Assembly: GCA_964016885.1 (NCBI GenBank)
Contig: OZ024743.1
Span: 153,698,001 to 153,762,000 of the forward strand
Direction of reading: 5' to 3'
Length of the DNA: 64,000 nucleotides
Origin: Eledone cirrhosa
Lineage: Eukaryota
Shown: in pieces, positions 1 to 64,000 of the stretch
Position numbering within the stretch: position 1 is the stretch's first letter
How the letters are laid out: every line of letters starts with the position of its first letter
The notes under the pieces: generated by a model
Databases searched by the model: none
Seen by the model: only the letters and a program-made list of their open reading frames with translations
What the model was told of the DNA's origin: nothing
Position numbers and translations under genes: made by a program

Positions 1-985
1 TTATATCTTTATATGCATCTCAATCTGAACTGTCAGATGTACTAAAAGACAGGTTCTATGAGTCCCTAATGCCCATACCTCCCAAATAAGTGACATTGAC
101 CTCATAGTCATTGCAGGTGACTTTAATCAGCATGCCAAGCAACACTGCAATGGCTTTGACAAAATTGGTGCTAGAAATGAGGAAGGTTTTAGGCTCCTGG
201 AATTATTCAGTGCTAATGACCAATCTATCTGTAACACAAAATGGCTGTAAAAGTCAGGAGTAGTACAGTAAATAAGGCAAGGCAATCAAGTATATAAACA
301 CAGGCAAGGCAGCTGGAGCTTCGGGGATAGTTGTCGAGATGCTGAAAGCATCTGGAATGGTGGATCACACAATAGTCACCCGTATTGTAAACCAAGTAAT
401 ACAAAATGGTGTCATACTCAATGACTGGCATAGCAGCAGCATCGTCAACTGCTACACGGGCAAAGGAGATGCTCTAGACAAAAAAAAAAAACTATAGAGG
501 CGTTAAGTTGGTTGACTAGGTTATGAAGGTCACAGAAAGAGTTATAACACAGGTGATTATGGATGAAGTTAACGTAGATGAGATGCAGTTTAGATTTGTG
601 TAAGGCAAAAATACGAAAAATGCCCTCTTCCTTGTAAGGCAATTGCAGGAGAAATATCTAGCTAAAGGTAAACCACTTTACTTGGCATTTGTTGACCTGG
701 AGAAAGCTTTTGACAAAGTCCACCATTCCATTATACCATGGGGTCTTAGAAAACTAGGAGTACATGAGCGGCTTGTGAGGGGAGTAAAATCCATGTATAG
801 AGATACATTTAGCAAGGTCAGAAGTAACAATAACAATAATGATGAATTTAGTATGCAGGTTGGTGTCCATCAGGACTCAATACTTATTCCCCTCCTGTTT
901 ATTATCATCCTGCAGGCTATAACAGAGGTCTTTAAGATTGGCTGCCTATGGGACCTCCTGTATGCTGATGACCTAACCCTGAAAA
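1..985 (+). mobile_element. Degenerate RTE-clade LINE fragment (APE remnant fused by deletion to RT)
   Basis: ORF 643-1209 gives QEKYLAKGKPLYLAFVDLEKAFD...VGVHQDS...LLYADDL, closely similar to the RTE RT at 60327-61607. Bases 100-200 encode an APE-like IAGDFN...GARNEEG. Confidence 0.9.
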
Positions 986-1113
986 ACATGTCTTTCTGGC
1001 AAAACAACAACCAAACTGCAACAGTTACTGTGATGGAATACTCCTGGTCTCTCTGCCACATACACACATATATAGATAGATCAATATATATATATATATA
1101 TAGAGAGAGAGAA

Positions 1114-1222
1114 ATTTCTTTATTAGCCACAACGGCACAAAAGAAGGGGACAAATACAAATGGGGTGTTTACATACAGGTATATGAAAATAAAACTATTA
1201 ATAAAATAACAAATAATAAATA

Positions 1223-1225
<3 letters not shown>
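1114..1225 (-). mobile_element. Short Tx1-family 3'-end stub
   Basis: Reverse complement reads ...gccgTTGTGGcTAATAAAGAAAT, matching the Tx1 3' terminus ccTTGTGGtTAATAAAGAAAT at ~44047-44068. Confidence 0.6.
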
Positions 1226-1260
<35 letters not shown>

Positions 1261-2242
1261 TGACTGTTTGTTTGAGTGATAAATAAAAGATAGGTAGATA
1301 CTTTGTACATTAAATTACTTTATGAGAAGTAAGATGTCACTATGTTTGAAGTGCTGAGAGGTTAACCCATGTATAGTCAGAGATGAAAGATGTGGAAGAA
1401 AAGTTTAGAACATTGCAATGAAATAAGAAAAGATTCAAGTTAGGAATAACTAAAACAGGAGAAGAACCGATTGTTAGATCAGAACTAAGGAATCAATGTT
1501 TCAGTTAGTCTTTCCATTGCTGATACTATCTGCTGTTTGCAACTCTTGGCACAAGGATTAAATGGTAAATAAAGTATTTTCCTCAAGAACCAGATATGCC
1601 ACATGGCACAAACAAATTACAACAAATAGACAAAGCTCTATACAGAATGGAAACTGAGAAAAGCAGGTTTATGAAGTCAAGGAAGATATAAATAAACAAT
1701 ACACACATAAGTAAATGAAGCCTATAATGTGGTTATGCTCTGCATCTCTGTGTGCATGAATATACATTCACACATGTACATACAGTGAATAAGAAAATTG
1801 CAACTGAAGGTAAAAGTGAGGAATGGTGTGAAACAAATATTAGATTTATGAGCAATATAAAGAGAGTCTGCAGAGTTAAAGCTACCTAAAACGTTATTTA
1901 TTGTTTTAGCAATATGCAAACACTACCCAAATTAAAGAAACAAAAGAAACAAAAGACACTTACATTAAAAAATAAAATCAAGCAAACAAATAAAAGTATA
2001 CAAAAACAAATACAATGTGCTGTCTCTCTGAATAAACACAGAAAATTCTGAGAGACTATGTGTATATATACATATGTGTATATATGTATATATATATATA
2101 TATATGAAATATACATATGTGTATGTATGTATATGTATATATATATATATGTGAAATATATAAAATAAAGAAATATATATATATGTGCGTATGTGTGTGT
2201 GTCTGCTCGTATGTAGTAGTTTTTAATAAAATAAATGTGAAC

Positions 2243-2337
2243 CTCTTCCATTCTTGCTTCTTCCATTAATTGGATGAAGCTGTCAGGATGTTTGTTAAAG
2301 ATGATGTTAGTGCAAGTAGCAGCAATTAGATGTTGTT
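2243..2337 (-). CDS. Candidate isolated host exon (EQHLIAATCTNIIFNKHPDSFIQLMEEARMEE), product unknown
   Basis: On the minus strand a T-rich tract and CAG precede it and GT follows it. One frame is open across 95 nt of unique sequence between simple repeats. No neighbouring exons were identified. Confidence 0.3.
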
Positions 2338-2574
2338 CTGGGTCATGAAAATAAAACAAAACAAAAAAGAAAACACAAGCACATATACAAGGGAAACGAA
2401 AGACACACACAAATAGAAACAAAGCAAATACATTGAAATACATCTCTGGGGTATTTAGAGGAAAGTTAATTACATGTCAAATTGCTTGATCAAATATGGG
2501 TAATCTGTATCTATCAGCTTGTCTGCAGATCCATATTTGTATAAGTAGGTAATATATGTGTGTGTATATACACA

Positions 2575-2613
2575 CTTATATATATATATATATATATATG
2601 CATATATATATAT

Positions 2614-2690
<77 letters not shown>
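2575..2690. repeat. (TA)n microsatellite
   Basis: Long TA run. Similar runs at ~3045-3089, 6630-6712, 45740-45808, 45900-45955 and 63893-63938. Confidence 0.95.
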
Positions 2691-2692
<2 letters not shown>

Positions 2693-3040
2693 TAAAAGAA
2701 TAGAGGTGTAACACACGAGTTATGATATATTGGTAAAAGGAGAAGAAAATGCTGACAAATTGTTCCCAGTGAAAAATAGTTTAATTAGGAATAAGTAAAA
2801 ATTAGTAATAGTATTGTATAGTATTCAGTTTTGGTTTTAAGTTTTACCGGTTGCGCATTTTTAATGCTTTTCAAAAATAATTTTGAGATAGAGCGCCCGT
2901 GATGTTTGCTCTAATCTGCGCAACCGGTAAAACTTAAAACCAAAACTGAATACTAAACAATAATATTACTAATTTTTACTTATTCCTAATTAAACTATTT
3001 TTCACTGGAAACAATTTGTCAGCATTTTCTTTTCCTTTTA

Positions 3041-3086
<46 letters not shown>

Positions 3087-3091
<5 letters not shown>

Positions 3092-3312
3092 AGAGAATCG
3101 TTTTTACTGAAAATATCGAATAATGTACACCATTTTTACCAGTATCACAAAAATACTGGTCCACCCACACACACACACACATATATATACACACACACAT
3201 ACACACGCGTACATTAATATACAAAGAGACATATACACACACACACACACACTTCTCCGTATAAGACAAGAGCTGAAAAATATATTTTAACATGTTAAAA
3301 TATCCCCCACAC
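3087..3312 (+). repeat. ~230 bp direct duplication (second copy 4858-5102)
   Basis: TTGAGAGAATCGTTTTTACTGAAAATATCG...GTTAAAATAT occurs twice, each copy preceded by (TA)n. Confidence 0.9.
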
Positions 3313-3640
3313 AGTTATAACTGACACCAATTCCTTCACCTATTTTGGCTCCACTTCCACCTCCTTTAAAGCTCGTCTTTATAATCATCATTCGTCTTTT
3401 AAATACCAACTTAAAAGAACCAACACGGCTCTCTCAGAACTCATATGGTCCTTGAAAGACAAAAATATTAAATATAACATCTCTTGGAAAAAGGTTTCTT
3501 CTTCTTCTTCATTCTTGAACGGTTCTCTATCCAAGACTTGCAATCTCTGTCTAAATGAAAAATTTACATTATATCTAATTTAGATTCTATAATAAATAGA
3601 CGCACTGACTTGTTTTCTCTCTGCTTGCATAAATTCCCAG
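3311..3640 (+). pseudogene. Penelope-type GIY-YIG endonuclease C-terminal remnant
   Basis: Manual translation from 3311: TVITDTNSFTYFGSTSTSFKARLYNHHSSFKYQLKRTNTALSELIWSLKDKNIKYNISWKK...CNLCLNEKF, then after a frameshift IINRRTDLFSLCLHK. This fits the YIG / FKxR-NH / TxLS-IW-LK / CxLCLxEK pattern of PLE endonucleases. It is not in the ORF track. Confidence 0.8.
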
Positions 3641-4098
3641 AACATTCCATAAAGTATACAGCTAATATCCAATACTTTATCAATTTAGAATCCTTTTCTC
3701 AAAGGCACATATATAAATATATACTTCTTTAAAAATATACCCATCTTTCTACCTTATTTCAAAGTTATTTATTATACATTATATAATACTTGTTACTCAT
3801 TCTATATCACTCCTATTTATCACTTCCCTTTCTTCCTTTTACTTTTCTTTTCTTTTTATTTTAATTTCTAACCCCTAATCTGTACCTTTTCTCACTGTGC
3901 CTAACATAGAAACAATTATTACACAATACAATATATTCTTACCTTATATCACCTTGAAAAAATCCTTCGTAAACATAAACACATTTTTTTGACGTTAGAT
4001 TATTCATCCTCAATTCATTATTTTGTTCTCCCTTTCATCTCACTTATTCATGCTCATTTCACAATATATCCTTACTTACATAACTTTTGTTTTTTTAA

Positions 4099-4270
4099 TA
4101 ATACATATCAACATTTTCTTTCCATCGCACATATTATTAAACCCTTAAATATTATTCTTAATACATATTAACATTTTCTTTCCATCGCACATATTATTAA
4201 ACCCTTAAATATTATTTTTAATACATATTAACATTTTCTTTTTATCGCACATATTATTAAACCCTTCAAT
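4099..4270 (+). repeat. 60-bp tandem repeat, about 3 copies
   Basis: AACATTTTCTTTCCATCGCACATATTATTAAACCCTT recurs at the same offset on three consecutive 60-nt lines. Confidence 0.9.
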
Positions 4271-4629
4271 ATACAAACCTTAACTTTACATTATTTTTCT
4301 CTTCGTTAATTTTCAAATTTTTTTAATTTATACATTATCTTCCAACGGTTTTTCAACCTCTCTATGTAAAACAATATATTTTTCTCAGTTATAAAAGCTA
4401 TCTCTCTCTCTCTATCACCCATCTCTCCTCCTATCTCATCCTTCCTCATTATACTCCTCCCCCTCCACATTTTACTCTCATCTCCTCCTCTTTTTCATCC
4501 TTTCCAACATCCCCCCCCCCTCAACAATTATTTTCCCAATATCACACATCAATCTAAAACTACTTTTCATATGTTGATTTAAAACTGCACTATTCACAAG
4601 TGTTTTTTGACCTTCATATCATGTCTTCC

Positions 4630-4700
4630 TATTTTATCTGATGAAAACACAAATATTATTGCATGATGATATTTGTTTTTGAAATGCGCATAATAAAATA
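4630..4700 (+). ncRNA. Minimal type I hammerhead ribozyme motif (PLE-associated)
   Basis: Stem I TATTTTAT (4630-37) pairs with ATAAAATA (4693-4700). Core CTGATGA 4638-44, ~15-bp stem II, GAAA 4681-84, palindromic TGCGCA loop III, and UH = TA at 4691-92. Confidence 0.8.
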
Positions 4701-4826
4701 CAAGGAACTCTTTTAACCATGTTTTGATCTTATATATTATGTATACTCCAGTCCTACAAACTGTAGAGTGCTTCTTATCCGATATCTGCATTGCTTTATT
4801 GTACTACAATAAAACTCACCTCCTAC

Positions 4827-4860
<34 letters not shown>

Positions 4861-4962
4861 TGAGAGAATCGTTTTTACTGAAAATATCGAATAATGTACA
4901 CCATTTTTACCAGTATCACAAAAATACTGGTCCACCCACACACATACACACATTCTCTCTCT

Positions 4963-4994
<32 letters not shown>

Positions 4995-5155
4995 TACACA
5001 CGCGTACATTAATATACAAAGAGACATATACACACACACACACTTCTCCGTATAAGACAAGAGCTGAAAGATATCTTTTAACATGTTAAAATATTCCCCA
5101 CACACGTACAGACACATTCGTACTGACCGAACCCTCTACCACGAATTACTCTGCT

Positions 5156-5192
<37 letters not shown>

Positions 5193-6173
5193 TCTTAATA
5201 GGGATTTGAACTGTCACCAGGCTACGTTTCGCACACACTTACCTGCTGACCATTATCACAACAACGAACCTCCTCTTTACTACTACTACACACACACACA
5301 CATATTTGTTTTGAAAGACTTATTTTTCAGTGACTTCTCAATCAGCCGAGACAAACCTACATTTGGCGCAAAATAAATTTTTAACATTCACATGACCTCT
5401 ACCGACCAATCAAAATTGTTTTCACCATAAGTATTTTTTCATACATCTGGAGCCACTTTTTTTTACATAAAACAGGTAGAATTTCCAAAACTAATCAGAT
5501 TAGAGCAAACATCACGGGCGCTCTATCTCAAAATTATTTTTGAAAAGCATTAGAAATGCGCAACCGGTAATACTTAAAACCAAAACTGAATACTAACCAA
5601 TACTATTACTAATTTTTACTTATTCCTAATTAAACTATTTTTCACTGGGAACAATTTGTCAGCATTTTCTTTTCCTTTTACCAATACATATATATATATA
5701 TATATTTATATATTTATATATATATATATATAAAGCATGCATATATAAGTGTATATATATATATGATGGCTGCCCCCTCGTTATCGAGTATGGCCATTGC
5801 ACGAGAAAATAAAGATATAATAATAACAATAATAAAAATAATAATAACGACAACAACAACAACAACAAAATAATGATATACATATATATATACACACACA
5901 CGCACACACATAAACATATCCACACACACACACGATAGCAATTAACAGCGCTGCGATCAAATGTGGCTCTTTAGCCCAGCCAATGGTCTAAAATGCCTTG
6001 CACAGTGTTGGCAACCAAAACAATCACTGGGAATAGCCGGCTATGGTTGGAGTTCATGTACTTTTGCATGTCGTTTGAGCCCTCCTGTTGATTTACATTC
6101 TCTACCACATGCTGGGCAACTATGATGAGTAGCTTCTCCAACAGCAGCCTGGTAGTCAACCACTGGTCTTACT

Positions 6174-6620
6174 TTATGACTGCGAAGATGACTTTCGAGT
6201 CCAGCTTTGCTTAGGCAGAGTCTCGCACGTCAGCGCCATAGGAGGATCTTCGCTGTCTGGAAATGCAACAGCAATGCCCTTCCCCACGTCCCGCTTTACT
6301 TTCTCGTATGCGATTCCAGCTGCCTCAAAGGCAACTTTCCCCTCATATAGAGTCTTTCTCCATTTCTTACAACATTTTCCCATGTATCTGCAGAGATGTT
6401 AACGTATTTCAAAGAGACTTTCAAGGAATACTTATACCCCTTTTTTCGTTTATGTGGCGGTCGTTTTCCTTTAACTAACTCTCCATAAAAGAGTTGTTTT
6501 GGTATTCTAGAATCCTTCATCCTGGCAAGGTGACCACTCCAACGGAGTCGTTGCTTAAGCACAAGAGCTACTATACTGTCACACAGGGAGAGCTTTCCAA
6601 AATCTCGACATCACTGGTGT
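6174..6620 (-). mobile_element. RTE (BovB-like) LINE 3' coding fragment
   Basis: LKQRLRWSGHLARMKDSRIPKQLFYGELVKGKR...LKVSLK...TWE, the typical RTE C-terminus. Confidence 0.85.
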
Positions 6621-6662
6621 GATACATACATATACATATAAATATATGTATAAATATATATA

Positions 6663-6710
<48 letters not shown>

Positions 6711-6717
<7 letters not shown>

Positions 6718-7070
6718 AAAAAGAGATGAAATCGAAAATGTAACTGCAGTCTTATTTAAAAAAAAAATATATATATTTATTTGGTTCCTTTATCGGTTTC
6801 GCAGTTCTTCTGCTTTTCAAAAGTAGAGTTGAGATGGAGGGTCGGTGGTTTTTCTCACGTGTAAGAAAAACCACAGACCCTCGATCTCAACTCTACTTTT
6901 GAAAAGCAGAAGAACTGCGAAACCGGTAAAGGAACCAAATAAATATATATATTTAAAAAAAAAATAAGACTCCAGTTGCATTTTCGATTTCATCTCTTTT
7001 TCTTTATACTTTCACTCGTGTAGGACACCTCGGTTATTTTTCAACTTGTAAAAAAAACCTCACTTTCTAA
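6711..7070. mobile_element. Fold-back (palindromic) PLE pLTR remnant
   Basis: ~145-bp inverted arms (6711-6856 and 6860-7008). It shares TTTTGAAAAGCA..ACCGGTAA and the ACTCGTGT..ACACCTC terminal motif with the 2695-3049 element and sits in (TA)n. Confidence 0.75.
6896..6931 (+). ncRNA. Variant hammerhead motif (U3-A8 core)
   Basis: CTT-TTGAAAA-GCAG(aagaa)CTGC-GAAA-CCGG-TA-AAG has hammerhead topology, with the C3-G8 pair replaced by U3-A8. Confidence 0.55.
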
Positions 7071-7959
7071 TATATGTATATATCTATATATACACACACA
7101 TCTAATTTCATATATATATATACATGTATACATATTTACATATATATACATACATATATTTAAAGAACATATATGTTTGAAAAGCCCAATTTCATATGAA
7201 GAAATTGTTTATATAATATATGTATACTGGGAATTCTATGAAAATATAAATTAATGAAGCAATGTTAACTTATGTGAAAAATGTTTACCATGCCTATGGC
7301 ATGACTGTTAACTACTTTATCATTAATGAAATATCGATGTTGCCTGTATTGCTATGGTGATAATGATCTACTAACAAGTATAGCATTCCTGTTTGGGATT
7401 CCATTCTGTGGAGCCTAAATCATGTCCTTATTATTGGCAATGGTACTTACCTATTAGTCCAACCAGTGGTAAACACATAACATTGGAGATATTGTATCAT
7501 AATTAAGTTATTTTTGTAATGTATTTCAGCCACAGCTCCAAATCATGTTTGTCTAATATAGCTGGGTTTGATTTGAAGAAGATTTAGCTAATATTTTCAT
7601 TGAGTTGAATGAATATGTAAGTTCTCAATGGTTCTAGACTAACTGCTATAGATTGTGTGGAACTGAGATCAAATATTAACACGGTTTAAACTTATATTAG
7701 ATTGGTAACCAACTCAGCAGTTTTGAAAACTATAATAGTTGTCCATACACATGAAGAGCTTCCAGTAATAGCACTTGAAACAAAATAACAAGATACTTCT
7801 TCTTCTTCTTCTTCTTCTTTTTCTTCATCAGATTTATTTTTAAAAAACTTCGAAAACATCACTTCCCACCAAAACAAAAGTGGAAATTTTCGACCTTCAA
7901 ACGGTAAACAAGTTTCAGCAGCCACTGTAGATTTCACGACAACTACGACTACTACAGAC

Positions 7960-9883
7960 ATGTCTGTCGACCATTCCACTGAATGTGAAGGCAAAACTCA
8001 AAATCTACCATCACAACCGCTCCCAATTAGCAGCAGTATCATCTGAAAACGACATCACCACCACCACCGCCACCACCACCACAACAACAACAACTCAAAG
8101 CAACAACGACAATAACACCGACAGATTCAATGTAAACACGGATGGCGGGGGCAACAGCAACAACAAACAAAACAACAACAACAACACCAATAACAACAGC
8201 AAGAACGACAACACCAACAACAAGAGCAACAGAGGCACCACCTTTGCTGCAACGCTTATTGGATATTGATATTAGAGATAAAGAGGAACAGTTGACCCAG
8301 GCGTGGGGGCTAATTAAACGGGAGAAGTTCTGGGCAAACCTGACCATCCCGGACGGGGCAATAGCGGCCATGCAAAGGAGGACGGTGAACTTTCGATGCA
8401 TTTCGGTGCAGACGCGCGAAGTGGAACTTGCCAGCCAAGCAGAGGTCGAGGCTGCTTTGGAGTGCATCGGAAGTGACATATAGTATAAAGCAAGGGCCAA
8501 ACAGTTCGGTACCATCTCGGTACTATTGAAAACTGAGGCCCTTGCTATTAAGCAGTCGGTGACCCCCTGCAGAACGGAACGCATTATCATGCACCCGTCC
8601 TACATGGGTAAAAGGACAATAAAGGTCCGCATTCCCAGCATCCCACCAGGAATGAACATATGGTGGCTCCTGGGATGCGTAATTGAGGAGGGGACAGACA
8701 CTACCCTCCTGGATATCAAAAGGACAGAGAGAGAAGACTGGTCCGGAATGGATTTGGAGATTCTTCTCCAAATGAAACCGGATGACATGAACAACATCCC
8801 GGATTTTGCCCGCCTGCAGGACGGGACAACAATCCAACTAATCACTGAGGGAAGAAGACCGCACTGCTTCGACTGCGGGGAAGCAACGCATCTGCGAACC
8901 TTCTGCCCTCAGCGCAAAAATGCAGGGGGTCGCAAACCTCCTTTGTTTCCAACGCCAGTGTCAGCACGGAAAGCTGCACCACCACCACCACCACCACCAA
9001 AAACAACACCAACAAAGACACGGACACCAACATCAAAAATAGCCGGACCACCACCAAAACCGAAACCAATCCAAGGAGAAAACGAGGAAAGCTCTCCCAC
9101 TCGCCCCCCCCCCCCCCAATTATACACATAGACAAAACAATAAACGCACACACAGATACAGAGACACTCAAAGCCACAGACCCTTTGTCTTCCAGCAGCG
9201 AAGATGAAGGAAAACCCAAAAGTGCAAAAAAAAAAAAAACAGAAAACTCACCAAAAAAAGCCCAAACAAAACACAAAAACATACACAACAAAAAATACAG
9301 ACCCCACTAACGCAAACATTTCCCCAATAACATCAGCACCAACAGCAGCATCGACACTACCCCCACAATTCCCAAAACGCAAACAACCTAAACAAACACA
9401 AGTACAAATAAACACACAAATACCTGAAATTGCAGACACCACATCTACAACAAACACAGACATACCCGAAACAACATCACCAAAACCATCACCACCAGTC
9501 ATCAAAACGAAAACAAATAAAACCACACCAAGAAAATGTTAAAAAGTTCGTGCTTGTCAGAAGGGCCAACGATAAACTGATGGCCCTCTTAGCACGAATG
9601 CGAGGACATTCAAACAGAGGGGGAGATCTTTGAAATGAGCACATTTTGCGTGCCAGAAGATTTGCTTCTGGTCCGAATGTCACTCGATTCCTTCAAAGAA
9701 ATTCGGGAGAGCTTTCCTCAAGACGTGGGAACCCCGAATGTGAAACCCACATCGAGACTTTTAAAGGGGTTCTCAAAAGAAACCCCACCAACCATGGAGG
9801 TCGAGCCATCCGACCTTCACAAGACCCCGGGAGGTAAGAAAACCTTCCCTCTCTCTTTTAGCTTGCCAACATCGCCATATTAA
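7960..9883 (+). pseudogene. Tx1-A ORF1 (gag-like, one CCHC knuckle, Pro/Thr-rich), frameshifted
   Basis: ORF pieces 8142-8483, 8526-9131 (Cx2Cx4Hx4C), 9204-9542 and 9635-9883. Homologous to the ORF1s at 19107-19777 and 38986-39993. Confidence 0.75.
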
Positions 9884-12800
9884 GAGTAGGAAGTTTAAAT
9901 ATTCGCGGCCTGGGGTCACCCTAGAAGCAGGGTCGCCTGCTCAACGACCTCTGGTCGCTGGAAATGGATGTGATTGCCGTCAGCGAGACCAGAATTTCCG
10001 ACACACGCACACTAGCCCTCATTTTCGACGACTATCAGATCATCGCATCTGTTACAAGGCCGGGAATGAGAGGTGAGGTTGCAGTGTTGTTTAGGAAAGG
10101 ACTGGATCTGTAGGTAAGGTCGATTTTCCGGGACCCGGACGGTAAGTTGGTGGCCTTGGATATGAGCAGTAGCGAAGGTGGTGTCTTTAGACTGCTGGTC
10201 GTCTACGCCCCTACAGGGGCCGGACGGTCGGACTTCTTTAGGCGACTGGAGACCTTTCTGAGTACGTCTCGCCCTTTACTGTTAGCGGGGGACTGGAATG
10301 GCATCTTAGACGCACGCTGGGATTGTATGGGAGTAGCTGATAGGAGCGGGGGGGGGGTGCAAAAGCCTCAAGCACCTACTCAGTCAGTTCCAACTGTCTG
10401 ACAGGTATCGACTGGACTTCCCCAATGCGCCAGTATGGACATGGACCAACCGAATGGGGGTCATCTAGATCGTATATAGACAGGATGTTCATTAGGAAAA
10501 TAGATAGAAATAGTGTAGGCTGCCCACTGTTTAAAACGGTCGCCTATTCAGATCACAAATTTGTGATCTGTATGGTCGACCTAGATAAAACGCGTAGGTT
10601 GGGACCGTGTTACTGGAAGCTGAACATGTCATTTCCGGCACATAAGGCTTACAAGGACCGAGTCAACAATTTAGTTAAGCAAAAGTTGACGGAGGATCAA
10701 CAACAGATGATGGGGGGCTCTCAAAAGAGAGATTAGAGTAACTTCGATAGAGTTCAGCAAAGAACTAGCGTTAGAGAAAAATAGAAAGGAGGAGGAGCTG
10801 GTAGATAATTTAGACGAGGCTATTTGTAATGGCATTGCAATTGACGTGCTAGCGGCGCGAATGGCATTAGACCATTTCTTCAATGCGAAACCGCGAATGT
10901 TGCATTGTCAGAGCTAAGGCGCGTGCGCTGAGAAACGAAGGAACCAAAGCTGTTCGATGGGCCCGCGTGGGGGAGGCGCAGCGTGATAATAAAAACACAC
11001 TTCGCTCTTTGGCGGACCTAGACGGACACGAGATAAGCGATTCCAAGTGGATGTGTGAGGCCTTTCGCCATTTTGCTCGGTTGTTCGGGAGAGTGGCGAG
11101 TCATAGAGAGTAGCGGACTTCAGTCCCTAAGTTGACGGCTTGCCGCGCATCTCGACGGTCGACGCTGAGCGATGCGAAAGGCAAATTACTTCAGCCGAGA
11201 TTCAGGATGCCCTTGTCGGCTGCATGAGGCGCAAGCGACCCGGTTTGGATGGTCTGCCCTACGAGCTTTACGTAAATATGCCAGACTTTTTCTCCAATCT
11301 CCTCGAAGCCCTCTACTGCAACTGGCAGCAAAACGGGAGTATTCCCAGTTCTGTGAGCCGGGCGTAGTGACGCTGATAAGGAAAGACGAAAACAAGAGGG
11401 ACACATTAGACAATTTCAGGCCCATAACTCTGCTCAGTTTAAGATTTTGGCCAGGGTGTTAGCGAAGAGGTTGGCGCTTGTCGTTGGGGATTTGGTTGGG
11501 GAGGCGCAAACTTGCGCAATCCCAACCAGGTCCATACACGACAACCTCCACCTAATGCGATACATCATAGAAAGGGTAGGGTGTAAACCTGGCTTCGGTG
11601 GGGCTCTGATCAATTTAGATCAATGGAAAACATCGATAGGGTCAACCATCGGTACCTGGAGGTTGTCCTCAATGCGCCTGGCTTCGGCCATGTCTTCAGA
11701 AGCTGCATTGCTGCAATGCATAGCGGCACCTGCTCGATTGTCAAAATTAATGGTCACCTCTCGGAACCGTTTCAGGTCTCCCGATCGGTCCGTCAAGGGT
11801 GCCCTCTCTCCTCCCTTCTGTACGTATTGACTCTCGAGCCTTTACTGCGGAAGCTTAAGCTGTTGCAGGGCATCCCACTCGAACCGGGACGCGGAAAGGC
11901 TGTGACGACATCACCGTGATGGTGTTGGACACCTCAGAAATCGAGGTGGTCGGCAACTTATTGGAGGAATATGAAAGTTTGACGGGAGCAAAACTTAACC
12001 CGGAAAAGTCGGTGGGCTTGCAACTCGGCACCTAGAGAGGCAAGTCCATGCCGTCCAACAGCGTCGTTAGGCGCTGGACGGACGGACCGGTAAAGTTGCT
12101 AGGGGTTTGGTTCGGGCCAGACCTCCAGGTGGGTAAGAATTGGGACGAGGTGACGGGCAGGGTAGCCAGTCTCACCCAGAAATGGGCTGGTATGAAGCTA
12201 TCACTGAAAGGTCGGGCGGAGGTGGCGAACGCGTACATCGTGTCCGTCATCTATTACCGTCTGACCATCGTCCTTTGCCCCCGTTCGCGCCTCGCCATCC
12301 TGGAGCGGCTCCTCTTCAAATTCTTGTGGAGAGGTCAGGTTCAGCTGGTGGGGCGGTCCATCTGCTGCCAGCATCCTCTACGTGGAGGGCTGGGCATGCC
12401 GTGGCTAATGATGCGCCGACACGCGCTGAGGCTGCGGCATCTCCAGATATTCTGCCTAAACGGTGAACAGGTGTGGTCGCCGTTTGTTAGACGGGCCTTT
12501 CCGCAGCTCGTTTCTTTGACTGAGCTTCAGTCCTGGGTCAAGAAGAGACCGAGACAGAGTGACTGGCATCTGGAATGTTGCCAGGCACTCACTGCCCTCT
12601 ACCAGGCGGGAAATGCGGTCTGTGGAACTTCCACTCTCGAGTTCTATAGAGGATTAGTGGTGGGCAAGTGCGACGACGCACTCGTAGAGGCTCTGGTAGT
12701 CAACAAAGTCGAACTAACCAGTTAAAACCGGAGGACCTTCGAGCCGGGGACGATGGATAATTTCCAAAAATCCATCGCTTGGCAGTGCTACCGGGGGGGG

Positions 12801-13287
12801 GGGGCACTGCCGGTTCGAGATAAACTCTACAGACACGGAAGTACTGTCAGACGGACCTGCCCGAGATGCGCGCAGAGCGACGAAACTGTTTTGCACGCAC
12901 TCGTCCAGTGTCCGTGCATTACTGACTTGTGGAGTTATGTTGAACAGCTGTTGTTGCGTGTAGAACGGATCCGGCTATCGGCCGAGTCCATTGTGAAGAT
13001 CGACCCGCCGCCTTCTTTTGGCCAGGAACGGCAGGCAATTTTCCTCTGTCTGGTGGCAGTAGCGAAAGAGGTTGTATGGTGGACGATGTTGAAAGGACTG
13101 AAGACAGACACTTTTCTCTTCGGCCAATCCCTCATCAACTTTTTCAAGTTTCAGTTGGAAAGGAAGGTGAGGGTGGAGAGAGAAGTGCCCCCCCCCCCCC
13201 CCAGGACATAGTACATTTGCTGATACGTGGGTGAATGTGACGAGAATGGCCCGTGTGAGTGGGCCTACTCTGGTCATGCGGCTGTAG
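9871..13287 (+). pseudogene. Tx1-A ORF2 (APE-RT-CCHC), disrupted
   Basis: Motifs VVYAPT, AGDWN, SYIDR, SDHK, YWKLN, PGLDGLPYELY, QTCAIPTRSIHDN, SVRQGCPLS and CPRC-x8-H-x4-C, with many frameshifts. Confidence 0.9.
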
Positions 13288-13581
13288 GTTGGTAAATTTG
13301 AGAGGAGAGACGTGCCCTTCCAGGGTGCTCTCGAAGCATCGGATCGTTCAGGACTGGTGGGGTACCTGAGCGAACCCTAGGTGGTCATCGCCCCTATTGG
13401 GGAATTTTTTCTTGTTGTAATTTTATTGTTACTTTATTGTTACTTTGTTATTGTTACTTTATTGTTATTCATATTGTTTACTCGATTTTTCTTTAAAACC
13501 CCACTGTCCCAGTCTTTTGTATTGTCCCCTATATGTCGGCCTTTGTGGCCAATGAATGAAATCATCATTATTATTATTATT

Positions 13582-15692
13582 AGGAGCTGTGGCGCTGCTG
13601 AGAAAGGATCCGAACAAGGGGGATAACATAGATAATTTTAGGCCCATAACTCTGCTAAACACAGAGTTCAAGATTTTGGCCAAGGTGCTAGCAAAAAGGT
13701 TGGCGCTTGTCGTTGGTGGTCTGGCGGGAGAGGCGCAGACATGCGCCATTCCCGACAGATCCATCCACGACAACCTCCACCTCATGCGATACATCGTAGA
13801 GAGGGTAGCTGGGGAACCTGGCACGGGTGGGTCCTTGATCAATTTAGATCAGTCTAAAGCTTTCGATAGGGTCGACCATCGTTACTTAGCGGCAGTCCTG
13901 AGGGCGGCTGGGTTTGGGCCCGTCTTCAGAGGCTGGACAGCGACATCTGCTCTGTGGTGAGAGTGAACGGTCACCTTTCGGAACCGTTCAGCATCATGCG
14001 CTCGGTCCACCAATGATGTCCTCTCTCGTCGCTCTTGTACGTATTGACTCTCGAGCCGTTACTGCACAAACTGAAGACGTTGAGGGGGTCCCGCGCGAAC
14101 TAGGATGCGGAACATCCGTGTCAGCATATGCGGACGATGTCATTGTAGTGGTGACGAACGCCAAACACATCGAGGCGATCGGCACTACACTAAGAGAATA
14201 CGAAGCGGTGACATGAGCAATGATCAACCAGGAAAAGTCAGTGGGCCTGCAGCTTGGCATCTGGAGAGGCAGGTCCATGCCGTCCAACAGCGTCGTCGGG
14301 CGCTGGACAGACGGACCGGTTAAATTGCTCGGGGTCTGGTTCGGTCCGGACCTCCAGACAGACAAAAACTGGGACGAGGTGACGAGCAGGGTGGCTTCTC
14401 TCACCCAGAAATGGGCGGAGAGGAACCTATCCCTGAAAGGTCGAGCGCAGGTGGCTAACGCATACATCGCGTCCGTCATCTACGACCGCCTGACCGTGGT
14501 ACCTTGTCCTAAGCCCCGCCTGACTGAGCTGGAGCGTTTGCTCTTTCGCTTTTTGTGGAAGGGACGCGCTCCGATGGTCAGGCGTCCATCTGCTGTCAAC
14601 ACCCGCTACGTGGAGGGCTGGGAATGCCGTGGCTGATGATGCGCAGACACGCGATCAAGCTACGACATCTCCTGGGTCAAGCGAAGACCGAGAGGAAGCG
14701 CTTGGAGGCTGGAATGTCTTCAGGCGATCACAGCCCTCAACCAATCGGGCAATGTGATCGGTGTAAACTCCACCTTGGCGTTCTATAGAGGAATAGTGGA
14801 AGGGAAGAGCAACGACGTACTTGGGGAAACTCTAGGCGTCGACGAAAATGAACTAGCCAATCTCTTCGGAAGAACTTTCGGGCCGGGGCCTATGGACAAC
14901 TTCCAGAAATCCCTGGCCTGGCAGTGCTACCGAGGAGTATTGCCAGTTCGGGATAAACTCTACAGGCATGGAGGTGCCGTCAGCCGGGCATGTCCGAAAT
15001 GTGCGCAGGGCGACCAAACCGTCCTGCACGCACTCGTCCAGTGTCCGAGCATTGCTGACATGTGGGTTTATGTCGAATACATGCTGTCGCGTGCAGGACG
15101 GATCCAGCTATCAGCTGAGTCTATCGTGAGGATTGCCCCGCCCTCTTCCTTTAGTCGGGAAGGGCAGGGAGTTTTTATCTGTTTGGTGGCCATGGCGAAA
15201 GAGATAGTATGGTGGACACGTTTGAAAGGGCTGAAGACGAGCATTTACCTATTCTGTGATGCCCTGATTGACATTTTCAAATTTCATTTGAAGAGGAACA
15301 TCAGGGTAGAGAGGGAAGTGCTCTCTTCCCAACATTTTGTTGAAAGATGGGTGAGAGAGGCAAGAATGGCCCGAGTGAATGGGCCTACTCTGAGTATGTG
15401 TCTGTAAATTAAAGGTGGAAAACTGGGAGAGGGCACTTGCCCTGGTGGTCAGGGTCACTGTGGCCTTTTAATGGGCTTTCTCCACGAATGTCCCTCGGAA
15501 GTCTCCCCCCTATTGGGGATTTTTTTCATTGTTCTATTATTACATCCTCTTTTTCTTGTTTTTTTACACGCAGAAATGCCCTTTTGTACCGTCCTGTATT
15601 GTCCTGTACTGTCCTTAATGTCTACTTTGTGTAAACCCTTGTGGTTAATAAAGAAAGCATTATTATTATTATTATTATTGTTGTTGTTATTA
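13582..15692 (+). mobile_element. 5'-truncated Tx1 LINE, subfamily C
   Basis: Starts in RT directly after (ATT)n: NFRPITLLNTEFKILAKVLAKRL, DQSKAFDRVDHRYL, AYADDV. Its 3'UTR closely matches 43827-44068 and ends in a (TTA)n tail. Confidence 0.92.
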
Positions 15693-15871
15693 CTCTTTGA
15701 GTCTCAGTCATTGATGTTAGTTAACTGGAAAGTTTGTTGAAATGAATATCAAGCCACTACCTGCAGCCTCAGATATTCAGGACGTATCGGAGGGTTCTTG
15801 CTGTTCCCAGCAAGCATGCCTTTTGAAGCGTTCCGAAAAGCGTGAAGGGGCCAATTTTCTTTAACCATCCC
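15693..15871 (-). mobile_element. R4/Dong-like LINE family alpha, ~180 bp 3' stub
   Basis: Same 3'UTR and C-terminus as 28881-30100, with (ATT)n on both sides. Confidence 0.88.
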
Positions 15872-15931
15872 ATTATTATTATTATTATTATTATTATATT
15901 ATTATTATTATTATTATTATTATTTGTATTG

Positions 15932-17835
15932 TTCTTTGAGTCTCATTCATTGATGTAATTTAACTGAAAAGTTTGTTGAAATGAATATCAAGCCGCTACC
16001 TGCAGCATCAGATATTCAGGACGTATCGGAGGGTTCTAGCCTGTTCTAAGCAAGGCTGCCTTTTGAAGTGTTCAAAAGCGGGCTGGACTAATCTTCTTTA
16101 ACCATCGTTGGAAACTCTTTGAGATAGTACCTAGTACACCTATGACAATCGGGATGACCTTGACTTCATGGCAGTTCCAAATCCCCTTTATCTCCCACTT
16201 TAAATCCTGGTATCGGTTAATTCTCTCCCTCTCCTTTTCTTGCATTCTCGTGTCAAATGAGCAGGCTACATCTACAATCAGGCACGATCTTTTTTCGTTG
16301 TCCAAAACCACCAGGTCAGGCCTATTGTGTTCTAATTTCTTGTCCGACTGTATCCTAAAATACCATATCACCTTCAGCTGATCGTTTTCTATCACAGACT
16401 CTGGCTTATGCTCATACCACTTCTCAGAATGTGGTAAATTGTTTACTTTGCATAGGTGCCAGTGGATCACCCTGCCCATCACATCATGTCTCCAGCCTTT
16501 ATAGTGAGTCTGGGCTAGGTATTTACACTCGGATACAATGTGAGCCACAGTCTCCTCTCTCTATCCACTAATCCTTCACAGTGGGCTAGCCTCCTTCTTG
16601 TAAATATGGTGTTTCACCCACTTCGATCTGAGGGCTGGCTGTTGCGCAGCCATTAGCATTCTTTCTGTAGCTTTTTTAAGGTCCCCTCTTTTTAACCTGT
16701 TCCATGTCTGTGGATCTCTAAATTCTGTTTTCTTAAAGAAGGTGCTATGAAGGGATTTTTCATGAAGGTTGCTCTACCTCCTAGTTGTTATTTCCTCCTT
16801 GGGCATCCCCTGGTCTATTGTCTTCTCCTTCGGTACACTTTTGAGCATTGGCTCCCTTCTGTCAGCCATGTATTTGTGCAGGTTGTTTTTCTCAATATGA
16901 ACACAGTCCTCTATGCTGATAATACCTCTTCCACCAACAGATTCCTTTACTTAAAGTCTATCGACATCACTCCTCTTGTGAAACATGTTGTAGATAGTCA
17001 TTGGCTTCCTAGTCTTCCTATCCATGTTCTTTTGTTCAGCAACATACCATTTCAGAATTCTCGTACTGAACCCTATAATTGTTTCTGCTTTGGCAGAAGA
17101 CCAGCAATTATCCCAGTTTATTACTGGTACTTTATTTTATCGACCCTGTAAGGATGAAAAGCAAAGTTAACCTCGGCGGGATTTGAACTCAGATCATAAA
17201 GGGCCGTAACTCTTTGCTGCAAAGCATGGCATCCGAGCCTCTAACTATACTGCCAATCTAATAATAGACACAGCTCTGGAATTTACTGCACTTATGACTT
17301 TCCTACTATTTAGATGTGACTTTAATACGTTCCTTACTCTCCTTATGTATTCAGATCTTATCAATTCCTTCATTTTTTTGTTCTTGATATCATCTGCCTC
17401 CAGAACACCTAAATATTTGTATCCCTCTTTAGTATCAATTTCCTTTATCATCTCACCTGTTGGTACCTGGATTCCGTTGCTTCTGCTCAATTTACACCTC
17501 TTCATCACTAGGACTCCACACTTATTAATACCAAAATCGATACATATATCATTGCTGAAAATACGGAGAGTGTCAATAAGTACATCCAACTCCTTCTCAC
17601 TCTTCCCAAACAGTTTAAGATCATCCATGAAGAGCAGGTGGTTGATGGTAAGCTCTCCTCTTCCAAACTTATATCCTGTTCTCACCTTTGGCAATATAAG
17701 GGACAGGGGTATCATAGCAAGGACAAAAAGCAGAGGGGACAAACTATCTCCCTGGAAGGTCCCTCTCTTGATCTTCACGCCTTCTAAGGATTCTCCACCT
17801 GATGTTAACTGTTTCCCAGTACTTCAGACTTATGC
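15932..17835 (-). mobile_element. 5'-truncated R4/Dong-like LINE family alpha, interrupted by a SINE
   Basis: RT motifs FQGDSLSPLLF and HLLFMDDLKL. RLE motifs RHD and NRPDLVVLD...LIVDVAC...RYQDLK. Confidence 0.92.
17074..17257 (-). mobile_element. tRNA-derived SINE inserted into the Dong ORF
   Basis: Reverse complement matches the SINE at 18223 and 44345. It interrupts the Dong sequence CC|TAATAATAGACAC, which is intact at ~30020 and ~34348. Confidence 0.9.
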
Positions 17836-17878
<43 letters not shown>

Positions 17879-17879
<1 letters not shown>

Positions 17880-18200
17880 CGCTTTTTGTGAAAGGGACGT
17901 GCTCCCATGGCCAGACGATCCATTTGCTGTCAACACCCGTTGCGTGGAGGACTAGGCATGCCGTGGCTGATGATGCGCAAACATGCTCTGAAGCTGCGAC
18001 ATCTCTGGTGCTTCCTTGAATAGGTGTGGTCGCCGTTTCCCAGACGCGCTTTTCCCCAGCTCGTCTACTTGACGTAGCTGCAGTCCTGGATCAGGAAAAG
18101 ACCAAGGGATAGCGTTTGGAAGCTGGAATGTCTCCAAGCGCCCACCGCCCTCTTCCATCTGAGCACTAGTATCGATGGGACGTCCACCTCGATGTCCACC
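17879..18200 (+). mobile_element. Internal Tx1 ORF2 fragment
   Basis: Homologous to the FRFLWKG...CCQHPLRGGLGMPWLMMR region, with (ATT)n on both sides. Confidence 0.85.
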
Positions 18201-18222
18201 ATTATTGTTATTATTATTATTT

Positions 18223-18470
18223 TTTGGCAGTATCGGTAGAGGGTCGGGCGCCATGCTTTGACGCATAGAGTTACGGTCCTTGCCATTCTGAGTTCAAATC
18301 CCGCCGAGGTTAACTTTGCCTTTCATCCTTACGGAGTCGATAAAATAAAGTACCAGTAATGTACTGAGTATTTGCTGGCCTTGTGCCAATAGCAGAAACA
18401 ATTATTATAAGACGGCGGTAATTGCTGGCCTTGTGCCTAAAGTAGAAACAATTATTATAAGACGGCGGTA
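18223..18470 (+). mobile_element. tRNA-derived SINE with duplicated 3' tail
   Basis: A-box-like TGGCAGTATCGG, B-box GAGTTCAAATCC, central GCCGAGGTTAACTTTGCCTTTCATCC...GATAAAATAAAGTACCAG. The tail GGCCTTGTGCC...AGAAACAATTATTAT occurs twice. Confidence 0.88.
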
Positions 18471-18479
18471 ACTACGGCG

Positions 18480-21400
18480 GAGTAAGTTAGTCGAATTTTT
18501 ATGAGTTATCGAAAGTTCTATATAATAATTTTTACATCGGTGTGTAGGTAACGAACCCCTCTGTTAAAGAAGGTGGGTTTTTTAACTGTATCTCGTGCCC
18601 TTGAGTGCTAAATTTGCTTTTATTTACAATCATAACCCCCAAATTTTGTTTTAAAAAACATGGCGGACAAAAAATATGGTTCACAGGGAGGAACAGCGAG
18701 TTGTTCGGAGAGTGGAACAGCCAGTTCCACCTAATCACAAGGCAAAGTAAAAAAGAAGAGAAACAGCAGCGACAGCGACAGTGGTAGTGACAACAGCAGC
18801 AGCAGCCACTGGAACAGTAGTAGTGGAAATTACAATGAAAATTTCCCGGCGTTACAAAAATCAAACAACAACACCCCCACCATCACCGCAATAACAACAA
18901 TAATAACAGCAACAGCCATAAAGAATCCAAAGAACAACAACTATAACAGCGGCAACACAGAGGGGGAAAAAAACACCAACGACGGCAACAAAGACAAAAC
19001 TAGTGATGAGTCAACACAAATCAAAACAAACACGTCTTTCGCTTAAGCGACAAACAATTTTGAACAAGTACACATCACAAACAAAGAGATAAAACAAGCA
19101 AAGGTTTTGGTTAAAAAGACCTGGCACAGGATAAGTCTCAACCGCCTAGCTGAGATAATAAGAAACAAGATGTTGTGTTCGGTCAGTTATCGCACGATCG
19201 GATTAAAATCGCGAGTTGAACGGGCAACGGAGTCACAGGTCCGAAGTGCTATGGGCACCGTTTGGGCACAGAAAACATATATAGCTCGGGGATCGAGATA
19301 TGGCACTGTGGTGTGCTCTTCGCTATACCAGAAGAAGCCAGAGCACATTTCATTGCGCCACTCTGCGGTGACGAAATCATAATGATGCCCACATACTGCG
19401 GCCAGAGAGTCATGAGAGTTCCGCCCTCAGTGGAGATGGCGTGGTTGACGGCGGCCGTCCTCGCTGACGTTGAGGATTCAACAACCATACTCAACGTCAT
19501 ACGAATAAGACAGGAACATTGGACAGGGTCGGGGATGGAGCTAATCATCCAAGCAAACCATGAGAGCATTGAGGCAATCCCCGATGTAATAGACGTGGAC
19601 AACGGCAGCCATCTACCCGTGACTGTCGAAGGTAGGTGTCCGAGGTGTCATGGATGCGGTGACAAGACGCATCTTAAGCCATGCTGCTCCAAACTTACCA
19701 AAACAGGCATGCACCACCCCTTCTCCCCACGCCGTGCCCCGCAACTGGAGCAGACAAACAAACAAAGAACAGAGTAGCAGAAGAAAAATCACCACCCCAA
19801 CAACAAAAGCACCATCTCTTCCACCACCCAGAGAACCAATGGTAAGCATATCCGTTCCTGATATAGCTAAATCGGACAAGGAGTGCGATGAGGCTGAAGA
19901 GTGGAGGACTATTCCAACAAAAAAAGGAAGAACTCTCTACCACCCACACCCACACACACACACCAAAAAAAGAGGAAAAAAGATCCCTAAAAAAAAGAAA
20001 ATGAAAACTACCCCACCTCTCCACCACCATCAACAGCTACGCCCCACAACCACCTACACCATCACCACCACCACAAACAACACCACCGCCACCACCACCA
20101 CCACTGACACTACCACCACCGCCACCCTTAGCATCTACCCATCGTCATCTCCAACAACATGACAGCAAACACAGAAAGCACCAAACACCCAAACAGCAGA
20201 CACAATACACAGCCATAGACACAGACAACACAAAACTTTTAAATTACATTCAACACCACACCAACATCACAGAAACAAACTACGTACAAACCACCAAAAT
20301 TGCACCCCCCACACACATAAAATAATAGAAATTACACAAAAAAATTACATAACATTAAAAAAATGTTCCTCACATCAATTGGAGACTACCGAGGGAACAT
20401 CACCAAAAGAATATTCAGGAATATTCTCGTGGAGAAACCCACCAATGGTCGAAGGGATAGATCACCCACCCGCTTCCTAAAGAAGAGCCACAAGTAATTT
20501 TTTGTACCTCTCCCCTCTCACTTGTTTTCCTCCTATCCTAGCCAACATGGCTTCTCTCAGAATGGGTAGCATACATGTACGTGGCCTGGGGCCGTCTTGG
20601 AAGCAGGGCCACCTGCTGAACGATCTCAGGTCGCTAAACATAGATGTTGCCATCAGCGAGACCAGAATCTCCGAGGCACGGGCATGCGCACCCATTTTCG
20701 GCGACTACGGGGTGTATACATCTCCAAGCCGTCCCGGATCTGGAGAGGGGGAAGTGGCTGTGTTGTTCCGGAGAAGTCTTGGACCCAGAGGGTAAGTTGG
20801 TGGTACGGGACGTGACCAGCAGAGAAGGACAAGCTTTCAGGCTAGTGGCCGCTAAGCCCCAACAGGAGCAGGACAGCCTGAATTCTTTCGGCGTCTGGAC
20901 CTTTCTTGGAACGTCCCGCTCTCTAGTGTTAGTGGGCGACTGGAATGGGATCTTAGATGCACACTGGGGTTGTGTGGGATTAGCGGATAGGGGATGAGGG
21001 TTTAAAAGACTCACAAACCTACTCAGGTGTATTCAATTGTCGGACAAATACCGATTGGATTTCCCGAATGTGCCAATGTGGAAATGGACAAACCGTATCG
21101 GGTCATCCAGATCATATCCTGATAGAGTATTTTGTAGGGAAATAGATAGGTCTAGCATAGGCTGTCCACAATTCAAGATAGTCAGCTACACGGACCTCAA
21201 ATTCGTGATCTGTGTGGTTGACTTAGATAGGATTCATAGACAGGGACCCGGCTACTGGAAGCTAAACGCGTCATTAAGAGCACGCAAGGCCTACAGAGAC
21301 CGGATTAGCGAACTAGTTAAGCAGGCGTTGACGGACGCCATCGTCAACAAAAAATGGTGGTTTGCGCTGAAAAGAGCGATTAGAATAGAGTCCATTAGGT

Positions 21401-24153
21401 TTAGTAGGCTTTAGCAATAGAGAAAAATAGAGCAGAAAGAGAACTTGTTAGAAAATTAGACGAGGCGCTTAGCAAAGTCATAGCACTAGGGTGCGTACTC
21501 TCAGATACGAGGGGTCGAAAGCCGTTCAATGGGCCGGAGTGGCGGAGGCGCGATGTGGCAACAAAGCCACGATCCGGTCTTTGGTGGACTACGTGGGGCG
21601 CATCCTACTAGATCCCGGGCAAATGTGGGAAGCTTTTCTGCGACACTTCGCTCAGCTGTTCGGGGTCAGTGGTGGGTCGGATCGAAGGATGGACTTTAAT
21701 GCCTACCTTGACGGACTGCCGCAGCTCTCAGCCACTGAGGCGGACTGTTGCGAAAAGCATATACCAGCCGCTGAAATACGGGAGGCAATGACTGGCTGCA
21801 CAAGGGGTAAATCGCCTGGTTTGGATGGTCTGCCCTATGAACTTTACGTACAGATGCCAGACTCGTTCGCAGGCCTATTGGCGGATGTCCACTATAACTG
21901 GCAACAGAACGGGAGAATTACAAGCTCTGTGAGCCTAGAAGCAGTGGCACTGCTAAGAAAGGAGTCAAACAAGGGGGATAACATAGATAATATTCAGGCC
22001 CATAACACTGCTAAACACAGAGTTCAAAATTTTGGTCAAAGTGCTAGCAAAGAGGTTGGCGCATGTCGTTGGTGGTCTGGTGGGTGAGGCGCAGACATGC
22101 GCCATTCCAAACAGATCCATCCACGACAACCACCCCCTCATGCGATACATCGTGGAGAGGGTAGCTAGGGAACCTGGCACGGGTGGGTCCTTGATCAATT
22201 TAGATCAGTCGAAAGCTTTCGATATGGTCGACGATCGTTATCTGGCGGCAGAGCTGAGGGCAGCTGGCTTTGGGCCCGTCTTCAGAGGCTGGATCGCTGC
22301 CATTCACAGCGACATCTGCTCTGTGGTGAGAGTGAACGGTCATATTTCGGAACCATTCAACATCATGCGGTCGGTCCACCAAGGATGTCCTCTCTCGTCC
22401 CTCTTGTATGTATTGACTCTCGAGCCATTACTGCACAAACTGGAGACGTTGCGGAGTGTCTCGCGCGAACTAGGATGCGGAAAATCCGTGTCAGCATATG
22501 CGGACGATGTCACCGTAGTGGTGTCGAACGCCAAACACATCGAGGCGATTGGCACTACACTAAGAGAATACGAAGCGTTGACAGGAGCAATGATCAACCA
22601 GGAAAAGCTGGTGGGCCTGCAGTTCGGCACCTGGAGAGACAAGTCCATGCCGTCGAACAGTGTCTTCGGGCATTGGAAGGACGCACCGGTTAAACTGCTA
22701 GGGGTCTGGTTCTGTCTGGACCTCCAGGCGGACAAAACCTGGGACGAGGTGACGAGCAGGGTGGCTTCTCTCATCCATAAATGGGCAGAGAGGAAGCTAT
22801 CCCTGAAAGCTCGAGCGGAGGTAGCGAATGTGTACACCCCATCTGTCATCTACTACTGCCTGACCGTCATGCCTTGTCCTAAGCCTCACCTGACTGCACT
22901 GGAGCGTTTGCTCTTTCGCTTCTTGTGGAAGGGATGTGTTCCGAAGTTCAGGCGGTCCATTTGCTGTCAACACCCTCTACGCAGAGGGCTGGGCATGCCG
23001 TGGCTGATGATGCGCAGACATGCGCTCAGGCTACGGCATCTCCACCTCTTCCTCGACGGTGATCAGGTGTGGTCGCCCTTTGCTAGACACATGTTTCCCC
23101 AGCTTGTCTCCTTGGCGGAGCTGCAGTCCTGGTTCAAGCGAAGACAGAGAAGAAGCGCTTGGAGACTAGAATGTCTTCAGGCACTTACAGCCCTCGACCA
23201 GTCGAGCAATACAAACGCTGGAAACTCTACCTTGGCTTTCTATAGAGGGTTAGTGGAGGGAAAGCGCAACGACGTCCTTGGGGAGACTCTAGGCGTCGAC
23301 AAAAACTAACTAGCCAATCTCTTCGGGAGAACTTTCGGGCCGGGGCCCATGGACAACTTCCAAAAATCCTTGGCCTGGCGGTGTTACCGAGGAGCCTTGC
23401 CAGATCGGGATATATTCTACAGCTACAGGAATGGAAATGCCGTTAGCCGAGACTGTCCGAGATGCGCAGATGGCGATGAAACCGTCCTGCACTCACTCGT
23501 CCAGTGTCCGAGCATTGTTGATTTGTGGGTTTATGCCGAGCACCTGCTGTCACGTGCAGAACGGATCCGGCTATCAGCTGAGTCCATCGTGAACATTGCC
23601 CCACCGCCTTCCTTTAGCCGAGAAGGGCATACAGTTTTTATTTGCCTGGTGGCCATGGTAAAAGAGATTGTATGCTGGACATGTCTGAAAGGGTTGAAGA
23701 CCGGTACTTTCCTCTTCGGTGACACCCTCATTAACTTTTTCAGGTTTCACCTGAAGAGGAAAATCAGGGTGGAGAGGGAAGTACTGACCTCCAGCCAATT
23801 TGTTGAAAGGTGGGTGAGAGAGGCAAGAATGGCCCGTGTGAATGGGTCTACCCTGAGCCTGTGCCTGTAGCATTGTAAGAGGAAAACTGGAAAAGTGCAT
23901 TTTTCCCTAGTGGTCAGGGTAACCGTGGCTTTTCTTGTGGGATTTCTCCACGAGCAACTCTCGGAGGTCTCCCCCCTTTTGGGAATTTTCCATTGTTTCC
24001 TTTTGTTACACTCTGTTTTTGTTTTTTTTACACACAGAAATGCCCATTTGTATTGTCCTGTATCGTCCTTAATGTTATACTTTGTGTCAACCCATGTGGT
24101 TAATAAAGAAAGCATTATTATTATTATTATCATTATTATAATTATTATTATTA
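18480..24153 (+). mobile_element. Full-length degenerate Tx1-clade LINE, subfamily B
   Basis: ORF1 pieces with CHGCGDKTHLKPCC. ORF2 runs from ATG 20547 (MASLRMGSIHVRG) to 23870, including a 425-aa RT piece. The 3'UTR ends in a (TTA)n tail at 24113-24153. Confidence 0.92.
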
Positions 24154-25313
24154 CCACCCAGAAATGGGCGGAGAGGAAGCTATCCCTGAAAGGTCGAGCG
24201 GAGGTGGCTAACGCGTACATCGCGTCTGTCATCTTCTACCGCCTGACCGTCGTACCTTGTCCTAAGCCCCGCCTAACTACGCTGGAACGCTTACTCTTTC
24301 GCTTTTTGTGGAAGGGACGCGCTCCGATGGTCAGGCGGTCCATATGTTGTCAACACCCGCTACGTGGAGGGCTGGGAATGCCATGGCTGATGATGCGCAG
24401 ACACGCGCTCAGGGTATGACATCTCCACTTCTTCCTCGACGGTGATCAGGTGTGGTCGCCGTTTGCAAGACACGTCTTTACCCAGCTCGTTTCCTTGACG
24501 GAGCTGCAGTCCTGGGTCAAGCGAAGACCGAGAGTGAGCGCTTGGAGACTGGAATGACTTCAGGCGTTCACAGCCCTCGACCAATCGGGCAATGTGATCG
24601 TTGGAAACTCCACCTCGGCGTCCCATAGAGGATTAGTGGAGGGGAAGAGCGACGACGTACTTGGGGAAACTCTAGGCGTCAAAGAAAATCAACTAGCCAA
24701 TCTCTTCGAAAGAACTTTCGGACTGAGGCCTATGGACAACTTCCAGAAATCCCTGGCCTGGCAGTGCTACCGAGGAGCCTTGCCAGTTCGGGATAAACTC
24801 TACAGGCATGGAGGTGCCGTCAGCCGGGCATGTCCGAGATGCGCACAGGGCGACGAAACCGTCCTGCACGCACTCGTCCAGTGTCCGAGCATTGCTGACT
24901 TGTGGGTTTATGTCGAACACCTGCTGCCACGTGTAGGAAGGATCCAGCTATCAGCTGAGTCCATCGTGATATTGCCGCGGCTACTTCCTTTAGCCGGGAA
25001 GGGCAGGCAGTTTTTATCTGTCTGGTGGCCATGGCGAAAGAGATAGTATGGTGGACACGTTTGAAAGGCCTGAAGACGAGCACTTACCTCTTCGGTGATG
25101 CCCTGATTGACTTTTTCAAATTTAATTTGAAAAGGAAAATGAGAGTAGAGAGGGAAGTGCTCTCTTCGCAGCATTTTGGTGAAAGATGGGTGAGAGAAGC
25201 AAGAATGGCCCGAGTGAATGGGCCTACTCTGAGTATGTGTCTGTAAATTAAAGGTGGATAACTGGGAGAGGGCACTTTCCTCTGTTTTAGTATTTCACAC
25301 GCAGAAATGCCCA
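24154..25313 (+). mobile_element. 5'-truncated Tx1 LINE subfamily C with internally deleted, tail-less 3'UTR
   Basis: Begins TQKWAERKLSLKGRAEV after (ATT)n and ends ...GPTLSMCL*. The 3'UTR stops at GCAGAAATGCCCAT and is fused to a Dong RT. Confidence 0.9.
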
Positions 25314-27119
25314 TGTTATCTGCCACCTTGAAGATCTTTAGACTTTTGGTTATCCAAGAATGAGGTAACATGTCGAATGCCTTTTTGTAATCTATCCATC
25401 CCATGGCAAGACCAGTGTGTCTCCTCTTGCAATTGCTCATTACCATCTTATCAATAAGTAACTGGTCTTTTGTACCACGGGACTTATTTCGGCAATCTTT
25501 CTGTTCGTCCGGTAACAAGTTGTTTATGTGGAGATGGTGGTAGATTTTCTTAGGCACAATGCTTGTTAACAGTTTCCACATTACGGACAGACATGTGATA
25601 GGTCTATAGTTGGTAACCCTTGGTTCGGTCTTTCATTACCAGAACTGTGGTACCTTTTGTCTTGTACCTCACCTGACATCAAGCAGTCATTGAACATGGT
25701 TGTCAGTTTCGGGTAGAGGGATGTTATATTTTTAATCCAATACCCCTGCACACCATCTGGGCCTGGTGATTTCCAGTTGGTTATTTTTTGGGCCTGCCCC
25801 TTAAGAGTTTCAACTGTGATACTCAAATCAGTTTGTTGGTGTGCTTGTTCACTAATCTCCTTTTGAACTGTCTCAATCCAAACAGCCTGACTATTATGTT
25901 CAGCATCCTGCTCCCATATTCCTTTCCATAATGTCTTAGTATGTTCCGCCTCAGGGATCAAGTCGTTGCCTCTTTCTTTCCCTTCAAGCTGTCCAAACAG
26001 CATCTTCTGGTTGTTGTCAAACATGCGGTTCTGTCTATACTGACTGACTCTGCTCTCGTATCGCCTAATCTTTGCACTTTTTGCTACAATGCCTTGCTTC
26101 AGTTCCTCTATGATAATATTTAGCTTTTCCCCCCTAGTTTTGTACTTTATTTCCAATCTATTTTTTGTGTCTATGTTTTGTAATGTCCCATTCAGTAGGG
26201 ACTCAAGCTTTCCAATGTCTTTTCTCATTTCCTTGATTTGACCATTCAGTCGTTTCTTCCACCAAGGTTCTGACTTTTTGGTTTGTTGTTTCCTCTCGTT
26301 TTTATGCCATGTAATTTCCTCACCGCATTTGCTGTTTCTTTGAGAATATTGTTGCATTGGTGAAGGCTCCTCGCCTCAAGGTATGGAATGAGTTTGTTTA
26401 CCTTAGCTGTTGTTTCTTTTAACTTTTTCCTGTCTACAAATCTTTGGTTCATAGGTTTTCCACTATCATCGTTCATTTCATCTACCATTAAGTTCAGGAT
26501 ATCAACCAAATCTTGTCCTAGCCCGTCAGCATTCATTTCCTCAATGGCCATATCTTTGTTCCAGATGTTATTTATTTCAGCATTGTTATTTATTCAGATC
26601 ATTGTCTGCTTCGGATGCTTCCTCAGGTCTCTCAACCTCTTCACCTTCCTTTCCCACTGGCTCGTTTGCCTGGCATACTCCACTCTCCATTTCCAAGCTA
26701 ATCTCTCTGCTCAGTTCCTCCAGTTCCAGCTCGCTTATCCACCCATTAGTTCTTATTACCCGAGCCTGCCCGGCCAATTTTTGTTCATCTAATTTACATA
26801 GACCAATCTCGTTCCAGATGTTAAGCATCCGTTTCCTATAGCCTTTCTCCTTGGGGTTACTCTTCAGGTAACATTGCATAACAGTTCTATTCAATTCTTT
26901 CGTCCAGTTGGTTCTGGTCCCTTTCCTTCTTCTTCTTCCTCCATCACCAGGAGTATTTGGATGACAGCCAGGTCCCTGCTGCTGGGCCAGGAAGCACTTG
27001 CTAGGTGAGAGTCTGTGACATGTCGTTCCAGTCTCCTCTTCACCGTTATTCGAACTGTTTAGGTTCGATATTTAAACACTCATATCGAGGATTGGTGAAT
27101 GTATGGTTACATAACCACC

Positions 27120-27180
27120 GGTGATTTCATCACCCCCAGTGATCTCGTCACCCCCAGTGATTTCATCACCCCCGGGGATT
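27120..27180. repeat. Three ~18-bp hairpin-forming tandem units (GTGATTTCATCACCCCCA)
   Basis: Directly visible; each unit contains a GTGA...TCAC inverted repeat. Confidence 0.85.
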
Positions 27181-27497
27181 TTAGCGTGGCACCATCACTC
27201 TGTAGACGAACATAAATAAATAAACAAACAAATAGATAAAAACTTTAAAAATTAAAGATGTTTCATTGTAAAGTTTGAATGTCTGACTTAGTTTTTTGTT
27301 TGTTTTTCCTTTTTGTTTTTCAAGGCCAGTAACATCGGTTACCAGTGTTGTTGTTGTTGCTGCTGTTTTTTTTTATTTTAGCTACGAGGGAAGTAGGGCT
27401 CGTTGCGTTCAAAACTTTTGAAATTTGTTTTTCTTTTGTTGTTGCATTTGTTTTTGTCTGTGTTCTGTTCTGTAATTTTTCGACTTGTTGCTTATCA

Positions 27498-27622
27498 TTG
27501 AGTTCAAATCCCGCCGAGGTTAACTTTGCCTTTCATCCTTACGGGGTCGATTAAATAAAGTACCAGTAATACACTGGGATAATTGCTGGCCTTGCGCCTA
27601 AAGTAGAAACAATTATTATTAT
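27498..27622 (+). mobile_element. 5'-truncated SINE (same family as 18223)
   Basis: B-box, central domain and the tail GGCCTTGCGCCTAAAGTAGAAACAATTATTATT. Confidence 0.88.
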
Positions 27623-28289
27623 ATTATAGTTTAGATTTGACATCGTTTAAACTAAACATTTTGAGAGAGTTTAGAGATACAACAACAATAATTATTATGG
27701 TGCTGTTGTTAGCTGTTTGACCGGGTCACTAAATCAGTCTATTTATATCTTGTGGTGTCTTCCTCGCTTCTAGTCATGTGTAGTGGCACTACTACCATCC
27801 ATCTCTTAACAGGAGGTATTGAGGGAATAGTAGTGGTAGCGATGATGCAGTGGTGACGGTGGTGATGGGATAGTAGTACTGTAGTGATGGTGTTGTTGTA
27901 GCTGTTGGTTTGTATCTAGCTACATTTTTTGTGGTAGAGATGGTGGTGGCGGCGGCGGTGGTGGTGGTGTTGGTGGTGAAATTATTTGGCTGTTATTTTC
28001 TTCCATTTGTGACCATTTGTAACCGTTTTCTTTTTTCACTATAACATTTCTGATACAAAATTAAATATTAAATATTGGAGCCCTATGCCATAATGTTATG
28101 CGTTGTCACTTCCTGAGAGCTCAGACTGGTATCTTATGTCCCATTTGTAATACGAATTATTCTATTACAATTGTTTTAAATATGTAAAAAATCAAAATCT
28201 TACGGGAGCAATTCCATAACACTCTACCCACCATGTGCGTATTCTTCCCTATCCTGTTTATTATTATTATTTTTATTATTATTATTATT

Positions 28290-28643
28290 GTTCTTTGAGT
28301 CTCAGTCATTGATGTTATTTAACTGGAAAGTTTGTTGAAATGACTATCAAGCCACTACCTGCAGCCTCAGATATTCTGGACGTATCGGAGGGTTCTTGCT
28401 GTTCCCAGCATGCCTTTTGAAGTGTTCCAAAAAGCGGGGCGGGACCAATTTTCTTTAACCATCCTTGGAAACTCTTTGAGATAGTACCTAGTGCGCTTAT
28501 GACAATCGGAACCACTTTGACTTCATGGCAGTTCCAAATCCTTTTTACTTCCCACTTTAAGTCCTGGTATCGGTTAATTTTCTCCCTCTCCTTCTCTTGC
28601 ACTCTCGTGTCGAATGGGCAGGCCACATCCACAATCAGGCACG
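28290..28643 (-). mobile_element. R4/Dong alpha 3' stub (~350 bp)
   Basis: DVACPFDTRVQEKEREKINRYQDLKWE plus the alpha 3'UTR, with (ATT)n on both sides. Confidence 0.9.
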
Positions 28644-28669
28644 ATTATTATTATTATTATTATTATTAT

Positions 28670-28880
28670 TTCTCCACAAATGTCCCTCCGAAGTCTTCCC
28701 CCTATTGGGGAATTATTCATTGTTATTTTTTTGTTACATCCTCTGTTTTTGTTTTTTACACGCAGAAATGCCCATTTGTACCGTCCTGTATTGTCCTGCA
28801 CTGTCCTTAATGTCTACTTTATGTAAACCCTTGTGGTTAATAAATAAATCATTATTATTATTATTATTGTTATTGTTATT
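28670..28880 (+). mobile_element. Tx1-C 3'UTR stub with tail
   Basis: Matches 43897-44068 (TCTCCACAAATGTCCCTC...CCCTTGTGGTTAATAAA). Confidence 0.9.
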
Positions 28881-30099
28881 CCTTGAATCTCAGTCATTGA
28901 TGTTGGTTAACTGTAAAGTCCGTTGGATTGAATATCAAGCCACTACCTGCAGCCTCAGATATTCAGGACGTATCGGAGGGTTCTTGCTGTTCCAAGCAAG
29001 CATGCCTTTTGAAGCGTTCCAAAAAGCGTGAAGGGGCCGATTTTCTTTAACCATCCCTGGAAACCTTTGGAGATAGTCCCCAGTGCGCCTATGACAATCG
29101 GGATCACTTTGACTTCATGGCAGTTCCAAATCCTTTTCACCTCCCACTTTAGGTCCTGGTATCGGTTAATTTTCTCCCTCTCCTTCTCTTGCACTCTCGT
29201 GTCGAACGGGCAGGCCACATCCACAATCAGGCACGATCTTTTTTCTTTGTCCACAACCACCAGGTCAGGTCTATTGTGTTCCAGTTTTTTGTCCGTCTGT
29301 AACCTAAAATCCCACAGCACCTTCACCTGACTGTTCTCCATCACCGCCTCTGGCCTATGCTCATACCATTTCTCAGAATGTGGTAGATTGTTTACTTTGC
29401 ACAGGTGCCAGTGGATGACCCTGCCCATCACATCGTGTCTCCAGCCCTTATAGTGGGTCTGGGCTAGGTGTTTACACTCGGACACAATGTGAGCCACAGT
29501 CTCCTCTCTCTCTCCACAGATCCTGCACAGTGGGCTAGCCTCCTCCTTGTAGATATGGTGCTTCAACCACTTCGTTTTGAGGGCCTGATCCTGCGCAGCC
29601 ATTAGCATTCCTTCTGTAGCCTTTTTGAGGTCTCCTATTCTCAACCAGTTCCATGTCTGTGGATCTCTAAATTCAGTTTTCTCAAAGAAGGTACTATGAA
29701 GGGATTTTCCCTTAAGGCTGCTCTTCCTCCTTGATGTTATTTCCTCCTTGGACATCCCCTGGCCTACTGTCCCCTCCTTCAGTACAGTTCTGAGCATTGG
29801 CTCCTTACTATAGGTCACGTATTTGTATAGGTTGTTTTTCTCCATCTGAACACAGTCCTCTCTGCTGATAAGACCTCTTCCACCCTCAGATCTCCTTAGG
29901 TAGAGTCTATCGACATCACTCCTCTTGTGGAACATGTTGTAGATAGTCAATAGCTTCCTAGTCTTCCTATCCATTTCTTTTTGTTCAGCAACATTCCATC
30001 TCAGAATTCCCGCACTGTACCTAATAATAGACACAGCTCGGGAATTTACTGCGCTTATGGCATTTCTGCTGTTCAGATGTGACTTCAATACGCTCCTTA

Positions 30100-30100
<1 letters not shown>
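28881..30100 (-). mobile_element. 5'-truncated R4/Dong alpha with an uninterrupted 377-aa C-terminal ORF
   Basis: ORF 28955-30088 has GGRGL, CRICGEREETVAHIVSEC (CCHC), RHD and NRPD...VDVAC...KINRY (PD-(D/E)xK RLE). Confidence 0.95.
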
Positions 30101-30144
<44 letters not shown>

Positions 30145-30149
30145 CATTG

Positions 30150-33125
30150 CTTTTCCTTTTCCTTCAGTATTGTTTCTTATACATGCCGAGTGTCTTCCTG
30201 AAACCTAGGACAAGTAAATTCACTTAATCATTACAGCACTGTGTGCCTTGTGTATGATCATTGTAAGTTTTGCTGACATTGGTTCTATTGTATTAATAGT
30301 ACTTTTCGTAATATGTGTGCAGTGCCTAGTAGTACTATCTTTTGTATGCTGTATATATTTGTAAGTCCTGTGGTTTTGGCTATGCATTTGTTTGTGTGTT
30401 TTTTCATCATTCTTAGAGCCCCTATTATTATAGGTATTGTTTCTGTTTTCATGTTTTACATTCAAGTTATTGTTATCTCTAGATCTTTATATATGGAGAG
30501 TTCCTCTATTTCCTTGGAAGATATTCTGTCGTCTGTGGGGATAGATACATCTATTAGAAAGCATTTTTTTCTTTGTGGTCTTTGACGATAACATCTGTTT
30601 GGTTGGCCTTGATCTCTCTGTCCGTATATATTGGCATATCCCAGAGAATGATTGCTTTTTCATTCTCTGAAACTTTTTCTGGTGTGTGTTTATACCACCT
30701 TTTTTCTGTTGGTATTTCATAAAGCAGGTATAATTTCCAGTATATGAAGGTCCCAACTCTATCATGTCTGTGGATATAGTCTTGTTTCGCTAGAGCTGGG
30801 CATCCATTCAGTTACTTATAGTGCTTTGTTTCATTATGTACTGCTGGTAGTTTCTGGTGGGTAGACTCCGGTCTTGCGCTGCAATTAGAAATGCTTCCAT
30901 CTCAGCTTTTAGTCCAGTTCTTCAGAGCTAGTTTTGTGAGTATTCTTTGTCTACTTCTTTTCTATTTAGCTTTTTGGGGTATTGGTCACGTAAGGATTTC
31001 TCTTGCTATCGTTTTAAGATGGTATTCTGGATGTCCGTTTTCAATTAAAATCTTATGTCTTTTACAATTTCTATTGTTGTTTTTCTTTGCTTTCATTTCC
31101 TCACAATTATCTGTTAGTCCAGTATCTGATTTGAATTGTTTGGCTTCCTTGAAGACCGAGAACAATTTCTTGTTTTGTTCATGTTTCGTGGCTATTTGTA
31201 TTAGCATTCCTTTGTTTTTATTAGGTATTTTTGAAGTCCTACGGTAGTTATTTTTAAAGAGTTTTCTAGTTTCATAAGGTCCCTTGCTCCTCGTGTTCTT
31301 GGTAGGTATAAGCTTTCTACATCTGGTTTTGGATGGTGTATTCTAAATGTGGTCATTAACTATCTTGTTTTTCTATTCATTCCAGCTAGTCCTTTCAGTG
31401 TCCAGTTCAAAATGTTAAAGCTGTAGCTCATTACTGGGACTGCTAAAGTGTTGATGCCAATCACCTTATTCTTTGCATTTAGTTCAGTTATGAGTATTAA
31501 CCCATTTCTTCTTTAGTATTCTTTTCTAATCTTTACTCTCATCTGTATGTGTTGAGTCTTATATAGTTCGTTGATTCCTAAGTATTTGTATGTCTGAGTC
31601 TGATCTAGTTCTCTTATTTCTGTTTCTTTATCTAACATGATATTATTGCTTTTCACTAGTTTCCCTCTCTTCAGAGTTGCCGTAGCACATTTTTCTAATC
31701 CAAATTGCATACGTATTACTTTTGTAAATCCGTGTACAGTTTGGAGCAGTGTTTGGAGTTGTTCTTCATTTGTAGCATACGGCATCAGATCATTCATATA
31801 TAGGAGATGGTTAATTTCCCCATTATAGCATTTATACTCGAGCCCAGTTCTGTTTAGTGCTTCATATAGTGGTGTTAATGCTAGGAAGAAAAGGAGTGGT
31901 AATAAAGAGTCTCCTTGGAATATACCTCTGTTCATTGGGATAGGCTCTGTTTTTATCGTTTTATCTTTTGTTTGTATCAGCAGAATTGTTTGCCTTTTAC
32001 TCATGGTATGTTTGATAAATGTTGTTATTTTGGCTGATATTTTATCCATGGCTAGTGTGTTGATTATCCATGTATGGGGAACACTGTCAAACACCTTTTG
32101 GTAATCAATCCAATACATGCTGAGGTTTTGGGGGTCTTTTTTTGGCAGTTTTCAATTATGGCTTTATTTATTAATAACTTGTCTTTGCATCCATATAAGC
32201 CTCTGCATCATCCTTTCTGTTCTTCTGGGAACAGTTTATTTTTTTTTTCGAGTTGTGTGCTTATTTTCTGTAATAGTATTGACATAAAGATTTTGTATGT
32301 AGTGGCAAGCATGTTATGGGTTTCTAATTTGGGGGGTTTGCTGTGTCATTACTTTTTGGAATCAGGATCGTTTTCCCCTTAGTGAGCTAGTCAGGTGATT
32401 TTTCTGGTTCTATCAGAATTTTGTTAAATTCCTTTGCCAGCATTTCATGTGTCCCTGTTAAATATTTTAACCAGAAGCTGGGGATCTTGTCATGTCCCGG
32501 TGCCTTCCAGTTGCTTGCCCCTCTCAGTGTGATAGATACATCATCTGTTATAACATCCTCTAATAGTTGTTCGTCTGATGTGTTTGCTATTCTTGCTAGC
32601 TTTGTAAATGGTAATTTCTTTTCCTCTTCTGCCCATATTCTTCTCTAGAATTCATCCACTTCTTTTTCTTTTGGGGCTACATTAACTTCTAATTTGTTTC
32701 TGTTAAGTTCTTGGTAGAATCATTTTGGGTTGGAGTGAACCAGTTAATTTAGATGGAAAAACTTTTTTCATATCATCGGATTCTTTGTGCCAGTATTTGT
32801 TATTTAAGGTTTTTCTGTTTGGGATTTCCCATGGTTATATTTTATTAGTGTTTTTATTTATTTCCCTGTTCTTAGTTTTAATGTTTTTTTTTCCTATTTC
32901 ATTTAAGATTCATAGGATTTTTCTATCTTTTTTGGTATCTTTGATTTCCACGTTTGTGTGGATTTTGTTTTTCTAGCTTCTATAGCTCTAAGAGGGTATC
33001 CACTTTCTTTTGTAACAACAGTGGTTGCTGTATATATTATATTATATAAATCTGTGATATTAGTGGTTTTGTTCATATATATTAAGTCTGTGATGGCTAA
33101 GTTAGTGTTTTTTATAAGGGTTGCT
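30150..33125 (-). mobile_element. Old, highly degenerate R4/Dong-like LINE, family beta
   Basis: WIDYQKVFDSVPHTW, GIFQGDSLLPLLF, HLLYMNDL and YKYLG, with a distinct 3'UTR. Flanked by (ATT)n. Confidence 0.85.
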
Positions 33126-33149
33126 ACTTTATTATTACTGTTGTTGTTG

Positions 33150-33196
<47 letters not shown>

Positions 33197-33203
33197 GTTA
33201 TTA

Positions 33204-34922
33204 CTCTTTGAGTCTCAGTCATTGATGTTAGTTAACTGGAAAGTTTGTTGAGATGAATATCAAGCCACTACCTGCAGCCTCAGATATTCAGGACGTATCG
33301 GAGGGTTCTTGCTGTTCCCAACAAGCATGCCTTTTGAAGCGTTCCAAAAAGTGTGGCGGGGCGAATTTTCTTTAACCATCCCTAGAAACTTTTTGAGATA
33401 GTACCTAGTGCGCCTATGACAATCGGGACCACTTTGACTTCATGGCAGTTCCAAATCCTTTTTACCTCCCACTTTAAGTCTTGGTATCGGTTAATTTTCA
33501 CCCTCTCTTTCTCTTGCACTCTCGTGTCGAATGGGCAGGCCACATCCACAATCAGGCACGATTTTTTTCCTTGTCCAAAACCACCAGCTCACGTCTATTG
33601 TGTTCCAGTTTCTTGTCCGTCTGTATCCTAAAATCCCACAGCACCTTCACCTGATCGTTTTCTATCACCGACTCTGGCTTATGCTCATACCACTTCTCAG
33701 AATGTGGTAAATTGTTTACTTTGCATAGGTGCCAGTGGATCACCTTGCCCATCACATCATGTCTCCAGCCCTTATAGTGAGTCTGGGCTAGGTGTTTACA
33801 CTCGGATACAATGTGAGCCACAGTCTCCTCTCTCTCTCTCTCCACAGATCCTGCACAGTGGGCTAGCCTCCTCCTTGTAAATATGGTGTTTCAACCACAT
33901 CGTTTTGAGGGCCTGCTCTTGCGCAGCCATTAGCATTCCTTCTGTAGCGTGTTTAAGGTCTCCTCTTTTCAACCAGTTCCATGCCTGTGGATCTCTGAAT
34001 TCAGTTTTCTCAAAGAAGGTAATATGAAGGGATTTGTCATGAAGGCTGCTCTTTCTCCTTGTTGTTATTTCCTCTTTGGACATCCCCTGGTCTATTGTCC
34101 TCTCCTTCAGTACAATTCTGAGCATTGGCTCCTTACTATTAGTCACGTATTTGTGTAGGTTGTTTTTCTCCATCTGAACACAGTCCTCTATGCTGATAAG
34201 ACCTCTTCCACCTTCAGATCTCCTTAAGTAGAGTATATCGACATCACTCCTCTTGTGGAACATGTTGTAGTTAGTCAATAGCTTCCTAGTCTTCCTATCC
34301 ATTTCTCTTTGTTCAGCAACATTCCAACTCAGAATACCCGCACTGTACCTAATAATAGACACAGCTCGGGAATTTACTGCACTTATGGCATTCCTATTGT
34401 TCAGATGTCACTTTAATATGCTCCTTATTCTCCGAATGTATTCAGATCTTATCAATTCCTTCATTTTTTTTTTCTTGATGTCTTTAGCCTCCAGAACACC
34501 CAAATACTTGTATTCTTCTTCAGTGTCAATTTCCTTTATCATCTCACCTGTTGGTACCTGGATTCCGTTGCTTCTGCTCAATTTACCCCTCTTCATCACA
34601 AGGACTCCACACTTCCTTATACCAAATTTCATACATATATCAGTGCTGAAAATACGGACAGTGTCAACAAGCACATCCAACTCCTTCTCACTCTTCCGAA
34701 GAGCTTAAGATCGTCCATGAAAAGGAGGGGTGATTGATGGTAAGCTCTCCCTTTCCAACTTGTATCCTGCTCTCACTTTTCGCAGTATAATGGTCAGGGT
34801 CATCAGGGCAAGGACAAACAACACAGGGGACAGACTACCTCTCTGGAAGATACCTCTCTTGATCTTCCCGCCTCCCAATGATTCTCCAGCTGATGTTAAT
34901 TCTGTTTTCCAGGGCTTCATAC

Positions 34923-34923
<1 letters not shown>
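33204..34923 (-). mobile_element. 5'-truncated R4/Dong alpha
   Basis: RT and RLE pieces homologous to 15932-17835 and 28881-30100, with (ATT)n on both sides. Confidence 0.92.
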
Positions 34924-34970
<47 letters not shown>

Positions 34971-34972
<2 letters not shown>

Positions 34973-37900
34973 AGTTGCATTTATCTTGCTTTATGTTCAT
35001 ACGAGTTATCACCAAGTTACAACCAGTGACCTTAAGAGACAACAAGGTCTGCCATGTTCAAGAAAGGACATACATATTCACACATGCATCTTTAGTGTTT
35101 AGACTTGTGATGTACTTATATTGACAGAATCTTCCTTAGTATATGGGCAGTTCCCATTAGTACTATCTTTTGTATTTCTCCTATACGCGGGTTTCCTGGG
35201 ATTTGCGATAAGTAATCATTAGACCCCTTAGGTATCATTCCCAGAGCGCCTACAACCACTGGTATTGTTTTAGTTCTCAATTTCCACATTTTTCCAATTT
35301 CTATCTCCAGGTCCTTATACTTGCTCAATTTTTCAAATGTTTTTATAGATACATTCTTGTCTATTTGAACAGACATATCAATTAGCAGGCATACCCTCTT
35401 TTGAAAGTCCTTCAATATTATATCAGGTCTATTTGCATCTATTTTTCGGTCTGTTTGGATGCTAAAGTTCCACAAGATTGAGATGTGATCTTTTTCAAGT
35501 ATGGATGGTGGTTGATGCTCCCACCAATTCTTTTGATGGGGCAGGTCAAAATGCTTACACATTATCCAATGTATGTATTGTGCAGCTCTGTCATGCCTGT
35601 TTAGGTATTCGGTTGGAGCTATAGGACTGCACATTGAAATTATATGGTCAATGGTCTCTGGTTGTTTTTTGCATACACGGCATAATGGGCTGCACCCAAT
35701 TTTTATTATGTTGGCTTGGTAATTTTTTGTTGGCAGACACTGATCTTGTGCCGATATAATCAGTCCTTCAGTCTCCGATTTCAGTCCAGAGGATGCCAAC
35801 CACTGATGGGTTAAATTTTTGTCAACATCAGTATTGTTAGCTCGCTCTGGGTATTTTCCATACAGAGGCTTTTCTTGCCATTTCTTAGCCAGTTTCTGTA
35901 GCAGTTCTTTCTTTGCAGTTACTTTTACCTGCTTTGCTTTTTCTGTGTTTTCCATTTCAGCAGTAAATGGGACTTCTGAAATTTGTAGTCCATTACTGTA
36001 TCTTTGTGCATCTTTTGTAATGGAATATGATCTTTTGATGCTTTCGTGTTTCAAAACGAGTTTGATCATCCAATCATGTGATTCCCTTAGACATGTAGAT
36101 AATCCAATTGTTGCAGTTTTCAACGCAATGTCTAACTGGATTAACCCACGTCCTCCTTCTTTCCTAGGGAGATATATTCTATCTATATCTGCCTTAGGGT
36201 GATGCATTCTGTGCATGGTTAAGAATTTTCGAATTTTTGTATCGAGCCTACGGATCTCTGTGCTTGACCAGTTGATGACATTGTAACTGTAGGTTACTAC
36301 TGGTATGGCAAGCGTGTTTATGGCATCGATCCTATTCCTGGCATTCAATTCCGTTCTTAAGATTGCTCTTACTCTGCCGTAACATTCCTTCCTTATCCTT
36401 TCCCTCATTGTCGAGTGCTTGATTCCGTCTCCTTCATAAACACCTAGATATTTGTAAGTTTTTTCTTGATCAAGTTCTCTTATCACGTTCCCCCGATCAA
36501 GATTAATGTCTGAACTCTTCAGCAGCTTTCCTCTGGTGAACGTTGCTTTGGCGCATTTATCTAGTCCAAACTCCATTTTAACGTCATCACTGAACTGCTT
36601 CACAGTGGATAATAGCCCTTGCAATTGTCATCATTTTTTGCAAATAGTTTCAGGTCATCCATGTAGAACAGGTGATTAATGGTTTTGTCATAGACTTTAT
36701 ATCCATGTTTTGTTTCATTGAGCATTTTACTTAATGGTATAAGTGCGATGCAGAATAAAAGCGGTGATAAAGAGTCACCCTGAAAAATTCCACAATTAAT
36801 ATTAACTTCTCCAGCTTCCAGTGATTTTGTTTCACTATTCAAACTGAATGACAAAAACCTCCTGACAACGGGGTATATTTTGAAAATCTCTAAACATTTT
36901 TCAATCCAACTGTGTGGCAAACTATCGAATGCTATTTTATAATCTATCCAAGCAATCGATAGATTTTTGTGTCTATTATGACAATCTTCCAGTATCATTT
37001 TGTTAACCAAAAGCTGATCCTTACAGCCATATGAGCCTCGTTTACACCCTTTCTGCTCAATGGGAAATAGGTCATTTGTTATCAGGTGGTCATATGTGTA
37101 TTCAGTTAGGACTGATGTTAAAATGTTATACATTGTGGTCAAGCAAGTTATCGGTCTGTAATTTTTGGGATTGTTTGTCTCATCATTCTTCGGAAGCAGG
37201 AATGTAATGCCGTTAACTAGCCATGATGGTATCTTTTCTGGCTCCTTAACTATTTCATTGTAAAGTTGGGCTAACAGCTCATGAGACTCTGTGAAGGCAT
37301 TTATCCAAAAGTTTTGTATTTTGTCTTTTCCTGAGGATTTCCATTTGCTGGTTTTTCTTAGAGCCAAGCGCAACTGTTCAACTGTTATATTTTCCCATGT
37401 TTGTTCCTCAAGCTGAGCTGTATCTTTCATTTGTCTGTCTATCCATGGGGCATGTATGTTATGAGCTTTTTCTTCGGCCCAGATCTTTTCCCAGAATTCT
37501 TGCACTTCCTCCTTGGGTGGTATTGATTTAGCAGTTATTGTTGAGTTACCAATTTTTCTGTAGAAGTTTCTTTGGTTGTTTTTGAATATATTATTGTCCT
37601 TATAGAATCTAGATCGTTTTTCAAAGCGCCTTATACGAGCAGCTTTGGTCGACACTTTTTGCTTGATTATTTCTATCAGCATGTCTATGTCACATGTTGA
37701 TTTTATACTGTACTTTTTTTTTAATATTCTAAGTTTAGTTTGTTTAACATGTTCACCTACTTTATAGTTTGTTAAAATTTCTATGTCAGATCGGAGAAGG
37801 TTTATTTGGCGATTGATGTTCTCTTGCCAAGTAGATTTCTTGTTGGAATTCCTTTGTTTTTTCATCTTCACTCCACATAAGTGAGTGGTGACTTTAGCCG

Positions 37901-38306
37901 ATGCATAATAGAGATGATTTAAATCAGTAATGTTTAGTTTGTTTGTGATGATAATGTTTTTGAGAATTATGTTAGTCTTGTGTATTATCTTTTGGTTCTG
38001 TTTGGAGTTCTGGATCTTAGGGAGGGTGTCTCGTTGCCCCATGTCAGATTCTTTCATTTTCATCCATTCGATCATAATTTCATCCTTCAAGTTGGCAAGT
38101 TCATTCTCATTCATTTCTTTATCATTTACGATCTCATTATTTTCATTTGGAGTTTCATCCTGAGCATGCACTCCCTCCACTTTTTCGATCCTTTCTTTAA
38201 TTTGTTCTGTTTCCAGTGCTTCCGCCCCAACCCTGGGGTTCGAAGTGTTACAGTTTACCTCGTTTTCACTGACACATGTTTCATTTTCCCTTCGCTGATT
38301 TTGTGC
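34971..38306 (-). mobile_element. Near-intact R4/Dong-like LINE, family gamma (5'-truncated)
   Basis: ORFs 36600-38180 (526 aa: [37 protein letters not shown]) and 35116-36624 (502 aa: CRVC..H..C, RHD, RPD..LIDMS..K..KY) are separated by one frameshift. Confidence 0.95.
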
Positions 38307-38308
38307 TA

Positions 38309-38350
<42 letters not shown>

Positions 38351-38548
38351 GGCTACCTACGTAGTAAATCGTATCATCGTGAGCTCCGCAAAGGTTTGTT
38401 ATTTCCGTTTGTTAAAAATTGCCATTTATGGAAAATTTTTATATATAAGCGCACATACATTGTTTTCCGAAAAGGACACCCAAAAAGATTGGGCCTTGTG
38501 CCCAAAATTTAAACTTTTATGATTATAAAAAAATTTCTTTGAAAAAAA

Positions 38549-40418
38549 ATGCCTAATTCACCTCTGCACCAAGCAGCTGAAAGCCTTTCTCACAAATTAA
38601 CACCTCACACCGACACCACCATTGTAAATGTTACTACGTTTGCCAACACTACAAAAAATATAAGCAGTAGCAATATTTTAAATTTGTCTCAGGCAGACAT
38701 TCATTTCCCGCCATTACCAATGGCTGCAGGTGTTAAAGCCTCCACCACCACCACCACCGCGACAACCACCACCCCCACCACCACCACAACTCAAACTAAA
38801 ATTAATATTGACACAAATAACGATAGCAACAACAACAACAATGATATTATAAAAACTACCCTCAGTTTTGCCAGAGTAGCAAAACAGTTCGAAGCATTTA
38901 CGGTAACTCAGGAGGATTTAGAAAATGGCAAACAAATAGTAAAGAAAGATGGGTACAGGGTCAGCCTCACCCCCCACCTAATAAAATGGAGCATCGGCGC
39001 CTATGCACCGTGTCGTATCGAACAATAAATGTAAAATCGCGCCGAGTGGAACGGGCATCCGAGTCCCAAATCCAAAAAGCTTTGGGACATGTGTGGGCAA
39101 GAAAAACCCACATCAGACGTGGGCAGAAGTATGGAACCGTGGACGTGTTCTTTGAAACACCAGAGGAGGCTAGAGAACACTCCATGGCCCCATTAAGAAG
39201 TGACGACTTCACACTCGTCCCAAGCTATTGTGGCCAGAGACTCGTAAAGATCAGGGTGACCCACTTTCCACCGGCCATCGAAATTCCCTGGCTAATAGCG
39301 GCCGTCCTCGCCGGCATCGAAGCCAACACAAAAATAATAGCAATCGCAAAAGAAAAGCAGGAGAACTGGTCCGGATCTGGGATGGAGCTCCTGATCCAAT
39401 CGGACCAAAAAAGCATTGAGGAGATCCCAGAGGTAATAGACCTCACTGACGGCAGCCACCTCACGGTAATTGTCGAGGAGAGAAGACCTAGGTGTGTCGT
39501 TTGTGGTGAAGGAACCCACCTAAGGGCTTTCTGCCCTCAGGCTAAAAGGTTGAGGCCACCTCTCCTACCCACCCCAGTGACACAACCCTCAACACCACCA
39601 GTAGCAGAGATAGTAGCAACAACTGTAGCAGCAACAACAGAAGCAACTATAACAGCAACAACCCCAGCAACAGTAGCAAAACCAACACCACCACCACCAC
39701 CAGCAAAACCAACACCACCACCACCCAACACTTCAGAACTAGCACCAGCGCCTACACCATCCACCACGCCACGAGCAAATCTAACGCCTGTGGAGGATTT
39801 TCCACTCCCCGGCCTATCACAACTGGAGACAGATTGTGACGACGAGGAGTGGGAAAACAAAAGAAACCAAAAAAGAAAAAATTCTCTTCCTTCCCTCTCC
39901 AAAAACAAAATACAGAGGGAAACAAATAAATTAAGAAACAAAAAAGTTAGGACAGATATGCCACCATCCACACCAGCATCACCAACCCCATGAACCCAAA
40001 CACCAACACCATCACCATCATTAACCCCAACACCACCATCACCTACACCACAAAAGTCACCAAAATGCGAAACAGAAACAAACCCACAACAAACGCAAAC
40101 AAAACAAAACAACCAAAACGATACACACTACACAGCATTAAATTTGAACAACAAGCAATTATTACACTACATCCAACACAACACCAGCTTCACAGAAAAA
40201 GACTACACAACAACCCCAAAATTCACACCACCTCCACACATACAAATCACTCGCATCACACAGAAAACGTACATGACACTAAAAAAAAATTCCCCAAAGA
40301 CATCGGAGACTTCCGACAAGCACTCTCCAGGAGGATTTATAAGGACATCCTTCCTGAGGAGGCCACAATCAGTGAAAAGGATGGAAAAACCGTCCTTCCC
40401 CTACGAGAAGTAAGGTAA
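38549..40418 (+). pseudogene. Tx1-C ORF1 (CVVCGEGTHLRAFC knuckle), frameshifted
   Basis: ORF pieces 38549-39028, 38986-39993 and 39990-40418. Confidence 0.8.
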
Positions 40419-40443
40419 GTGGTCTTTTCCACTCCTTTTCAAC

Positions 40444-43400
40444 ATGACCTCACTCAGAATAGGCAGCATAAATGCGCGTGTCTTGGGGTCGTCATGGAAG
40501 CAGGGCCACCTGCTCAACGACCTCAGGTCACTAAACATAGATGTAGTGGCCATCAGCGAGACCAGAATCTCCGAAGTACAGGCCTTCGCACCGATCTTCG
40601 AAGGCTACGATGTGTACGCATCTCCCAGCCGTCCGGGATCGAGGGGAGGAGTTGCTGTGCTTTTTCGGAGAGGTTTGGATCTTGCCATACGGGCCATCTT
40701 CCTGGACCCAGAAGGTAAGTTGGTGGTGCTGGACGTGACCAGCGGAGACGGGCAAGCTTTCAGGTTAGTGGCCGTCTATGCCCCGACAGGAGCAGGGCGG
40801 CCTGATTTCTTCCGGCGTCTGGAGACCTTTCTTGGAACGTCCCGCTCTTTAGTGTTAGTGGGCGACTGGAACGGGATCTTAGATGCACGCTGGGATTGTG
40901 TGGGATTAGTGGATAGGGAAGGAGGGTGCAAGAGTCTCACCAACCTGCTCAGACGTTTTGAACTGTCTGACAGGTACCGAATGGATTTCCCGAATGTACC
41001 AATGTGGACTTGGACAAATCGCATAGGGTCATCCAGATCATATCTAGATAGAGTATTTTGTAGGGAAATAGATAGGTCTAGCATAGGCTGTCCACAATTC
41101 AAGATAGTCAGCTACACGGACCACAAATTCGTGATCTATGTGCTTGACTTAGATAGGCTTCATAGACGAGGACCCGGCTACTGGAAGCTAAACGCGTCCT
41201 TACCAGCGCGCAAGGCCTAAAGAGACCGGATTAGCGAACTAGTTAAGCGGGCGTTGACCGGGGCCATCGTCAACAACAAGTGGTGGTTTGCTCTGAAAAG
41301 AGCAATTAGAATAGAGTCCATTAGGTTTAGTAAGACTTTAGCAATAGAGAAAAATAGAGCAGAGGGAGAATTAGTTAGAAAATTAGATGAGGCGCTTAGC
41401 AAAGGCATCGCGATCGACGTACTTGCGGCGAAATTGGCCCTTGACCAATTCTTCAATGCAAAGCACGAAGGCTGCGTTGTCAGAGCTAGGGTGCGTGCTC
41501 TCAGACACGAGGGGACGAAAGCCGTTCAATGGGCCCGAGTGGCGGAGGCGCGTCGTGGCAACAAAGCCACGATCCGGTCATTGGTGGACCACGACGGGCG
41601 CATACTACTCGATCCCGGACAAATGTGTGAAGCTTTTCAGCGACACTTCGCTCAACTGTTTGGGGGCAGTGGCAGGCCGGATCGAGGGATGGACTTTAGT
41701 GTCTACCTCGACGGACTGCCGCGGCTTTCGGCCACTGAGGCGGAGTGTTGCGAAAAGCCGATAACAACCGCTGAAGTACAGGATGCAATGACTAGTTGCA
41801 CAAGGGGTAAATCGCCTGGTTTGGATGTTCTACCCTATGAAATTTACGTACAAATTCCAGACTTGTTCGGAGGCCTCTTGGCGGACGTCTACTGCAACTA
41901 GCAACAGAATCGGAGAATTCCCAGCTCTGTGAGCCGAGGAGCGGTGGCGCTGCTGAGAAAGGATGCGAACAGTGGGATAACATAAATAATTTTAGGCCCA
42001 TAACTCTGCTAAACACAGAGTTCAAGATTTTGGCCAAGGTGCTAGCAAAGAGGTTGGTGCTTGTCGTTGGTGGTCTGGTGGGAGAGGCACAGACATGCGC
42101 CATTCCCGACAGATCCATCCACGACAACCTCCACCTCATGCGATACATCGTAGAGAGGGTAGCTAGGGAACCTGGCACGGGTGGGTCTTTGATCAATTTA
42201 GATCAGTCGAAAGCCTTCGATATGGTCGATCATCGTTACCTAGCGGCAGTCCTGAGGGCGGCTGGCTTTTGTCCCGTCTTCAGAGGCTGGATCGCTGCCA
42301 TGCACAGCGACATCTGGTCTGTAGTGAGAGTGAACGGTCACCTTTCGGAACCATGCAACATCATGCGCTCGGTCCGCCAAGGATGTCCCCTCTCGTCCCT
42401 ATTGTACGTATTGACTCTCGAGCCATTACTGCACAAACTGGAGACGTTGAGGGGGTCCGGCGCGAACTAGGATGCGGAAGATCGGTGTCAGCATATGCCG
42501 ACGATGTCACCGTAGTGGTGTCGAACGCCAAACACATCGAGGCGATCGGCACTACACTAAGAGAATACGAAGCGGTGACAGGAGCAATGATCAACCAGGA
42601 AATGTCAGTGGGCCTGCAGCTCGGCACCTGGAGAGGCAGGTCCATGCCGTCCAACAGCGTCGTCGGGCGCTGGACGGACGGACCGGTTAAATTGCTAGGG
42701 GTCTGGTTCAGTCCAGACCTCCAGACGGACAAAAACTGGGACGAGGTGACGAGCAGGGTGGCTTCTCTCACCCAGAAATGGGCCGAGAGGAAGCTATCCC
42801 TGAAAGGTCGAGCGGAGGTGGCGAATGCGTACATCGCATCCGTCATCTACTACCGCCTGACCGTCGTACTTGTCCTAAGCCCCGCCTGACTGCGCTGGAG
42901 CGTTTGCTCTTTCGCTTCTTGTGGAAGGGACGCGCTCCGATGGTCAGGCGGTCCATCTGCTGTCAACACCCGCTACGTGGAGGGCTGGGCAGGCCGTGGC
43001 TGATGGTGCGCAGACACGCGCTCAGGCTACGAAATCTCCACCTCTTCCTCGACGGTGATCAGGTGTGGTCGCCGTTTGCTAGACACGTTTTTCCCCAGCT
43101 CGAAGACCGAGAGGGAGCGCCTGGAGACTGGAATGTCTTCAGGCGCTCACATCCCTCGGCCAATCGGGCAATGTGATCGGTGGAAACTCCACCTTGGCGT
43201 TCTATAGGGGATTAGTGGAGGGGAAGAGCGACGACGTACTTGGAGAAACTCTAGGCGTCGATGAAAATCAACTAGCCAATCTCTTCGGAAGGACTTTCGG
43301 GCCAGGGCCTATGGACAACTTCCAGAAATCCCTGACCTGGCAGTGCTACCGGGGAGCTTTGCCAGTTCGGGATAAACTCTACAAGCATGGACGTGCCGTC

Positions 43401-43826
43401 AGCCGGGCATGTCCGAGATGCGCGCAGGGCGACGAAACCGTCCTGCACGCACTCGTCCAGTGTCCGAGCATTGCTGACTTGTGGGTTTATGTCGAACACC
43501 TGCTGTCACGTGTAGGACGGATCCTGCTATCAGCTGAGTCCATCGTGAGGATTGCCCCGGCCCCTTCCTTTAGCCGGGAAGGGAAGGCAGTTTTTATCTG
43601 TTTGGTGGCCATGGCGAAAGAGATAGTATGGTGGACACGTTTGAAAGGGCTGAAGACGAGCACTTACCTCTTCGGTGATGCCCTGATTAACTTTTTCAAA
43701 TTTGATTTGAAAAGGAAAATCAGAGTAGAAAGGGAAATGCTCTCTTCCCAGCATTTTGTTGAAAGATGGGTGAGAGAAGCAAGTATGGCCCGAATGAATG
43801 GGCCTACTCTGAGTATGTGTCTGTAA
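40444..43826 (+). pseudogene. Tx1-C ORF2 (APE-RT-CCHC) with stops and frameshifts
   Basis: The 258-aa APE is uninterrupted (SINAR, SETR, VYAPT, GDWN, YLDR, TDHK, GPGYWKLN). RT and CPRC..H..C follow in later pieces. Confidence 0.93.
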
Positions 43827-44066
43827 ATTAAGGGTGGAAAACTGGGAGAGGGCACTTGCCTTGGTGGTCAGGGTCACTGTGGTCTTTTAATGGGCTTTCT
43901 CCACAAATGTCCCTCGGAAGTCTCCCCCCTATTGGGGAATATTTCTTTGTTATTTTATTTCACCCTGTGTTTTTTACACGCAGAAATGCCCATTTGTACC
44001 GTCCTGTTTTAACCTGCACTGTCCTTAATGTCTACTTTATGTAAACCCTTGTGGTTAATAAAGAAA

Positions 44067-44099
<33 letters not shown>

Positions 44100-44100
<1 letters not shown>

Positions 44101-44340
44101 GGCGGTGGATTGGCAGTATCAGTACTGCGTCAGACAACTTGTTATACGGCCAAAGAGTTACAGCCCTTTATGTTCTGAGTTCAAATCCTGCCAAGGTTAG
44201 CATTTCTTTTCATCTTCAAGGGGTTGATAAAATAAAATACCAGTAATGCACAGTTGTCGATATGATCGACTTTCCCCTCCTCCCCCCCCAAAAAAAAATT
44301 GCTGACTTTGTGCCTATAGTAGAAATCATTATTATTCTTA
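44100..44340 (+). mobile_element. tRNA-derived SINE (diverged variant)
   Basis: GGCGGTGGATTGGCAG head, GAGTTCAAATCC B-box, central domain, tail TTTGTGCCTATAGTAGAAATCATTATTATT. Confidence 0.85.
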
Positions 44341-44344
44341 TTAG

Positions 44345-44546
44345 GGCGGTGGATTGGCAGTATCGGTAGAGGGTCGGTCACCATGCTGTGACGCATAGAG
44401 TTACGGCCCTTGCCATTCTGGGTTCAAATCCCGCCGAGGTTAACTTTGCCTTTCATCCTTACGGCGTCGATGAAATAAAGTACCATTAATGTACCGGGTA
44501 ATTGCTGGCCCTGTGCCAAAAGTAGAAACAATTATTATTATTATTC
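44345..44546 (+). mobile_element. tRNA-derived SINE, full length
   Basis: Near-identical to 18223-18410, with a (TTA)n tail. Confidence 0.9.
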
Positions 44547-45382
44547 CTGAGAAGGTTGTGGTGGCAGTGTTCTCAGAAAACCCTACCAAAAGGGCCTAAC
44601 TTAACTTTGCACAGTTAATACTGTAAATTACTGCAGTTGCTGTAAATAGAAAATATTGATGAAATTCCCGTTGCAAAATATCATAAATTTGAAATAAGTA
44701 TCTTTGTAGGAAAGAATATTTGAGAAAAACTACCATTCTTCTTACAAATATGTTGCTAGTTGCTTCTATCATATCTAAGAGCCAGATGATGGTACAGAAC
44801 AGATTGATGGACTAACTGTACTAAAATAAAAAAAGGAGATGAAGCCAGTGTAATTAACAGGAGCACACAGAGAAAAAAAATAGTGTTCTTTGCATAGACT
44901 ATCATAGATAATTAGATTTACACCAAGGGAGCCTCTCACTATTTTAAAATAAAAGTTACGAAATTACAGAAAACGCAATTATATTTGATAGGTATACTTT
45001 TGTACGTTTCTGTTTAACAAGGAGTTGAGTCTAATGTACAATCAGTGAGGTCCACTGTTAATATATATATATATGTTAGGAGGTGATTTGCGGTGGTTAT
45101 TCTCACCAATGGTGTTAGTTACAAAACAGAAACTGCCAATCATCTCATAGGTGGTGGTCTAGAACCCAGGTTGATAGTTACTATAAAAGTTTACACATTT
45201 GTAGGTGATAAAGATTGTAAATAATGTTGACTACTTTAAAGCTGATTGATTGTAACATTTAATTTCTTTGTAGCAACTTATTGTGACTAGAAATGTTAAC
45301 TATATCACATGTATATATATATATGTATGTGTGTGCATATATATGTGTATGTGTATGTATATAGATATGACTGTATATATAT

Positions 45383-45713
45383 TGTTATATTTGGGGAGGG
45401 TCATATTTGCGTAATATTGCCAGAATTAATAACAGAACACACTCACTGTTTGGTTGGTTTTCGCTTCTCGCTGTCTTTTATATATATATATCTGCGATCT
45501 AACTTACTCGGTCCTCAATGTTGCCATTGACTGACCGGCGGTCAAAAATAATACAGATACAATATAGACACAAACACATATATATAGTTTACATAATTTA
45601 CATTATTAATAACAGAACACACTCACTGTTTGGTTGGTTTTCGCTTCTCGCTGTCTTTTATATATATATATCTGCGATCTAACTTACTCGGTCCTAACTT
45701 CATCGCCACTGTA
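45383..45713 (-). repeat. LTR-like remnant with a 90-bp direct repeat (45426-45515 and 45606-45695)
   Basis: The direct repeat is visible. On the minus strand TACA-G-TGGCGATGAAG resembles an LTR end plus PBS, and the sequence ends ...ATAACA. Confidence 0.4.
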
Positions 45714-45740
45714 TATATATACACATAATATATATATCAT

Positions 45741-45811
<71 letters not shown>

Positions 45812-45896
45812 CATCATCATCATCATCATTATTTAACAATCACTTTCCATGCTAGCAAAGATTGGACACACAGACACACGCATACACACACACACA

Positions 45897-45957
<61 letters not shown>

Positions 45958-45959
<2 letters not shown>

Positions 45960-46078
45960 GAAGGCGTGTGGCTGAGAGGTTAGAGAATTGGATTCGCAAT
46001 CGTAAGGTTGTGAGTTCGATTCATGGACCAGGCGATGCGTTATGTCCTTGAGCAAGACACTTTATTTGACGTTGCTCC
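45958..46078 (+). mobile_element. Truncated tRNA-derived SINE of a second family (CORE-like)
   Basis: TGGCTGAGAGG A-box and GAGTTCGATTC B-box, followed by TGTCCTTGAGCAAGACACTT. Confidence 0.7.
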
Positions 46079-47356
46079 TTCTACCTGGAGTTGCGACCGA
46101 TAGATAGTACTAGCAATTGGAAAGACCAACGGAAACATTGCTCCCTCGGTCCGATTTGACGAAAGTCGATCGTTCCTTTAAAATATATATATATACACTA
46201 TAAAACTATAAATATTGCAAAGTTTTGATTACTGCTTTATATCTGATCTGCATTGTAAGTACTGTTTCTGTATCAGATGTATATGATAGTAATTAAAGAG
46301 GACTCAACCATATTGATCACTGATGTAGCGACATTAACACTAATTAAACAGTATGAAACCTGAGTTGATTTACAACGTGAATAAAAGTAATACTAAAAAA
46401 TGTTTTATTTGAAATTAGAATTTGAAATGTTATATAAAAAAGTACTAGTAACATCACCAGGGCTGGATTTAGACATTGTGGGGCCCAGGGCACTTCACGT
46501 TTTGGGGCCCCCTCATACATAAAGGATTAGAATACACACAAAGTAATTGGAATTGAAAATACATACAGGTATTAAATTTTTAAAAAATGTACTCATCCTC
46601 ATTTTACATCGACTTTCCATTCTGGCAAGTATTGGACTGGTTGTTGCAGTCCAAGACTAGTTATATTGGTATCTATGGTTGATGCCCTTCCTAACATAAC
46701 CACTTTAGAGTGTTTATTGGATTCATTGTTTTTGCGATGCCAGCACTAACCACTTTACACAACATGAATAAGTTTTATTAGAATATTGTTCTAATAAACA
46801 ACCTAATGTCTGTAGGGTTGAGAACATTTGATGATATTAAATATTTTGTTAAAAATATGGTTCTTGTTGTCAAAAGGATAAAACTAAAAAAGCCCAGCAG
46901 AGGACACAAATAAATTGGCATGTCCATCTCTGGTGGAGCCCTCCAGAAATTAGTTTATTATCATACCTCTCCTCAGCATAAGCCTGAAATATTTCTACTG
47001 TATAGTGGACCCTAGATCTCATTTCACCCCCCACCAGCACACCTTACAAAGTTGACTTGTGGGGTGAGGGTTATTACCTACATTTTTGTGATAAAAGTTC
47101 CCATCTCCACACACAATTCATCAATATAGTATATACATTTGTAGCGCTCTTTAGACAAAGGGAAGTAGCCAGAGTTACTTCCCGTAGAATTTCTAGAATA
47201 CTCCTTGAACTTTCGTTCCAGAGATTATTAAAGAAGGAGCAAAGGACAATCTGCCTCTCTTTTACCAGCATGCTCTAGAACGGAAGTTCAAGAAGTATTC
47301 TAGAAATTTTACGGGAACTAACTCTGGTTACTTCCCTTTGTCTAGAGAGCGCTACA

Positions 47357-47370
47357 AGACTCCTCTCCCA
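47357..47370 (-). promoter_or_regulatory. Polypurine tract
   Basis: GGGAGAGGAG lies just upstream of the TGTAGCGC 3' LTR start at 47356. Confidence 0.65.
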
Positions 47371-50300
47371 TTGACAGCCAGTGTGAAATGTTTTGGTGTG
47401 TGCAAAAGCACACGAAAAGGTCCATTATAGGGTGACTTAAGCGGTACCTTGACGGAATCATTCCGTATAAAAATATGTGTCCACGTAGAGATATCCGATG
47501 GAACAGCAGAAGAAATAGACTGGTCACGAGGGTTCATTGGTGGAAGATCCGAGAAGTAAGAACGAATCCTGGTGACATATGATGTTGGATCAAGATGCGA
47601 TGAATCAACCAGGAAGAGTCAAGGTGGTACCATAAAGAAATTCAGGTGAGGAGAAACCCAAATCTGTCTTAACGGCAGAACGACAACCAAGGAACACGAT
47701 TGGCAAAAATTCGGTCCAACGTTGCGGATCAGGAGTAGCGCGGAGTGCAGCTTTTAACTGTTTGTGAAACCTCTCCACCATTCCGTTGGAGGCTGGGGGA
47801 TAGCTGGTCGTATGAATGTGATGAGCACCCAAGAGTCGTGATATTTCACTAAATAAGGAAGCTTCGAACTGTCGTCCACGATCCGTGGTTATTTTAGAAG
47901 GAACACCAAAACGAGCAACCTAATTGGAAATGAAAGCTCGGGCAACGAACTCGGCTGTTAGGACACTAGGGCTATGGCTTCAGGCCACCGAGAGAAACGA
48001 TTGATACAGGTCAATATATATGTGAACCCACGTCTAACGGGCCACGGACCAACAATATCCATGTGAATGTGACGGAAACGGGCGTCCGGCAGTCTGAATT
48101 TACTCAGAGGAGCGCGAACATGCCGATAAATCTTGGAGCGCTGACACTTCAAACAAGAATGTGCCCAACTGGTGATTAAACGACGCATATAAGGCCAGAA
48201 AAATCGGGCCGTGATGAGCTTCACCGTGGCAGCTATGCCGGGATGCGACAAGGAAAGAAGTGCATCAAAAACGGTATGTTGATTGCAATCTGGAATAAGT
48301 GGTCTGGCTGAGCTAGTAGAAATATCGCAGAGAATTTTCCCTTCAGAAGATGGAAGAGGTAAATATTTCAATTTGCAGCATGAGAACTGGTCAGATGAAA
48401 TGTCCAACGAATCCAAAGAAGGTTGGCCAGTTGCCATGGCAACCAAATCGATATGTGTAGGAGGCGCAAGAGAACACACAGAAAGTCGAGACAGTGCGTC
48501 CGCGGGTATGTTGGCAGCTCTGGCTATATGACGAATGTCACTGGTGTACTGGAAGATGAGATCCAAATGCCTATATGCCCTCGGAGAGTACCTGTCGGAC
48601 TTGGATTGGAGAGCGAATGTTAGCGGTTTATGGTCCGTGAATATCGTGAACTCCCGCTCTTCCAAAAAATGGTGGAAGTGCTTCACGGCAAGATAGACCG
48701 CCAAAAGTTCTCTGTCAAAGGTGCTGTATCTCTGTTGCGCTGGTTTAAGTTGGCGTGAGAAAAATGTCAGTGGTTGAACCTGGTGGTTGATCGTATGTTG
48801 CAAAACTGCTCCAAAAGCAACATCGGACGCATCAACAGTTAAAGAAAGCATCGCGTTTGCAACAGGATGGGCGAGGAAAGAAACTTCAGCTATTTCGGAC
48901 TTGAACGATTTAAACGATTGCAAATTATCGGCAGAAAGAGAAATGGGTGCATCTTTCTTTTTCGCATCCTTTAAAATCTGTGTCACGGGGAATAACTTTT
49001 CGGCACAATTGGAAATAAAACGACGATAAAAGTTAATTAATCCCAAGAAATGACGTAACTGTCTCAGTGAGGTGGGGGTGCAATTCGCTGAATCCGTTCC
49101 ACCTTAGATGGCAGAGGTCGAATGACTTCCGAATCTATAAGATGTCCAAGGAATTCCAGTGAAGCTGTACTAAATACACATTTAGCTGGGTTGATTCTGA
49201 CTGTGTACGATTGAAGACGTTGAAATAACTGTGATAGATGTTGATGATGATGTTCAGATGTGTCACTGGCTATCAGGAGGTCATCCACGTAAGCAAACAC
49301 GAAATCCAATCCACGCGTGACTTCATCGATAAAACGCTGGAACCTGCTATAGGCATTCCGCAAAGCAAAAGGCATGGACAGAAATTCAAACGAACCAAAG
49401 GGGGTGGTCACAGCTGTTTTTTGGTATGTCTTCTGGATTCATGGGTATTTGATGGTAAGCCTGTACCAGATCTATTAAAAAAAATATCTTGCATCCATGC
49501 AGGACGGATGAAAGATTCTGTAAATTTGGTAAAGGATAACGATCAGGTGTAGTGATGGCATTACGTCTACGATAATCTCCCACCGGCCTAAGGTCCGCTT
49601 CACCCTTTCAAGCCAAGTGAAGCAGAGATGCCCATGGACTGGTGGAAGGTGCAATAAGACCGAACTGAAGCATGTGCTCGAACTCATCTCTGTCTTTCTT
49701 CAGTCTATCTGGAGCTAACCTTCATGGACGAGAGAAAACAGGCGGGCCAGTTGTTGTAATAAAGTGTCGAGTTGAGTGGACTACCTGATTAGGTTTAAAT
49801 GAGATGTCCGTTAACTCGGGAAACGAGACAAGAAGTGAATGAAACTGGTTTCTAGAGGCAGCTATAACATACAAGGGACTGACAACAGCAGCAGTAGATT
49901 TACGAGCAGGTGTAGATAAAGATGTGATACCATCCACAAGTTTCTGTCTCCTGACATCTACCAACAGTGAATAATGGTGTAAAAAATCGGCACCGAGAAT
50001 AGGATGAGGTGGGTCCGCCATGACGAAAATCCATTTAAAATCTCGACGCAAAGCTAAGTCCAACGATAAAGATATTTGACCATAGGTTTTGATCGGAGAC
50101 TGGTTCACTGCATATAAAGAAATGCCGGAGAAATTTGGCTTGGTTGAGTTGAACCGTAACGGCCAAATTCTGCAACTAGACCCTGTGTCCACCATAAATG
50201 ACCTGATTCAGACTCGGTCTCTGATGAAAAAAGCACGATAAGGTGAATTATTGAGGGAGAGGTTTATCGTGCCCAGGCTCTCCAATTTTAGTTTTCCGAG

Positions 50301-51181
50301 GCTTCGAAAGAGCAGGGCTGAATACAATGTTTCGCCTTTTCACGAAAACGTACGTGATACCAACACAAAGATGAGTTGTTGGCGGGGAAGTTGGCGCGAC
50401 GATCAACAGAAGGGGACTGATTTCGTGAACGCCACCTAGATGGCATTCGCTCCCGACACAGTTTAGCTACTTGACGAGTTAACGCGTCATTCGCTCTCAA
50501 CATTGAGTCCTCACGGGTGAAGCAGGCTGGGTTTTAAAAGCAGAAGAAGCGACGACTGAATCTGCCGAAGTAGGCTCTCTAGAAAATTCCATAATGCGGT
50601 CTGCCGAGGCCGCAATCTGTTCTAAAGAACTGGTGTCGAACATATTCGCCAATATAGTCTGCACATTTGTTGGCAAACAGGAGAAGAATAGCTGCTTTAC
50701 GAAAGAATTGTCCTCTGCTGTAAAAATTGAGATGGAGTTCTGTCACCCAGGTTCTCCTCTTCCAACAAGGAACGAAATCTACGCTCAGATGAGCGGTGTT
50801 CCGTCTGAGCACTTCTGCCTTTAGGGTTTCGTAGGATGTGCCTTGTGGAGGATATGTGATTATGTCTTTAACTGAGGTTGCCAGCGAAGCAGGAATTCCA
50901 CTGATAAGCACGTGTAATCTCTGTTGTGCCGCTTGAACGCCATGGGCAGCAAAATACGAGTCCAGTTGAGCAAACCACAATTTGGCATCACCAGAAAATG
51001 CTGGTAACGAAGAATTGCTCATGATTAACACAAATAAAAAAATATGTACCACCGAGCAAGTAAGATGGCGACTTCAAAAAAACGAAAGCATGGTTGAACC
51101 AAAGACACGAGGGACAATTGTTTTCTGTGTTGCCTTTTTTTTCTGTATTTGAATGCTCACTGTTGCGTCAAATGTTTTCAC

Positions 51182-51198
51182 ATCACGTCAGGTCACCA
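51182..51198 (-). promoter_or_regulatory. Primer-binding site, tRNA-Trp-like
   Basis: TGGTGACCTGACGTGAT versus the expected TGGTGACCCCGACGTGAT (complement of the animal tRNA-Trp 3' end). Confidence 0.75.
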
Positions 51199-51200
51199 AT

Positions 51201-51591
51201 TTAGTGAATTGGCCATACCACTACATGCCAACCATTAATTTAATTTGTTTAGAAGATGTAAAAGAAATGACGATGTAGTAATTGAAATATGACGAATATT
51301 TTAGAAATGAGTATCAAGAACGACTTGTATTTATTGAAGTAGCTTGTTACAATTTTGGTAGTAAAACGTACCTCGTGCAATGATATGGTGTAATCCTGAG
51401 ATATAAGATAGGATTAGAAAAAGTTTAGCATCTGTGCTTGGTGTGGTCAGTTCTAGAGCATGCTGGTAAAAGAGAGGTAGATTGTTCATTGCTCCTTCTT
51501 TTATAATCTCTGGAACGGAAGTTCAAGGAGTTTTCTAGAATTTCTACGGGAAGTGTCTCTGGCTACTTCCCTTTGTCTAGAGAGCGCTACA
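51201..51591 (-). repeat. 5' LTR (~390 bp)
   Basis: Starts TGTAGCGCTCTCTAGAC on the minus strand and ends just before the PBS. Confidence 0.85.
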
Positions 51592-53339
51592 CATTGTACT
51601 AGAAATATCAGTAGGGTACAATAGATTTAGTGAAGGGTTAAGGCTAGGGATGATGGTGGTATGGGAGATGACCTCAAACATCTGTGTAACAAACAATACA
51701 ATACAAAACACAAAAGAACCTGACATGCATATATATCCTCCAGTATCTCCAAACAGTTGGGCAGCCATCCTATCCTTAAAACCCAGGGAAAGAGAATGAT
51801 AACCATGCAGCCCTTTCCCCGTCCAGTTTAGCACATCAAATGTTGGAACAACGAGAGGTAAATGCAGTGAGATTATACAGATGTTAGAGAGGAGAGAACT
51901 AACGTGTGCTGTGTGCAAAAAGTGAGATGGTAGGGAAGCTTGGCCAGATTCATCACAGGCAAAGAACACCAGTATACATTCTTATAGGTGGGTGGAGTAG
52001 GAATGCTCCTTGCAGAGAAATGGGTAGACCATATAATTGAGGTAGACAGAGTGAGTGATGGAATAATTAAACTTAGTCTAACCTTGGGCAATACTAAAGC
52101 CACTATATTCTCTGAATATGCCTCACAAGTCAGACAATTATACCATTTATTTGAGGCCCTCATGCAGACTATCCCAATGATAAATTATAGTAATCTTATG
52201 ATCACAGCTGGTGACTTCAATAGATATGTTGGGAAACATCCTGACAGATTCGCTGGCATACATGGAGGGTATGGTTATGGCAAAAGAAATGAGGAATGGA
52301 CTAGCCTTCAGAAGTTCTGGGGTGCTCTCAACTTAATGATCTGTAATACAAACTTCAAGAAACCACCAACCACCTGATTACTTACCATTTTGGGGGGCAT
52401 ACATGCCAAATAGACTTCATGTATTTCCCAACATAGATTAGTTGCCAGTTACCTTAGAGTAAAAGCTAGGTGGATCAAAAGACAAAAGCCAGTCTAGAGA
52501 AGGAAGACATGGAAGGTCATAGAACTGTCTGAGGGTAACAAATTGTGAGAAATCTTTCTGAATGTCTATGACAGTAAGGAAGAGGAGTTGGGTGTATAAC
52601 ATAGAGAAAACTTTCTAATGGACAATTTGAGAAAATCATGATAATGGAGCACCTGCCCTATCGGACACTGAAGAGAAGGGGGCATGGAAGAGATGACATG
52701 AGAGCATGCTGAATGAAGAAAATGAATGGGACTGTGAGAGCTTACTCTTGCAAATTCTACCAGCCTTGAAAGTTGACAGCAGTATGATAGATAAAGCAAT
52801 TACGGACAAGAAGGTCGGAGTGCAGCTGGACCTTCAATATAGTGTTGCTGAAATGCTAAAAGCCTCTGGCATTTTATGGTACAAGCTAGTCACATGCATA
52901 GTTAACCAAGTAGTACAGGATGGTGTCATGCACAACAACTGATGCAACAGTATTATTGTACATTGTTGCAAGTCCATAAGAGATGCACAAGAGAGAAGTA
53001 ATTACAGAGGCATCCATTTGATCGATCAGATCATGAAAGTTACTGAAAGAGGTATAGCACAGCTAAGTAGAGAAATAATCATGTTAGATGAAATGCAGTT
53101 TTGATTTGTCAGGTAGGGGTACTACCGATTCCCTCTTTCTCTACTTAGCTGTCATAACCACTCCCAAGGCCTCCAAAACTGATGGTTGTAACAGTGTCCC
53201 CACTGCTAAAGGCACTCAGAAACCTGTATTGTTACATTGTGGAAATAGCTGCTGCTCAAGTAGGCCATGGCAGTGTTTGAACTCAAAATGCAAAGCATGC
53301 ACGGTGTAGCACTTCCTCCAATACACTGTTCAAAACTGA

Positions 53340-53475
53340 TATTTTATCTATTGATTCCAGAAAGATGAAAGGCAATGTTGATCATGGCAGAATGTGAACT
53401 CACTTTGCAAGAAGCTAGTCTAAATACCACAAAGCATTTTGTCAAGTATACTTACAATTCTACTACTTCACCACT
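53340..53475 (-). mobile_element. Old SINE copy (central domain family of 18223)
   Basis: GATGAAAGGCAATGTTGATCATGGCAGAATGTGAACTC is a diverged reverse complement of the B-box and central domain. Confidence 0.6.
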
Positions 53476-53557
53476 CATGTCTTAATATATCTATAATAAA
53501 TGAAACTACATGAGTTCATCCTGAATATTTAGCATGAGATATATCTCTTTGTGACTG

Positions 53558-53561
<4 letters not shown>

Positions 53562-53635
<74 letters not shown>

Positions 53636-53650
53636 TGTGTGTGTGTGTGC
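53562..53650. repeat. (GT)n microsatellite
   Basis: Directly visible; (TATG)n also occurs at ~55607-55680. Confidence 0.95.
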
Positions 53651-56600
53651 ATGCGTGTGGATTGGCAGTATTCAGGGTGCTTTTACCTCTATTAGAAACA
53701 ATGCCTTCAAATTCAGAATGAAGGACAGATTACATGATACATTTGTTCAAACTGCCATGCTGCATGACAACAATACTTGAGTGGAGGAGATTTGTATGCT
53801 TTTCTGGATTTGTAATGATACTGTGTGTGAATGAGAGAGGAATAGTGAACTTACAGAAAATTTGTGTAAAAGGATATTTGAATGTAGTTTACAAGAGCGA
53901 CAATTGCACAGCTGTGGGCATGTAATGCATAAGGGGAGTGGGGGTTGTACAAAAATATTATGAGTGCTTGGAATGGATAGAGCCTATAGAAAATGAAGTC
54001 CAAAAAAAAAAAGAGGAAATGAAATTGTGAATAATAACCTTAAGAAACTGAACCTGAGAAAGGAGATGACACAGGGCCGATTGAACTAGATTTGTTATAA
54101 TACAAAAGTACAAAAGTACATTGCAACATTAAAGTAAATCTGGTGAGACTAGAAGCTACAATATTGGTAATTGAATGGAGACAATATAAGGTAAGAGAGG
54201 AATTTTCAGTTTGGATGAACATGTGACATCTTTAGTGCTGGTGCTATGATGAAATGCATACACAACACCCGGTAAGTAGCTGTTTTAGGAAGGGCATCCA
54301 TCCATAGAAACCATGCTAAGTATAGAATATATGACTAAAATGAAGTTACTCCAATCTATCTTTTCTTGCACTATAACAACCCATCCAATACATGCAGGCA
54401 TGGAAAGTGGATGAAAAATGATGATAATCTGATGATGATATGTATGGTGATGATATATATTACCATCATAATTGTTTAACATCCATGTTTCTACACTAGT
54501 ATGGGTTAGATGAGTGGTCCCATTGAGAGACAAGTCAGATTAGAGGACTGTGTCTTGCCCATATAGAAATGCTTCTGGCTTGGTTTCTATGGCTGGATGC
54601 TCTTCTGAATGCCAACCATATTTACAGCATGGACAGGGCACTTTTTATGATGACACCAACATGATCACTCAACAGTGTGAACTGGGCAGTTTTTGTCCTG
54701 TCACTAAGGATGGGATGAATGTATTTTGTTGTCTCCATGTTTGGGCTGGATGCTTTTGCTGTGTCACCAACATGACCACCCTAAAGGGTGGACAAAGTAC
54801 TTATTTGTCATGTCACCAGCATGAACCCCCCCCCCCCCAGCAGAGAGGCCTAGGTGCTCTTTTGTCATGTTACCATAGAGTGTGGGGGGGGGGGGATAAG
54901 TGCTCTTTTTTCATGGCACCAACATGAACATCTTACATGATGGGCTATGGGTTTTTGTTACCAGCATGACCAGTTTAAAGTGTTTGTAAGAGCATTGGTA
55001 GAACAAAACCATTATGGCATCCTTGTGTGAGAGACAGAGATGAGTTATATTTGCTTCTTTGAGAACAGCTTTGTTGATGAGGTGCTGTTCAGTAGAGCCT
55101 CAAGCATTTATGTTCTTCTCGTTTTAATTTTCTTTTAATTTTCACCAATAGGAAGAGAGCCAGTTTCTAGCATAGAAACAGGACTCTTTCATTGGAATTT
55201 AGACAACATCAACTCAGTAATTATGTTTGTGTGTATGTGTATGGGTGTCATTGCATGTATGGATTTGTAGGTTTGAGTTATATATGCATATATACATATT
55301 TTTCTATAATTATATGAGTGAATATGCAGTTATTTCATACTAAGCTTCTGTTTTACATATATTTATAGATTCATTAATGACTGTATTTGTGGTTTCCTAA
55401 AAAACAATTTTTTTTTTTGGTTCTGTGAAGCTTGTCAAGTTTTATGTTGAGGCAGTTAGTAACATATCTAAGTTCCTTAATGATCACAAGTATAAATCTA
55501 AAGGTATAGTCTGAATGAAGAAACTGAATTTCCTCATTAGTTTGGCATAAATATTCTGATTTCACTAATCTGCTTGTCTGTATATATATATATACTTATG
55601 TGAGTGTGTATGTATGTATGTATGTATGTATGTATGTATGTATGTATGTATGTATGTATGTATGTATGTATGTATGTACGTATGTATACATGTATGTATA
55701 TATGTATGAATGAATGTATGTATGTATGTGCATGCATATGTGTGTATGTATGTGTGTATGCATGTTTATATCTATGACTATATATATGTGTGTATGTATG
55801 TGTTTATCCTTTGCTATTTTATACCAGTGTGGAATATAAACGTCAACGTTTTTATAAATGAAGTTTCTCTTATCAGAAATAGAGTGAATCAGTGATTGAC
55901 CTGTTTGAAAACTTTAATTGATGTAAATATTGTTAAAAAATTGTGATACCAAATAAAAAAAAAGAATTATAAGCATGAATTGTTGTTGCTGATGAAGATT
56001 ATCTCCAGGACAGTACACAATTCAACATCTACCATCCCATCCTTTTTCCAGGCTTTGTGTATCCATGACTAGATTATCAAAAGTCTCCTTTTCTAAGATG
56101 GAAGTGTATAATTAAAAAGTATATGGCTGCTATATCTAGCAAATGGAGCAATACTATAGACACTTCCTTGCTTAATATCGAAAGATGTGGTGAAAGCTGA
56201 TCTCAACAGTTTGAATCTCATGAAACAGACAACAAAAGAGAAAAACTGATGCAAGGTCGAAAAAGCAGACATATGTTAAAAAGAAATACTTTTATTCTGT
56301 TAATTACATTTTCTTGAAAAGTATTCAATGTATTCTATAATACATGTTCAATACTCTTTATTTTTTACGGTGCCCTTAATATAATCCAACTTAAACTTGT
56401 GGACCTAGAGCAACAAGAGAGTGACAGTGAGCAAAAGATTCCCCATGAGTCTTGGATGGGAGCTGATGCTTACACTTGACACTGAACAACATTGATCAGG
56501 CTGTTATCAATATCGGTGACCTCTCTTGCTTGCTCTACAGCTCTATATCAGCTGAATAAACTAGCATAATATTACTTTCAAATGATTTGGTTAAAAGAAA

Positions 56601-57652
56601 AAATATTATTACATACAGCAAAATAATTGAGAACTGATGCTGGTTTTGCAATGCTATGTCCAAGAGTTCAAGACCAAAATGGATACAGGCAAGCAGCTCT
56701 GGTATGAACAAAATTTATGGAACCATGATCATACATATTAGAATCTCCAGATGGGACATGCAAGAAATACAATAGGGTCCAGATATTAAAATGTAGTACA
56801 GTCACCTACAACCATTTCCATTTCAAGAATTTTGTTGCAACTAATATACCTAATCATAATACAAACAATATCCCTGAACAGAGGACTCCAGTAATAACGA
56901 GAAGTTGTGAAATACACCAACCACTAAGATATAAATAATAAACTCTTTATTTAAGTATTATTAAACTTTTGGGTGGCTTAACAAATGGGTAAATCCGGTC
57001 ATTCCGGTTAGCACACCATGGTGCAATAAGCTAAAACACTTGATAATTTGCAAATCATCTATTGTAGATGTGGTATCTCGTGGTTGGTGCAGAAACAGAT
57101 TTAAATATTTCAAAGACTTGGTTACATTATCAGATCATGATCTAAAACTTTGGAGAAATCATCAGGTGTAAATTGCAAAGATTAGGTAATCAACTTCAGG
57201 ATAACAGCAAATAGACTTGATTTGGAGATGGTACACAATTCAGTATTATAGCTGTGTTGAACCACCTCCATATACCCCCCGCCCCCACCCCCCACCCATC
57301 CTCAGCAATGCTAGGCATTGTGTCTTGGTAAAAAAGGAGAGTGGGGTTGTTTTGTGGCGACAAATATACTGCTGTCCTCAGGTAATGCTGCGCTATTATT
57401 CAGAACCATTCATCTGCCATTCAGACAGGTCAGTGGTGCTAAATATTGTGTGGCAGCAGGCTCTGGCCCAAAACCACTGTAGCATTACAGTCAATCACTT
57501 AAAGGGGATAGATGATACAAACAATTTAAAGGATTATAAAAATAAGAAACACGTAAATAATTATAACGGTAAATAAATAAATAGAAAATAAAATTATACA
57601 GAGTTGTGAAAAGTACCAAGAATTCAAGGTTACAAAATGAATAAAAGTAAAT

Positions 57653-57770
57653 AATTGTTTCTACTAATGGCACAAGGCCAGCAATTATCCAGTACATTAC
57701 TGGTACTTTATTTTATCGACCCCGTAAGGATGAAAGGCAAAGTTACCCTCGGCGGGATTTGAACTCAGAT
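57653..57770 (-). mobile_element. 5'-truncated SINE
   Basis: Reverse complement of the B-box, central domain and tail of the 18223 family. Confidence 0.85.
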
Positions 57771-58164
57771 CGGAAAGGATAATGAATTAATTAAAGGGTA
57801 AGTAAACTTGGTCATGGGTGCATGTCTGTGCCTGTATTGCAAAAGAAATTCAATGGTATGGCTTTCCCACAAGATTGACATAACTGCTCTCTCCATACCT
57901 GCAATATCTGGGAGAATATTCCAGTGACCATGTATGTTCAATATACTGAAAAAAGAGGAAATTTCTGAAACATTATGTTCAACTCTTTCCAAGCAGTAAA
58001 GGTAGAGAGCCAAATCTAGCTGGTAACTCAGAAGACAGCTAGATGATTAGTTAGTGGTGTAACACATACCAGATAATGATAATAATATTGAAAATGATAA
58101 TAATCATAATGATAACACGACAGCCTTCATGACATGATAGATTATATGGAATATGATATAAAGA

Positions 58165-58284
58165 TATAATTGTTTCTACTTTTGGCACAAGGCCAGCAAT
58201 TATCCCAGTGTAACTCAGACCATAAAGGGCCGTAACTATTTGCTGCAAAGCATGGTGTCCGACTCTCTCCCGACATTGCCAATA
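58165..58284 (-). mobile_element. SINE with central domain deleted
   Basis: The tail (AATTGTTTCTACTTTTGGCACAAGGCCAG) is joined directly to the head region (AACTCAGACCATAAAGGGCCGTAAC...TGCCAAT). Confidence 0.8.
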
Positions 58285-59138
58285 ATGCAATATAAAATAC
58301 AAAATTAATTAAGGTATAAATCCAAAGTTTATGCCTTGATGGATAATATATATATACTGCCTAGAGTAGGTCCCATGCTAGTGTGGAAGATAGACGTTAA
58401 ACAATGATGATGAAAGATGAATTATAAGAGGTAAATAAATTACTAAGGGGGGGATAATAATGATAAGTAATAACTGTAGGTTATTAGTTGATGAAAGAAA
58501 GTAATTAGGTATTGGTATAGAGTCCCTATGGAGACATGTGATATCAGGAATTTACAAATCATATATGAAGTATATTATAAAATATGAAATAAAATAGAAT
58601 GTAAGATATAAGGTAATATACAGCATCAAATTCTAAAACAATACCGAGTATAAAACAAAGTATAAAATGTAATATAATTTCTAAAATATATAATATCAAT
58701 TCTATGCATTGAGATAATATAAAGGGTCCCTTTAATTAACAAATTTATTATGAATTATATATGAAATATAAAATAAAATAAAATATCAAATAAGATATAA
58801 TGTAAATTCTATAGGTAAAAACATAATACAGGATACAAAAATTATGTAGTATCATGTAGATTCATCAAGTCAACACATTGATTCATAAAGACATTTGTAG
58901 TCATGTATGATCAGTTCAATATTATGAGGCAGAACCAGATCCTGCAGATCGCCTAGGCCCATGGGTGTGATTCATCTGATCATATTCATTTGTATCAATA
59001 CAAAATTTATAGTGTTTGAATGTTGTACAGTGTTCAATAATTGTACAATACTTGAAGTTGAGTGCATTATATAATTTGCATTTTCTACAATCTCCCTCTC
59101 ATCAAGTTGAAATTGGAGGATGTCCCATGAGTTAGAAT

Positions 59139-61607
59139 CATCACCATCATCATCATCAACGTTTAACGTCCGTGTTCCACGCTTGCATGGGTTTGGACGG
59201 AGGTTTTCCCACTTGAGGTAAGAGTGATTGTCTTGCTCGCATAGGACTGTCTGGCGGGTTTTCTACAGCTGGATGCCCTTCCTAACACCAACCACATTTA
59301 CAGTGTGGGGCTGGGAGGTTTTTACCGTGTTGCCTACACGGCCACATTACAGCGTGGACTGTCTGGCGGGTTTTCTACAGCTGGATGCCCTTCCTAACAC
59401 CAACCACATTTACAATGAGGGGCTGGGAGGTTTTTACCGTGTTGCCTACACGGCCACATTACAGCGTGGACTGTGTGTTTTTTGTCATGACACCTACACA
59501 ATCTCATTTGTTTTGGCCTGGATGTTGTGACACCAACATAACTTTACATTGAAAGGGGTGGTGTGGATGGGGTGGGGGTGGTGGGACGGGGGTGTATTTT
59601 ATTAGAGATGCCTACTGACTGTAGTAGGTTTTACTTTGTATTTAGGTAAGGCGGGTCTTCTCTATTACTGAGTACCGCCAAAGGTCTTGGTCCAGTGACA
59701 TTGTCTTGGAGAGGTGTAAGTGTGTGAGGTCGGAATTTACCAGCTCATCCCAGGTTTTTTCTGGGTCTGCCTACTCGGTAGCTACCGTCTATTTTTATTG
59801 CCCTGCACTTTGTTATACAGCTGTCGTCTTTCATGCGCATCACGTGACCATACCAACGTAGCCTTCTCTCGAGTAAACAACATCTGATCCCTCTTATTTC
59901 TAATTTTTTCCTTAGTTCACTTATGCTTTGCCGTTCACGTATGTTACTATTACACATCCAGCGGAGCATGCAAGCTTCGTTCCTCTCAAGTCTGCGTATA
60001 TCCTCTGCACACAATGCCCAGGTCTCACTGCCATGCAACATTGCTGTTCGTATGCAGGCATCATACAACCTGCCTTTCATTTTTAGGGAGAACCCTTTAG
60101 TGGCTAATAGTGGTATAAGCTCTCTGAACTTTTTCCATCCAGTTCTGACTCTAGCTACTGTACTTTCAGAGCACCCTCCTCCACTGCTGATTTTGTCACC
60201 CAGGTAACGGAAGTTGTCCACTATTTCTATAGAACTCTGCGCAATTGAAAGAGCTAGTATTCTGTGGGCACTTGCTGCTACTTATTGCACCAGAGCACCG
60301 GCCACATGTAAAATCTATGTTCTTAGTTAGCTTACCTGTGATCCCACACATCTTTTATGCACCCATACTTTGCATTTGGGACATAAAATGGAGTTTCTAC
60401 CTACGCCTTTCCTACACACTGAGCATGGCCATTTCCCAGAAGGGACCGTAGCCTTATTTTCTTTCCTACAAACTAGAACTTTAGTCTTAGCCAGGTTAAT
60501 TTTAAGCCCTTTTGATTCTAGGCCATGCTTCCATGTTTGGAATTTATTCTCTAGCTCGGCCATTGATTCATCTATGAGCGTTAGATCATCTGCATATAGG
60601 AGTTCCCATGGGCAGCCGGTCTTGAACTCCACTGTTATAGCCTGAAGGGCAATAATAAATAGTAGGGGGCTAAGAACAGAGCCCTGATGTACACCAACTT
60701 TTACACTAAACTCTTCACTATATTCTTTGTTAATTCTAACCTTGCTGACTGTTTCTTTATACATGGCTTGTATAGCTCTCACAAGCCATTCGTCAACACC
60801 TAGTTTTCTAAGAGCCCACCAGATAATGGAACGGGGGACTCTGTCGAAGGCTTTCTCCAAGTCAACAAAAGCTAAGTATAGGGGTTTACTTTTAGCTAGG
60901 TACTTCTCCTGTAGTTGTCGTACAATGAAAAGAGCATCTGTGGTACTTTTGCCTGACACAAAACCGAACTGCATTTCATCTAGATCAATTCTCTCTCTGA
61001 TTAGTTGCGCTATAACTTTTTCCGTGACCTTCATGACCTCGTCGATTAATTTAATGCCTATATAGTTACTCCTATCTAGGGCATCTCCTTTACCCTTGTA
61101 ACAGTTAATGATGATGCTGCTACGCCAGTCCTTCGGAACAACCCCATTCTGTATGACTTGGTTTACTATCCGGGTGACCATGGTGTGTCCCACCTTTCCA
61201 GAGGCTTTCAGCATCTCAGCAACTATTTCCGAAGGCCCAGCCACCTTACCCATCTTCATATCTTTGATTGCCTTACTTATTATACTACCTTCGACTAACA
61301 CTGCCGGTCCCTCTATTGGGTCGATGTGGGGGAGACTGTCTTTCTCCCAGTTATTCTCCTCATTTAGAAGCCTTTCGTAGTGACACTTCCAAGCTACCTT
61401 CTTATCAGCGTCAGTGATGGCAAGTACACCATCATCATTAAGTACATACTTCTCCCCGACAATATCACGGTTTTCCTTGACACATTGCCTAGCAATCCTG
61501 AATACCTCACGTTTTTGGTCCTCATGTTGTAGAACATGCTTGAACTTTCTTTCCTCTGCTTCTCTTCTTGCGAAGTACACTTGTCTCATAGCTTCCCTCC
61601 TGGCCAC
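59139..61607 (-). mobile_element. 5'-truncated RTE LINE with 7-bp TSD TTAGAAT
   Basis: 426-aa RT ORF 60327-61607 (QFGF, FVDLEKAFD, HQGSVLSP, LYADDL), C-terminal ORF 59745-60221, and a (GAT)n tail. TTAGAAT lies at 59132-59138 and 61608-61614. Confidence 0.95.
59244..59474. repeat. 112-bp tandem duplication in the RTE 3'UTR
   Basis: GGACTGTCTGGCGGGTTTTCTACAGCTGGATGCCC... starts at 59244 and 59356; GGACTGT recurs at 59468. Confidence 0.9.
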
Positions 61608-62473
61608 TTAGAATACTTTTACAAAAGGATTATCTTACCCAGAGGGGGTCCCTGTGTGGGTAACTAAGTTTAATATACATATATATTGAATGTATGTATA
61701 AAAAGAAAAGTAGTGAATTATCTTCATATTTTATAATACAAGTTATCCTGAGTAGTGTTAGGGCCTCAACAAAATACATCCAGTGCATTCTGTAATGTAG
61801 AAGGCAATAGAACAGAGTCAATGTAGTGTTGCAAGGCTTCTTTGGTCTTGCTTATTATCAGCCTCATTGTCATCATGTTGACCACCACCTTCATTATCAT
61901 CATTAACATCATGACTATTCTTCTCATCATCATCACCATCACCTTCAGTATCACCATCATCTTCATCCTCATGATCACAAAAACGAAACATATATGCATA
62001 TATGTGCTTGAACATTGAAACCCCATACAATCATTGTAGGAAATAAAATTGAAAAAAACTAACAGTAAATTTAGCAATAGCTCCAGATTGACTTCAATTA
62101 TCTTCTTCCTGAAATGTTTGTGTGATAAATTTTAGAAAGTGTTTGTTATTGTCTAAACATCATTGTAATATATATTCATAGCACTGCCCCTGTCTTTCAA
62201 AATAATCAGAGTTGGACGTCTTCAGAATTCATAGAACTGTCTGGAATAATCTGTCATTATCAATATGTTTAACTGAGAGCAACATCCATACATCACATTC
62301 TTTCCCCTGACTCCGTCTGTGATATTTTATTCTCCTCCATTTCATTCTCTCATATACAAATATTTATCTATCTATTAGTCTGTCTATCTAATAGAAAAAA
62401 CTGCCAGCTAATTAACTAAAGGTACATGCACACATACACACATAATGCATACACATGTGTATATGTATATATG

Positions 62474-62525
<52 letters not shown>

Positions 62526-63889
62526 CAGACTCATACATATATATATATATATATACACACATTACACACACACACATACATATTATCATCATCATCATCT
62601 TCATTTTTAAAAGCAGGCGATAAACGATGATGATGATGATGATGATGATGATGGTGATGGTGATGATAAGTATGTGTGTGTAAGGCATAAACAATTTCAA
62701 TCAGATGAGAAAATTCAAGCAATTATCAGACAAAACTTCTTTTGTTGATTGACTTTCATTCTTTCATGGTTGATAAAACAAGGTACCAGTATAGGGTGGT
62801 AGATAGATAGAATTTTGAGAGCATTAGAGATGCCTCATGGTTATTTTTCTGGCAATTTGTATTTGGTGTTCAATTCCTGCTGTTGCTTATTTAGGTGGCC
62901 TGCTTAATCTGTTACTTGATTTAACTCCACCACTTAAATCATGAGTGCCTTTACCAGAGTTCATTCTGTTGCAAACATTTTAGCCAATTCCCTGAGTTGC
63001 AGATATCTTCCTGGGAGGCACTGAAATGGAGAATGAGCATTGCTCTTCCATTGCTGATTAAAACAGGGAGGAATACAAATACTAGTAGTGTTACTACATT
63101 CACATTTCTAAATATATATATATTGATTACTCTTAGTCATGCCAACTAAGTAGAATAATGCTTCATTGAGGTTTAATAAAACCAAAGCTTGCCTGCTGCA
63201 TTCACCAGTTGACATTAAAGCCAGATCTACCCCAATTTTCATTGCCTATAATGTTAAAAAATGTCAATCAATTGATCTTACATACTTTTCTTATTTAATT
63301 ATAAACACCCTTAGTAGAAGAATTTGTCTACTAATTGCTTGTATAGTCTCAGTTGACTGAATGTTTTAACTTATTACATTACATACGTGAAACAGTGCCA
63401 TATTTGTGTTTAGTTTACAGAACACTTGAAATATTCATAACTATGACAAATTTCATTTTTCTATCTCTGCATGTGTCTCTCCTCTATATCTTGCTATAAT
63501 GTATCTACATGTCTTACTGACTGCCTGTCTACTCTGTTTCTCATTAGATGTCTATCGCTATTTAATTCATACATTTTCCAAAGTTCCTATTACACTCTCT
63601 CTTTCTCTCTCTCTTAGACAGTGTGGATCTATGTTTCTCTATTATCTGACCTTCTTCATCCTGTTCTCACTAGATCTTCTAAAGTCATCAATCATTCTGA
63701 CAATCTCTCCTTCTCTCTTACTCTATCATTCAATACTGCAGATGTCGTATTCCTTAGCTCTCTGACGACTTCATCATCAATTATTCAGCCACTGCTTCAT
63801 TAGGCATGTGTAATTTAATATGCATAATAATGGTAATTTTTACCTTGCTTCAACAAGGTAAATGTGAAGTCTTAAAATGTTTTCTATTT

Positions 63890-63943
<54 letters not shown>

Positions 63944-64000
63944 GTACATATAGATGATGATGATGATGGTAATATATATATATATATAATGTTACAGAAT

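Follow-up and report, generated by a model that had tools for sequence, protein, structure and literature searches.

In Eledone cirrhosa, Tx1-type elements (APE nuclease) and Dong/R4-type elements (RLE nuclease) appear to use (ATT/TAA)n tracts across the genome in opposite orientations, and their stacks likely grow through landing sites added by insertion; judged from sequence, this reading is given a probability of roughly 0.78. The stack described here (7827..44545, 36.7 kb), lying within the 64-kb stretch of DNA that was analysed (the window), is a large instance of this genome-wide rule, and the locus is not special in kind. It consists of seven Tx1-type pieces on the + strand, eight Dong/R4-type pieces on the - strand and five SINE copies, 20 in all, in agreement with the first-pass annotation, which had described about 20 insertions end to end and the same numbers and strands for the Tx1 and R4/Dong pieces. 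That annotation had also placed an ATT tract at nearly every junction. All 15 of the tracts it listed were found within about 7 bp as ATT on the + strand, the exceptions to the claim being four junctions with no ATT run of at least 3 units, namely 7827, 18470, 25315/25316 and the nested SINE at about 17075-17265. Tracts of at least 3 units number 23 inside 7827-44530, every one being ATT on the + strand and none TAA; the chance of 3 units of a given polarity in a random 31-nt window is P = 0.0032. No Tx1 or Dong matches were found in the 30 kb beside the 64-kb window.

At the left edge a (CTT)n tract (7796..7826, +) is adjoined by the decayed Tx1-type copy A (7827..13566, +), short of about 170 bp at its 5′ end, with an ATT tail (13567-13581) and a best match of 91% among the fetched loci. 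(CTT)n is not the usual flank of Tx1 family A and was ruled out as its target, the window copy being 5′-truncated and most full-length copies following ATT. Beyond this lie a 5′-truncated Tx1-type piece with an internal deletion (13582..15658, +; ATT tail from 15659), 180 bp of a Dong-alpha 3′ end with tract on either side (15693..15871, -) and a 5′-truncated Dong-alpha piece (15931..17835, -; tract 17836-17877 at its head), interrupted by a SINE (17075..17265, -) which is nested at an internal AATAAT site and obeys the local ATT polarity. An internal Tx1-type piece (17879..18200, +) stands head-to-head with this Dong and is followed by a tract (18201-18219), a SINE with its 3′ end in two 50-bp tandem copies (18224..18469, +), the near full-length, decayed Tx1-type copy B (18470..24113, +; ATT tail 24114-24153) and a 5′-truncated Tx1-type piece (24154..25315, +) whose 3′ end is lost at a tract-free junction with Dong, where both flanking elements are shortened.

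The Dong-alpha 5′ half on the other side of this junction (25316..28257, -) comprises 5′ UTR, N-terminus and RT start, with the true 5′ end of the family at tract 28258-28289, and holds a SINE piece (27499..27622, +) nested at a recurrent landing site of the Dong-alpha 5′ UTR. A fourth Dong family, 'beta', proposed for 25316-28257, was rejected, as this is the 5′ half of the alpha family of 33204-34923. There follow a Dong-alpha 3′ piece (28292..28643, -; tract 28644-28670 at its head), 180 bp of Tx1-type 3′ UTR with tracts on both sides (28671..28850, +), a Dong-alpha 3′ piece with an open frame for RT end, zinc finger and RLE (28881..30100, -), a decayed Dong-delta with no long close match among the fetched loci (30149..33128, -), a 5′-truncated Dong-alpha 3′ piece (33204..34923, -) and a young, 5′-truncated Dong-gamma (34972..38308, -), which matches another copy at 98.6% and possesses RT, CCHC finger and PD-D/ExK nuclease motif. 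The full-length Tx1-type copy C (38351..44068, +) lies between tracts 38309-38350 and 44069-44098; its ORF1 has a CCHC knuckle and its ORF2 has APE (40414-41220), RT and zinc finger, the coding capacity being broken by stops and frameshifts. A diverged SINE variant with a short ATT tail (44101..44327, +) is followed by a SINE with its ATT tail at 44531-44545 (44345..44545, +), which is the right edge of the stack.

The Tx1-type element has the ORF2 plan of the Tx1 clade, with N-terminal APE, RT, C-terminal zinc finger and no RNase H, and an intact genomic copy of 1147 aa (L089) matched Exo_endo_phos, RVT_1 and zf-RVT only, with catalytic motifs present. In the Tx1 clade a gag-type CCHC knuckle is carried by a separate ORF1; the ORF1 of copy C has such a knuckle (CX2CX4HX4C) and gave no match to Pfam ORF1 families or to the ORF1 part of the fish protein P0006. 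The protein scored 459 and 387 bits against U2-inserted (Keno-type) elements (L357 and L351), 293 against the TX1-named P0005 and 176 against human L1 ORF2p, and the element appears closer to Tx1-clade members than to L1. In an RT tree built without L1-clade, Kibi or Koshi sequences, the family is nested among TX1-named and fish relatives. A metagenome scan for Tx relatives in other animals returned distant ones, mostly at 23-33% identity; ATT tails were seen in none of the nine inspected, two of which end in U2 snRNA.

The eight Dong pieces fall into three divergent families with about 35-40% protein identity, showing the R4/Dong plan, in which CCHC finger and PD-(D/E)xK nuclease come after the RT, as well as the (TAA)n target in sense orientation that is a trait of this clade. 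Finger and nuclease motif were both found by pattern in Dong-gamma; in Dong-alpha the finger was found, and the nuclease motif is visible in the sequence but was missed by the search pattern. The Dong profile matches R2 structures through to their C-termini (best E 5.5e-47), and the RT tree contained no named Dong or R4 sequence. Passages of PMC7998251 describe the R4/Dong N-terminus as having a diverged SANT/Myb domain and no zinc fingers. Among 23 aligned members here, the N-terminus gave no zinc-finger or Myb family match; it has a block with invariant R, W, W and R residues which would fit a putative Myb-like fold. The Dong of Bombyx mori self-cleaves (PMC3774820, in part), whereas the Dong 5′ ends here gave no match to an HDV-ribozyme descriptor (7 heads) and no HDV-like ribozyme by Rfam (L257, 3500-4700), results which are weak evidence. 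Comparison of the Dong front end with three Tx heads yielded only low-complexity matches and a common short head motif.

That both clades use one target in opposite orientation, as first proposed from this locus, was borne out genome-wide, with 5′ junctions enriched for tracts and orientation non-random among seed copies that are the best matches to the families of the window and not a random draw. Tails of Tx were ATT in 71/77 and never TAA; those of Dong were TAA in 93/97, one having both. At other loci, full-length Tx1 5′ ends follow ATT in 52 of 57 cases and TAA in none, and truncated Dong 5′ ends follow TAA in 59 of 73 (two after ATT, 12 without tract), against 0/18 with a tract for the RTE control (Fisher P 4e-13 for Tx and 1e-10 for Dong). 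Of the truncated Tx 5′ ends, 16/37 adjoined a tract before curation; by eye, 9 of the 21 lacking one were no genuine ends (nested SINE, other subfamily or recombinant), giving 16/28. Full-length Dong-alpha heads had a TAA tract in 11 of 19 by eye, two lying beside GAA/CAA runs. All 62 Tx/Dong neighbours across a tract are opposite (34 tail-tail, 28 head-head, 0 head-tail), and same-clade neighbours are all head-to-tail (40 Dong pairs, 15 Tx pairs). To call the orientation strict is a slight overstatement where 5′ ends are concerned, given the 16/37 for Tx and the 2/73 Dong ends of other polarity. Two Tx1 copies have target duplications of 14 and 18 bp starting with ATTATT; Dong target duplications were uninformative, nearly all lying inside pure repeat.

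The tracts have a third user, a SINE that was overlooked in the first-pass annotation and may resemble octopus OR2 (tRNA-derived CORE/OR-type). No tRNA was found by Rfam in two SINE copies at 44060-44600. A hairpin with the loop YTTGT and a stem of at least 3 bp is present in 76/85 Tx and 132/171 SINE ends, as against 0/129 for Dong, 0/22 for RTE and 0.6% at random; the stems of SINE and Tx differ in sequence yet still pair. A hairpin loop common to both partners is also what stringent LINE/SINE pairs have. Plain alignment of the 3′ ends of SINE and Tx gave no significant similarity (lowest P 0.07), but as the SINE has the same 3′ hairpin loop and polarity as Tx1 it is likely its passenger, carried by the Tx1 protein. 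Its target duplications measure 8-26 nt, and at almost every one of 42 sites the duplication begins with ATTA; this consensus contains some circularity, since only sites whose duplication began at the SINE end were admitted. An ATT tract is found at 24/95 full-length SINE 5′ ends, the sites being mostly short, unlike those of Tx1. Octopus OR2 itself is only named in the relevant part of PMC4758252.

Given target-primed reverse transcription, which is established, priming must take place on the A-rich strand for Tx1 and on the T-rich strand for Dong. The Tx1 APE may nick after AAT, a T-purine step as in other APEs, with the AUU tail of the Tx1 RNA pairing with the freed end, and Dong would be the mirror image with its UAA tail. 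It is possible, if rather unlikely, that orientation comes instead from RNA-DNA pairing, with nucleases that cut AT-rich DNA loosely, or cut both its strands, and with priming restricted to whichever strand is complementary to the AUU or UAA tail. This differs from nuclease-set orientation only in the strand-choice step and fits the shared target and the feedback. The tail of each element equals its target, the ATTA sites taken by the SINE are very short, and the same ATTA base in Tx1-C was struck by three separate SINE insertions with unequal duplication lengths, all of which favour pairing, as does the proposal for SART1 that element RNA anneals to the DNA strand that has been cut (parts of PMC7265360). 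However, pairing alone would permit many short ATT sites, and full-length Tx copies lie almost only in tracts; the non-random bases upstream of the SINE sites (T at -8 in 28/42, A at -7 in 25/42, A at -3 in 26/42) also suggest DNA recognition past the paired bases.

Each insertion would leave a tract on both sides, providing an extra landing site from which the stack could grow. Such positive feedback, already suggested in the first-pass annotation, is supported, not proven. In most copies tract is present at either end, turning one tract into two, and another LINE lies right after the tail in 69/116 seed copies, against 0/29 SINEs, 0/11 resolved RTEs and 0.98% at random. Stacks of 15 LINEs are expected about 0.001 times by a fixed-site Poisson model and in tens by a geometric model, although the former treats sites as equal and uneven site quality could mimic feedback. 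The stack-size distribution came from 400 kb of contiguous DNA, which held too few stacks. It is improbable that no feedback operates and that a fixed set of old tracts, differing widely in quality (in tract length, tolerance of the chromatin, weakness of selection), has simply become saturated: this view would benefit from the equal sites assumed by the Poisson test and from the uneven element density, one 200-kb block being without Tx1, Dong, SINE or tract and another holding 10.9 kb of Tx, but it sits poorly with the presence of tract at either end in most copies and with stack pieces of mixed age (best identity to other fetched loci from no long close match up to 98-99%), so that the stack grew over time. 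Against it also are LINE ends in SINE tails whose 5′ side is tract-free (18/40 before curation), four of the 18 being SINEs nested in Dong UTR and L078, L112 and L192 being clearer cases. Of the 18 tracts with at least 8 units in 800 kb picked by round coordinates, 16 lie at LINE ends. The sampled DNA gives genome shares of about 5.0% for Tx1 and about 1.7% for Dong.

It is very unlikely that the tracts belong to the elements themselves (a tail plus a transcript-copied 5′ repeat) and that stacking results from co-transposition or recombination; the excess of tracts at full-length over truncated Tx (52/57 against 16/37) would agree with this, but truncated Dong starts at many positions and still follows TAA (59/73), neighbours vary between copies, and target duplications with unique breaks are present (L009, L022). 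Least probable of all is a misassembly chained through microsatellites, which would preserve polarity too and is left room by the public contigs of one sample, these being short, cut at tracts and bridging no junction, so that the order of this stack is without independent confirmation, but which is opposed by the lack of near-identical long pieces (at most about 96%), by several tracts of merely 12-30 bp, by smaller stacks obeying the same rule in 5 of 40 stretches picked by round coordinates, by nested SINEs and tract-free junctions within the array and by the low, single-copy-like depth of the Dong-delta part in that sample.

Parts of the opposed-insertion reading are known before, these being Dong on TAA, the convergence of APE and RLE elements (Keno/Utopia) and opposite orientation on one repeat (TRAS/SART). 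Like Dong of the R4 clade in B. mori and relatives, the elements here have a single ORF, RT, CCHC finger, PD-D/ExK motif and (TAA)n target, but three divergent families use the tracts in common with an APE element. The Tx1-clade Keno (APE) and Utopia (RLE) are likewise unrelated nucleases converged on one site, in U2 snRNA genes; their identical 3′ flanks indicate the same strand, whereas the elements here use opposite strands, and insertion renews their target. TRAS1 and SART1 are both of the R1 clade with APE-type nucleases. They insert in (TTAGG)n in opposite directions (PMC7265360, in part), a telomeric target, in contrast to the unrelated nucleases and dispersed microsatellite here. A (TAA)n target of Dong is reported for most insects, molluscs and cnidarians (passages of PMC7998251), and in Octopus vulgaris Dong-R4 and L1-Tx1 are abundant and recently active, with no target analysis in the parts covered of PMC13282606. 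Microsatellite-specific Tx1-clade APE elements include Kibi on (TC)n, Koshi on (TTC)n and crocodilian Tx1 on (TTCC)n/(TTTC)n (sections of PMC4494074); they differ from the present (ATT)n, which is one base off the unit of Koshi and common to an RLE element. The same sections report SINEU as likely mobilised by crocodilian Tx1-Mar, with the same target preference and often in tandem; it has a poly(A) tail and snRNA head, while the SINE here has an ATT tail and a 3′ hairpin loop in common with its likely LINE. Neither Tx1 on ATT nor the whole combination was found in the published literature searched, though Repbase or supplementary files may contain an ATT-specific Tx1 already; the ATT target appears new for the Tx1 clade.

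Two unrelated nucleases that would act on opposite strands of a single three-base repeat provide, in nature, a clean way of asking whether the nuclease or RNA-primer pairing decides strand choice. The intact APE element, with its microsatellite specificity and its short SINE partner, could also serve in studies of site-directed insertion. A concrete mechanism is also offered for transposon hotspots and for microsatellite origin in octopod genomes. The SINE may ride on the Tx1 protein via the common 3′ hairpin and seed new ATT tails at short ATTA sites. Tentatively, and at a little under even odds, the three members could form a self-renewing niche, in which the Tx1-carried SINE plants ATT tails at ATTA, Tx1 and Dong colonise them from opposite strands and every insertion adds tract. 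If so, the elements themselves would have built the majority of long (TAA)n microsatellites in this 3-Gb genome, along with the roughly 7% of it made up of Tx1 and Dong, and a commensal SINE would feed an unrelated retrotransposon clade.

The stack at positions 7827-44545 of the window comprises seven Tx1-type LINE pieces, all on the plus strand, eight Dong-type pieces belonging to three families, all on the minus strand, and five SINEs, which confirms the LINE counts and strands reported in the first-pass annotation. That annotation had also placed ATT tracts of one polarity at nearly every junction; the polarity held, with 23/23 trinucleotide tracts of at least three units reading ATT on the plus strand, but four junctions have no tract. 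Copy Tx1-A (7827-13566, +) lacks ~170 bp of its 5′ end and adjoins (CTT)n, which lies at 7796-7826 at the left edge of the stack. Compound (CTT)n(ATT)n or GAA/CAA runs turn up repeatedly where elements join (7796-7826 and the outside loci L055, L081, L091, L106, L334, and L344), hinting at a tolerance for NAA units, near the TTC of Koshi. A further 30 kb retrieved next to the window contained neither Tx1 nor Dong. The host assembly is chromosome-scale (3.0 Gb), and an artefact chained through the tracts is argued against indirectly by the distinctness of the pieces, the shortness of the tracts and the presence of stacks under the same ATT/TAA rule in 5/40 unselected stretches. Best identities of the pieces to fetched loci range from no long close match up to 98-99%, so the stack grew gradually.

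Elsewhere in the genome, a full-length copy of the Tx1-C family (window copy 38351-44068, +) encodes an intact ORF2 of 1147 aa (L089, 334-3774, -) with APE, RT and zinc finger domains and every catalytic motif, and the family may thus still be active; a CCHC knuckle is present in the Tx1-type ORF1. Against this intact ORF2, U2-inserted relatives reach 387-459 bits and human L1 reaches 176 bits, which supports placing the plus-strand LINE in the Tx1 clade, the RT tree comprising neither L1 nor named Tx1 references. Among named proteins, the one most closely related to the Tx1-type RT comes from Argonauta hians (73%), which suggests that the host is an octopod. Of the distant metagenome relatives, L351 and L357 end in U2 snRNA (Keno-type), and L360 has a U1 gene ~2.3 kb downstream of the ORF. 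The minus-strand elements carry an RT, a CCHC finger and a PD-D/ExK motif, match R2 structures and fit Dong/R4 by domains and TAA target, the comparison set containing no named Dong sequence; a Myb domain was not confirmed by a family search over 23 aligned members.

Genome-wide, best-hit loci of Tx1-C, Tx1-A, Dong-alpha, Dong-gamma, the SINE and an RTE control were sampled together with 40 stretches of 10 kb placed at round coordinates; loci from the window itself were excluded and duplicates merged on junction sequence. Tails carry ATT in 71/77 Tx copies and TAA in 93/97 Dong copies. The proposal that both share one target was borne out at the 5′ ends, where ATT precedes 52/57 full-length Tx copies (TAA none) and TAA precedes 59/73 truncated Dong copies (ATT 2, no tract 12), against 0/18 for RTE and a background chance of 0.0032. 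Truncated Tx ends are weaker, at 16/37, or 16/28 once nine misses judged by eye not to be true ends are removed. The "full-length Dong" counts of the junction table are unreliable because the element library had no true gamma head; by eye, a TAA tract precedes 11/19 Dong-alpha heads. ATT also precedes six more 5′ head motifs that lie upstream of matches to Tx ORF1 or APE. Opposite orientation likewise held, with Tx/Dong neighbours across one tract lying tail-to-tail in 34 cases, head-to-head in 28 and head-to-tail in none, and same-clade neighbours always head-to-tail.

In 69/116 seed copies (89 with SINEs counted) a second LINE begins no more than 150 bp from the tail, compared with 0.98% at random, 0/29 SINE seeds and 0/11 resolved RTE seeds. 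Tx occupies 5.0% and Dong 1.7% of 800 kb of unselected DNA, in which 20/26 tracts of at least six units and 16/18 of at least eight are located at LINE ends. With a neighbour rate of 0.595 and 20,000-100,000 assumed sites, stacks of 15 LINEs should number 0.0003-0.001 under a Poisson model with fixed sites and 14-69 under a geometric one, so the present stack matches the tail expected of rich-get-richer growth. Uneven sites, instead of feedback, could give the same stack sizes. The stack is an impressive yet expected extreme of a genome-wide pattern.

The SINE is quite probably a Tx1 passenger, landing at short sites and able to seed tails, given its Tx1 polarity (same in 33/34 SINE/SINE and SINE/Tx pairs, opposite in 25/27 SINE/Dong pairs), its target duplications of 8-26 nt beginning ATTA, and a common 3′ hairpin with loop YTTGT (Tx 76/85 ends, SINE 132/171, Dong 0/129, RTE 0/22). 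The stem letters vary among Tx subfamilies and the SINE with pairing retained, and plain alignment of SINE and Tx 3′ ends gave no significant similarity. At L072, L086, and L091 the SINE is inserted at one identical base of Tx1-C (~1787) with unequal duplication lengths, and these are therefore likely independent insertions into one hotspot. The Dong-alpha 5′ UTR contains an internal landing site (window 27499-27622; L333-L349), occupied by one to three antisense SINEs in 10/19 other copies.

Target-primed reverse transcription primes on the strand antisense to the element; applied to the observed orientations, this makes the A-rich strand the primer for Tx1 and the SINE and the T-rich strand the primer for Dong. 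T or C precedes the SINE duplications at 32/42 sites, from which the nick would fall at a T-purine step, and two Tx copies have target duplications of 14 and 18 nt, each starting ATTATT. L1 nicks at a T-purine step. The same step is described for TRAS1 (PMC7265360). The strand may be fixed by the nuclease or by tail pairing.

Dong-alpha and Dong-gamma (gamma copy 34972-38308, -) have a common 5′ front region (window 27623-28257, -; L257 4014-5030; L268 3759-4800), 71-89% identical at DNA level in longer patches with proteins ~35% identical, suggesting an exchange of 5′ UTR or promoter. This region holds a short head motif resembling Tx1-A and a decayed Thr/Pro-rich frame; comparison with Tx heads did not show a Tx1 origin. 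Run X1, which bears another organism label, matches Dong-gamma (35180-38217) and the SINE with at least 98% likeness and at high depth, with Tx1-C almost absent and little Dong-alpha; Dong-gamma may recently have been transferred or have undergone a burst common to both. An RTE-type LINE ending in (TGA)n (59160-61607, -, and 267-980; other copies L222-L250) has, by eye, (TA)n-rich 5′ flanks in about half of 29 other copies, by that count a second microsatellite niche; the window copy has an open frame ending in a weak PHD-like match. Also present are a decayed Ty3/Gypsy-like LTR element (47137-51594, -; DUF7041, RT, RNase H, integrase finger) whose terminal repeats match direct and inverted, i.e., are palindromic, a MITE-like 298-bp palindrome (6711-7008) and a MITE-like ~280-bp inverted-repeat pair (2638-2918 with 5496-5764).

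Dong on TAA (PMC7998251), and Tx1 elements on TC, TTC, and TTCC/TTTC as well as a SINE carried by Tx1 (PMC4494074), are already described. Like the stack, Keno and Utopia bring APE and RLE elements to one target (PMC4640811), and TRAS/SART are two families in opposite orientation on one repeat (PMC7265360). Both clades also appear in two papers on cephalopod repeats, whose accessible parts contain no target analysis (PMC13282606, PMC8967140), and neither an ATT-specific Tx1 nor a target common to Tx1 and Dong was found in the literature outside Repbase and subscription papers. What appears to be new here, and is a real feature of this genome, is ATT as a Tx1 target and its opposite-strand sharing with Dong, with a likely partner SINE.
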